Shown here: piece after piece, positions 1-64,000 of the stretch | How positions within the stretch are numbered: position 1 is the stretch's first letter | Layout of the letters: each line of letters begins with the position of its first letter | The notes under the pieces: generated by a model | Told to the model about the DNA's origin: nothing | Databases searched by the model: none | Seen by the model: only the letters and a program-made list of their open reading frames with translations | NCBI GenBank assembly: GCA_038496445.1 | Contig: JALMLS010000183.1 | Coordinates: forward strand, 1-64,000 | Length of the DNA: 64,000 nt | Source of the DNA: Trichosphaerium sp. ATCC 40318 | Lineage: Eukaryota > Protista > Tubulinea | Reading direction: 5' to 3' | Translations under genes and position numbers: made by a program

Positions 1-139
1 ACATGAAAACTGTGTTATGAATACTTTAGCGAAAAAAAATCAAAAAATAATCAAAAAAAAAAAAATCAAAAAAAAAAAAAAAAAAAAAAAACGAAATAAA
101 ACGAACACGGCCCGCGCATGTATGTATCGGAAAACGTAC

Positions 140-1578
140 CTTGAATGCTGCCTTCAACTTGTTGTTAGGAGTTATTTGGGACTCCAACACATTATCAAAG
201 CTGGCAGCAAAAAACCCATTTAGGCATCTCTTCATCCTCTTGATGGGCATGGTTTTAGCATAAACCAACTGGTTGGCTATGATAACACCTCTACATAGAT
301 AAATTAGTTGAAATGAATTAAAAATAAAAAAAAAAACAAAAAATAAAAAAAAAATATAAATGGCAGCTACGTTTATGAACATGTGCCGTGCGTGTTACGT
401 CAAACGCGAACTTTAATGGTAAAAAAAAAAAAAAATGGACAAAACAAAAAAAAAAACAAAAAAACAAAACAACCAACTTACTCAAAACCAAAGATAACAT
501 CTCTGTGTTCTCCAATAAGGGTACTCACAATTTTTGTTTCAGTATTGTGGTTTCCATGACTGCTCACAATCATCCAACCAGGGCTTGTTGGAGCTAAAAA
601 GAGTATTATAAGATGGCACATTAATAAAAATACAAACACGGTTTTTTCGTGTGGAAAATATGACCTCGAGCTCGTGGTCGGAAACAAACACATTAAATAC
701 GTGTTATGTACACAACGACAAGCTTGCAGTCAGTTATAAAGCAAGACTTTAAAAAAAAAAAAACGGTTTTTAAAAAAGTACACACTTTTTATGTGTACGA
801 AAACCGACCCGAGCTTGCGGTCAGGTACGAACACAAAAAACATGTGTTGAATACCACAAAGCAAGCTTGCAGTCAGTTATAAAGCAAGACTTTTAAAAAA
901 AACGGTTTTTAAAAAGTACACACTTTTTATGTGTACGAAAACCGACCGCGAGCTCGCGGTCATATACGAACACGTAAAAAACGTGTTTATAATCGTACAG
1001 CGAGCTTGTGGTCTGTAAAAAAAGCAAAACAACAAAAAAATATTAAAAAAAAAAGTACACAATTAAATTGTGAACCAAAACCAACCGCCAACTAGCGCGA
1101 CATGCGAACATGTGATATACGTGTTCTAATACCGCGACGAGCTCGCTGTTGAAAATTGAAGCAAAATAAAACAGTGTGAACCAAAACCAAACGAAAAAAA
1201 ACGCACACGCGTTCTGCGTGTTACGAAACCCGTTTGAGTTTGGTTCTACCATGAGAAAAAAACCGCATGATAACGAAAAAATCGTACACATGAAAACCAT
1301 GTACAAAACCGTCGTTTTTTTTCGAAAAATTTACTTGAAAAATTAACAAATTTAGGGTTTTAAAAAAACCATCTAAAAGCAAAAAAACCCCTTTATTAGT
1401 CTTTAAAAATTAAAATAAGACTAATAAAGGGGGTTTTAAAAAAAAAGAGTAAAAAAAAGAGGTTAGTATCTAGTTTTTTCTTCCTCCTGAGCTTAAGCTT
1501 GCCATCAGCTTCTTTGGAGGGCTCATCCTCATCAGAAAACTCAATGTTTATGAGAGAGAGGTCTTCATCTGAGCTCAT
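140..1578 (-). CDS. Hypothetical multi-exon protein, 5' part; continues off the left edge
   Basis: Coding-like exons MSSDEDLSLINIEFSDEDEPSKEADGK (1578-~1470), APTSPGWMIVSSHGNH...FGF (~595-480) and RGVIIANQL...KAAFK (~295-140, followed by a GTACGT donor), separated by poly-T-rich introns. No family recognised. Confidence 0.4.
640..1020. repeat. Degenerate tandem repeat, ~140-bp unit, ~2.7 copies, palindrome-rich
   Basis: caagcttgcagtcagttataaagcaagacttt...aagtacacactttttatgtgtacgaaaaccgacc recurs at ~719 and ~862. Perfect 18-bp palindrome GACCGCGAGCTCGCGGTC at 944-961. Confidence 0.85.
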
Positions 1579-1894
1579 CCTTGATTTATGAAAAGTCAAA
1601 AAAGTAAAATGAGGCTTTTTTTCCCCCAATAATCGCGTTGAGAAATAGACAGGAAAGTTTCGTGTTTCGAAATGTGAATCAGAAATTTCGCCTGTTTAAA
1701 AAAAGTAAGAAAAAAATGAGAATTTGACAGTTTGCAAGATTGTTGATGAGGTTCTGGGTTTGTAAAAAACCCTATCTTGCTGTAACCCTACAGGGAGATT
1801 GTATGTGCAAAAAACATAAAAAAAAGCCAAAAAAATTGAAAAAATTTTACAACAGGGTAGAGTAGTGTACAAAAAAATACGGTTGGTACATACT

Positions 1895-2490
1895 CCTAAA
1901 CCCTAACCCTAAAACCTAACCCTAACCCTTAATGCAACATAGTATAGGATGAAGCGCCATATTAATTCAAGCACAAAAATGTCTTTGGCATTTCTGCACC
2001 TACCCGCGATGGCCCGTACAGGACGATATTCGGCGAATAAAAATCACATAGTCCCTAACCCTAAATAACTTTAACCCTACAAACTCAAAATCGCTTACAT
2101 CTATATAACTCATCACTATAGATACCTACAAATTAATTATTGCTTGTACCACTTTTATATGGCCTAATAACATATATGTACATACATAAAGTAATTAAAA
2201 ATACATTTGTAAATGCAGCCTTCAAACGCAACTGCATGGTAAAAATATTTCAAAATTTGCAAAAAAAAAAAGTTCGTGTGTTGCTCATGGGCCATGTAGT
2301 GTGCGAATATCATTTTCAATGCTGCACACCATAATAATACATGTTTGTGCCTAGCGGCACAGCTATGAAAGTAGCAAAATCTAATAAAACCAAAAAAGTA
2401 GAGGTTTAGGTAACCTTAACCCTATGTTGAATTAAGGTTAGGTTATTAAACGTTAGAGTTTTGGATCTTACCTTTTACAAGCTTAGGGTA
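1895..2490. repeat. Short interstitial telomere-like CCCTAA/TTAGG(G) clusters
   Basis: cctaaaccctaaccctaaaacctaaccctaaccct at 1895-1929, ccctaaccctaa at ~2053, and ttagg/ttaggg variants at 2404-2490. Confidence 0.5.
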
Positions 2491-2760
2491 ATTGTAGCTA
2501 AGGTTACTTTATTTGCAACTTTTTATGGTAATCCTCAATACTTTGTAAGGTTATGTTTGACTACTTTTTGCTTGTTTGTTGTTATACCTTGGTACTATTT
2601 TGTTGGAGAACTTAATTCATATTCTTTTTACTTTTAAATTCATGTAGGTAATAAACACCAATTTAGTACTTTACTTGGTAAAAGCTACTACATAAGGCCT
2701 AGGCCACATATTTGTCAGGCTAGCCATGTGAACAATTTTATTGTTAAAGTTGTTTTATTA

Positions 2761-3846
2761 TTAATGACGGACAAGAAACTCACTGGTTAATAAGAATTGA
2801 CCAGCCCAATACAATGCCATTACAACAAGTTGGTATTGTGTTTTATCTAGAGGAACCTCATCTCGTAATTCTGTTTACAACAAGTGTTAACATTTAACAA
2901 AACACATAGGGTAAAACAAAACTTACCAGGGCTAAATACACGAATACCAATCAATGCATCGCTTGCCATAAATAAGAAAGCTCCAATACACGTCTTTGTT
3001 GTATCAGTTGAAGCGTAGCTAGCCATCAATACAATCATGAGTGAATACCCTACAACGGCAACTTGCATGACATCCTCACTCGGCCATATGCAGTACACTG
3101 CGATGGCAGCTACGCGCAAAACACGTGTAAGTTAACGATATATAATTTAACGAGAAAGAATTTAGAAACACGTTTGTAGCTGAACACGTGCACGCTGACA
3201 CGTTCGTTACACAAATAAAAAATGACAAAAACAAAAATAATACTAGAGATACAATAAAAGTTGGTGACGTACCGAGAATACTGAGAACTACGAAGAGAAC
3301 AGGAGGCGGTTTAAGCGTTTTGCTCTTTTTGACGTACGAGGTAGCGAAAGCGCGTGCAAACAACAAATGAGCGACTGCGAATGCGCCAAGGCCGTATAAA
3401 AAGAACTCTTGCTTGTACTAAGCATTTATACCGGTTAGATTAACCGGTAAGTTTTTAAAACTAATCAATAATGGCAAGTACCTCTAGTAGGAAGTCGCCT
3501 AGAGCCGAAGACAATAGTGCCAATGCAAGGCCAGTTCCAAATTCACCAGAATAAGGTGCTGTTACAGCAGAGAACGCCAAGAACACGCAAACGAGCGGTT
3601 TAGCGATTAAACGCACTGTAGGGATATCTATGCGCAAACGTGAGCTATTAATGATACACAGTGTTACCGCAACGCGAATAGGAGTTATTCGCTCAATTTG
3701 CTCGGTTGCTTTTTCTTTTTTTCAAATATCTTTCGGGCTGTTCGCTCTTATTTAGGCATACCTTGCAACAAACCAACTACATATACGGCCACTAGGACGA
3801 CAGCAAGTTGGACGTAGAGGGAAAATACTGGCTTTGGGGTAGGCAT
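2761..3846 (-). CDS. yhhN: YhhN/TMEM86-family lysoplasmalogenase-like membrane protein (multi-exon)
   Basis: Motifs KPLVCVFL, ALLSSALGDFLL, GLGAFAVAHLLFARAF, VGYSLMIVLM, GAFLFMASDALIG and VMALYWAGQFLL are characteristic of YhhN. Confidence 0.9.
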
Positions 3847-4311
3847 GGTCTTTATTGCGTTAGAATGAGAAATTGATTTGGAGAAAAAAAAACAGCCGCA
3901 AGAAAATGAGAAACCCTTTGAACGGACACCTGTCACATTTTAACAAACAATGACGTATTAGGTGCTAACACCCCACCACTGAACCACGAGTATACAAGGG
4001 ATCACAAATGGCAGCTGATCACCGCCTTTAATTTTTATTTTTCCTATTTTCACAAAATAATGCCTTCATTTGGTTTTCCTCGTTTTGGAGCACCTCCATA
4101 GTGCTCACCTATATACAATAACGACAAGAGCATCCCTTGCAGGCGACACAACCACAATACGCTAACTACAATCCGAAAAAAAAAAACAAGCAAGGCAAGC
4201 CGACGCATTTAGCGCTTTGAGTGCCGTCCCTTATTTTTAGTGTCGCTTTTTTTCGTTTGTTGATTTTTTTAAATAGTTTTGCACGCTTTTTATCTCTTCG
4301 AATAGCACGCC

Positions 4312-5247
4312 CTAATCTGTGAGGTCATCACGTGAGTGCGGGTCCAGTGGTATTTGCTGTCTGTATGCTGCAAGCAATTTGTTGGTCGACATTTGTTCGC
4401 TATCTACACGACAAGCAATTAATATTCATTTTTTATACATGTAAAAAAAAAAATAAAAAACAACGACAGACTCGCTAAAATGCTACAAACCGTATGCAAA
4501 GTTGCACAAGGTTTTTTACCATGTAGGTCTAAGCGTTTTCAAAAATAAAACGGTAAAAACAACTGAAATGCATGTATACGGTATAAAATGCTTGAACAGT
4601 AATTTGTGGTACGCACCTTCCATGTCGTACAAGTGTCGGAGCTGAGACATAGATAAATCTTTTCTTTTTTTGTGGTATAGCTCCAACAGCGTCTCCACAT
4701 CAATATTCTCGCGTCGTTGTAGCGTTTGAATAATTTTACGCATTTTGTCACGTTCGGTGAGTTGTGCGCGTCTACGAGCCAAGAATTCCTTCACTTCTAT
4801 CTGCCTCTTGCCGAGCATCGCCTCGTCGATTTGTAAGGTCGGATAAATTTCAGTTTGAAACTTTTCGCCGCTAAGGCCAGGACGCGGCTTCCTGTAACGC
4901 GTGTTGAGCGAAGGCCTTCGATTCGTGTTGTATAATGCAGGGTCGAGGTCCTGGTTCATGTACTCCTTACTACACGCTTGGTATTTATCTGAGGTGCCTG
5001 ATCGTTCACTAGATTTGCCCACTCCTTTCATCCAGTCTACTGCCTTCAGATTTGATTTAATAAGCTGCGTGCGAGACAACTGACTGCGCGTTCGTTTGTC
5101 CAGGGACAGTAAGAAATCGTCCACTTTTCTTTCCACGCTTCTAGGGTAGTTTTGTCGCCTTTCGAGCACATTTAGTCGTTCGATATTGTCGGAAGTTAAA
5201 CCAACCCGCGATCTAGAGCTTTGGTTGTAACTTGCTGAACGGGCCAT
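4312..5247 (-). CDS. Hypothetical protein (2 exons, basic, helical C-terminus)
   Basis: Long exon from ATG 5247 to GAAG|GTGCGT (~4616), spliced in frame to a short last exon DSEQMSTNKLLAAYRQQIPLDPHSRDDLTD* (stop at 4312). Confidence 0.65.
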
Positions 5248-5931
5248 ATTTAAACACCAGTTGAGGCCGTTGCCGTTTAAATTTTGGTAAAATTGGGTAA
5301 ATTTATTTCAAGAGTCAAGAAAACTGAAACAAAATAACATTTTCGCAGATTGTACTAACGAATAAAGCGCTATCGTTACACGCTGTTATAGAAAGGCGCA
5401 CTGGAATAACTACAGCGTTAAAAACAGATTCTAAGATAATATTGCCCTGCAATTCGTTAATTTCGTGTAGTTTGAGCATGAAATTGCTCTTTGGCGCGTT
5501 GTAAGGTGTCAACACACTTTTGTAATTAAAATCTCGTTATACAACGAGACACTGGTTTGTTGCAACCACACGGCGTTGAGGAGTGAGGTTACTGAGGTGT
5601 GTATAACCACGTGATAGGATAACGCAAAAATGTTACATTGACATTTGAAAAAAGAGAAACGAGCTTTATAAGTGCCTGTCTACATTGCCTTTGGTGACTT
5701 ACACCTTGCCGAAGGGTACATACCTATTTTGGTGTCTTCGCAGTAGCGATCACGTGGAAATGTGAGTGCGTCCGTTCTTGCACTCATTAATCAACTACTA
5801 TGGTGTATGTAACATAATATATTCTGTGACATGAAAAATTTAGCAGGAGATAATTGCGACAGGATCACTTCACGTTGCATTACAAAGTTTTTGGCTTGTA
5901 TGTGCAATATTGTTTCGTTGTTGTCCTACCA

Positions 5932-7674
5932 TTACGAAACCACTTTAACAAATACAGGAAAGCGTGGCACCCCGTTGTGCGTGAGCTCTTGGTACTTTAT
6001 CACTATGGTGTCACCTATACTTTGTTAAAAATATGTCAAGCCTGTTTGAGGACATACCCACTTTAGGACGCACTGAACTTGGCATGCCATGTGCAACGTT
6101 TACACTGATACCATTTTGTAAAGTGCACACTAACCCTTTGACGAAATGGTTAGTAGATAACATTACTCTGCTTGTACCTCTATTGAGTTGTCCTGTGTTA
6201 TACGCAGATACTTTAACCCGCGTTTCATAAAAGTACTTTACTTTTAAAAGGGTATTTGATCTTTTGCCTACATACCTAAACAATTTATTAAACAACCTGG
6301 AAGCGGCGATACCACAGTACAAGGAGCGAGGCTTTCGTAACATAAGACCCTCTCCTCTTTTATTTAAGATGCTTTGCAACATTGAAAAAAGATGGACATT
6401 ATCCTAAGGCGCTTAATTAGGAAAGAACTATCAACTAGTAATGTCTTCGCACGTCTATTTTTTTGTGGGTGATAACACTGATATGGTCTTGCTTCTTAAT
6501 ACGTTTATTGAGAAACGTGAGCCTATCTTCAAATACGTCTTCTATCCGGTAAGGACAATCTATAATCTTTAAGCTAATATTTTTCCAATGTCTGTCTATG
6601 GAAATACATAAGCTTCATAATACAAGTGCAAAACGCTACCATTCATAGACCTAATGGTACTGATGGTCAAAAAGAAGTTGCCTCTGCCGCCAAATAACTC
6701 TGCATCAAGAACTAAATTCTTGGGCAAGCTCTCAGTGAACCAATCAGGCGCTGTTATGACGTTTCCGCCACGCGTCACGAATTCCCTAAGGCTGATTATT
6801 TTTTCATTCGCTAACAACATTTTGGGACATACCGACCAGTCCATAACACGCGCACGCCATCATATTTTTCCGATACCCACCACCCACTAACATCTGTGAC
6901 ACCGTCCCACTAGTAGATGATGAGAATAAGTCACAAGCATCAGGGTATAATCGCACAGTTTGTGCCAATAGCAACTTAGGCGGATCGTGCTTTTCTGACT
7001 TGGCAGGTACTGTGTTAACTACGTTACTGCCGTCTGGTATATCTAACATCCAATCCCCATCAGGATACAGCGCTGACAGGAGATCTGTAAGGGAGTAGTT
7101 GTACCTACGGTTAAAATAAATTACTTAAAACAACTGGTGATTTCGCAACTTACTTTTTTAGCAGCACGTGACCGCCGTTTCGACGAACGTGTGTTTGTTG
7201 CACCATATTTAAATCATGCAGCGTGTACACATTTAGAGCAGAGGCTATAGAATCTTCAAATAATTCTCTTTGGTGCTCCAAGGAGTCCCAGTAACCTCGA
7301 CCGCGCCTGAACATTGTATTTGTCAATAATTGTTGTATAGTCTCAAGCGACGTACGCAAATCTACTATTATCCCATGCTATATGCGGGTATAAATGCTTT
7401 ACAGTTTCAATCACCGATCTATTGTACCTTAGGAGCGTTTTAGTAAGAGAAAGCGTAAATACTTATTAGATAAGCGTAGTTATCGCAAGTACTTCAAAAG
7501 GAGTCCAGAGCCGCCCACTTTTTCAACATCTTTGATGGTTATTTTGTATAAATCGTCAAAAGTGTGTAATCTGAGTCTAGGCGCAGCGTTGGTGTCCATG
7601 AACTGTTTTTGGCGTTCTGAGGAGCTCCAATCCGTTAAACTTGGAAAAACCTTGAGTATTGTGCGTGGCATCAT
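5932..7674 (-). CDS. Minimal ATP-dependent DNA ligase (adenylation + OB domains) with two N-terminal ~65-aa repeats
   Basis: PPKLLLAQ; motif I GWWVSEKYDGVRVLWTG; APDWFTESLPKNLVLDAELFGGRGNF; motif IV GEGLMLRKP; motif V RSNTLLKVK; motif VI KYQELTHNGVPRFPVFV*. Confidence 0.9.
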
Positions 7675-7891
7675 CTCGGATAGCAGGCATTACTCCCAAA
7701 CAGTAAATAAAATAACAATTGAAACTAGTTCACCAACAGCGCAATTTTTTTATTGAAGTTACTTGTCAAACATTTTATTGTTACAGCCTTACACGTGACA
7801 ACAAAAAAAAATCACAAGCCGGAAGCCCAACATCACAATAGAGTACACAAACATCAAAGAAGTGTTAGGGATGAGTCTGTTCATGATGCAC

Positions 7892-8368
7892 TTAGTTTTC
7901 TGTCTTTGCCTTTTTTACAAATGTCAGTACTTGGCGGTACGTGCTCAGACTATAATCTACGCTTCCTGGTTCAGCTGCAAAGTCAGATGTGCCAACCACA
8001 TCAAATCCTTTGAATATAAAGAACTCCATCGTCATGGTTGGTAATGTACAATAATGAGCGTTCACTACAGTCATACCCTGAAGAACGTGGTGACCACTCT
8101 TACTAATGTACTGCCATTTAAACTTTTTTGGAATCAATGAAATGTCTTTATAGGCGCCTGCTGCAGTGGCGTACAAAACCTTAAGCTCATCGATATAAGG
8201 TGCTGCTGTAATTGACGCTCGAAGGCATAGATCCATCCTTAAACCTTCATATCTTGTGTAGGCTACAAAATAACAAAAAAAGGGAGTTAGCAATCGGCAT
8301 CGAAGTATACTACCTTTCTACGCACTGAAATACAATCTAACGACCTCCGCTGCTCCTTTTGTAGCCAT
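7892..8368 (-). CDS. Small hypothetical protein
   Basis: ~125-aa coding-like exon (YTRYEGLRMDL...VKKAKTEN*) preceded by an AG acceptor and a short upstream ATG exon (MATKGAAE). Confidence 0.5.
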
Positions 8369-8721
8369 TTTTGTTCTAAGACTGTCAATAGCGTAACACA
8401 AGCCTAAATAACAAGTTCAACGCCAAGTACGTGCAACTGAAAGATGTATTGTGTTTATTTAGCACTTTAAGCAAAGGACTAATCCAGTCACTCTCTGACT
8501 GTACACAACCCTCGATCATTGACGCACACAAGTCTGTTGCACAAGCAGATTGTCACGACAATGCTCATTTTCCTACTTTTAGAAACATTTAGCGGAAACC
8601 GTCTACAACAATTTGAGACGCTATGGAGCACCCTGTTGTAGTATTTATATACAAATAAGGCGCGGAAATCGAAATTGGTTTTTTTTATGTACATTTACAA
8701 TTTTACAACTCGCTGCTCTTA

Positions 8722-11700
8722 CTATACCGCCTTTTGTATGCGATTGCGTGTCACGTGTCCCTCTGAAGCTGCTCTGAGCAGTGGCTTATCTTTCCTGCGT
8801 CCACGTCGTGGCTTCAAGCCAGCAACAGAATTTCCCCGCTTTCTTCTTTTTTCTCTCACTTTCTTTTTAACATCTGCAGCTTCCTTATTATGTTTTGAAT
8901 GTACTTGCTCGGAGCGTGCTTCTCTTATATCACCGCGACTAGTTGGAGTAGGTCCATAAAGTGCTTCCTTTTGAAGAAGTGAGAGAGGAACAAAAACTGT
9001 GGTACAGACGGAGGCTCTGTAAAACAAATTGCATACCAATTTGTTCGCCATTCTGTTACTAGACTTCTGGATTCCACCTCCTTTTTTAATCTCTTCTACT
9101 CTAAAAGTGACAACATATCTAATAGAACACGAATATGTTAGACAGCATAGATACAAGGAGTGAGCAAAATGCCTTGTTTCTTACCTAGGGATTGCTTGAT
9201 CTCTAAAGAAGACTACCCATCGCTCATTTGAAAAGACGGGGCTAGCATCCTTTGGTAAGAATACACTATCAAACCCAAGTTCATAAATCTCCGAAAAATC
9301 AAGGCGGTTCTGTGCCTTGTGGAACTCCCTGTGGCACAATATAAGACGTATTGTACAAATGATAGGTATTGCAACGCACCAAAACTTTCCTATACCAACC
9401 TCACATAAAAGCACTTTCTTACCAGTACCAACACTAAGTGATTCTGGAGGAGCATCTAAATAGTAGATTAACAAAAACAATCGCTGTACAAATTTATATC
9501 ACGTGCCTTCTTCAAAGTAAATACCGCGTCCTACAGCATCAGGTTTTTTAGGCAAGTCAAATCCATCAGCTACTACTTGTGCCAAGTTATTCAAATGTTT
9601 GCCTGGTCTAAAGAACTTCAACTCGCTCTTAGGCTCCCTAAAAAAAAAGTCTTTAGTAATCTACACATTCATTCATTGCGATCTAAACTTACCTTAAAGT
9701 GATACGACGTGTTTGATACCGTCTATCGAGCCTAGGATTAACAACACACACGGCGTTTTCTATACTTAATTTGACGTTGGTGGCGCGTCTGGCGTATTCT
9801 TGTAGTATTTTCTCAAGTCCATCAAGTTTTGTTTGATCTCGAACAGGTACAAATTCAGTTCTAGTTGATATATTTCCCTAAACCAAAACTGTCACGTGAT
9901 TTTTCTTTTACGCGAGTTTCTATCACGTGCCTTTAATTTGTCTATTTCTTTGAGCAGTATTTTTGCCTTTCCAATCGTTAGCCCAAGTCGTTTAACGTCA
10001 CGTTGATTCAACTCCAACAACGCCTCTCCAGTAATTTCTTCTTGTCTAAAAAGGCGCCTAATACCTAAGCATGTAGTTTTAGTACGTAGCTATGGAGTTA
10101 TGAATGCGTCTTACTTGCTAATCCAACCGTTTCTAGCCAATGACCAACGTCACTGATAGACCAAGCAGATGGTTTTACCGAAGGTGTTGCGTTGCCGTCC
10201 TTTGTGCCTCGACGACTACTTCCCCTTTTCGCAGATTTAACAAAGTGATTTTTAGAAGAAGATAGAGGAGCTTGTTCGATGTAGTTTGCTTTGTCGACTA
10301 AACAAATAGTCAATAAAAAACACAGCAACAGTTTTAGAAAAACTGACCAGATCCACGTCGTGGCCTTGAACCTTTCCCCAAAGCCTTCAATTTTTCTATT
10401 GCTGAGCGAGACCCATTATCAGCCGCTTTTTTGAGCCAGTGTTTAGCTTGTGGAATAGATTTCGTTTGTCCAAGTTTCCCATTTAGGTGCGATAAACCGA
10501 GCTCGTATTGCGCCACACTGTCTTTATTATTACCAGCTCTATAAACACAAAAAGTTGGTTAACTGGCTTCCAAACAACCAAAAATAAAAAACACAAAAAA
10601 CCCGAAACGCACTTCAGATACCACGTGTACGCCTCTAAAATATCCTTATGACAACCGTAACCACTAATGCGTTTTAGGAATTTTTAAATAGATCACGTGA
10701 AGACCAAAAGAAAACCTGCCCAACTAGCAATATACAAAACGTACTGCTTCAACATGTATCCAACTTTGCGTTGCGCTTTTGGATGTTTCCGTGCTGCTGC
10801 CTTCCTGTACCACTTAAACGCCTTTTTGAAATCAGTGGCAGCTACGCCGGTACCACTTCCATACATACAACCAAGATCGTGCATCGCATCTATACAGTAC
10901 GTGAGCATCAACCAAGATAAAAATAAAAAAGACAACTGTAACAAAAAGTGCACTGACCAACATGGCCCTGACTGGCCGATCTATGTAGCCATTTAATACC
11001 ATCTTTTGCATTTCTTGATGTTCCCACGCCGTGGAGTAACATTGTGCCTAGATATGGCGTACATCAGGTTTATTAATAACTAGTGATGTAATTACCTGTG
11101 CGATATTGAGCGGACATGTGTTTTTGTTTTGCCGCCTTATGAAACCAAAGGAAGGCTTTTGCATCATCTTCTGGTACGCCGTATCCATACAAATAACACT
11201 TTGCGATATTATATTGTGAGTCCGGATCGCCTTGAAGTGCTGCATTGAGGTACCACTAGCAAAAAGAGTTTAAAAATTGTGAATTGAAAGAGTGTATCTA
11301 ACACCAAAAAATATGCACCTCGGAGGCAGCCCTAGCGCAACGGCGTTAGAAACAATATGAATGTGAGCAAATTAAATTATGTAGATACGCACCTTAAACT
11401 TTGTACACAACCGGTACCCGTCTGATAACAGTTTGCAAGATTATATTGGGCCTGTAAAATGCAAAGGTGAGTTTTTTTTTTTTTGATTTGTAATTATTTG
11501 ATTTTGTGAAGTATACTGAATCTTACATCTTTGTGTCCACCTTTTGCCGCCTTTTTATACCACTGAAAAGCCTCTTCAGCAGACTTATCAACGCCAAGAC
11601 CGGAGTCGTACATACAACCGAGGTAGTATTGCGCACGAACATGACCTTGATGTGCTGACTCTTCGAAGCTCTTCTTTGCTTCAGAAAATGACTTTTTACA

Positions 11701-12028
11701 TCCTAGACCTACAACGAAAATAAATCAACAAAAATAATTGGTACTAGTAATACATTCAATTAAAATAAATACGTCGCATATACCGCTTTTTTCAGAGTAT
11801 TCATGTCGCGACACAAATTACAATTGATTTGATTTCATTTTTTTTTCTACCCACGTGCGACGAAGCGGCAGTATGGGGTGAGGGGTATTCGTTTTTGACA
11901 ATGTACGTACCGTACAAGTACATGCGACCGAGTTGACATTGTGAGGACGCATGGCCCTGCGCACTGCCTTCCTTGACACGTAGAAATCGTTCTTTATGTG
12001 CGTCTGTGACGGTTTTGTCACCAGACAT
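8722..12028 (-). CDS. SEL1-repeat / SAM / PARP-like (ADP-ribosyltransferase fold) protein, multi-exon
   Basis: Many SEL1 repeats (AQYYLGCMYDSGLGVDKSAEEAFQWYKKAAKGGH etc.). SAM domain WSISDVGHWLETVGL...FRQEEITGEALLELNQRDVKRLGLTIGKAKILLKEIDKLK. PARP-like motifs VADGFDLP..AVGRGIYF, KVLLCEVGIGK, GFDSVF and ERWVVFFRDQAIPRYVVTF. Confidence 0.8.
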
Positions 12029-12571
12029 TGCCGAACTTTTTTGTAGCGTTTAGAAAGAGGAAGTTCTTGATTTACTTGAGTCTATTTTACAAAGACCAAG
12101 TTTATGCGTTCTTGAAGAGCCGAATATCTGATTCGACGCCAAATACGGTGAACAAAAATACCTAAAAGCTAATACCGCTAATTTTTATTGGCGAGAATTC
12201 TTCTGCGTTGACTAATGTGTTACTGGCCTGTTCTCTCAAGATCCTGGATCAACAAGCGCCGCACTGTGTACATTGTATCTTTACATTAGAACGGATAGTA
12301 ACGGAGTATTCAAGTACTGCAAGATACGTCATTCAATCACATTGTCAAAATCAACTTAAAAAGTCGTTAGTGTTAAACGGCTCACACTTAGTTTGAGCCT
12401 TGTTTGAATCGATAGGCATCATAGCAGCGAAGTACGCGATAGATAATATGAGTGTCGGACACCCAAGTAATTATTTCAACGCTGACTCAAGAATTGTAAC
12501 TAGACTTAAAGAGCATACTCAACATTTCCCATTTTATACTTCGAATTGATTCAAAGCATTCAGCTTCTTCA

Positions 12572-12690
12572 AGGAGAGTATAGAGATTGGCTCAAAAGAC
12601 GGTACATTATCAATCCTAGAAAACTACAAGGATGGTAAAAAAGACGGAATGTTTAGAGAGTGGAATAAAACTGGAATGCTACATGCTTTT
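12572..12690 (+). pseudogene. MORN-repeat gene remnant
   Basis: GEYRDW(frameshift)KDGTLSILENYKDGKKDGMFREWNKTGML, the same repeat type as the intact MORN genes at 28.6 and 44.5 kb. No intact ORF. Confidence 0.6.
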
Positions 12691-12877
12691 ATTGTAGGCC
12701 AGCATGTGTTTAAGTGTGGATGACATCACTCCTTACACTAGTTATCTTTTTGCCTTTGAAAGCTCAAAAGCAGGTGCGAAGAGCATCAATAAAGTTTGAA
12801 CAGCAAAGAAGCATTGTAGAACAACTAGTATCAACGAATAAGATTCAATGGTGTTTATTGTTGCGGTATGAACACAT

Positions 12878-13321
12878 TCAAATTCTGATAATATCAAACG
12901 ATTCATCCTGATTGTCAGCTGTTTCAAGGTGAACTCGTTGAAAGTTTGCCTCCCCAGGACCAGCATCTAGTACGTAGGTGGTAGGGTAACGGCGAAGAAC
13001 CTTCGAACCTGAAGGAGTAGTGGAGATCCTCCATAGTTGTTCTATGCGCCCGTCGCACCAGTTACAATACACTGGTAATCCAGAGTGTTCTGCTTCCAAA
13101 CATTTTCCAAGTCCTTCGTTTATTATTCGGTAAACATTAACTCCAATTTCGTTCATAAACCACCATTGGTTTGATAGCTCTGGACTTGAACGCATCAAAG
13201 CAGGGCCGAAGCCATTAATTCCAAGAGCAAAGTCGGTGCCTGATTTTATTATCTGTACTCTATAGGCAGTGCATAAGGTAGCAAGACATAAGATGAAGAA
13301 ATGAAGAGCGAGTGTACGCAT
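12878..13321 (-). CDS. Secreted ricin-B (beta-trefoil) lectin-like protein, intronless
   Basis: Signal peptide MRTLALHFFILCLATLCTA; QxW motifs NQWW and EQLW; YRIINEGLGKCLEA; YVLDA. Confidence 0.75.
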   Translation of the reverse strand: MRTLALHFFILCLATLCTAYRVQIIKSGTDFALGINGFGPALMRSSPELSNQWWFMNEIGVNVYRIINEGLGKCLEAEHSGLPVYCNWCDGRIEQLWRISTTPSGSKVLRRYPTTYVLDAGPGEANFQRVHLETADNQDESFDIIRI

Positions 13322-14826
13322 TGTGTATGCTTAGCGTTTATGTTGATGTCAACACAATTTGTTGTGCTACGTTTAAGCTGTCAATGTGAACGGTGTTTTG
13401 GTAGCTTCGCTTATACCAGAATACTACTATACCCTCCAGAGGAGACATGCGGACAACACTAAAGGTGGCTAGTAAAGTGTATGGTTTTTCTTTCTATGAT
13501 CCTTTGATAGCCAACATTAAAATAGGTTGTAGTAAACAATGAAGAACTCTACATCAGCATACGATTTAATAAAAAAAGACCGATAGAACGCGTTGCCTTG
13601 TGAATTGGAGTGAACCGCAGTTTTAACGAGGCAAATTGTTTGAAGCTCAGATATTTAATAAAAAGCACAGTGATAAACCAGTTCGTCGTTTTAAAAACGG
13701 GCAGCCTAAAAACGGTTTTCGTGTTTGGTTTTGTTCTTACCACACGTTACACACTACAGATTCATGGTTTTGTGTGTTCGTATCAGCCGATAGTTTTGAA
13801 TCACACGTGATTCTAATCGTTTTCACGGTTTTAAAACGTCGACACCTGAAAAGCGTTCACCAAATGGTGTTCTTGTTTGGGTAGTTCTCACCGCGCTGCA
13901 GACCACATCATACAATTAGTATTGTGTTGGTTGTATCGGTTCAGCTAAAGTCCGAAAATATAATAGTTAGGCGAAATACTACGTTGCTGCTGGTTCATTT
14001 AGGTGAAGCTAACTACGTCAGTGCGGTTGGGTTGATAAAGTGTGCGTTGATAAGCATACATTGGAACACAATACATTAAAAGATCCAATTACTACATTAC
14101 AAATCCTGACCTTGCTATTTGTTTTCGGGTTGGCTAAAAGTCCTAAAAAAAAGGTGCTACGTACCCATTAATGATTATCACTTACCCCAAAAAGGTATTC
14201 CGAGGCAACACAACTAAACAACACTCATCAGATTGTTGAAAAACCCAACGTTAATAATTTAGTAACTACCTTTAGCCTTTTCTACCACCTTTATAGTTGG
14301 TACTATCGAAATATAACCATTGTTATTTCATGGATTTTTGACTAACACTCAATCATATGCGTCACAGCAAAGCCTAAACAAAAAGTTACATTACACTTTT
14401 GTTATTTGCAGTTAAATCACAGTGTACTGTTGTTCTCAGTAGCAAAATTCTGATGCTCTAGCAGCGCATAACAATTTCCATTCCGATTCAATGCGTTGAC
14501 CTTCCATTCTAGAGCTATTAACTGGCTTTAAATATGCTCTAACACGTGTAAATAACAACTTTCTGTAAAGATGCTCTGTTGTCGAGCCTCCATCAGACCC
14601 ACAACGTCTTCAATTGGTGTATTCTAATATCTGTCAAATCGCCATATTTGAGTAGTACCAAGCAACTACTGACATGAGTGTAGAAACATAAGTTGGTTTG
14701 CAAACATCGCTGCCAAGTTTGTATGGTAGAACCCAACGAGAAAACCGTGGTGTCATTTAAGGAGAGCCAAATTGTACATATCAGAATAAAATGAGTCTGA
14801 ATTTCAGAAGTAAGTTTTTATTAGAA

Positions 14827-16426
14827 TTATCTATCCCTTGCTCTCCCTCTATCTCTAGTCCTGTCTCTGTCTTGCCTATCTCTACGACGATTAGGTCGTC
14901 TATCTGATTCTCTGTATGGATGTGACCGATACCGGGATGAGTATGAAGCTAACAAGAGTTAGCTAAAGAGTTGCAAGAAAAACAAAAAAAAAATTCTAAC
15001 GTTTTGAATCTCGGTGACGCCGGCTTCCATAGCGACCATCACGTCTTGAACTATCTCTTGAGCGATGATCATCTCGTGATCGTCTCTTTCTTGAGTTTCT
15101 GGAATCAGGTGATCCTGATCTAGAACGTCCAGGAGACTCACGTTTTTTAGAAGGAGAAGGAGCCTTTTCTTCTTCAACTTCCTCTTCTTCAATAGATTCC
15201 TCTTCCTCCACGTCATGGTCAGGGTTAACCGATATGTAAGTGGCTTTAGGGAAAGTATACAAACGTTTAATACGCCAAGCAACCTCGTCTATCTCTTGGT
15301 ACGTCAAGGAATCAACTCAAGTCAAAAACTCTGAAAATTAAACAAAAAAATGTCGGAATGGATACGTTCTTTTTCCGCTTCAAACAGGCTCCACCAAGGA
15401 GGGTCTTGTGGAAGCTTTATCTTTAGATCATTTGCGGCCATATTTAAGCATGCTGTTGCAATCACACAAGGTGTGAACATTACTGAGACTGGTGACCGAT
15501 AACTACAAAGAACAACAACAATCAGCTTCACAAACAAAACAAACAAAAAAAAGATGTCACAGTAAAAGTGTCAATGTAATGGTAACGTACCTATCTGATA
15601 TATAGTTCCATGCACGCTGTGCAAGGCCCTCTTTCTCATATAACTTAAGGATAGAGACTAGATAATTGACGAGATACTTGTAAGGATGGTAGACGTATAT
15701 CCGAAATCCCATTTCTTTTAGCATCACACGTTCTGTCACTTTCAATCCAGGCTTCAATTCCCAGTAAATCTATTTCAAACTAACAGTAAGCGTACATTGA
15801 GGCAAGGACGATGTAATTTGATTCAATTTCAAAAAAAAATACCTTAGAACCTGGAACCAGTGCTTTGTGTGACTTTCCCGAGCGCATACGGTCAACGTGG
15901 TAGAATACTTTGATTACGTCACGCATTTTTCGAGGTGTTTCTTCTATCTTTGTAGCCAAGAATACAGACGCCATAGCTACGTTCTAGTATAACATGTCAG
16001 TAAATAAAAAAAAGCGCGTAACGGCAAACTACAAATCTTTTTCCTTTTTGAACGCAAATAAATGAAAGAACTTGCTAATTGTCATCTATTTCGCGTGGAA
16101 ATGATGGTATGAGGTTTAATTTCGAGTAGTTTACCTTAACAAAGTATTTTTTAAATGATTGCAGACAATAGAACCGTTGAAACAAAATTTGACCTGTGGC
16201 GATCGTTACCTGAGGCCTAAAGGCGAAAATTATTTAAAACAAATTGAGCTATTAAAAAAACGCAATTACGCCTGTCGTACATGCGTAATAGGATCCCTGC
16301 TTGCTGTATTAGCTCACATCCGTAGATCCGCAACTTCTCCTCTGTATCAGCGTCAATACCATCCTTACGCGACGGAGTGTATTTTATTTGCGATTTTGTA
16401 AAAATGAAGTTCTCTAGGTACTCCAT
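14827..16426 (-). CDS. CCNL: Cyclin L (cyclin box + C-terminal RS/RD domain)
   Basis: TPSRKDGIDADTEEKLRIYGCELIQQAGILLR, PQVTIATGQILFQRFY, FLATKIEETPRKMRDVIKVF, ERVMLKEMGF, HPYK, AQRAWNYISD, PPWWSLF, and an RS-rich tail. Confidence 0.95.
15295..15365 (-). other. Putative U12-type (minor spliceosome) GT-AG intron in cyclin L
   Basis: 5'ss GTATCCAT, branch TTCCTTGAC 8 nt from the intron end, no pyrimidine tract. Removal restores EAEKEQIDEVAWRIKRLY. Confidence 0.75.
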
Positions 16427-17413
16427 AAGTGCGTGGGACGCGAGAAAACTCAATTTTAGTTTTGGCTTTGCTATTTTCAACTGCTTTCTACAAAAGCTAC
16501 CAACGAATGCGTTGGATAACAAAGTAGGTTGTAGAGGTATAAAAGCATAAGTCGCTAATGGTTTGGAACACGTGCAAGTTGACAAAGAGCCCAATATTAA
16601 AACGGTGTCTCCTTGAAGCTCAAACGCGGTTTTGCGAATGTTAGCGATAAAGAAGAGCGAGGAAACAAGCTGGTTGGTACGAGTTTGGGTTCCTGTGTGA
16701 CTTTGCTGGTAAATATAGGTTATTCCCATTAGTTTTCAGAAAGTAGGAATGGTTTAGGATTTTTGTGTTTTTTTTTGTGTTTTACTAAGCATCCTCCTCA
16801 AATTCATTACAAACAGAACGCCAACACATTAAACACTGCCATTGCGTATACCACAACTAAATTGTTTTTAAACGATGCATCTATAAAAGCGCAAAAGCAG
16901 CATTCCTCTCTCGAAGACCCGTGCATCAGCGCTGTGGTCCCGGATTAGCATATTACTATATGGATTTTAAGCTGACAAACGGATGATTCGTCGGCCTAGA
17001 AAATATCTACTAAAAACTATGATAACTAATATTGCTACAAAAAAGTCCGGAGACGTGCAGGCTCTTGTCAATAAAAATCTTCACGTGGTGCTCCAATGTC
17101 CAAATTGTGTCAAGATACAGACATGTCTCAAGAATATGCAAGTCGTCGCTACAAATAGCAACGACATCAATTTGAAGAATGTCAAGTGTCTCACCCTAAT
17201 AACTCCTGAAACTTTATGGGTGAGACACAAAGTCAGGCACGGACTCAATCACCTTTTTGTCTTTTTACATATCGTATTGTCCGCTTGGTTTTAAGTTGGA
17301 AGTGACCACGATAAGTAACAAAAAAATAGCAAAACTTCTTTGAGTTTTCTTTGAAAAAGTGGTTAAAAGCAAAAAAACCGTCAAGGAATTTCATTTAATA
17401 TTCTAACGTAGCT

Positions 17414-18725
17414 ATGGATACATTAATACTGGATGTGTTGGCTTGTATTCTTGAGCATATACATCCAATACCACTTATTGTATTGACGAGTGTTTGTAGA
17501 CGATGGAAAACAATTATCTCACAACTACCTAGTTTGCGTGTGCGTAAAAGAGTGTAGACAACTTTATAACAAACTATTTGACTAGAAAAAAATTACAAAG
17601 TACACTGCCACACGTGTTGAGGGTCAATTTTACTTATTACGCAGTCATAAGCAAGAACCCCAAAGTCAGGTATCTTAATTTTTTTTGAAAATACTATTGC
17701 TTTGACATACTTATGTAGCTCTTGTCGTGGATTATTGGAAGACCAACAGTGTTTGTTTCTGTGACTGACTATCAATTAACTATTTACAACTCATCACACA
17801 AAAAGGTAGCATTACACACGCTTCTGGTTTAGACTTGGTTAAAGTTGTTTAGTTTGTGCTATACTCCATACCTTTGTTGCATACTAGATTCAAAGTAGGG
17901 ACGAGTGTTATCTTTTATCATAAAAACTTCAAGTTTACTTTGACACGTGTATCATTTATCTGGCACGATTACCTGGAATGGAATAAGCAACTATGGTACC
18001 AACTTACTCTATCAAGTGACTTAAAAACCCTAGTGAAATTCAGCAAGTTATTAAACTATATGTGATAGGAAGTTCATTAGTTGGTACTGTTATGGTTTTT
18101 TTTGGGATCGTTAATAAGGTTAAAGGCAAAACTTCTCTTTGTTGGTACTTTTTGGGCGATCGTCCACCAGTAATTGAAGTTTTCCAGGTACCATTATGTT
18201 TTGTATACGGTGTTATGACTTTAAACCACAGCGGCCATATACTGCATTAAGGAGGTTAGATGGTAAACTTAGAAAGCTTTTTGTGTTAGATCTTCATGTC
18301 TTTCAAGCAAGTATTTAATCTTTTTTGATAGAAACCCTTGCATTAACTTTACACAGGTTCATCATGTTCGCGATAGTGCTGTACTTGTTTTTGATGTAAA
18401 CAATACTGAGAGCTTTGATGTTGTCAAATCCCTGGCAACCATAGTTTTGCAGAAATCATTGAAATCAGTTGTTCTTATTGGCAATAAAATTGATGAAGAT
18501 ACCCCAAGACAGGTGGTTAAAGTACTTTTTTTTTCTTTGTTTTTACTTTATACTAGGTAGACTATGTCGAAGCAAAAGCACTAGCCAGGAGTTTGAATTG
18601 TGCTTACTTTGAAACCAGCTCAAGAACTGGACAAGGAGGCAAGAGTGATCTTCTTTTGTTGTCAGGTACTAATTAGCATACTAGTTGAAGAAGTTGTTTT
18701 GCACCTTATTCGTGGAATGATGTAG
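17414..18725 (+). CDS. F-box protein fused to a degenerate Ras-like small GTPase domain
   Basis: F-box MDTLILDVLACILEHIHPIPLIVLTSVCRRWKTII; aberrant P-loop GIVNKVKGKTSL; LDGKLRKLFVLDLH; AVLVFDVNNTESF; G4 VVLIGNKID; G5 YFETSSRTGQG; VEEVVLHLIR. Confidence 0.75.
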
Positions 18726-18793
18726 AAACGCTGAAGTATTAATATTAACAATCTAATGTGACATACAATGTAAAGAACAAAACGGTTTATTAT

Positions 18794-20064
18794 CTAAATG
18801 GTTGGGGAAGCCTCTATCGTTGGTGACTCGACAGTTGTTGGTCCTGTGGCAGGTGCCTGATTAGGAAGCCCTGTAGGTTGAGGGACTGGTGAGTGAGTTG
18901 GAGAAGCGTTTGGGGCGTGTGTTGGAGAAGCGGCTGGTGCATGAGTTGGAGGCCCTGTGGGCTGAAGGATTGGAGGTCCTGTAGGTTGAAGGTATGGCGC
19001 GTGAGTTGGAGAAGCGGCTGGTGCGTGAGTTGGAGGCCCTGTGGGCTGAATGATTGGAGGTCCTGTAGGTTGAAGGTATGGTGCGTGAGTTGGAGAAGCG
19101 GCTGGTGCGTGAGTTGGAGAAGCGGCTGGTGCGTGAGTTGGAGAAGCGGATGGAACTGGCACTGTTGATGATGTACATTGATTAAATATTTCACCGTCCG
19201 ATACAAACCAAGGAAATGCCTCACCTTGGATACAACTGACTTGAGAAACAGCGATATGTAACATACATGTATCTCTTTCTGAGACTACAAATGAAGTCAC
19301 GTGGGTTGGATTTTGAGGGCTTGTAATTCTTGCGAGAGCTCCATTGTCTCCTACACCCCAAATAACATCGTTACAAACAGATATATTTTTCGCTTCTAAG
19401 TTTGATATTACGGGCACCCAACCTCCAAACACAGCTTGACGAACAAACAAGATTCCTTCCCTGATACCATAAATTATATTGCTAGTATCAACAGTGACCT
19501 CAACAAGGTTTCCTCCGACCTAAAAAACTATGAGTTTTCAATCCAGAAATGGTGTTAGGTAGGCGTACATGAAGCCATTGGTTTTTCCAGTAAAAAATTA
19601 GATCATCTGAATTTACACCCCATAGACCACCATCAGGTGTAGCAGATACCATGCTAAGTGTTCCTCCTATATTTTCCCAATAATTACCTTGTGGTAGTTG
19701 TGCCTGGTGAAGAAAGTAAGAACACTTGATAAAAATAATTCGTAAATTGTACCGATATACCAAGTCTTCGGTAGACCTTGTCATCGACACCTGTTCCAAA
19801 CACGTGTCCAGATGATGATACAGCAATTGTTTTTAGCCCTCCGGCTATTAGTAGCCAAGTCCCGTCGGCTTGTAAGAAGTGTATTGAATAGTCGTTTGCT
19901 ATGGCCCATACGCTATGTGAAGACGCAGCTATTTGTTTAACTCCCGAGGGATAAGGGAAAGCTACTCTACTGCAATTAAGTATTTCAATGTCGGGGATGC
20001 TATAGCTTGATACAATTGTAACGAATGTAACAAGGCAAAATAAAGCAGGGAAGAGGTGCTTCAT
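18794..20064 (-). CDS. Secreted tectonin-repeat beta-propeller lectin with Pro/Thr/His-rich mucin-like tail
   Basis: Signal peptide MKHLFPALFCLVTFVTIVSS; tectonin blades WLLIAGGLKTIAVSSSGHVFGTGVDDKVYRR and WENIGGTLSMVSATPDGGLWGVNSDDLIF; SPTHAPAA repeats. Confidence 0.85.
18880..19150 (-). repeat. Coding minisatellite, 24-bp units (SPTHAPAA / QPTGPP) with a higher-order ~96-bp duplication
   Basis: gagttggagaagcggctggtgcgt and variants repeated in tandem. Confidence 0.95.
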
Positions 20065-21539
20065 GCTTGATGGTTTTGAATAATAGCTGTATTTAGTCAC
20101 AAACATTGTGATTCAGTTTTTTGTAGTTTCTCTCACAACACCATGTCGCAAAAACACGTGCTTTAATCAGACTAAGCTGGTATTTAAATTTAGCCAGAAC
20201 AGACGGAGTTGGTGTTTTTTCAGCTTGCGCAGTTTTTTTGCACGTATTTTTAATAGGTGGTAGCCACGCTTTGTTAAAGATGATGGTATTATTTTATTAC
20301 AAACCTGGCTAGCGAGAGAGCGTGTGTACTTTCATTGAAATATCTGATTGAAAGTTTCACGAGGCATCTCTAAACAGACCATTGGCGTTCATCGCGCGAT
20401 ACGTATCATATCTATATGTTTATGTACGTTAGTACCGACGAGTTATCCTAAATCAGCGCGTCGCACGTGTTTGAAGTAACGTTTTGTAATAATTGAAACG
20501 TTACACGGAATGGGTTCGTTTGTGAGTTACTTATCCTCTTCAATAGATGAAGGGTTGAGAATAAAACGTACCTACCAACATAGTATTAGCACCCTCACTA
20601 CTGGAGTGAGGTTGAACCAAGGTCAAACTTGGGACTGTAGTTCGTACTAATACCAACAATACAATTATTAAGGATCATTTTATTTGGGTATGGAGTACAA
20701 GAACGGCGTGTGTGTTTGAGGTAGTGAATACCTCAAGTACCATATTGTCGTTTTATTTTTGTAATAAATCATCAAGAGGTGGATTGTAAGGTTTGTCGGC
20801 TTAGGACGGGGTAACGCCTATGGTGTTTGGTAAGTACAACTACTTTCGTTGTAGGTGAGTACTATTATTTGAGTCTCGGGCACTACACTTGAACTTGATC
20901 AAACCTAGACATTGAAGGGTATGAACAAGATAAAATCTATCAGAATTACTAGAGTCATTACTGTTACAGTCCATCAAACTAAGGTACGATCTTTGATTTC
21001 TGGCTCAGGTCTATGTCTCCAACTTCAAAAAACTTCCACGAAGATACTTGGGTCAGAAGGGTAGTATATAAATACTAGAATGAGACGCACGTGTTTATTA
21101 AAGCAATCTAGTTCACAAGACCCGGCTTGAAAGTTACATAGGAACATAATGTGTTTGCTTTCAATTTTAGTTGTTGTTAGATGGACAAGATTGTCAATTT
21201 TAGGGATACGCGCTTTGGGAGGAAAGACGGTCAGTCTTTGTGGCTCTAACGTATCCACGCGAGCGGATTATTCTACATTTAAGAACACTCGTGTGAATTG
21301 GAAATGTGTTTGAAGACAAAATTGCGAAGAAAAAGAATTTTTTTTTCGAAAGGATTTCAGGTGGGTGAGGGGATATTTTGATTGCTACTCGCCATTGTCT
21401 TGTTGTCTATTGTGTCCTTCGATATTGAAATTCTTGTTCAGTCCAACCTAACATTTGAATGTTCCACATGTTCATAAACACAGTTGTAAAAGCATCTGTT
21501 ATGTACTACCTAGTTATTTATTATATAATCACGATGTAC

Positions 21540-21906
21540 TAGCGATGTTCCAAACGGATAGATTGCAAAATTCATATTTGAGAAAACTTTTCTTGGTTTA
21601 TTCGAATATATTCTTATCGCTTTTGTGGTGAGACAAAACGGCACAAATTACATCCTCATTACTGTCCTAAAACCATTTCTTTACATCCTCACAACGTCTG
21701 AGACTCTATGTATAGAACTATGTATTTTAAAACATATGAGAGTAGTTTGGATGAAAAAAAAGCACTTGGTGATTGAAAAAAAAGCCAACAACTTTCAGTT
21801 TTACAGTCGCTCTTCTCTGAAAACCGAATCGGAATAGAGTCGAATATTTCCAACTTTTCACGTTTTGGCGATAGATTCGGTATTCTATTCGTTTGGAACA
21901 TCGCTA
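21540..21906. mobile_element. Non-autonomous hAT-type MITE (367 bp)
   Basis: 23-bp terminal inverted repeats TAGCGATGTTCCAAACG(G/A)ATAGA (22/23 match), flanked by an exact 8-bp target-site duplication CGATGTAC (21532-21539 and 21907-21914). Confidence 0.9.
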
Positions 21907-22816
21907 CGATGTACTAGTCAGTGATTGAAGAGAAGGTGTAAGTTGAGTTGTATTGTTATGTTTATTATTTGTTTACAATTAGTACGTTGGGAGACTTCAT
22001 ACTATTATTGTTGTTAGTAGAGCAAGTTGGGCTACTATCACGCCTAACTTTTGATATTATCAACCAAGGTTATATTCTTAACCTCCACATTGACAATCTT
22101 TCTGCGAGTTGTTTGAACTCCTCCTGGAATAATTGTTGGTACTGCAATCATTTGCTACTCCCCTTGATGACGTTGACGATGAATTTCTGAGCAACAATAC
22201 AAGTTACCAACTTGTTTGAAGATGATTCCGACAACAAAGATGAGGAACTTTACTTTATGGAAAGAATAAAAACGATTAACTTCAGATGTCTCTCCGGTCA
22301 TATCGGAATCACATATAGAGCTCATTTCAAGAACAATTAAAGAAGTTCAAGGACACGGATGATATTCAACAGTATCAAAAGAGACGAAATGAAGAGGTCT
22401 TTTAAGAAGGAGATTGAAAGGAAGATTACAATGTGCAATACGTCTAGACAGAGTCATCAACGAAGAATACAACTCATAGACCTGTGCATCCAAAGACGTA
22501 CCCAAGAAGAGTGTTGAAGATCACAAGAACACCACTCAAGAGGAACAATTACAAGATGAATCTATATTTATAATTATATTTGTAATATATAATCTCGTAG
22601 TCATAGAACTACTTGATTCTAGGGAGGCAGAATGTAAAGATGCCCGTATTTACATATCTCAATTATACTGATGTTCCGTAGGTATCTCATACTAATTATG
22701 AAATCTCCCAAACAAACATAACATTATCTCAAATCACGTGCTTGACTAGAGTCCAGTAAAGTCAGCACGTGTGACGTAATTGACCAACCCCACCGCAAGT
22801 ACCAGCAACGTTTTAA

Positions 22817-23752
22817 ATGTCAATTAAACGACAATCATCGCTACAAGGCGTTAAACGATGTACAACGTTTCAAGAGCTGCCACCAGAGACTACAACGCAT
22901 ATTCTTCGCTATTTAAACAAAACCCAGCTTATTCAAGCTTCTACTGTTTCTCACGTGTTTAATGACATCATCCGTCACAATATTGGGTTTGATTGTATCA
23001 AACTGAGATCCTCATCACATTGTGCAGTATTGAAAGGTAGTCCTTTGCTTAAAAACACCAAAATAGGTTTTTCGTGTGGTTTCATACCTTCAAAGAGTGA
23101 TTTCGCATGTCTCTATGGCGTCCATACAATACATCTGCACAGCACAGAAACCACTGATGAAGGCATCATTGCATTAGTACAGGGAGGAACACACCAGATC
23201 CATACCATCAGCTTAAGAGAGTCACCCATAACAGATATTGCATTAAAAGCACTTTGTGGCGTACATACAATTGAACTTTTTTGGTGTAGCCACTTTACTT
23301 TAGAGGGAATAAAAGCAATCAAAAACCCACACTGTATTCTGCTCACCGATCCAAAAAAAGAGTGGTTTGAATACCTCTGTAATATACATACTGTACATCT
23401 CATTGATGATGAGAATGTAGTAAACCCAAAGCTTGATGATGAATTCAAAACACTTACAAATGTCAAGCACTTATATCTATGTGATGTCAACAGAATAACC
23501 GATTCAGCTTTTAGTAATTTAGGAAACCTTGAACTGATTTCTCTTTCGTTTTGTGACACCATCACAGATTCATGTTTTAAGAACTTGGTTGGCCTTGAAC
23601 ACCTTAAGGTGTGTGGTTGTCGAAATATTACAAACTCATGTTTGACACATTTGAAATCTCTTAAATCTGTTACACTTTACGGAGAAAATATCAAAATAAC
23701 AAAAGCGGCAGTGGAGGCACTTGATCTTAAATTCAATCACGTGCGACGCTAA
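22817..23752 (+). CDS. F-box / leucine-rich-repeat protein, intronless
   Basis: F-box FQELPPETTTHILRYLNKTQLIQASTVSHVF; LRRs such as VHTIHLHSTETTDEGI and LELISLSFCDTITDSCF. Confidence 0.9.
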   Translation: MSIKRQSSLQGVKRCTTFQELPPETTTHILRYLNKTQLIQASTVSHVFNDIIRHNIGFDCIKLRSSSHCAVLKGSPLLKNTKIGFSCGFIPSKSDFACLYGVHTIHLHSTETTDEGIIALVQGGTHQIHTISLRESPITDIALKALCGVHTIELFWCSHFTLEGIKAIKNPHCILLTDPKKEWFEYLCNIHTVHLIDDENVVNPKLDDEFKTLTNVKHLYLCDVNRITDSAFSNLGNLELISLSFCDTITDSCFKNLVGLEHLKVCGCRNITNSCLTHLKSLKSVTLYGENIKITKAAVEALDLKFNHVRR

Positions 23753-24437
23753 TTAATGAAATTAATGTTTACTTGGCCTTCCATGAATAAACCTCATCTC
23801 AAACGTTATCTTCCATTATACCTTTTGTAGATTGCATGAAAGAAATCGTATGAACAAATAAGTGACTATTGTCTGTCCTGTGAGATAAACTTGTTTCATG
23901 TATTGGCCGTTTCAGCAGTATTTTGACGTTTATTTTTTTAGTTAAAAAGTGCTCCAATGAATACTACTCCACTAATTAAGTGCTTCCAGAGCGAAAAATA
24001 AAAAGGTAGTACAAGTTTTAAGATTTGCTGAAACGTTTGAGAACATTGGCGCGTTTGTAAGTCACGTGGAGTATCAATCTCAATATTATCAGCAATAAGC
24101 TTCTAAGAAGACTAAGCTTTAACCTAAGCAAACGCATAGTCCAGTAATTTGACGATCCATCCATAGGGTGAGAGTCGCACGTGAACAAATTCATTGAATT
24201 TTCTGAGTCTTTGTAATCAGTAACTCTTCAGTAAACATAATGTTGCGTCTGTGCAACACAATTTTAATTTCACGTGATATAGAGCGTTGCACGTTCTCTC
24301 CTTGTATAGTTATTGACTCAAGTCATATATCTCCTGAATTTACAACAGACCCAATGATTCATGAACCTTTGCCACTGCTGCTTAACGGAAAATTACTTAA
24401 CGCTGTATCATACTCAAGAATAACCACGCTTTGAGAT

Positions 24438-25910
24438 ATGGCCAAACATCTAAAAACCACCCTAAATACGTTAACACTGGACGCCATTTCAGTATTTTGT
24501 AACTATTTACCAATCAACTCAATACTGTCTTTTCGAATGACTTCAAAGAGATGTTTTCAAGGCGCTAACATATCTTACTTGAGACACATCTTAAACTTGA
24601 AAAAATATTTAAAAACAACACTTGATAATCACTACAAGGATCCTATTGCTGTCAAAAATCATTTGGGTACTAAGACAATGAATAATCTTTATGCATTGAA
24701 TGAATATATTAATTTGAAACGGGCTCCGAGGCCAAAAGGTAAGCTGTTTCTTTCCCTTTACCTGTACCATTGCTACTTACCTTGGTAAATAAAGGCACGA
24801 TTAAAAGATATTTATCATGGTTCTTCAGAAAGTCAAAAGTACATAGTAAAGCAAACGGACTGTTCTGTGAGTTTCAGTTGGATACAAAAGAAAATGAGGA
24901 TGAAGTCTATGGCGTTTGTAATTACTATAAACTATACAACTATCGTAATGAAAAGCTAGAACTTTCTATTGACGTGGAATTGAGTATTGGAGATTCAGAA
25001 TTAAATAAGATTATCAGCGGTAGTGAGATGTTTTGTGAAAACCTAGCAACAGTTGTAAGACTGAAAATGAAAGATGAGTATCAACATTTGGATGACGAGC
25101 AGTTTTGTATTCGAATCTTAAGGGATATTGGTCTAAAAAAAAACAACCTTTACCCTGCACATGAACTAGAAACTAATTTGAGTTGGCCGTACCCAGGCTT
25201 TGTTTTAAAAAGACAAATGCCAAAAGTACCACAATTTATTTCGCTTCTGGTAAACAAGTCATTTCATAAATACGTCACAAAGAGGATAACAGCAATCTTG
25301 GCACGTGTGGCAATTGAAAATACGAAAAAGAAGGATAAACAATATTTAAGGCGCTACACAAATAAGTCGTACGATGTTCAACCCAAATCAGTTGAGATGA
25401 TATCATGTGAATCTTGGAGAGTAGGTCATTGTGAATACCTATATGTGCGTGAATACCTATATGTGCGTGTTATTCTCTCTCTTCGTTTTATTGGTTTACT
25501 TATACTTTATCAAGGCTCTTGAGTATTTTGATATTGTCTATCGATATAAAGGTCATGTTGTCCACTGTACCTTTGAAAGTTATCAGTATGGAAGTACCTT
25601 CACTATGAAGATGAGCTTGGACAATACGCCTATTGCAGAATCGGTCACAAAAGCCTCCAGTACAACTATTACACCAAGAGCTTACATACCGTTCAACATT
25701 AGGAATACATTAAGACGTATATCTCCAAAAAAGTCTTCGTCAATTACTGATAGCATAGTATTCTTGGCTTCGTTGGCAGTTCGCTCATGTCCAATTATTA
25801 CAAAATGTGGAGAGACAGATAGTATGGGAAGGGGTCATCTTTTAAATGAACCATTACTAAATTCCTTTTTCCTTCATGTTCGTGATTGTGAACGAGATAA
25901 AAAGCAATAG
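24438..25910 (+). CDS. F-box-like protein of unknown function (3 exons)
   Basis: N-terminus LNTLTLDAISVFCNYLPINSILSFRMTSKRC is F-box-like. Three consecutive ORFs joined at GTAAGC...AG and GTGCGT...AAG. Confidence 0.65.
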
Positions 25911-26432
25911 ATTTTTATGTTCTATTCACAGTTGTTGAAAGAAATAAACTGTTGTTGCTATTCACAGACTCGAGAATTATTTTACTTGCTGGATTATTAT
26001 CCAATGAAAAGTTAGCACAAACACATATTACAAGCAATGTTGTAGATCTTATAATGTACAAGACATCTCAATAAAACAAAAACTTTCTACACAAGAGTAT
26101 TGTAGAAACCCAGTACGCCCAGATGGAAAGAGCTGTGCTGATAGACATACTCAACCTATCAAAGGAACACAAGAACCTAAACTAGGCAGAATCTGCCAAT
26201 ATAGAGCCTCCAGTTGCACGCCAGAGTAAACGCTTTCAGAAGGTTGAAAATACATTGTGATAAGTGTTACTCGTAGATGATTTGACTTAGTATAATAGAG
26301 ACGTGTATACTTTATTTGGCTTGCAAATTATCCTTTTTTTTTTTTCCTTCTTTTTTTCAATTACTTTTATTGACTTTACACATTTGCTAGTACCACAAAT
26401 TACAACCTCAATAGGCCGTTTATTCGCTAATT

Positions 26433-28049
26433 ATGGGTACCAAACAGTCTACAAAACGTAGAGAGAATACAAGCGCAAGAGGAAAACAAACGCCAACCAC
26501 TTCGCCTACAACGCTCTCAAACGATAAAATACCGCAGAAAAATGCTATTTCCAACACAACCAATAACCAAATTCCACAAAATAGCCAAATACAGCAAACA
26601 GCGATGAACACCGCAGGAGATGTACAAGGAGACAGTATTGAAGAAACAAAAGAGTCGCTGTCACAAAACGAACATCAAAAAGAACCGTTAGAGTACTCAG
26701 ACTGGATAGTCATTGAAGAAGGAGAAGAAGAACTGTTAGATCTCTTTCCAATGGAGATATGGGACCAAATCTTGTCATACCTCACGCCACAACAACGTGC
26801 ATTATCTTGTATTGTATCACGTGATTTTCACATGCTATGTAACAACGTGAGATTCTGGTCAAAAGCATTTAAAAAAAAATATAGACGAAGCATTCCAACA
26901 AGCACAGATCTTTATGACCAAATAGGATTCCCACATGAGAAGTACTGCTACTTTAGAGTACACTCTAATTATAAGGAGAACATGTCGAAGGGTATTTATA
27001 GACGGTGGGATTTCCAGTATGCTTATCCAAGTTTGTATCACTTTAACGGTTGTGCATTAAACCAAAAATGGTTGTTAATGCAAGGTCAGGGTGTTGATAA
27101 AGGGTATGTTTATAAACTTGATGATAGAGGTATTGATTGCTTACCTCTTGTAAATCCTAAACCTACCATACCTTTAAATAATTACATCTCAAAATTGGAT
27201 TGGATAGATGATGACACGTTTATTTTTGGTGGGTGGGGATTGGCTGGAGTAATACGATTACCAAATTCCGAGATGGTACAAGAGTTCAAGGTAATTATTT
27301 TCTTCTATCGAAAATTGCTTTAGCTTTTTTTGGAGCAGATATTTTTAGCTTCATCGTTAATCACTTGGAATCAGTTGTCCTAACACGTTTCTTAGCTACC
27401 CGTTACCAGTAAACGACAAGCGGATAATATTATATCAGGTGTTAGTTATAAAAATGGTAGAGCAATTTTAGCTGCAAGAGAAGGGAGCATGGCCATTTAT
27501 GACATTGAAAGAAACGAATCTATTTGGGTAGGTCCTTTTTCTTCAATGACTGATGTCGAAACAAGCGCAACATGGTGTGATGAGAATGTATTCAGTGTAG
27601 CTTTATGTCCACGGCAACCAAAAGGATATATGTATATCTGGGATTTACGTGCAAAACCACGTGTTACAGTAGAATTACCACGTGGACAATTCGCAAAAAG
27701 AGACTGTTTACATTTTTGGGAAAACGAGTTGGTTCTTGCTTCAGGATGTAAGGTAGACTTATATGACGTACGTAAGTTATCACAAGAACCTTCAAGAAGT
27801 GTTAGGGCATATAGCAATTGTAGGGGGTATTGTAAAGATGGAGTTATCTTGGCGGGAGCTGATAAAGTACAAGTTATTGATTTTAAAACACTTCAAGTCT
27901 TGGCATTGTTAGAAACACCAAAGCTTTGTAGGATGGTTTATTCTCTAGGTTGGACAGGCAGGTATTGTATGGCAAACTGCGGTCACAAAGTATGCTTTTG
28001 GGATTTCGATGCTTGTACTACTGAAATCATAGACACAGCACCAACTTAG
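26433..28049 (+). CDS. F-box / WD40-like propeller protein
   Basis: F-box LLDLFPMEIWDQILSYLTPQQRALSCIVSRDFHMLCNNVRFW; WD-like ends YIWDLR, VDLYDVR, VIDFKT, VCFWDF. N-terminal MGTKQS is a possible myristoylation signal. Confidence 0.85.
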
Positions 28050-28633
28050 TAGTTTTCTATTATTTTTGTGTATCATTTACGACATTTATTCCGCTGCTTG
28101 CGAATGTGTTTCCTTTGTTGTACTTCGCATCAAATAAACATTAACTTTCTTCTGGGATTTGAGACTTTTCTTAAGCGACATTGTACTTCAAGTGGCGTTA
28201 ACTAAGTTCTTTTTATTATTTTGAAAACGACAAGGAAGCTTCTACCAACACTTTTTTAGTATTCGTTTAATAAAAAGGCCTTTGAACGTACGCTTAGCGT
28301 TTTTGAAGTAAATACATTTTAACGAGCTTTATCAGTTTGAATAAAACGTGACGCGAACGGTTTTGAGCACGTGAGAACCGAAGGTACAGTATAAGACGAA
28401 AACTTGATGTTAGCGATGTTTTTACATGAAACGAAAGCAGCACTCGTTACTGTTTACAGCCGAGGCTTTTTTTAATTTTTCCGTAATTTAATCTCGGCCT
28501 ACCTTCTACTGGGCCTCCCAGTCTATTAATAGCGTAAAATACAGTTTTTTTTTTCTGAAAATCACGTGTTCTTTTTTACGCACACGTGTGAGTATGTAAC
28601 TTGTTTGTATTTAGGTTACTCACCTGTGTCCAC

Positions 28634-30055
28634 ATGTCATTGAAGCCAGGGCCATATTGCCTTGTTGACAACACATCCAGGACTCTACTAGATTTGCCTC
28701 GTGACATACAACGTTATTTATGTACATTCAATGAGGAAACGTTCAAGAAGTTTCATATCCTATCGAAAACAGCTGCAATCAATACACACTATAATAACAA
28801 CCTTGATAGAAACGGTATCTGGATGACATGGTATCCCTGTGGTGGTTTACACTCTCAATATGGTATAGTCACTGGTGAATACAACGGTGAATTTAAACAA
28901 TGGTTTGCGAATGGAAGCCTTCAACAACAATGTTGGATGGTTAATAACGGATGTAACGGCGAATTTAAACAGTGGTTCCAAAGCGGAAAACTTGAGTTAT
29001 GCTATCAGTATGTTGATGGCGTTCAAAGCGGTGACGCAAAAGTATGGTATGAAAACGGACAACTTAGTTGGCACCGTATTTATGCCAACAATAGACAAAA
29101 TGGTGAATGCAAACATTGGTTCCAGAGTGGAAACCTTTATAGTAAGTGCGTATATGTTGATGATAAGAAGGAGGGAGAGTACCTAACATGGTATGAGACA
29201 GGTCAACTCAAATTACAATATTACTGTGTTGCCGACAAAAAGAATGGTCCATTCAAGAGTTGGCATTCTAATGGACAGCTTAAATTAAAGTCAACCTATG
29301 TTAATGGTACTATAAATGGTATTAAGAAACAGTGGTATGATAGCGGACAACTCAAGCTACATTCCGCGTATGTTTCTGGTAAATTAAGTGGTGAAGCTAA
29401 ACAGTGGTATTACAATGGACAGATCATGTCACAAGACATGTTCGCTGATGATAAAGTAAATGGCGAAAGTAAAGAGTGGTATAACAATGGACAACTTGCT
29501 GTACTTTGTACAAATAGTGATGGTAAAAAGGTTGGAGAGTATAAGCAGTGGTATGATAATGGACAAATTGACTATCTATGCCACTACATTGACGACAACA
29601 AACATGGAGAGTACAAAAAGTGGCATAGAAATGGTCAATTGAAAGAGGAGTGCAAGTATGTGAACAATAAACAAGAAGGAGATTACAAGTCTTGGTACGA
29701 TAATGGTCAATTAAAAGAGCAGTGCTATTATGTCAATGGTAAATATAAAGGAGAAAGAAAGTCTTGGCATGACAACGGCCAATTGCAAGAGAAGTGCAAG
29801 TATGTGAGAAATAAGCGAAAAGGAGAGTATAAGTCTTGGTACAATAATGGGCAATTAAAAGAGCAGTGCTGTTATGTCAATGGTTCACGTGAAGGAGAGA
29901 GAAAGACTTGGTATGATAGTGGGCAATTGCGTGAGCATTGTATTTACATCCATGGTACACCACAAGGAGATTATAAGTGTTGGAATGTAAATGGTAGATT
30001 AATTCACTCTCTCGTTTATGTTAATGGTAAAGTGAGAGCGATAAAAGTGGTTTGA
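28634..30055 (+). CDS. F-box-like + MORN-variant (YwqK-type) repeat protein, intronless CDS
   Basis: LLDLPRDIQRYLCTF followed by ~17 24-aa repeats of the type GEYKSWYDNGQLKEQCYYVNGK. Confidence 0.9.
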   Translation: MSLKPGPYCLVDNTSRTLLDLPRDIQRYLCTFNEETFKKFHILSKTAAINTHYNNNLDRNGIWMTWYPCGGLHSQYGIVTGEYNGEFKQWFANGSLQQQCWMVNNGCNGEFKQWFQSGKLELCYQYVDGVQSGDAKVWYENGQLSWHRIYANNRQNGECKHWFQSGNLYSKCVYVDDKKEGEYLTWYETGQLKLQYYCVADKKNGPFKSWHSNGQLKLKSTYVNGTINGIKKQWYDSGQLKLHSAYVSGKLSGEAKQWYYNGQIMSQDMFADDKVNGESKEWYNNGQLAVLCTNSDGKKVGEYKQWYDNGQIDYLCHYIDDNKHGEYKKWHRNGQLKEECKYVNNKQEGDYKSWYDNGQLKEQCYYVNGKYKGERKSWHDNGQLQEKCKYVRNKRKGEYKSWYNNGQLKEQCCYVNGSREGERKTWYDSGQLREHCIYIHGTPQGDYKCWNVNGRLIHSLVYVNGKVRAIKVV

Positions 30056-30421
30056 GACAAATATGGACAAACTAAAGAAGCTAGTAACATATAAAACACA
30101 TAGAAACGGTTAGTTTGAAAAAAACAAGGAGCTTTTAAACGTTAGTAGATTCATGTTAAACTGACTAAAAACAATCGTAATGTAACCAATGTATGCATTT
30201 GATTCTGTTGCTCGTTCGTCGATATTTCCAATCCGTTTTTTGTTACTAACACGTGACTTTTCCTCCAAACACATCGTTTACGTTATGAAGTCTAATCACG
30301 TGATTTAAGATTGCACCAGAGACAAGCGCTCTGGCCATGAATATGAACTGTTTAGCGATGCTAGTAAAACGCTAAATAGTAATAAAACTGTAACAGCTAT
30401 CTATGAAGCAAGCCACGCTGT

Positions 30422-32524
30422 TTATTTATTTTTATATTTATATAAGTACACAACATACGCACTAGTAATTACTATGATAATAAGTATAATCAATAGTGGC
30501 ACCGTCACCAATACAGCTACATTGCCAGAACTGTTCAGACTGGATCTGACTTGGAGTGTAAACACTGAATACTTTCCAGTTGTGCTTCTTTGCGTTGATA
30601 CAATCTGATTGTCTTTAGTACTCACTGTTGGTTCAGGTATATCTTCACAAAACTTGGCTTGCTGTATTATCACGTTAAGGTTCTATGCACGTGTCAGAAA
30701 TTATGGCAATTTTAGTGTTTTGTGTTGCTTTTCAACATACTTGGTGTCCAGTTGCATCAAGTGAGAATAAACCTGATAGGCAACTCTGAACCACTATTTT
30801 TGTTTCTTCCAATAGCGGGACCAAAATAGTGTTTGATAGTGTAGCATTGCCTACGCATATTCAGGAATAAAGAAAGTAACGATGGGTTTTTGGACTGTCA
30901 CGTGACAAAAAATTGTAAAATAGAAATCGTACCAGTGACAAAAATACCATAAAACTCTACAATAGTTGTGGAAGGTATGAAATCGCCTGTTTTTAAGAAA
31001 TAATTAGTGAGTTCCTTAGATCTTTGTTTGATTGCTTGAGTGTACCATATACTCTTATGTTTCTATCAATCTCACAAAATGGAAAAAAACCGCCTATACT
31101 CCCGCTAGCAAAATTACAAGGCCAATCTTCCCAGCCTCTATTAGCCCTAACAGTGTAAGAAGTACGCCCAGAAAATTACAGAAAAAACAAGGTACCATAA
31201 AATACAATATTCGTTCCCTTTTCGATCTGGTTGTCCAGATGTCCATGGTTTATCGCTTGTATCATTACCGATTGTTATTTCTTCTTCTGTTACATCCTGT
31301 ATGAAGTATGAGCAAGAACACAAACTCAGTTGGTAACAGCAAACTCAACAATTTGCACAATCTTCTTTCTTAAGTTTATACCCATGATAAATCTGGTTTG
31401 GTAGTGAACAGACTTGTAAGCCCTATCCATATATTCTTGTTATTTCTCATTTCATCAACAAAATCGAGCTCCTCCTGCGAGTTTAATGTCACCATGTATC
31501 CTCCATGTTTCATACATAGCCCTTTTTTTAACATCAAAACAAGACAACATTGAAACTAGTTGGGTTTTTTTTGACCTATTTAATACAATCGCGTATTGTT
31601 TTAGCAATGTACCTTGGGCTTTAACGAATGGTGCTTTTACTGTTGAGCCAAATGTATAGCAATGCCCTAGGATATAAAGATTAACAATTGACACGTGTAC
31701 ATTACATAAACAAGCTACTCTTCTTGCCTTGAAATTCAGAGCATGATACGTTTTTCATTACATCAATACATGGTTTACTCGAGGTATTACTAGAATCTGA
31801 CGCTTCACAGACAAAGTGATTGGCATCAGCTCCACAACCCAACGCCTAAATGGAGGCAATCAATATTTAGGATTATTGCCAAAGTGGGAATAATGCGGAG
31901 TCAAAAAAATCTTTTTTTTATCGCTAGCGGAGTGTTTTAATAAAAAAAACTAAACGGTATGTACCCCGTCTTTAAATTGAGGGTAGTTCGCACAAACATT
32001 GTTAACGAAACCCACTTGCGCTATACTTATGTGTGGCGGAGATCCATCGTGCCAGTTCCACGTGCTTCCATCAGAATGCCCGTCAAGACGCAGAGCCTAT
32101 TCCGTATGTAAGAAAAGGATAATAACCCATTTCAAAAAAAGGTCCCCGAATTGTTTTTACGAACACCGCAGATAAGCGCAAGACCACTAGTATCATATGA
32201 GACTCGCAGTCCAAAAATAAAGCAGTATCAAATTATTTAGAACTCAGCCAAAACGCACAGGAAAATAAGTCATCACAGACGCCTCCAAGCCACTGCTTAT
32301 CACCAATGGTGTAGATCCTGAATAATTTACCTTTTAAAAAGATTCTCAAAAGATAACAGCGTACCTGATGGGCAGGTCGCGTTCTCAGCACCATTTACAA
32401 AGTTGTACAAGCGATACTCTTGATTGTTCCAAACGCATGATGAAACAAATTCAATACAACAAGCACTGGGTAAACAGCATACTACAAGTGCGAATACAGC
32501 CAATGATGTGTATAAAACTGTCAT
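30422..32524 (-). CDS. Type I membrane protein with C-type-lectin-like domains (multi-exon)
   Basis: Signal peptide; TWNWHDGSP; NHFVCE; FQGHCYTF; ELDFVDEMRNNKNIWIGL; C-terminal TM VAVLVTVPLLIILIIIVITSAYVVYLY. Confidence 0.7.
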
Positions 32525-32699
32525 TTAGATTTTACTTTATTAATTTATCACGTGTTATTTTTCGTTGAAACTGTTTAAGTCAACAACCTCTTTCAAAAAG
32601 TGTTGCGAGCCTGGTAGGCTACAACCTAACGCGTATAGTACGTATGCTCAAACCTGAGTGGTTAAAAGATACGACCTTAGTAACTATACTCACCGTTTT

Positions 32700-33270
32700 G
32701 ATGCAGGATTCCATCAGTATGGCGACACTTTCGAGCAAGTTAAGCATCTACATTCAGCACTAAATACAAGATGTCACATGCCAAACCTATTCAGTTGTAT
32801 ATCTATGGTGCCTTTAGTAATTCGTGAAAGAGTTTTTGAGCAACCATAGAGTCTCTTTGTTTACGTCTTAAGATGTTCTACAACTTGTTGAGATCTATAG
32901 GAATCCAGTGTAATTGCCTAAAACTTCTAGATAATAGTACATGCCTACCGACGTAAGTGAATGTGTAGGTTAGCAGTAGTAATAATGCTTGCCATAATTT
33001 TGTGACTCATTCAAAGAGATTTGGAGTCATACCTACTTGTAAACAGTATATCGGACAAGAGAAGGAGTCATATAGGTACACGGAAAGTCATTTAGGACGT
33101 TAGTTAATGTCACCTGTAGCACGTGTTAATTTTATTAGCAGTCCAGGGACTCGTTTTTGCTTAGCACAATCGTTGTAAGTAGTATCGCGATGTAGTAATA
33201 CAGTTATGTTGGATGTTTTTACATCACCATCAATGTACTAGCTTACACTACTTGTACCTATTACGCAGTA
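32700..33270 (+). pseudogene. Internally deleted remnant of the F-box locus at 41.3-43.3 kb
   Basis: aggattccatcagtatg...catgccaaacctattcagttgtatatctatggt and gagatctataggaatccagtgtaatt match 41558-41845; agagatttggagtcata matches ~43172. Confidence 0.8.
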
Positions 33271-33917
33271 TTTGAAAAAAAAAAAAATTTACATTGAGAA
33301 AAAGCGAATGTTTTCCTGATTGATTAAGGAGAAGGACGCTTTTTAGTTCTTTCATAGATATCTCTTTTCGTAGTGTGAACGAAATTTTAAAAAATGAAGT
33401 TGTTCTGAGCTGTTACGAGACTTTTGATAAACAATATATTCACTGCGTTTGGTGTTTTGTCACTTTGAGGACGTTTAGAAACTCAAACAGGTTGTATTCA
33501 TCCTAAAACGTGTATCGAACAGATACAAGCATTCTTTTGTGTACTGAGTATTGTTATTAGCGACGGAGATAAGGGCTGTAGAGACTGGTGACTCGTTTAT
33601 TTCACAAATGACTTCTTTTTGCACACTAAAAATTTGTACTCGAATGCTTCATCTCCTCTTTGTACACCCAATCGTACACATAGGTGATCTAATGTCGATT
33701 TTATTTCGTTTTCTGAATGTAAATAAATTCGTTAACACTGTAAAGATGAATCGTCCATGTACGTTTATTGGAGACTAAATGACAAACATATCACGAAACA
33801 TCTCAATTTCTACAAGAAAACTCGCAAAAAAAACATAATTCTTGAAGCCACAACTCAACAGCCACTCCTCCTCCTCTCAAACAATAACCAAAAGCTCTAC
33901 CGGTTCCTACAGTATCC

Positions 33918-36900
33918 ATGTCAGCCAACAAGAGGGATGATGATGACGGTACGTTGTTCATTATTTCGTTTTAAACTTGTCAAAAACGTTCAAAAATAAA
34001 TCGCTTTTCTTTGATTAAAATACCTACAACGTACCTGCCCTTTCTTTTTCTGCAGCCGCTTTAGAACCTTTTTTTTTCGATATCGATTTTTCGATCAACT
34101 TCGAAGTTGAAACTCAACAAAAAGTCAAAAATTTTTTTTGAGATTATCTCGCACCCAAGTCAACATCTTTTTTTTCTTTCTTGCACCAACCGATGTACCG
34201 TTCGTAACCGATTAATAACAGGTGACTACATGGACAACAAAGAAGAGCGTATACCATGGCGCGAGAAGCAGTCTCGAGCAAATTTTAAAAAACACATCGC
34301 GGCTTTGAGTGAGGCGGAGCCTGAGTTTGTTTTAAGCCTTGGATCGTGTATGAAGCTCAAAGGAGAAGATGTTGAGAGCATTGCAGAGCAAATTGAGGCA
34401 ACAAATGAAACAAGTACGTAATAGCACTTCTATACGCAATCAAAACGCGATTTTTATTATTTTAACTCTTCAAAAACGTTAGCAACTTCTTTTTGAAAAC
34501 AAACACTGCCCAGCTCGTTTTGGCGCTTTCAAACCGCGCCTCATTTATATCGCGCTCCTTCAAAGGCGTTTTAACAAAAAAAAATTTCAAAATCGCTTAA
34601 ACCAACGCGACACGCGCATACTCGCGTAGAAAGCGAGTTTTATCTCTCTTTATGGTGTTATTGTGAACTAAATCATTGTTTGTAGACAAACTGCTCAGGC
34701 TGACTGTGCCCGAGTTACAAAATATAGCCAAGGCTCTTGGGTTTGGTGGAAGCTTGCCAAATAAAGCTAGTTGGGTTTGGCAAATACTCAGCTTGCGTTA
34801 TCCTGAAGACACAATTACAAGTACGAACCGCTTTTTTTTTTTTTGAACCAAATCAATTATTTCTTCGTAAACAGCACGTTTGTGCACGTGACTGCGCTCA
34901 GAGTTTTTAGTGGGGTTATTTTTTGTTAACATAACCTTTGTTAGATACAGCGTTTCGTTCTAAAAAGCGTAAGGGCACGGGAACGTCACGTGCACCAAAG
35001 AAGAACTCAAAGCGTGTCAAGATTCGGAAAACAAAAAAAAAAGCTGTACCGCGTACAGCACGTGCCCAACAAGCACAAGACGATATACAGGATACATACG
35101 AAATGTCTGCGATAAAAAAAAATAGGTTTTCTAGCGTTTTAGCTGCAGTTGCCAATCTTGAAAAGCAGCAAAAAAAGCAGCGCGAAGAATACCAAGAAGC
35201 TGAGAAGCGCCACAAAGAATCTGAGAAGCGCCGTGAAGAAGCTGAGAAGCGCCGTGAAGAGCAGCAAAAAAAGCAGCACGAAGAATACAAAGAAGTTGAG
35301 AAGCGCCGTGAAGAGCAGCAAAAAAAGCAGCACGAAGAATACAAAGAAGTTGAGAAGCGCCGTGAAGAGCAATATCGAGAACTTGAGAAGCGTAATGAAG
35401 AGCAATATCAAGAACTTGAGAAGAAACACCAAGAAGCTAAGAAGCTCCATGAAGAAACTACAAAGAAATTAGAACAAGAGATAGCTAAGTTCATAACATC
35501 AATGAGAAGCTATCAATTCATCAAGTTATCATCAATTTCTGTTATGTGTACGCTTTTTTTTTTTCACGTTTTTTTTTTATTTTTATGCTCATTTTACATT
35601 CAGGGTATTCTGCTTGCTTCCGTAGGAGTAAGCATAAAAAAGATGACCACAAGTTTTGGATTGTGGTGGAAGCTGCTGATGTACTCGCAACATTCAGCTA
35701 TGTTGATCCAAACGCAGCTGAACTAAATATTACCATTCAACGCGCAGCAGAGAACCAATTGGCAAAGATTCAAAGACGTAAACCTAAGAAACTTCTTGCA
35801 GAGCACATACTTAATAAATATGTGTTTACTCTAGTGGATTCAGCAGAGTGTCCGTTTTTAAAGGTACACAAGAGGTTCAATGTGTTAATTTCCAACAGCT
35901 AATTTTTTGTTATTATTACAGGTCATTGATTCGCATGACACGCTTGTGTTTACTGGTTATGGTATCGCTAAAAAGCAGCGCCCAGATCTTGTATTTACAG
36001 CCAATATAAAGGGTATTAATACAAAGAAACCAGACTTGCTTCAGGTGGTGATGGTGTGGGAAATTAAAGATGGTGAACTAAACGAGACCGCCAAAGGCCA
36101 ATGCATGTACGTGCTTTTTCTGCTGATACTTTGTTTGTTTTTCTGACCTGCTATCAGGGCGTCTTTGGCAGGTATTATGGCTGTACAAAGCCCGAGAAAG
36201 CACATCACAGGTGCTCTAATGAACAGAGAGAATGTGATATTCATTCGTTTGGAATGGTATGGTAGAGATGCACCCGAGCCATACATGTACCATTTTACAA
36301 AACCGTATGCTATAAATACACCAAACGCTGAAGGGTGTAGAATGATCAGCGAGCTCTTGAGCTGTACCCCTAAAGAGCTAGGGTGGAGTTACCCTAAACT
36401 CATAATAAACGGTACAGAATGTACACCCCGAAAACAGTTGGGGAGTGGAGCGACATCTTCTGTCTATCAGGTGGACGTCAATAAAAAGAAAGTGGCAGTT
36501 AAAATCTTTCAAATCAAATACACTGCAATGGCTGCTCACGAGGAGAATGTGCTTATACACCTGAACAAGTTAGAGATAGACGGCATCCCAACTTTTGTAC
36601 GTGTAACTTTTTTTTGTTGTCTCTGTGTTTCAATAACATTTTGTAATAGGTTGATTCAGGCAAAACAACAGAGGATATTCCATACATTGCTACAACACCT
36701 GTTTGTACGCGCGTGAAGAGCTTCTCTGAGTGCCCATCGTTCTCTTCTGTTGTATGTATTTTAGAGAATATACATAAAGCTGGATTTGTCCATCGGTATG
36801 TCCGTGAACAACATGAACTGTTTTACTCACTTTTTCTGTTTAGAGATGTCAGTGATTCAAATATCATGGTTTTTGAAGGAGAACCGTGTCTTGTTGATTG

Positions 36901-37291
36901 GGGAACTGCCGTTAAATTGGCTACCCTCGAGCAATATTCAGGAACTGTCATGTTCGCCAGTTTGGATGTTCTCAAACATCGCGTCGATTGTGATAAACAA
37001 GTTGTTTGTAAGCCTTGCCATGATCTCATATCCTTAGTTCATGTCTACATCCGCTTTCACTGCCGAGAGGATATCATAGTCCTCTTACACAATGCATTCG
37101 GTGAGCTTAACATTGACAAAGGGCTTGAGCAACCAGCATACAAAACATTCGTTAACATGTGGACAGAGTTGGAAAAGATACCTCAGTATAAAAAAGCTAT
37201 GGACTTGGCACGTGCCACTGACTACAAAGGCCTTAAAGAGTTCTTTGAATATCACACGCCTGATTATGACAAAATTAGAGCAATAAAATAA
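33918..37291 (+). CDS. SAP/HEH + coiled-coil + PD-(D/E)xK nuclease-like + protein kinase (Crinkler CR-effector / FunK1-like architecture)
   Basis: LLRLTVPELQNIAKALGFGGSLPNKASWVWQIL; QRPDLVF...VVMVWEIKDGELNETAKGQ; kinase motifs LGSGATSSVY, VAVK, HEENVL, FVHRDVSDSNIM, LVDWGTA, YSGTVMFAS, HDLISL. Exons join in frame. Confidence 0.85.
35160..35430 (+). repeat. Coding tandem repeat (21-bp and 60-bp units) building the coiled coil
   Basis: gagaagcgccgtgaagagcagcaaaaaaagcagcacgaagaatacaaagaagtt duplicated exactly; EKRREEQ heptad-like units. Confidence 0.9.
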
Positions 37292-37424
37292 TGTAAAATA
37301 AATGTAAAATAAATGTACAATAATCACTTTTGTAAAAGAATAGATCAACCATCGTATACTTTGACACTGTAAGGAACAACATGACTATAAAGTTACACTT
37401 GAGCGTCTGCTTGGCATTTGCCTT

Positions 37425-37640
37425 GCAGGGCATTCTGCACGCTATCGTAGGAGTAAGCATAAAAGACAAAGTCACACCTTGGATTGTGGATGGATAAACT
37501 TAACTTAAAACTACAGCATTCCAAAGAAAACCAGTGTTCAAGGACGTGAGCCTTCAACAATACTTACTGAACACACACGTTAACTGCAATGGCCGCACAT
37601 GCTACAGTAATTAACGAAGAATAAGTTAGAGATAGGCGTC
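37425..37640 (+). pseudogene. Collapsed remnant of a second nuclease-kinase gene copy
   Basis: cgtaggagtaagcataaaa..ttggattgtgg matches ~35602-35667; actgcaatggc matches ~36522; aagttagagatag matches ~36567. Confidence 0.65.
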
Positions 37641-37689
37641 ATAATGTGAACAAATTAACGGCACACAGCAATCTTGTGTAATTTTTGTA

Positions 37690-38505
37690 CAGCAATTTGC
37701 GAACGATTCTCAACAGGTGTATTGTCCAAGTCATCTTCACAGTGAAGGAACTTCCATACTGATAACTTTCAAAGTTACATGGACAACATGACCTTTATAT
37801 CGATAGACAATATCAAAATACTCAAGAGCCTTTATAAGGTATAAGTAAACCAATACAATGAAGATAGAGAATGAAACGCACATATAGTATTCACAATGAC
37901 GACTTTCCAAGATTCACATGTGATATAATATCAAACTGTATTTGGTGAAATATTGTACGATTTATTTGTGTAGCGCCAAATATTGTTTATCCTTCCATAC
38001 GTAACTTTCAATTGCCACACGTGCCAAGATTGCTGTTATCCTCTTTGTGAGTATTTATAAATGATTGTAAACCATAAGCGAAGAGAGAATAACACGCACA
38101 TATAGGTATTCACAATGACCTACTCTCCAAGATTCACATGATATCATCTCAACTGATTTGAGTTGAACATTGTACGACTTATTTGTGTAGTGCCTTAAAT
38201 ATTGTTTATCCTTCTTTTTCGTATTTTCAATTGCCACACGTGCCAAGATTGCTGTTATCCTCTTTGCGATGTATCTATGAAATGAGTTGTTTACCAGAAG
38301 CGAAATAAATTGAGGTACTTTTGGCATTTGTCTTTTTAAAACAAAGCCTGGGTATGGCCAACTCAAACTAGTTTCCAGTTCACTTGCAGAGTAAAGGTTG
38401 TTTTTTTTGAGACCGCTGATAATCTTATTTAATTCTGAATCTCCAATACTCAATTCCACGTCAATAGAAAGTTCTAGCTTTTCCTTACGATAGTTGTATA
38501 GTTTA
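37690..38505 (-). pseudogene. Inverted, deleted and internally duplicated copy of the 24438-25910 gene
   Basis: Near-identical translation ELSIGDSELNKIISG/LKKNNLY...WPYPGFVLKRQMPKVPQF...CEYLYVRV with an in-frame deletion. The segment RITAILARVAIE..CEY occurs twice (37880-38050 and 38090-38270). Confidence 0.9.
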
Positions 38506-38550
38506 GGTTCTTTGAACTGTTGTATTTCTTTGATAAGTTGAGCTCATCTA

Positions 38551-38829
38551 TCAGCACAGCTCGTTCCATCTGGGCGTACTGCATTTCCACAAAAATCTTG
38601 TGTAGCAAAAAGTTGTTGTTTTATTAAGATGTACATTACAAGATCTACAACATTGCTTGTAATATGTGTGGGAGTATTTGATTTGTTGGTGGTACTGAAA
38701 CGATGCCAAATCTTCCCATGTTAGAGCGTTACTGGCCATAATATATAAAAGTATCTCCAAAGAAAGCGAAAACAAGTCTGTGACTTCTGTGCTTGACGTA
38801 TCAGCACATACAATCCGTTGCGATGCCAT
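38551..38829 (-). pseudogene. Truncated F-box gene fragment
   Basis: TDLFSLSLEILLYIMASNALTWEDLASFQ, paralogous to the fragment at 43918. It loses similarity after the F-box. Confidence 0.55.
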
Positions 38830-39399
38830 TTGATTTTTTGTGAAATAATTGTTGAGTTTTTTCAATGTCATTAAACAACCTAGCAAGACCATTGCAATCT
38901 TTGAAGATATGTCAAGTCACGTTCAACCCACACCATCCGGAAGCTAAAAGTGAATTAGGTACAATGGGCTAGATCAGTGTTAACACTCAACTGAAGAGTC
39001 AAACAGTATTGCCGAAAGCTGTCCCAAAAAACCCACATGTATACATTACTAGCTCTGATACTAGCGTTATCACGTCAACAATAACAAACACGAATATTAG
39101 TTTCCGAAAATGTAGTGCAATCCATTAGGAGAGAAGTGTTTCCATAAGGACCTACACTCAACAATGTACCAAGTATAAAAATTAATAAGTTTGACAGTAA
39201 TTCGTAAAAAATTCCCAAAGAAAAATGATAATGTCCTCCAAATATTGTTTTGTTGTGTAGTGCCCGTTGCCAAGGTTGCAGGTAGTTAGTTTAAGTTGTA
39301 TGAGTCTGAATACTCCGCTGTATGACGGAGGTAGCACTTAAAGCTTGCTTGTTTAAGTCAAATCATCTAACCACAGCATCACTATGCTTATCGTCTACC

Positions 39400-40558
39400 A
39401 TGCAAGCCACGTAAGCTTTTGTCGTGTTTTGTACCTTCTTGAAGCTAATGCACTGTTTTTTGCAGAATACAACCTGATATCGCGTTAATAGACTTCCCAC
39501 CAGAGATTTTAACAAATATTTTATCATTCTTGGACATTACTAGGTTCAATGTGGCGCAAACGTGTTGGACGCCCTCAAATATCATACATTATCACGTGGG
39601 GTATAACCGTATTTATATAACATCACAAGAAGCCTTTGAACTTATTTGCGACAGCCCACTATTACATCTAAACAATACAATGGTTGTTTATTTAGAATAC
39701 TATGTGCTCACAGACAAAGAACTAAAAGCACTACAAGGTATTAAGAATATAAACATTGAAGACAATATATTCATAACAGATAAGGGTCTTGAGTCAATAG
39801 CAGGAGTGCATACTATAGCTCTTTGGGGGTGCAGAAAAATTACAGACAAAGGACTCAAAGCACTCACTGGAGTACATACTGTGGATATCTATGATTGTCC
39901 TCTCATCACTGCTGAAGGATACGCACACCTCAGCGGTGCACATAAAATAGACGTACAGCATACAAAAATCAATGATATTGGCTTAAGGGGATTAAGTGGT
40001 ACTTACTCTATAAATATTGGCCATTGTTTGAATGTAACAGATGAGGGTTTATCACATCTTAAAGGTGTTTATGAGATTGATTTGACTAGTACAAAAGTGA
40101 CAGATATTGGTTTGGAGGCGTTCATAAAAGGAAATGGAAACATTTTAACTAAAATTGATTTGTCTCATACACAAATTACAGACAAAGCTCTCAAACATCT
40201 CTGTGGTATAAATAAAGTTAATTTGATCGCCTGCCATAATATAAATGACAAGGGTATTAAGTATTTGGCAGATGCAAAGACTGTTAATTTGACGCGCACA
40301 AACACAACAGACAAAGGTATAAAACATCTTAATTCTGTTACTGAACTTAATCTGTCACAAACACATATTACTGATGATGGGTTACAAGCTCTGGATCATG
40401 TTAAGAAACTTATACTACGCTCGTGTAAGAATATAACTGATGAGGGCATCAAGCATTTAAAGTCAGTTGTGTATCTAAATATTATGGGATGCAACAATAT
40501 CTCTGAAGAGTGTACTGATTCATTACCTAATCTCAGAACGTGTTTACGCCATCAATAA
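39400..40558 (+). CDS. F-box / LRR protein (one 5' intron)
   Basis: MQAT|IQPDIALIDFPPEILTNILSFLDITRF (micro-exon ATGCAAGCCAC|GTAAGC...GCAG); ~13 LRRs such as VHTIALWGCRKITDKGLKAL. Confidence 0.9.
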
Positions 40559-41284
40559 AGCCATGATAACTTTGAAACACTGTAACAATTAAGCCAAGAT
40601 CCTGAATCTGATTATGGGTGGTATTAACTGTGAAGATTTTGAGTCACGTTCAATAAAAGAGTGACACTCCCTTTTGAACTCTGTTCAAAACACATTTTTG
40701 CCGCCATAGACCACAATGCCATTGGTTGTTTACCTCTTAGTGTAAACCAAAACAAGTACACCAAGTAGTTGCTTCTTAAACAAACTTTTCAGACGACAAG
40801 CAAATTTCACTCAGCTTGACATTACCCAACTGTTGTTCTTACAGTACTACACTGCAATTCCAGCGTTAACGTGTAGCGTTTCTATTGTTTGTGTTGGTCT
40901 TGAGACTTTGCTTGAACTAAAAAACCAAAAAAGTTGTTTTACGATTTGATCCTAATCCAATTGGAAGAAACGGTACCACCTGTTTCGAATACCTTCTTGC
41001 ATAAATATTAACATAGTTTTATTACTCACACAGATGCTTTTGTCGCGGTTTGAAAGCTACGCTTAAGGATTATCAAAAAGCTCTTAGTTTTCAGGCTTTA
41101 ACAGGTATCTTCACTTGAACTGCCTGATATGACACGTGCCCAACGGCTGCATAGATGATTAAATAACTTTCTGGTGAAGAAATGGTTGACAGCGTTCTCT
41201 TTTCGTACCTGAATTGTTGAGAGTTTGTTGAATGTATCCAGTGTGACTATTGTGATCTGTTGAGCTTAAATTGTCAAAAGCAGC

Positions 41285-42711
41285 ATGGAAGAGTTACCAA
41301 TAGAGATTCTCTTGTGTATATTCACATGTATTTACAACTACAGCGCCCTGACAACGTTATTTCTTGTAAGAACAGTTTTTAATTGGTCACGTGGTTATTG
41401 ACCTTTATAATGCGCAGGTTAGTAAGAAAATCAATGGTATCGCAAAGCACAACTGTTTGTGGTATGCTCAGCTAAAAAACCTGAGCGGTTTAACGAACAC
41501 GCTTGTTATAAAGGATGTACGACTTAGGGCTAATTGTAAAAAGTTAACGTTTGTTCTAGGATTCCATCAGTATGATGACAGCTTTCGAGCAATTTAAACA
41601 TCTACATACCTGCGCTAAATACAAGAGGTCACATGCCAAACCTATTCAGTTGTATATCTATGGTCCATTTAGTTTGAGAGAGGTAACACTGTAAAAGTTT
41701 TTGGAATGGAAAAAGTTGTGCAATGTTAGAGTTATTTCTTTGTTTATCTAACACGTCTTTAGATGTTCTACAACTCGTTGAGATCTATAGGAATCCAGTG
41801 TAATTTCCTAAAGGTTCTAGATAATAGTACGTGCCTACCAACTTAACAGTGGATTGCACATAAGGCCTAACACTGCTTTTTTACTAGCCACGTTTGTTCG
41901 TAAAATGGGAGATCCTGTGTCTCCTGAGTTTGAGTTGAAAGTACTGTATCAAAGCATTCTATATGGAATACAACCTCTGACTATTAAAACCAGTGATAAC
42001 GATACTTGTGGTACAAAAATACTATTGCAGATTTGGGCTTTTTTTGCTTTTTTTTGTGAAAAAGAAGTTGCTTACAACGTACAGATAGCCGTGATATTTT
42101 TCCTACATACGTTAATGGTTTATCTATTCTACTCAATAGATACGGCGAATCAGACTTAGTTGAATTATGGGAAAACATGGATCCTGTACACCATATTTAA
42201 ATATTTCTTATTTTTTTCTTAAGCTTTTTTTTTCTTACTAAGAGGTGCTCACTAGCGCTATAAACCGATTGTGAAACACAGTTGCATAAATGCATCTGTA
42301 TGCGCATATATCAAAGGAGTAAATAAAGCGCCAAAAGAAGAACGGAAGCAGAACGTTGTTCAAAAAAACCAGTTCAAAGTTGAACATTCTGCTCTAACTG
42401 ATACAACACCTCTTCTGTACGCGATTCATGTGTAAGATTGTTTGTATTTATTTACATTCTTTTTTAGGTTGGACATTGAGGAACAACCGTTTGACATACA
42501 TTCAAATGAAGAGACAATCCTGGACTATATTGATGCAACTATAACAGAAAACCCTTTTGACAAGTCATCTTCAATGGTACACGAGCTGTGGAGTCTGACC
42601 TTTATTGAAAAGCTCCTAAAAATGGCGTTGGATATGCACATTACATCCTCAGGATCAAATATTGCTACTGAAAGGCTTCAAGCCCAACAACAGCAAAAGT
42701 GCGGCAGTTAG
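41285..42711 (+). CDS. F-box protein, multi-exon, C-terminal domain unassigned
   Basis: MEELPIEILLCIFTCIYNYSALTTLFL|VSKKINGIAKHNCLW is a canonical F-box. Downstream exons are bounded by GT/AG; the 3' end is uncertain. Confidence 0.6.
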
Positions 42712-43506
42712 TTTCAGAAAGTAAAACTGACTTCCCAAATAGCAATCGGTTTACATTATTCTGTCACTACAATAGTGGATTCTGGCTATGTTTATTTGGA
42801 AGCATACTATTGTATCCTGTTCTAATTATATCAATGATACTACAGGCGGTAATAGGTATCTCATGATCACAACAATCGATTTTCTTCAACTAAAGTTTCT
42901 CTTAGCTGTGTTATATATATTGTTGTTTATCGTTGCTATGTTTGTGGATATATTTCCGTGCTTTAGGGTTTTTTTAGTGGATGAGCTAAATAATAAGGTT
43001 AAGTTAATCATGATTCCATGGATAGTGATGCATCACTATCCAACGACTATGTATATCTTTGCTTCTTTTGGATTTAGATATGGTTTTTTCAATGGCTTTA
43101 ATGTAAGCGCTTAAGAAAATCATAAAACTGTTTACACCACGTGCTTACTTTTTACTTTAGCGGTCTTTCAGAGAGATTTGGAGTCATATAAAGTTGTTTA
43201 AACGTTATTATGGGAACCGAGAAATTACTGAGTTTGACACGTGGGCATATGGAATGTCACTTAGGACACGTTGGTTAATTTTATTTGAGGTATTATTAGG
43301 TACCTCTTTTTTACTTTATACACTACTCTAAATTAGTACCTATAGTACCTTTATGCAGTATGGCAGCTGTGATAGCGGTTTGCACATCAAAATAAATAGC
43401 TTGCATTTCATACTACACCTTATACTTCTTGCAGTTAAAAAAACTGGAGGTACTTTCCCTGTGTTGTAGCTAGTGGGCAAATACTTCTGAAATTTATATA
43501 CTGAAA

Positions 43507-43918
43507 TTATAGACACAACACCAACTGACTAACATGTATTGGAAGACAATTACCAGCTACAATTTCAAGCCAAAAAATGTTGTTTTTGGAACTGAGATGT
43601 TTCTTGTCACAACTAAGCATTACGTTTTGATTTTTTTCTTTCCACATGACTGCATCAAGATTATACAAAGTCAACTTGTCCAAACTCTTTACATCCTGTG
43701 GATATAAAGTCACCATCGCGACCCCATTTATGATGGTATAAACGTTGATAAATGTAATCTGAGGTGTATCGTATTATTTCGCACAGATGACGGTTTGATT
43801 GTTGAAACGATGCTAAATCGTCATGTGCTAGATCATAACTGGCCATAATAGACAACAGATATCTTATAGGAAGCGAAAACAAGTCTGTGCTTGATGTATT
43901 AGTGCGTGCAATCTGCAT
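43507..43918 (-). pseudogene. F-box gene fragment, probably frameshifted
   Basis: TDLFSLPIRYLLSIMASYDLAHDDLASFQQSNRHLCEII; the coding-like sequence continues in a different frame (43507-43716). Confidence 0.5.
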
Positions 43919-44486
43919 GTGTGACTTGCACAGGGAAACGTTTGTAACAAGACTTGTAACGACTTGAAGGTTCCGGATTTTTTCCAATGCAGTCTTTGCG
44001 CAAGTTCTCGGAACATCAAAAAGCCATCTCACTAACAACTTCATCAAAAGACAAAGACAGATATTGCCGTACAACACAACAGCCTCGTTAACTATTTTAA
44101 ATATTGGTGTAATAGCTTTGAAGTCCCTACAGCTACGCTTAACGTTTGTAAAGCAAACAGACTTTAACAAGCCCTATCAGTCTAAATAACACGTGAACCA
44201 AACGGTCTTGGAGCACGTGACAACAGTACGTATATTTAAAGACGAAATCTTGATAAGCAATGTGTTTACAGGAAAAACGAACACCAGGACTCTCCAAGTC
44301 GCTGATAGGGCCTTTTTTTAGCTTAGTTCTATCTTGTCCTACCTTACATAGACCCTCCCAGTTGTATTAAAAGCTTAAAAATACAGCTTTATTAAAAGGA
44401 AATCACGTTTCTAGAAAGACCTTGTTATACTCTTTTCTTATTAGCACGTGTTGACATTATTTTATTTAGATAAGTCACGTGTCCAA

Positions 44487-45476
44487 ATGTCATTGAAGCC
44501 AGGACCATACTGCCTTGTTGATAACACGTCCAGGACTCTACTAGATTTGCCTCGTGACATACAACGTTATTTATGTACATTCAATGAGGAAACGTTCAAG
44601 AAGTTTCATATCCTATCGAAAACAGCTGCAATCAACACGCACTATAATAACAACCTTGACAGAAATGGTATCTGGATGACATGGTATCCCTGTGGTGGTT
44701 TACACTCTCGATACAGTTTAGTCAATGGTGAGGAGACTGGCGAGTGTAAAGAATGGCATGAAAGTGGACAACTCAAAATACATTATTGGGTGGTTAATAA
44801 TGGATATACCGGCGAATTTAAACAGTGGTTCCAAAGCGGACAACTTAAGTTATGCTATTTATATGTTGATGGCATTCAAAGTGGTGAGGCAAAAGAGTGG
44901 TATGAAAACGGACAACTTAGTTGGCAATGTACTTATGCCAACAATAGACAAAATGGTGAATGCAAACGTTGGTTCGATGGTGGACAACTTGATAGTAAAT
45001 GTGTTTATGTTAATGATAAGGTAGAAGGAGAGTACAAAAGATGGTACAAGAATGGTCAAATCAAGTTGCATTATTGCTGTGTTGATGACAAAAAGAATGG
45101 GCAATTCAGAAGTTGGCATTCTAATGGACAGCTTCATGTGCAGTCTAACTATGTTGATGGTAAGATTCATGGGAATATGCAAGTGTGGTGCGAGGATGGA
45201 AAGATTTACAAGGATTGTAACTTTATTAATGGCGAGCAAAATGGGCTGTTTAGACGATGGTTTTATAATGGACAACTTGAACTACAATATGTTTTTGTTG
45301 ATGGTAAAAAGGACGGAGAGTGTAAAAAGTGGCACAGAAATGGGCAATTGTGTGAGCATTGTTTTTACGTCCATGGCGTGCGACAAGGAGAATACAAGTG
45401 GTGGAATGAAAATGGTGCATTGGTACACGCTTTTGATTATGTTGATGGCAAAGTCAAAACAATAAGCGTGTTTTGA
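44487..45476 (+). CDS. F-box-like + MORN-variant repeat protein, paralog of 28634-30055
   Basis: Identical first ~74 aa (MSLKPGPYCLVDNTSRTLLDLPRDIQ...GGLHS), then ~11 MORN-variant repeats. Confidence 0.9.
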   Translation: MSLKPGPYCLVDNTSRTLLDLPRDIQRYLCTFNEETFKKFHILSKTAAINTHYNNNLDRNGIWMTWYPCGGLHSRYSLVNGEETGECKEWHESGQLKIHYWVVNNGYTGEFKQWFQSGQLKLCYLYVDGIQSGEAKEWYENGQLSWQCTYANNRQNGECKRWFDGGQLDSKCVYVNDKVEGEYKRWYKNGQIKLHYCCVDDKKNGQFRSWHSNGQLHVQSNYVDGKIHGNMQVWCEDGKIYKDCNFINGEQNGLFRRWFYNGQLELQYVFVDGKKDGECKKWHRNGQLCEHCFYVHGVRQGEYKWWNENGALVHAFDYVDGKVKTISVF

Positions 45477-46127
45477 ACAAATAGAAAATCAAGAAGTTTT
45501 AACAAGATCCAAGTAAAAAAATGTTTACCAAGGATTTTGACTGCCAACTAACACTGTGACAATAAATTCATGTATTCTAAATAATAGTGTCAACACACTG
45601 ACTTATAGTTTTTTTTTGAATAATTGTTATTAAGCGTATTAGGAGTACAACTCGAGTGAAGATTACAAATGCCACCCTATATGCCATCAATCTAATGATA
45701 TTGATATTCAATCACACGTCATGGTAAGAAATTAGATTGGAACAGTTCTCTGGTTAACAAGCTTGTGTAGTTCATCCTGTAAATTATTTTGTCATCCTAG
45801 CATTAACATAATTACTATTATTGTTCACTGTAGAAAGGGTCTCAACATCACAGAGCGTAAAATTGTAACTGACAGTTTTAACAATAATTTCTAATAAAAG
45901 TTTATTTGGGGAAACAAACGTCTTTTACAAAGACGATGCATCTCTCGCATCATGCAAGGTCTACGACCAAACATAAAAGTGTGAGAGTAACCACAATCTA
46001 ATTTGTACACGATCTACTAGAGAGCTGGCTCTTAAGGGCTAACAAAAAGAGTAAGAATACCTTCACAACAGCAAATAAAAAAACTGAAATGGCGCAAAAC
46101 GCCATTTCACTCTCGCTTTCAAAAATC

Positions 46128-47327
46128 TTACCTTCCGTCCTTTTTTTTAATGTTATCAATAAGCTCAGTGAGTGGTGCCTTTTCTCTTTCTGAAACGAGT
46201 TGATGCTCTTCAATAAAGTAGAGAAAGTGCTTGAATGAAGTGTTCAAGTGTGCGTCGACCTGTAGGGTCTGTATTTCTTTAAAGTGAGCACAGTACAAGT
46301 GTGCATAGACACGGAACAATCTCTTGAACATATTTTTAATAATGTTGACGAATTGACGTGGAAATTCAACACCTAACAAACAAGTCAGCCGCAAAAACGA
46401 AAAACAAAAAAAAGCATTTGAAAAAAAACGTAAAAACTTAAAACGATAAAATCGCTTCTAGGAGCTACATAACATATGACAATACAAAGACAATACGTAT
46501 GAACGCATTAGAATGCATTTTAACCGAATCGATTTTTTTCAAAAACGCACTTTTACGCGTGGAAAAAAAACGAGAAAGCGAGAGCGCCATGTTGTACAAC
46601 ATGCACTCACGACGTTAAATCATCGATAACATCTTTCGGTTTCAACAAAAAAAAAAAGCAGCGAACAACTCTTCGTACCTTCTTTGGAAGGGAATATTTT
46701 CTCGTTATCTAGGAGCTTTTGTATCCAAGTCATCAAATAATCAACGTATTCTGGAGCACAGCATTGAATTGGTTTTTTAATATCTACGCCATCAGCCCAA
46801 TGATACTCGTATCTGTTTGATAAACGTTTAGAATGTATTTTAAAGCGCACGTAGACAATAATTCGAAAAAGGAAGAAGAAAAACGTACTTCGGGCCGGCA
46901 TTCATTACTGGACAGTTCTGCTTGGTGCAAAAAGAGGTTACGGAATCGTATAACATATTGGCTTGATTAAAAAAGTCAATCACTAGGTTTAAAGGCCGGT
47001 TAGTTGATTATTGTAGAGTAACCTTTTGACGAAATAAAAGGAACAAACGCCATAAAAGTAAAAGTCTGGTTTAGCTTTTTAGGCCTTCTTACCGTTGTAC
47101 GCCAACCATTCATTTAAATCCTCGTCAGGAGGGCATTTTACTGCCTCTCTAAGGTTACCACTACCAAGTGAGGCTTCAGCGTGTTTTGCGAGTTCGTAGG
47201 TTTTACTATCCTCTTTTACTTCCTTTCTCTTCTTAAACGTTCTAGTTTTCTTACGGCTAAAAGAGTATTAGACCGAGGTCCGTGAGATCGAAGTTACAAG
47301 CACATACAACTGCAGCATATAGGACAT
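46128..47327 (-). CDS. MOB1: MOB1-family kinase activator
   Basis: AEASLGSGNLREAVKCPPDEDLNEWLA, DFFNQANMLY, CPVMNAGPKYEYHWADG, APEYVDYLMTWIQ, FKRLFRVYAHLYCAHF, AHLNTSFKHF. Confidence 0.95.
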
Positions 47328-48407
47328 TGGTGGCTAGAATGGATTGTAGGTACAGTACCCTAATGAGAGGTGCTGTTTGTACACTTGTAAAGCTTGAGAG
47401 GTTATTTTTGCGAGTAGCAGTTTGGTCAAGATATTACCGAATAGAACTAATATTGGTCCCTAATCGGTGTCAACTCGCTTTATTTAATGTTACAAAAAGC
47501 ATTATCAGTTTTAGATAGAAATAGCTTTTTTTGTACTTGATTATTCTTTTCGTGTCACTGATTGCGCTGTACCAATACGTCATCGCACCGTGTGCTATTT
47601 TATTGCAAGCTTTCTTACTCCGGAGGTTGTGTAGTACTTTACCATTCAGGCCAACCGATAGACAAAGCGTAGGCTGGTACATAGTTATATATACGTACGA
47701 GACCGTTTTATACTCAAGGCATGTAATTGGCTCCTTCCTTTTTGTTGTTTTAGAGCATAACCGTTAAACGCTGTACCTCTTGCATTTCTACGGCATTCTT
47801 GAGCTGCTAGCAAGTGCAAAGTTGATTGTTTTTGTTTGAACGCCAACTCAAGATGACACGCAAACCTTTCTGCGTGCAGAGCCGCGAGAAGCGCTCTTAC
47901 TTGTTTGCTTAATGTTTTTATTCGACGTTGCGCCTCAAGGCCATACGACTCGCTTTTAGGATGTTAGATGCCACTGACGAATAACGGCGTTGTTTTCCAA
48001 CGAACTGCTTGAATTGTTTTTTGTCGTTTGAGTTTTAAACGCCTCTATACGTGTCGGCACCCTTGTAACGAGGCACACCCACTTGGTACTATGTCTGTGC
48101 AACATTATTTAATGTGAAACGAGGTACAAGTGAGATTTGAGGTAATGTGAACTGTTTTTTTGTGTTTCAGTTTTTTTATTTTAGAAATGTACAAGAGGGT
48201 TTGATTAATTGGGGTTTTACAGGTAGGCGATGGTTTGATAGTTCATCACGTGGTGTTCCCAATTTTTTTTTTGGTTTGTTATGATACAATAAGGGGCATA
48301 AATAGATGCAATGGGTAGTGCACACAACGCCAAGAACGGCGAATTGAACCCAGAAAGAGTTGTTGTTTTTTTTTCTTTCAGGTTTTGTTTTTTTGGTTTT
48401 GTGTTGT

Positions 48408-51030
48408 TTACCGTGTTTCTCTCTTCAAAGGAGCGAAGAAACCTTCATTCTGGCATATAACGGATAGTGGAGATGTACCGCAAGACCATACACGAGGAGA
48501 CACCGATGGTGGGCGACCAAGAATACCTAAACTCGAATGATTAAAAACCGATTTATTGGTATTTTAAGAAAAACAAAAGAAGGTTTACCTTGTAGTCCAC
48601 TGCTCATTTGAAAATTCGTTATTTTTGTGATATCAGAGTCAGCAGGGTCAGGATCGCAAGAGGATAAATCTATGAGGAGAATAAGTTAAAAAAATTTTAA
48701 ATCACGTGATAAAATAATTAAAAAAAAGAAGGAACATAAAAAGAAACCGTACCATGATCGTTATCGCGTGATGGAGGGCTGTGTTTTAACTGCATTGTGT
48801 CTGACAAGTTTCTGAGTGCTGATGAGTTTATTGGTGTGCGTGGTTTGTTGTAATGAGAATCTTCAGCTCCAACAATACCAAGTGCCGGTGGAGGTGATGT
48901 AGGTGTTCCAAAACCTGAAGGAGGTGGTACGATAGTCCCATTTTCAATATTACTGAGTGCTTGTAACTGTTCTTGTGTGAGTGTTGGGTGGTATTTTGCT
49001 GTAGCAATATCAGGCTTCTTTTCGTCTCTTGGTGGTTGAGAAGAGTTTGTAGGAACAGGCCTATAGTGTCCTGGTTCTAGTGGAAGTCAATGACTGAGGT
49101 ATTTACTTAGCTATCGTTTTTTGAAGTATCAAAAACGTACCGGCGTGCGCCGTTGGGTATGGGAAAGAGCTTGGTGATTCTGATCCTGTACGACGTCTTT
49201 TAAGAGGGCGAGGCTAAATAGTTACGTCAGGAAATGATCTTTTTTTAAAAAGAATTCCAGGATGATTGGCGTACGTTTGAAACTGGTGACTGGTCTCCAT
49301 AACCTGTTAGAGAAGCGAGCATTGAACCACTACAATGAATTCATAAGCATTTTATGACGTGATACAAAAAAGGGAATAGCCCAGAAAACAACAAAAAAAA
49401 AAGAAGAAGAATTGATGAGATAAAAATTTTAACGTACATTTCTTCTCTTGTGCGACCTTGGAACATACCGGCTTGTTGGATGCTTCCGATAACCTGAAAG
49501 ATATTATTAGACTTTTTATAAAAGGGTATAGTTTGTGAGCTTACGTCTGGTTTATCTTGAAACATTTGGTAAGCGTTTAATAATAGCCTTACTTCTTCGG
49601 CAGAAAATCTTTGGTCCCAATCTATTTTAAACGGTTAGTACGGCACGTGATTTATCAAAAAAAAGGAAAAACATTTGTTGTACATGCTTCTAAAAATAAA
49701 CATTGTTCGGAAGACGTACTTGGTGTTGTGTAAGGGATGAATGCAGGCCTGACGCCGTATTCTTGAGGTAGTCTGCTTTTTTGAGCAGCAATATTGTGAT
49801 AGTTCATTTTTGACGATTGCTGGAATTGATAGCCGTATGGAGACGCTGGGTAGGACATTCCTGAATATATTTAGAGGCTGTATAGATACCAAACAATAAA
49901 AAAGCAATTGCTCTTGAACTCCGGTGGTTCACAGAAAAAAAAGTTTGGGAAAAATTTTATCTACGGGGGAAAAAGTTTTGTTGTAGAACCGATCTTTTCG
50001 GGCCGTTTTGTTTACTTTGTTATGGTTGTTGTAAAGAAAGTACCTGGGTGAGGCCAGAAACCTTGAGAGGAGAAATATTTGATTGCATTGTGTCTTTGTT
50101 CTTCAAGTTTTTTAGCACGTGATTCTTCTTCTTGTTGTTTTTTCTTTTCTTCTTCTCTTTTCTAAAAACGTATAAATTCCAACATACAAATAAATCGTCA
50201 TGGGACGAAAAGTAAACCCGCCCTCCCCGAAAAACAACAAAAAACCCACAAAACGTTTGAAACATTCGAAAAAACTCCCAAAAAAAAAAAAAATTTGTTT
50301 CAAACATTCAAGTTTTTCCGAGCGAAGTCTCCGGAGAAAGCGATATTTGTACGCTTAACACATTTCGTATTAAACCTCCAAGGGAGATTGTATATGAGAT
50401 TACATCTATATCTAAATACGTACTTGTTTTAGAAACCACTTTTGAGCATGTGTTCTAACTTGTGTTGGATTTCTTGTGCGCACGTGCATAGCAATACTTT
50501 TTACATCTTTTCTACCATACCTGTTTTTAAACCGTTAACAACCACTGACACTCAAAATTATATAATTTACTTGTCAAGAGCCTCTAGAAACCTCTCGTGC
50601 TCATCTTTACGCCAATAACGTGGTTGAGAAGACTATTAAAACGTCATTTAGCGTCAACACGTGGAAGGGCGGTAGCTTTTTTTTTTTGAAGTTTTTTTTT
50701 CGTTGTTTGTTACCTTTTTCTTGCCGTTCTTCTCTTCTTGTTGCTTTATTTTCTTTTCTAGGTCCTCCGTCTATAACACCAAGGAGTTAACAATAATAAA
50801 GAAATAAAAAAAAGCGACTATCGCTTGTATACTAAGAGCCCACGTGGGGTAAGGTATCGTACCTTTTTACGTTCAGTAAAAAGTTTATCTTCAAGTTCCT
50901 TGATTCTACTGAGCAAGAAATCAACTTTCTTTGCTAAATCTTCCTTTTGTTCAGTCTTTGGATTGTTACCACACTCATTAGTATCATTTGTTGCTACAGA
51001 TTGACTCCTTCTTGATTTCGTAGGTAACAT
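48408..51030 (-). CDS. SHAQKYF-class MYB transcription factor with N-terminal coiled coil and a second Myb/SANT-like segment
   Basis: Spliced exons give RYWRKDEHERFLEALDK|YGRKDVKSIAMHVRTRNPTQVRTHAQKWFLKQ and, later, RFSAEEVRLLLNAYQMF...FQGRTREEI. Not visible in the ORF track because the exons are short. Confidence 0.85.
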
Positions 51031-52830
51031 TTTCTTTACTTGTAATTATTGGTTTTATGAGGAGATGTAATCTCGTTCTCTTGGTACAAATTATGGTAAA
51101 CAATACTTTTTCTGACTTTTTTTTTTTTTTTTTTTTTTTTGACGAATATGTCACTTATCTTTGAGGAAGTTTTCCTTTTTTTCGTAACCCATACAACGGA
51201 GATTTAGTATGGAACTCCCGAAAGTATGTTGTCTTTCTAATTGTGACGTACAAGGAAATTGTCAAACAAGACAAGTGCTTGGCAAATTGTTTTTTTTTTT
51301 TACGAATTTGCAGTTTTGTCACATTCTGGCAAGGACGAGATTAGGAAACGCAAAAGAAATTTGGGAACATATACTACTGTTATCGTTTTTGAAGGATCAG
51401 AAGTTATTACGATAGTGTGAGGACAAAGGGGAAAGAAAGCTCAAAATTTGTCATTTTTTGTTCTTTTTTTAGATGATCCACGTGATGGCTGCTTTTGTCT
51501 TTTTTTTTTAATTATCTGTTATCTCATTAACGAACTTTTTCCTTTTGTTTTATGTATAGGGTTTAAAATAAATCAATAACTTGCGTAGTTTCGTAGACAA
51601 AACAAAAAAACTACACGGAGAAAAAAAAGGAACACACTTACGAAAATTTTTTAACCTCAGTTCTGATACCGTGCAGATTTTAAGAGCTTCCTAAAAACGT
51701 TTCTAATTAGTATTATGACAGTTAAATAACTACCGATACTTTTAGCTGATATACTTTTAAAACCCGATTTATTGTGACACAAACTACCGGCAAGCTTTGA
51801 AAAAAAAAAAAATGGAGTTCAGTTTTTTTTTACAATTTGTCAATACATAGTTGTCACAGGAAGTACAGGGTCATTGACATACAACCCCAATTGTTATTAC
51901 GAATAAAAAAACTTTCGCTAACAGTGCTAGCGTATCACAAGCGCTTCGGAACCACGTGTGAGCCCTTAGGAGACTAGTGTAATAACCAATGAATCAAACA
52001 GGGATACAAATATTAATGTATCTATCAAATCGTTTGATGGGCTTATAAAGCATGGCGTGTACCTCTTAGTTAATTTCGTAGCGTTTATAGGGTATATTTA
52101 GAATCACGAGAAAGTGTACACAAACCCAATGTCCCTTGTCACATAATTTAAGGGTGACAAATTGTTCTAGTTTTTACACAACTTTTGACAAATGTTCGAG
52201 GTTACATAACGGTTAACCCTATGGTCACGTTTTTGGTTTTATTCTTGCGTGTCCATGTTACATAACGGACATGTGAGTTCTAGCGCTATAAGCTACTACA
52301 GAGAAGATAAACCTGGTGTTGTATTACAGTAAGCTATAATTTTTGTCACTTTATTCCGGTGAGCAGGGTTTGCAGTCAGTGAAGTCCGTCTGCAGTTCTT
52401 ATAAAACGTAGAACTACGTCAAATCTCGCGAAATATTTCGTTCTAGATAGTGCGATATAAATGCCAACAACCGTATATATCCTTCACGTGCGTTCATAGA
52501 CGTTTCTCAACTGAGGAACAAGGCAAGAAAACAAAATCAAAAAAAAAACGTGGAGAAAAATGTTGTGTTGTTTTTTTTTTTTAATCACAAAGGGAACTTC
52601 TCTGGTAGGCACGATTCGTGTCAAATATGAACTGTTCTTATTTTAACGATAAATTTAGTACGTGGTGGTTTTTTAATCTTGTCACAGTTTGATAGTTTTT
52701 CTGGAGACGCTTATATACGCTCAGATATTGCTTTCTTTTCCCTATGGAGCTTTTTTTTCTGAAAAAAAAAAAAAAGAAAAAAAAAAAAAAGAAAAAAAAC
52801 TGCCTTGAGATGGCTATTTGTGCCACTTTA

Positions 52831-55800
52831 TTAATACAGTTTGTACAGGTCGTTATCCATAGCATGTGCCCCATTATATGCCAAACAAAATAATTGGTCA
52901 CGTATACTATCCGCTAGGTAATAGTCAGCATAAATTTCTCAACTTTGCCATCACTGCTTTTTTTTTCTTTTTTTTTGAAATAAATTTAACTTTGTAAAGC
53001 CTTACCTGCGGGTCTATTTGCTGGGGTTGCTGCGTGTGTGCACGCATGGAAAATCTTCAGTAGAGGGTCCCACTCGCGTGGAAGGTCCTTGATAGGTGGT
53101 TTTATACCTACAGAAGGTAAGAATAAGTAAAAACCCAAAACAATAAAAGAGCAGTTAGGTAAAAAAAAAAAATCCAAAAAGCCGCGGAACTTTGTGCTTC
53201 CGTCGCACAACAGATGCCCAACTCAGGTTGTTTCAAATTTTTCTGAGGTCTTACCTTCCTCTACCATAAGAGGAATAGCGAATCTATCCTTAGCATCCTC
53301 ATAAGGTCTCCGCATAGTAATGAGTTCATACAACAGCATCCCAAAACTACAAGAAAAAAAATCACGTTATTAGCACAACAAGCATGCTTTTTTGTCGCAA
53401 ATTTTTTTTTCCGTTCAAGGGTGTTGTACCTCCATATATCTGCTTTATTTGAATAACAACCGAGTTTCTTTGCTTTGAAAACCTCAGGAGCTGTGAATGA
53501 TGGTGTTCCGATTACTGTTCTTGCTTTGTCGTTTCTGGATTGTAAAAGTTTTGCAGTGTCAAAATCTGCTATAGCAAGGCGTTGAACCTCTCCTGATTCT
53601 GAAAAATTGACCAGTATATTATCAGTTTTTATATCTCGATGGATAATATTATGTTTATGTAAGAAGGCAAGCCCTAGGGTACAAAGACTTTTGTCAACAA
53701 CAAAAACAAAAAAAAAAATCAAAAGTGTCAAAAAAAAAAATCCTTAAAAAAAGTTTTTTGCGATTTCGCAGATTATTACACGTGAATATACACGTGATAA
53801 ATTATAAATAATCAAAAATACACGTAATTATTCAGTTATGCTTTTTATAAAAAAATTACACGCACCTGCAGCCACTTGATACGCCCACTTTGCAGCGACG
53901 CGAACAGAGAGTAAAAATTGACTTCTTGTCTTGAACTTTCCTTCTTTGTTTTGTATTCTACGCTTTGCTAAAATTGCCTCAAGATCAGAGTCGTATAGCG
54001 TTAAGAAAAGGCATATAGCATCATCTCTATGTTCATGGTGTAGGTATTGACATATATTTGGATGTCTTGGTAATTTCTCAAGAACTTCAATCTCATTAAG
54101 AAATCCAGTTGTAGTCACTTCAGAAACTTTTGCAACTTTCAGTTTCTTTAATGCACACCTCCATCCATCAACCTCGCATGAGTACCTAAACATACAAAAA
54201 TCAATCAGTTACTTATAATAATTTTCATGAAATTCAATAATAGCTATCAAGACAAAGACGGAAGAAAAGAGAAAAAAAAAAAAGAATCATGTCAAAAAAA
54301 AAAATCCAAAAAAAAGATCACGTCTTCGGGAAAACTTTGTCCTGTCTTTCATTTACGTACAAAGAAGCCCAACTTCCTCCCTGTCCAAGCTTCTTATGTA
54401 AAGTCCATTTCTTAAACTGTATAGCCTTATTCTTCTTACGTTGTGTGATAGCATTAGCTTTCTGTAGCAACTTGTTCCTCATCTTTGAACCACCAGAATT
54501 ATTATTATGATTCACGTGATCATTCATATTCGCTAACTCTGAGTTACGCTTCCTTATCAACCAATCCTTTGCTTCTATCAACCTTTGTCTTTCTTCTAAC
54601 TGCATATCTTTTGCATCTAAACGTCTTTGTTGTGTCTCAACAAGAGTACGAAGTGTTTCCAAGTCATCCTCTTTCTGAGAAGAAAGCTTCTTATTATCAC
54701 GTGTTTTGGAAGGTTTTATAGAATGTGATGTTGGTGGGGCAGACGTTATAGAATGTGATGGCAAACGGGTTTGTGTTGGTCTACGGTAACGTGCAGGTGT
54801 ATCTAGTCTAGGTGATATGTTCTGAGTCCTCCTAGCTTGCGCTAGTTTCTTGTTTATATTTCTACATTCTTCTGTTTTCTTTTCTAGAGCAGACTCCAAA
54901 GTAAGAAGCTTTGCTTTCTGTCTCCACAAGAACCGTTCGCAAGTTTCTAGTTTATCTTTCTGGTTCGATATTGTTTCGCGTTGCTATAGAAAAAATAGGT
55001 GTTAGAGTAAGGCAAAGATGATGAATAAAGCGTCAGGTAAACGAAAAGAAAAATCGAAAAATCGAAAAATCAAAAAAAATCAAAACCAAAAAAAAAAGCA
55101 CGTTTTCACGTTTTTTGCGTGTAATGTACTTCTCAGACGATTATACTTGATTAAAAATAAATAATAGTATATTATTATTATACATTAATATCTTGGAAAG
55201 CGATACCAGTGAATTAGTGGCAATTTACAACCAAAAAAACAAAAATAATTTAATGCCAATAAAAAAAAAAAAAAATGTACTGAGCTTATGTTTACGCGCG
55301 TACTTGTTTTATAAGTAGTAGAAGCTTTTTTAATTTCTCTTTACTTATCGAAACCATTGTTGTGCCATTACCGCTATCAAACCCGCTGCTTGATCGCGTT
55401 AAACCCGCGGTATTCGCTTGTAGGCTCACTGTGTTGCGATAGCCAGAGGCAAGTTCGTTTGACAGCCTAGCCAAATCGGCTGACACCTCTGGTGTATTTA
55501 AGGAGTGCTCTGGTAGGAACACGTCTGTATGTCTAGCGAAACGTTTTTTAGTGCACTCAGCGCAACTTAAACTGGAAAAGACAACTGTTTTGGTATGTAT
55601 TGACTTACTTGTGTGACAGTGATAGATCTTCCACGCTGTGCGTCTCATACGAAGCTAAGTCGTGTTTATCGTACAATTCGTCCCTAATTAAAAAAAATGA
55701 TTAATTATGCGTTTTGTGATTAGTTGCAAAGCTGTTTTACGCCAATTCTTTCGTATTGGAAGTGATTGAAACCTATACGTGCGGGTTGCTAACAAAAAGT

Positions 55801-55940
55801 ACTTAACGTAGACGTACCATTGCATTTTAGGCAGTGAGGTCGTGTTGTATCTTTGTCTACTGTTCGTGAGTACAAAAAAAACTCGTTTAACGCATTTCGA
55901 GGTGGATTGAACAGCAACGCTTTGTAGCAAGCTTTGTCAT
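52831..55940 (-). CDS. Ser/Thr protein kinase with N-terminal coiled coil; DFD in place of DFG
   Basis: KKLGQGGSWAS, CALKKL, NEIEVLEKLPRHPNI, IIHRDIKTDNILV, IADFDTAK, GTPSFTAPEV, KADIW, NRPA. The 5' end is uncertain. Confidence 0.9.
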
Positions 55941-56268
55941 AGTTGCAAACTGATTTTCCGCTAGTTGGCTAGGTCAAAAGTTTTCATAAAGTAAAAACCG
56001 CAAGTATCCAACAACTGCTTTATTGTTCTCAAATTCATCGCGAAACATACTCATACGCAGTGACAGGGTAGATCTTTCATCTTCACGTGGTATTAACCAT
56101 CGCTCGCCGCATTTGCACTGCTAAGTGTATAAATGTCTCTTTATTGCGTATACCATTGTATTGACAAGTGTAGTGAGGTTGTATGAGGAGCTAGTCAAGA
56201 AAAAGTCGTTGATAAAAAAACAGTTCAAAAAAACCCTAAAAGCCAAACTTTTCAGTGGCCAACTGCTA

Positions 56269-59200
56269 ATGGCAATATTTAAGAAGCTTCTACAAGGCTT
56301 TGTGCCTAAATGGCCACCTGACTCCCGTGAAAGCCAACAAGATATTCCAAACCTTGGCCGTGGTTATAAAGAAACTAATCACGTTAACGAGCTTCAACTG
56401 TTAACAGGCCACAGCGATATAGTTCGCTTATTATGTAAAGTACAAGATAAACGGCACGAAACAACAAAAGGGTTTTCTATTTCGCGCTAAATGGCTGAAT
56501 AGAGTGGCTTCGGCCTCAGACGATGGCTCTATCTTAATTTGGGACACCGACGACGGGATTTTACTTAAACGGCTTGAAGGTCATACCAGGTACGAATTTG
56601 TACCTTGTTGCGGTAATATTGACACTTACTGCATAGAGCGGTCATGTGTATGTTACTTTTAGAAGATAACTTGCTAGTGTCGGGATCAGCAGACCGCTCT
56701 GTTCGTGTACGTACCTTTAAAATTATCGCGAAACCTGTACATTTTCCTAAACTGGCGTTTATAACGTGTTTCGCGTTATTCACGCGATGTATACGCGAAA
56801 GCATGCGTTACGGAATTTGAAGTGAAGCTTCCCCCATTTCTATTTCACTTTTTTTTTTTTTTTAATTGCTTCCTTCATTCTTAAAAATAACCGTAGATGT
56901 GGGATCTCAACACTGGTGAATGTATAAAGAAGATAGAAAATTGTCATGAAGGTTCCGTTAAGGTAATAACGAAATGTTGGATTTTTTACTACTACGCGTG
57001 CAAAAAAACGTGTTGTCGTGCTATTTCATGGCGTTTTTATTAGTTTGCGGTGGATGAATGCACTTTTTTTTATATTATCCGATTTTCATCTTTTTTGTAC
57101 TCGGAAAGTTAATGACAATTATTCGTAGTGTCTTACACGTATTGACGAGGATCGCTTCTGTTCTGGTGGTAATGATCGTTATTTATTCATTTGGAATAGA
57201 GATGGCTCAGTTTATGGGCGTATAGAGCGTCAAGAAGAAGAAAGTATCCAAATTTCCTTCTTTTTTATACTCTTTCAGATAATTACGTTTCAACAGTTAC
57301 AAGTTTCTTAATTCTCAAGATTTACATTGTCTTCTTACACTACCCAATGACAGGATTGTTACTGGATCTAATTCAAGCCTACTACGTATCCTACATGCTA
57401 ATATTCCGCGCTTTTTTTTTTCTCTTATAATTTGAGCTTTATACGCCATCTTTATGTCCTTGACTTGTCACAGTCGTGTACTCAACCAAAGGAGACTTGG
57501 GGTTTCAAAAGATATTAGCTTATCATCGAGAATCTGTTAGGTGTTTAGTTTTAATGAATGGTACGTTAATTTGTTCCAGTTAACTGTGGAACTTAACGGC
57601 TAGATCTTGTTTTTTTTTGAAGTTGTTTTACTTTTCTTACCTTTGAGTGTATAGATGATCACTTTGTTTCTGCGTCTCTTGATGGTGCCATAGTAGTATG
57701 GCAGACAGACACTCTAAAACCACTAAAGAAATTGAATTATCCAGAGCAGTTTAGGAGTATGACTGATCACGGGAGACAGTACATTTATAACGTAAATCAC
57801 TTACTCAAACTCAGTGACGTAAGTTCTACAACCAATATCAAGCTCTTACAACACATTTGGTTGTGTTTTGTAGTTGCCCTTGATTTTTTTGTTTCAAAGT
57901 GAATCAATCCGCTTCTTACTTGGTTTTTCTTTAGACGTATGTTGCTGCTTGTATAGGTACAGGGTTTAGAGTGTATGATGTTTTCTCAGGGGAATGTATT
58001 TTATCAAAACCAAAAGCTCATAGTGCTAATGTACTACAAATAATATCATTATATCATGGGTGAGTGTGTTAGCACAAAGAGAATGTTAAACCGGAAATTT
58101 CTCTTTTTTTTTTTTTTTGTTCCCTTTGTCTGACTTTCTTTTGTTTTTGTAGGACACGACTAGTAACTTGCTCAGTTGATTCTAATATACGTTTATGGGG
58201 TACTACAGAGAATTATAACTTTAGTAGACCCGCTCTACAAGGTTTCTCAGGAGGCTCTCAAAACCGCTATCGCCTAACGAATAGGTACATTACTAGTTTC
58301 CTAACATCATTTGACGAAAAAGCGGTTGGTGCTCGGTGTAACAATACACTTATGTCTCCTAAATCTATTTCGCGCTGCACGCTTTTTATCACGTGCTTTT
58401 GTGTACGAGGTGTTGACTTTTTTTTTGTTTTAAAGGCGGGCAAGTGCTCCTCGTATACAACCTGTTTGTATGGGAGAGATGTATGTCCATTCTGACTCTG
58501 TGAACACATTACTTCCTTTATCAGAGTATGGATTTGCTTCTGCTTCTAATGATCGTCTTGTTATATTATGGAAGGATGGTAGAATAGAGATGCACAATAG
58601 AAGCCAAGTACGTGTGGTTTTTGATTCTACCTTTTTTTTTTTTTTGTTGCTCAAACATTCTTTGTTGCTTTGAGTGTAACTAACTGTTTTCGTTCAGTAT
58701 GCTGCCAAGAGCCTTAAAAATTACAATGAATTATTCAAGCGGTTAGAAGAAGAGTTAGAGGATCACGATGGAGAGCAGACGCCAAGGCCAGCTTATGCAA
58801 GTACACCATCACCATTAGATCAAGGTACTTTTTTTTTTTTGGTTTGGTTTAATTATTTTGTTGCTTCTACTTACACGCCCTAGTGTCTTCATTCCTTCAA
58901 GATGCTAGCTCCCCTCCTCTTCTTAGTAGCGAACCAATGGAACCTGTTGAACCACAAGTACCGATAACCACTGCAGGTACCACAAAACCCAAAACGTTGT
59001 TTCATAGAACACGTGTTTTCTTATTTATTTCTTATTTTTTATACAATCTACTAACCTTATTATTTTAGAGCCTGAGAATAAGGATAAAACTGTTGTTAGG
59101 AAGGTTCATATTCCAGTATATATATTTCAACATGCTGAGCATTTGAGGAAGGAAAAGAATGTACGTTGTTTTTTTTTTTTTTGCTTTTGGAATTTTTTTG

Positions 59201-59357
59201 TTCTCTGCCTTTTTGATGCTTACCTATTTCTATTTAGTTGCCTATAGATGATATTTCTAATTACCTAAAAGCTCGTGGTCATAGTGATACAATTGTAAAA
59301 GCAGTTGCTGATAAGCAACGTACTGTAGATAAGTTGGATAAAGAAGGAGACCTTTAA
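56269..59357 (+). CDS. WDR41: WD-repeat protein 41 homolog (partner of C9orf72-SMCR8)
   Basis: NELQLLTGHSDIVRLL..RVASASDDGSILIWD, SVKCLT..FCSGGND and GEMYVHSDSVN..GFASASNDRLVILWKDGRIE resemble WDR41 as I recall it. Confidence 0.8.
57244..57319 (+). other. Putative U12-type intron in WDR41
   Basis: 5'ss GTATCCAA, branch-like TTTCTTAAT close to the terminal AAG. Removal gives EEEN LHCLL in frame. Confidence 0.65.
57386..57473 (+). other. Putative U12-type intron in WDR41
   Basis: 5'ss GTATCCTA, branch GTCCTTGAC 9 nt from the intron end. Removal gives SSLLLVYSTK in frame. Confidence 0.8.
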
Positions 59358-59577
59358 AAACAAAGGAAAAAATTGTTTGTTCTTTTGGTTACTTTTTACA
59401 AAACAGACAATAGCTTTGATACCATTACAGTGTTAATGATAACCAAAACAAAAACATCACACTGAGGCACAATGCAGTGCTGACTGAAAAAATCGCAGCA
59501 CAAACTTGTTCCTGCCTGTTTTCAACAGAAAATAGAAATGTCAAGTCACTTTTATTCTTCCTGACAAATCAATCCTA

Positions 59578-60404
59578 ATGGCGTCTCCACAAGAACATAG
59601 ATACCAAATAAATGACGTTGAAAGCACTCTACCACCAAAAAGCAAAAAGTTATACGTACAAGTCAAAAAATCGTTAAATGAGCTCGTAGAACTTGGTGTG
59701 GACCTAACCGAGATTGTTTCATTTTTTGAGATGAAAAAAGCCAGCCTACACAATAATAAAATATTTACAGACGTTTGGATGTGTATCCTCAGCGCAACTT
59801 ACGCCTTTAACGATGATATTATGAACAAGAAGCTGTTTACAGTCTGTAAGCAATGGAAGAGAATAATACAAAATACTTTCTTCTGGAAGCACGTGATGAA
59901 ACTAAAATGGGGTATGGATCTTAAAAATGTAATGCAGATGAAAGAGCATTGAAAGATTACTTTGTTGATAGATTTTATGATGAGTTCCATCACGAAGAAC
60001 CTTATATAATCAACTATATCAAGTATACACAACGAAAGAACATAGAACATGGTTATTACTCTTTATACAATCTATCAGTTGTTCGTATCAAACAGAAGAC
60101 AATATATGACGATGAAGAAATTCCTGATAGTTTTAAAGTCAAAATCGTCCTTGCAAGAGATCAAAACTACAAAGATGTTGAAGATGATGATGATGTTGAT
60201 ATAGTGGCTATTGACTTGGCTCATAAATTTGAAGATGCCATTCCAATCAAAGATGAGAATGAATCGACAAAAGATATTGAAGTATTAGAATCACTTAAAA
60301 CTATTTTGTGTTTCGATAAAACTTATGATGCAAGTCAAGTTCTAGATAAGCTTATTCCTGACATGTTCATTATTAAGAATGGCTTAATATTCTATAAATC
60401 ATAA
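59578..60404 (+). CDS. F-box-like protein split by a 26-nt micro-intron or a frameshift
   Basis: IFTDVWMCILS...LFTVCKQWKRIIQNTFFWK is F-box-like. The two overlapping ORFs can be joined by removing GTATGG...TGCAG (59912-59937). Confidence 0.6.
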
Positions 60405-60760
60405 TGTTAATGGTCAAACGATTATAGAATGACAGTGTGATATCAAATCTTGTAAGATGTCTAATAAAATGACAAAATTGAAGACCGAACATATTGTATG
60501 TATACAGCGGGAATGATTGTAAATAGCTCGTATGCGACAACAGTCAATATAATAAACAGGCTATGTGTACATCCAATCAGCACTGAAGTACCATGCATGT
60601 TACTCGTAATGTTGTAGATCTGACAATGTACAAGACACCTCAATAAAACTTATAATTTTTACACGTGATGCGTTTTATGGTTTTGACTGAAATTAGAAAC
60701 AAAATACAGATAAAGATATCGTTTATTTATGTTCAACTATTAACAAAGAGATTTATGTAA

Positions 60761-62360
60761 TTAGTGGTTCAACAAGATTTGTACAGCTGCTGCAACGTCT
60801 ACTTTGCCTTGAATGAGAGCTTGAATATTGCTTCTTCTGTCGGTGAATCCCATTGCTTCCAATGTCTCTACAGCCTGGCTGAAAGCGTTAGCTCTAGCGA
60901 TTTGAGACTGAGTCACAGGGAAAGGAGCATCTGGAATGACATCTCTTGATTGAGGAAGTGGAGGTGCGACCGGAGGTTCTGCCTTTGCAGCTTCTTGTTG
61001 TTTGCGTTCTTTGGCCTCTTGCATTTCTTTGACGAGTTGAGCACGTCTTGCAGCCATTGCTCTTTCCATCTGGGCATGTACTGCATTTCTACGTGACTCT
61101 TGTACCTCTTGTAGGAGTTGAGCCTTTCTAGCTTGTGTAGCTTTTCTTATTTGAGCGAGAAAGTTGTTACGGCGTGACTCTGCAATCTCTTGAACGATTT
61201 TGTCGTGTCTTGCTTTCGATGCAATCTTGACTTTCTCAAGAAATAGTTTGCGAGCGTTTACACCATGTCTAGGTCTTCGCATAGGGCATTGGCTACGGGC
61301 TCTGGAATGCCATCCACCGAAAGACTGTTGGCGAGCTTCAAGTAGCTCTACAAGTGTTTTGAAAGCGTCAGTGTTTCTAAAGGAATTGGTTAGTAACGCG
61401 AATCGAGTTTTTGTGTTTTCTATTGCGTACCTTAAGTTGTTTAAGTCGGCGTCAGCTTTGATGTGTGCGACATCGTGGAATCCATTGCGGATGCTGTTGA
61501 CAAGAGAGCTTATTGCTGCTTCTACATTACCGAGAAGAGACTCAGCACAAGCAAGGTTGTATGCAGCTGTTGGGTTTGAAGGACGAATTGACAAGAATGC
61601 TTCCAAGTACTGTTTTGCTAACTCTACAGCTGATTTCTCGTTGGTTTGCATTAATCGTAGGGAAGTATTATGCAAAGTACGGAGCAATTGTGAGACAATG
61701 ACATGTTGTAGTTGATGAACACTTCTATAAACATAAAGTCAGTTTTTTGCATTTTTTTGACATCAGGGCTTTTAGAATGCCTTAAAAGGATCGTACCTGA
61801 AGAAAGGAGGAAGCTCTTTAGTGATACCTTGGATTACAAGGCGAATATCGTCTGCCACTTTTGGATTTTGAACGTTTTCGATCAATTTTTGAGTTAAGGC
61901 TTCAATGAATGATGGTTTCTGGTTTAGAGTTAGTTATTGCGTTTAAAAGGATGTGTGGTACCTCTGATGGAGTAGGTTTAGTCTCTGCAGGCTGTTGTGC
62001 GTTGTTTTGAGGAACTGGTTCTTCAAATGAAATAAAGACTCTCAAAACGTTTCCAGAACCAATGACGTTGATGGCTTCGCGTAGTTCTTCGTCTGAGGAT
62101 AACTAGAAGGATATTCGAATAAGTACAAAGTGCAATTCAAACTTGAAGTTGTGTATGTGTTCGCGTACAGTAATTTTATCGCCATCAGAGTCTGTGTACG
62201 TAATCTTAGCGGTTTCGAAGTTAACGGTCTTGTAGAATGATGAAAGCTTTGTTAGAACTCTATCGTAGGTAAGACCGGCTATTGGGAGTGTTACTCTTCG
62301 CAAGTCGTCGCTTCCTTGGCGCTTTGACTTGATTGTAATCTGTTTCTGTTGGGAGGCCAT
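60761..62360 (-). CDS. PB1 - TPR - UBA protein (p62/NBR1-like adaptor layout)
   Basis: PB1 ITIKSK...DDLRRV...ITYTDSDGDKIT|LSSDEELREA; TPR-like AAYNLACAESLLGNVEAAISSLVNSIRNGF; UBA FSQAVETLEAMGFTDRRSNIQAL...VAAAVQILL. Confidence 0.85.
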
Positions 62361-63066
62361 GTTTGTTGAGGAGAAGGTGTTGTATGTATGAGGTTTGTAG
62401 ATGAATGATTATATTTACGTCATTGGGAACCGAGATTCGAGAATGACGTTCAAAGAAAGTTTGAGCCAAAAAAAAATTCCGCCAAAAAATCCGTCCAAGA
62501 ACTAGCTGAAATTTCGATTACTTTCGGCGAAACAATTGCAAAAGCGCAAGAACTCGCGGGTAATTATGATGAAGCGTATGATAGCACTTCGAAATAGTGT
62601 TTGGTGTTGTTAGTCTGTTTATCAGTGCGGCGATCGTTAATTCGCGTAAACGAGATGTCGTTTAGCGTATACATTACTCTGCAAGCTGTATTGTGATGAA
62701 TGAGGTTATTTTGCTTTGTACCAACTTGAAATCGCACTGAACGCTGTATTTTGGTTAATTACGCGTGGTAAACGATAATTTGCATACTAGTGCCGGTTAC
62801 TAAAAATTACTGGCAGCGAATCTGTTTTGATAATTTAGTACAGTTTAATCACCTTCATTCATCGTGGAAATCAACACCGATACCCTCCAATAGAAAGAAT
62901 GTACTTGGACATCTATTTACTGTGAGAATAGTGTAGTACGCCTCCAATTACGAGAGTGTTGCATTAGACGCTCCATATACAGTGTAAGCGGAACAAAATA
63001 CTGTTTTAGAAACACTTTCCTGTTTTAAGTATTCCAACACTACTATCTAACAAACAAGCCCATTAG

Positions 63067-64000
63067 ATGCATCACATGCAGCATTTTGCTATTTTCTCAG
63101 CACTCTTTACGCTTTGCCTTGCTGTGGGACTCACAACTTTTACTGCTACGGATGTTGCAATCAAAAGGCCATTTAAAAGCGTATGACGCATGTTTATCTT
63201 GCTTTCGCAAACAATTACGAAGCTAGCGCTTTGTTTACCTTTTTACCTCGTTTTCGAGTCTATTTCGCTTGCACTACGCCCTATCTATGTATTAACATTG
63301 TTTTTAGCCCTTTTATACGCTAAAAGTTTGTACTACAATAAACCGAGTGAACGCATCTCATGGTACGCGTATACATCCGTTGTAGGAAAACATCGCACAG
63401 TTTTTATTTCAAGCAGTTGTTTCCTTATACGTACAATTTTTCCTCCGTTTTTAGTAATATCTTGTGTATGTGGAGTACACTTGATGTGAACGCCTAGCAC
63501 CTGATTGAAAACACGGTTTTTTTTCCCTTGAGAATCGCCTTGTTTACCCATACACTCTAGGAGTTATGATAGCGATTCAACTGATACTTATAGCAGCGAA
63601 GTTAGCTACAGGAATGTACGTCATCTTTAGAATGAGTTCAAATTTCCGACCATGTACTTTTTGGCCATCAGTTTTTTAACTTTTGTTTGAACTTAGAGCG
63701 CCCAGTACTTGCTTGAGAAAGACTTTCCTAATCTTGTATCATCAAACGGAAAAGAACTTGAAGAACGAGATGGCTGTACTTGTTTCAGAGAGAGCCCAAC
63801 AGCATCAAACGGAAATATTGAAAAATTGTGCTACAAAGGAGACAATATTTGCTTGTATGTCGCATTGTTTCTTGTAATAATATTAATTACAGTTAGTGTA
63901 GAATTCGAGAGTGGAGAAACATGGACATTTGATCCATCAAAGGTTTCACCACGTGACTTTACGAACAATAATTCTGAAGACACCACAAAAAAAAGGTAAA
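63067..64000 (+). CDS. Secreted hypothetical protein, multi-exon; may continue past the right edge
   Basis: Signal-like MHHMQHFAIFSALFTLCLAVG; in-frame exons ...YYNKPSERISW|SYDSDSTDTYSSEVSYRN|SAQYLLEKDF...CTCF. Confidence 0.55.

Follow-up and report, generated by a model that had tools for sequence, protein, structure and literature searches.

The 64-kb stretch of DNA analyzed here (the window) raises the question of why one short palindrome, CACGTG, recurs along almost its whole length. All CACGTG statistics given below refer to this one 64-kb window. An exact count finds 83 sites between positions 3122 and 63955; the first-pass annotation of this DNA had counted about 80, and all the coordinates it quoted have been found. 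The sites start at positions 3122, 3185, 4329, 5608, 5751, 7165, 7792, 8752, 9500, 9893, 9924, 10622, 10694, 11852, 13804, 14543, 16569, 17082, 17611, 17944, 19298, 19801, 20155, 20464, 21088, 22735, 22766, 22952, 23738, 24063, 24178, 24271, 25302, 26818, 27658, 27679, 28368, 28563, 28583, 29886, 30250, 30297, 30688, 30899, 31692, 32059, 32549, 33120, 34885, 34987, 35059, 37209, 38018, 38237, 39593, 41133, 41388, 43138, 43238, 44190, 44214, 44445, 44476, 48247, 48703, 49644, 50116, 50481, 50658, 50841, 51479, 51953, 52485, 53779, 53791, 54513, 54698, 56084, 58390, 59010, 59890, 60662, and 63950. Their mean spacing is 742 bp (CV 0.97) and every 4-kb bin is occupied. The same annotation had put the GC content at about 35% and the expected number at about 6, both of which need correction: the measured GC content is 37.5%, and base composition predicts 7.7 sites, which corresponds to a 10.8-fold excess. 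Dinucleotide shuffles yielded 11.1 +/- 3.0 sites with a maximum of 20, and none of 100 shuffles reached 83. Under Markov models, an analysis that had been proposed as a check, the ratio of observed to expected sites (O/E) is 7.5, 5.9, 3.5, and 1.71 at orders 1, 2, 3, and 4, respectively, and the order-4 z value of 7.0 ranks first among the 4096 hexamers in the window. The unmasked lower-order tables are inflated by the CACGTG sites themselves; with the sites masked, 8.4–10.1 sites are expected per strand. The excess thus survives the modelling of ACGT and 5-mer frequencies. GACGTC, which has the same composition, occurs at 36474–36479 and 49192–49197, and the couple of copies reported earlier are therefore all there are. 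The over-representation of CACGTG in the window is confirmed; no published report of it was found.

Coding and non-coding DNA carry the word at the same density, 1.32 sites per kb in confident coding open reading frames (ORFs) versus 1.29 per kb elsewhere, which upholds the earlier view that promoter E-boxes are not the cause. The effect extends equally to introns, 5' regions, and intergenic DNA, and the excess over compartment-specific models is 7.7-fold in coding versus 8–10-fold in non-coding DNA. Shuffling of synonymous codons at constant protein sequence and codon usage gives an expectation of 3.9 +/- 1.8 sites; the observed 21 were reached in 0 of 2000 shuffles, and codon usage, as had been argued, does not account for the sites. 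His-Val pairs are written CACGTG in 8 of 14 cases versus 6% expected, and CACGTG is influencing synonymous codon choice. Coding sites in confident ORFs occupy frames 0 and 1 (His-Val and x-Arg-x, respectively), an example of the latter being the Ser-Arg-Asp site at 26818–26823 on the plus strand of an F-box protein ORF. The first-pass annotation had listed HV, SRD, and TW/TC among the exonic contexts; the first two are present, but frame 2 (TW/TC) sites were found in no confident ORF of the window. Sites in an intron (53779 and 53791) and upstream of start codons (22735 and 22766) are real.

The preference is for the complete hexamer. The probability of G after CACGT is 0.66, ACGT outside CACGTG is at expectation, and the nine one-letter neighbour classes have O/E values of 0.7–1.4, with neither a shoulder nor a depletion. 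Window counts of CACGTT, CATGTG, and CACGCG, which are lower-affinity E-box variants, show no raised shoulder. Depletion of CATGTG/CACATG, the simplest Vsr-type signature, was looked for in the window and is absent (O/E 1.0–1.08), and TACGTG/CACGTA has an O/E of 0.56–0.91 depending on the model, from 22 sites only. An excess confined in this all-or-none manner to the full hexamer is typical of type II enzymes and not of transcription factors. Classical restriction-type self-marking predicts avoidance of the target and not an excess, and CACGTG is enriched 10-fold in the window. A density of about 1.3 sites per kb (an 8–10-fold excess) translates into a scaled fixation advantage of some 2–3 for the exact hexamer over each one-letter neighbour.

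The flanks of the sites are unique and almost information-free, with a weak preference for A at -2 and T at +2 (46% versus 31%, p 1.6e-4). Duplicated DNA holds only 3 of the sites in the window. One conserved site (25302–25307), which also appears in RNA contigs from two studies, is present in 3 of 3 copies of a repeated gene segment, the other two copies (inverted) having it at 38237 and 38018; these two (38018–38242) lie within a 219-bp tandem duplication. Confinement to promoters or to one repeat family, which had been named as evidence against a genome-wide system, is not seen, as sites lie in coding DNA and between unrelated flanks. The exonic site at 22952–22957 (plus strand, frame 0, His-Val) falls in the F-box of a 311-aa protein and is confirmed by two RNA contigs. 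In the MMETSP homologue P0001 (49% identical) His-Gln is aligned to this His-Val without a gap, which indicates that the site arose by substitution and not by a 6-nt insertion. The same holds for the plus-strand site at 29886–29891 (Ser-Arg-Glu) in a MORN repeat, since the adjacent repeats are equally long at this position. In exons, synonymous and non-synonymous changes have both been recruited to CACGTG, and overall it is duplex DNA that favours the hexamer, whose sites arise by point substitution anywhere. The host is an intron-rich, amoeba-like eukaryote, with a spliceosomal intron confirmed by RNA contigs and with F-box, LRR, kinase, and MOB1 genes in the window. The window also has many MORN and F-box genes of a giant-virus-like kind.

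Near three start codons (22817, 28634, and 44487), 2–4 sites fall in the upstream 100 bp, where background density predicts about 0.4. The sites of the pair at 22735–22771, 31 bp apart, precede ATG 22817 of an F-box/LRR gene by 82 and 51 bp, and both are within an RNA-derived contig (22197–22791) with zero differences. MORN gene A has a pair 20 bp apart (28563–28588) located 71 and 51 bp upstream of ATG 28634, opposite which paralogue B shows CACGTT or an unrelated stretch; the second site of this pair overlaps a donor-like GTGAGT. MORN gene B has a pair 31 bp apart (44445–44481) located 42 and 11 bp upstream of ATG 44487, where paralogue A has unrelated sequence and CACCTGTG. Another upstream site of gene A (28368–28373) is common to gene B (44214); of the two upstream sites of gene B at 44190–44219, the one at 44190 is B-only (AAACGTG in A). 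The differences reported earlier between these paralogous promoters are thus real in the A/B alignment, and the paralogues differ from CACGTG by single substitutions. Each promoter has 3–4 sites, mostly at differing positions; at 79% identity 1 of 6 CACGTG positions is common, against about 0.24 predicted by neutral decay for these paralogues only, as continual creation and loss would predict. A third pair with the exact 31-bp spacing lies at 9893–9929, and two exonic sites 21 bp apart at 27658–27684 (plus strand, frame 1). A CACGTG-N6-CACGTG dyad (53779–53796) is located in an intron of ~190 nt (GTGCGT...CCCTAG, minus strand) of a protein-kinase gene. Three sites at 34885–35064, two of them exonic (frame 1), lie at intervals of 102 and 72 bp and share a 10.2-bp phase. 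Over distances up to 200 bp, site pairs show phasing at 10.2 bp (Rayleigh 9.0, family-wise P 0.003, matched by 0 of 147 control hexamers), with P 0.07–0.09 at the other two distance cut-offs; phasing of neighbouring sites at about 10.2 bp is suggestive only.

The excess cannot be attributed to composition, codon usage, promoter-only E-boxes, repeats, or CpG effects, and we infer as the remaining cause a weak fixation bias that acts everywhere and is exerted by a DNA reader of exact CACGTG. The first-pass annotation had invoked a DNA-level force that creates or keeps the exact hexamer; this part has stood in all the window tests run, but none of the three mechanisms it offered (modification with biased repair, self-marking against a nuclease, or a bHLH organizer) is singled out by them. 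We know of no described eukaryotic counterpart of a DNA-level system that makes or keeps such a word. We lean tentatively, at somewhat less than an even chance, to the reading that CACGTG may be kept by a HIP-type ratchet linking a methyltransferase to repair. A sequence-specific DNA methyltransferase would act together with strand-biased or mismatch-specific repair, as in the ratchet that Elhai proposed for the HIPs of cyanobacteria. A mutation completing CACGTG would be methylated and retained by repair, one destroying a methylated site would be repaired back, and sites would accumulate blind to gene structure until saturation near one per kb. Promoter clusters and dyads would represent secondary use of the abundant word by E-box-binding proteins. 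The ratchet is favoured by the equal coding and non-coding density, synonymous recruitment, unique flanks, and paralogue turnover, and by a density near the proposed HIP saturation level of about 1 site per 1000 nt (PMC4390886). It is also favoured by the giant-virus-like MORN/F-box genes in the window together with an amoebal precedent, in which giant viruses have been reported as a source of sequence-specific methyltransferases (PMC7253447). No methyltransferase gene was found within the 64-kb window, and the undepleted CATGTG/CACATG weakens the ratchet. Methyl-directed strand choice in mismatch repair is, to our knowledge, not known in eukaryotes.

The clusters upstream of three ATGs, the similar number of sites at different positions in the two MORN promoters, and the suggestive phasing also weaken the ratchet and are better fitted by a DNA-binding protein. 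The main rival reading, possible if rather doubtful, is that an abundant bHLH-ZIP-type (E-box/G-box) protein binds CACGTG as a general chromatin, nucleosome-phasing, or promoter organizer, with weak selection in a large population acting on about one site per 4–5 nucleosomes genome-wide, including gene bodies. CACGTG is the canonical class B E-box, and the three exact 31-bp pairs, the N6 dyad, the phasing of pairs to 200 bp, the weak flank preference, and the classic binding-site turnover of the MORN promoters are consistent with such a protein. However, coding density equals non-coding density and synonymous sites are recruited, properties that we know of in no regulatory motif; the lower-affinity variants lack a shoulder, individual MORN promoter sites are not conserved between the paralogues beyond neutral expectation, and the phasing is weaker at the other two cut-offs. 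A raw context-dependent polymerase or repair mutation bias, with CACGTG as a mutational sink and no dedicated reader, would fit the uniform excess and quick turnover of sites but is improbable, as it must act at all six positions for the complete hexamer only, while neither the neighbours nor the ACGT core depart from expectation and GACGTC is, if anything, scarce; we know of no hexamer-wide mutational context of this kind. A role in RNA, where self-complementary CACGUG would serve RNA–RNA pairing or an RNA-binding protein, is very improbable: a compact genome is in large part transcribed, four sites are present in RNA contigs, and the palindrome is identical in sense and antisense RNA, but introns, upstream regions, and coding DNA are equally dense, strand and position preferences are lacking, and the phasing, if it is real, belongs to duplex DNA. 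Footprints or termini of mobile elements or programmed excision (in which CAC...GTG ends are joined), or the copies of a dispersed repeat, could explain hits in both exons and introns through a 6-nt scar that preserves the reading frame. This origin is highly implausible, being contradicted by the unrelated flanks, the gap-free alignments of P0001 and of the equal-length MORN repeats, and the paralogues one substitution away from CACGTG; no common flanks, as of a MITE, and no insertions relative to homologues were found. The probability of an artefact of composition, codon usage, or assembly is negligible, as it is refuted by the Markov models of orders 0–4, the masked models, and both shuffles, and RNA contigs of two independent studies carry sites 22735, 22766, 22952, and 25302 unchanged.

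HIP1 (GCGATCGC) and alternate highly iterated palindromes have been described in cyanobacteria (Elhai 2015, PMC4390886; Xu, Lawrence and Durand 2018, PMC5861425). The HIP1-like signature recognized in the first-pass annotation is borne out by a top-ranked palindrome that occurs at about 1 per kb, inside and outside coding DNA, and has unique flanks. HIP1 and CACGTG are both short palindromes and the most over-represented words, recurring about once per kb, with codon usage not the cause and a DNA-level cause inferred. HIP1 is a cyanobacterial GC-rich octamer with GATC, in 15–300-fold excess and associated with cognate methyltransferases, whereas CACGTG is a eukaryotic nuclear hexamer without GATC, in 10-fold excess, whose cognate methyltransferase is putative. 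HIP1 sites are kept between orthologues and one-off variants are biased to end positions, whereas sharing of CACGTG at the six MORN promoter positions of the paralogues is no higher than neutral decay predicts, and its one-off variants are flat. That CACGTG is a true eukaryotic nuclear HIP is unlikely; ~90,000 sites would be written or kept by a horizontally acquired methyltransferase and a mismatch or methyl-directed nuclease, and E-box proteins or chromatin (10.2-bp phasing) would have adopted the word secondarily. If true, a molecular drive derived from restriction-modification would remodel the whole genome, down to the choice of synonymous codons and amino acids. The core of E-boxes and G-boxes (Myc-Max, USF, Cbf1, Pho4, MITF/TFE, and plant G-box factors; bHLH-ZIP and bZIP) is identical to CACGTG, and pairs or clusters just upstream of some ATGs and the turnover in paralogous promoters resemble binding sites. 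Regulatory E-boxes, in contrast, occur mainly in promoters and enhancers, allow variants, and lack an 8-fold enrichment at synonymous exon sites; apart from the local clusters upstream of three genes, promoter concentration is not seen here. In Escherichia coli, Dcm/Vsr favours CCWGG and depletes CTWGG, a methyltransferase-linked repair bias that shifts the genome-wide frequency of a short palindrome, as would the proposed ratchet, but the effect is modest with depletion of the T variant, whereas CACGTG is in 10-fold excess without depletion of CATGTG. DNA uptake sequences (Neisseria DUS, Haemophilus USS) also occur at about one copy per kb in genic and intergenic DNA, maintained by molecular drive and not by the local function of each copy, but they are bacterial, non-palindromic, 9–12 nt long, and tied to natural transformation.

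The palindrome CACGTG occurs 83 times in the window, from 3122 to 63955, as determined by exact search. The first-pass annotation had proposed this word as a highly iterated palindrome (HIP), and every coordinate that it quoted is present among the 83 sites. At the window G+C content of 37.5%, base composition predicts 7.7 sites, which corresponds to a 10.8-fold excess, and each of the other hexamer palindromes in the 64-kb window is at most 1.9-fold over its base-composition expectation. GACGTC, which has the same composition as CACGTG, was found twice (36474 and 49192), matching the earlier count. Dinucleotide-preserving shuffles (n = 100) contained 11.1 ± 3.0 CACGTG and never more than 20. 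The observed/expected ratio (O/E) was 7.5, 5.9, 3.5, and 1.71 under Markov models of order 1, 2, 3, and 4, respectively, and in the maximal order-4 model CACGTG had a z of 7.0, the top value of all 4096 hexamers. These models are conservative because the CACGTG sites inflate the tables from which they are predicted; tables built with the CACGTG occurrences removed (site-masked) gave 7.5–10.1 expected sites per strand at orders 0–3. For the annotation, loss of the enrichment under models of ACGT and 5-mer frequencies would have spoken against a HIP; the enrichment survives such modeling up to order 4. Composition and lower-order words are thus ruled out as the cause by Markov orders 0–4 and the site-masked tables. 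CACGT is followed by G in two thirds of cases, and one quarter of all ACGT lies inside CACGTG, with ACGT elsewhere at expectation. The overall CpG O/E in the window is about 0.93, so the excess does not reflect protection of one CpG context while CpG decays elsewhere. The CACGTG excess in the window is real and robust.

The sites are spread over the window. Every 4-kb bin holds CACGTG and the coefficient of variation of the spacing is 0.97, which is near random, with a mild over-representation of close pairs. The flanks of the 83 sites are unrelated to one another and self-BLAST of the window placed only three of them in duplicated DNA, which rules out a repeat family. The sole extension signal is an A at −2 and a T at +2 (46% vs. 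31%, p = 1.6e-4), and the A.CACGTG.T form accounts for 18 of the 83 sites. A longer motif was also ruled out, with just three occurrences of ATCACGTGAT and 8-bp palindromes at chance. Splice donors are not the origin of the sites, since only 5 of 83 overlap the donor-like GT[AG]AG[TC]. Rfam and tRNA scans revealed no non-coding RNA genes in the window. An RNA-level role of CACGTG is unlikely. Two RNA studies, of 2015 and 2023, yielded contigs that match the sites at 22735, 22766, 22952, and 25302 with zero differences, and these sites are therefore not an assembly artifact; an artifact is likewise an unlikely source of the excess as a whole. The contigs come from single-cell SMART-seq-type data of 2023 and from an older transcriptome. 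Spliced RNA contigs of two runs also confirmed a 52-nt GT..AG intron at 25463–25514, and the contigs over this intron bear remnants of SMART-type cDNA adaptors.

Coding and other DNA carry the word at the same density. The 29 confident ORFs (15.9 kb) contain 21 CACGTG (1.32 per kb), and the 48.1 kb outside them contain 62 (1.29 per kb). Compartment-specific, site-masked Markov models gave 17 sites vs. about 2.2 expected in the coding compartment of a simple hidden Markov model (HMM) and 65 vs. 6.5–7.9 expected in the remainder; this split called only about 25% of the window coding. The HMM missed most of the several short exons of a MOB1/phocein-like protein on the minus strand at 46128–47267, and many short exons are therefore undetected in the coding/non-coding split. 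Among the 21 sites of the confident ORFs, nine are in frame 0 (His-Val) and 12 in frame 1 (x-Arg-x), and none is in frame 2, in which Cys, Trp or a stop is needed. Synonymous shuffles (n = 2000), in which the codons of each amino acid were exchanged between its positions, leaving proteins and codon usage unchanged, gave 3.9 ± 1.8 CACGTG with a maximum of 10, against the actual 21. Nine control palindromes were unremarkable in the same shuffle; the largest, AACGTT (9 vs. 4.6), was not outstanding after nine tests. Eight of the 14 His-Val pairs in the confident ORFs are spelled CACGTG, against a codon-usage prediction of 6%. The synonymous shuffle and the equal non-coding density rule out codon or dipeptide usage as the source. 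Outside exons, an intron of about 190 nt that belongs to a minus-strand protein-kinase gene contains a CACGTG-N6-CACGTG dyad at 53779–53796, and two MORN genes as well as an F-box/LRR gene have pairs of sites 11–82 bp ahead of their start codons. Because density is equal in and out of ORFs and sites occur in intronic and upstream DNA, most of the CACGTG excess takes no account of gene structure. The earlier exclusion of codon usage and of promoter-only E-boxes is borne out by the synonymous shuffle, the equal density and the intronic dyad. CACGTG does not have the distribution of a regulatory E-box, and a restriction target is ruled out since such a target would be avoided.

The sites arise by substitution and turn over. 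In the F-box protein, a site-coded His-Val pairs without a gap with His-Gln of a 49%-identical MMETSP homolog, and a Ser-Arg-Glu site in a MORN repeat aligns gaplessly to adjacent MORN repeats of the same length. These alignments indicate origin by substitution and not by a 6-nt insertion scar, and they rule out a six-nt excision footprint; mobile-element footprints in general are unlikely to have produced the sites. The MMETSP transcript is the only database homolog of the F-box protein, and exact-protein look-ups returned no orthologs. Upstream of the two MORN paralogs, where the copies are 79% identical, one of six CACGTG positions is shared. The remaining positions are single substitutions or small indels apart (AAACGTG vs. 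ACACGTG, CACGTG vs. CACGTT, and CACCTGTG vs. CACGTG), and each copy retains three or four sites. Neutral decay predicts a shared fraction of 0.79^6 = 0.24, which is close to that observed; individual sites therefore seem not to be strongly conserved, and new ones seem to arise continually. In an inverted gene-segment duplication (24928–25756 vs. 37599–38505, 80–99% identity), which includes a 219-bp tandem duplication at 37866–38304, a 40-bp block around CACGTG is identical in all three copies. The nine one-letter-neighbor classes of CACGTG have O/E of 0.7–1.4 with site-masked tables and 0.47–1.45 with unmasked ones, and neither a near-cognate shoulder nor a depleted source pool was seen among them in the window. 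Raw mutation bias is an unlikely source of such an excess. The deamination product CATGTG/CACATG has an O/E of 1.0–1.08, so a Vsr-type depletion of T-variants is absent.

Neighboring sites may also be helically phased. The 22 pairs at most 200 bp apart gave a period peak at 10.2 bp in a scan of 5–20 bp (Rayleigh statistic 9.0, family-wise P = 0.003), and 14 of the 22 distances deviate by no more than 0.17 turn from a whole-number multiple of 10.2 bp. Of 147 similarly abundant control hexamers, none reached the CACGTG value in the 10.0–10.6 bp band. With cut-offs of 120 and 300 bp, 10.2 bp was again the best period, with P of only 0.07–0.09. Three pairs have a spacing of exactly 31 bp. Because the sample is small, the phasing is treated as a suggestive lead. 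If real, it would mean that duplex DNA is read on one face, by a bound protein or through nucleosome accessibility.

Accounting for the observations takes a weak fixation bias, acting ubiquitously, from something that reads exact CACGTG on DNA. For the exact word, an 8–10-fold excess at equilibrium would translate into a scaled fixation advantage near 2.1–2.3, and the His-Val codon-pair odds into one of about 3. The general proposal of the first-pass annotation, a genome-wide system that creates or keeps CACGTG, is supported by the evidence in the window. Our best guess, offered tentatively, is a putative methyltransferase-linked repair ratchet, as proposed by Elhai for cyanobacterial HIPs (PMC4390886). 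A mutation completing the recognition site would be methylated and retained by repair, a mutation breaking a methylated site would be reverted by repair, and CACGTG would reach saturation near one per 1000 nt. An all-or-none excess that is blind to gene structure, the turnover between paralogs and the site density are consistent with such a ratchet. Amoebae have taken up sequence-specific methyltransferases from giant viruses (PMC7253447), and the window is rich in MORN and F-box genes of giant-virus-like type. The window shows no CATGTG depletion, which speaks against the ratchet, as does the fact that we know of no methyl-directed strand choice in eukaryotic mismatch repair. The main rival, possible and only somewhat less likely, is selection for a putative bHLH-type general chromatin or promoter organizer. 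Clusters of CACGTG in promoters, the site number kept in the paralogous MORN promoters, the dyads and the 10.2-bp phasing would all suit an organizer of this kind; the equal density at synonymous exon sites and variant E-boxes that form no shoulder speak against it. The methyltransferase ratchet and the organizer are not exclusive, because E-box proteins could secondarily adopt an abundant word.

HIPs have been a cyanobacterial puzzle without a solution for 30 years. The closest system is HIP1 (PMC4390886; PMC5861425), with which CACGTG shares its statistics and distribution but not host domain, word, or fold excess. HIP1 also has a demonstrated methyltransferase link and site conservation. 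For these reasons CACGTG, a hexamer in a eukaryote, is classed as HIP-like by behavior and not as a member of the HIP1 family. The literature searched contained neither a report of a CACGTG excess in any eukaryote nor a description of a eukaryotic HIP. The draft genome of this marine amoeba, Trichosphaerium sp., for which PacBio and Nanopore reads are reported, has 37.69% G+C and introns with a mean of 75 bp (PMC10521059). The words 'motif' and 'methyl' are both absent from that paper, and the excess is therefore not described there. Extrapolation of 1.3 sites per kb to the 70.9-Mb genome would give about 90,000 sites. A HIP signature in a eukaryote would mean that word-level drive extends beyond bacteria. 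Such an organism, having nucleosomes, introns and possibly sex, would be a second, independent system in which polymorphism data, methylome sequencing and chromatin maps could tell creation by biased repair apart from selective retention. Unless it is modeled, CACGTG would mislead gene finding, motif searches and codon-usage modeling for the Trichosphaerium genome, and any regulatory conclusion drawn from E-boxes in this organism has to be set against a background of 1.3 CACGTG per kb.

Other features of the window were also observed. GGGCCC, GCGCGC, CGGCCG, and CCCGGG have zero occurrences vs. 2.8 expected each, GACGTC, CATATG, GAATTC, and TCATGA occur at 0.26–0.33 of expectation, and TACGTC/GACGTA is at 2-fold the value that the order-4 model predicts; with multiple testing taken into account, no single one of these deviations is significant. 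The stretch 1–3121 has no CACGTG vs. about 3–4 expected at window density, which is marginal (P 0.02–0.05). It is A-rich and of low complexity, with a tandem repeat of 139–143 bp and a short CCCTAA/CCCTAAA tract resembling telomeric DNA (especially 1895–1929 and 662–1040), and may be repeat or subtelomere-like DNA. An IMG/VR viral contig encodes a MORN protein of 42% identity and has 0 CACGTG vs. 1.5 expected, which is uninformative. The F-box, LRR, and MORN_2 genes form a cluster (22817–23752, 26433–27323, 28634–30055, 39530–40558, and 44487–45476), and their nearest feature-space relatives are proteins of giant viruses (Nucleocytoviricota).
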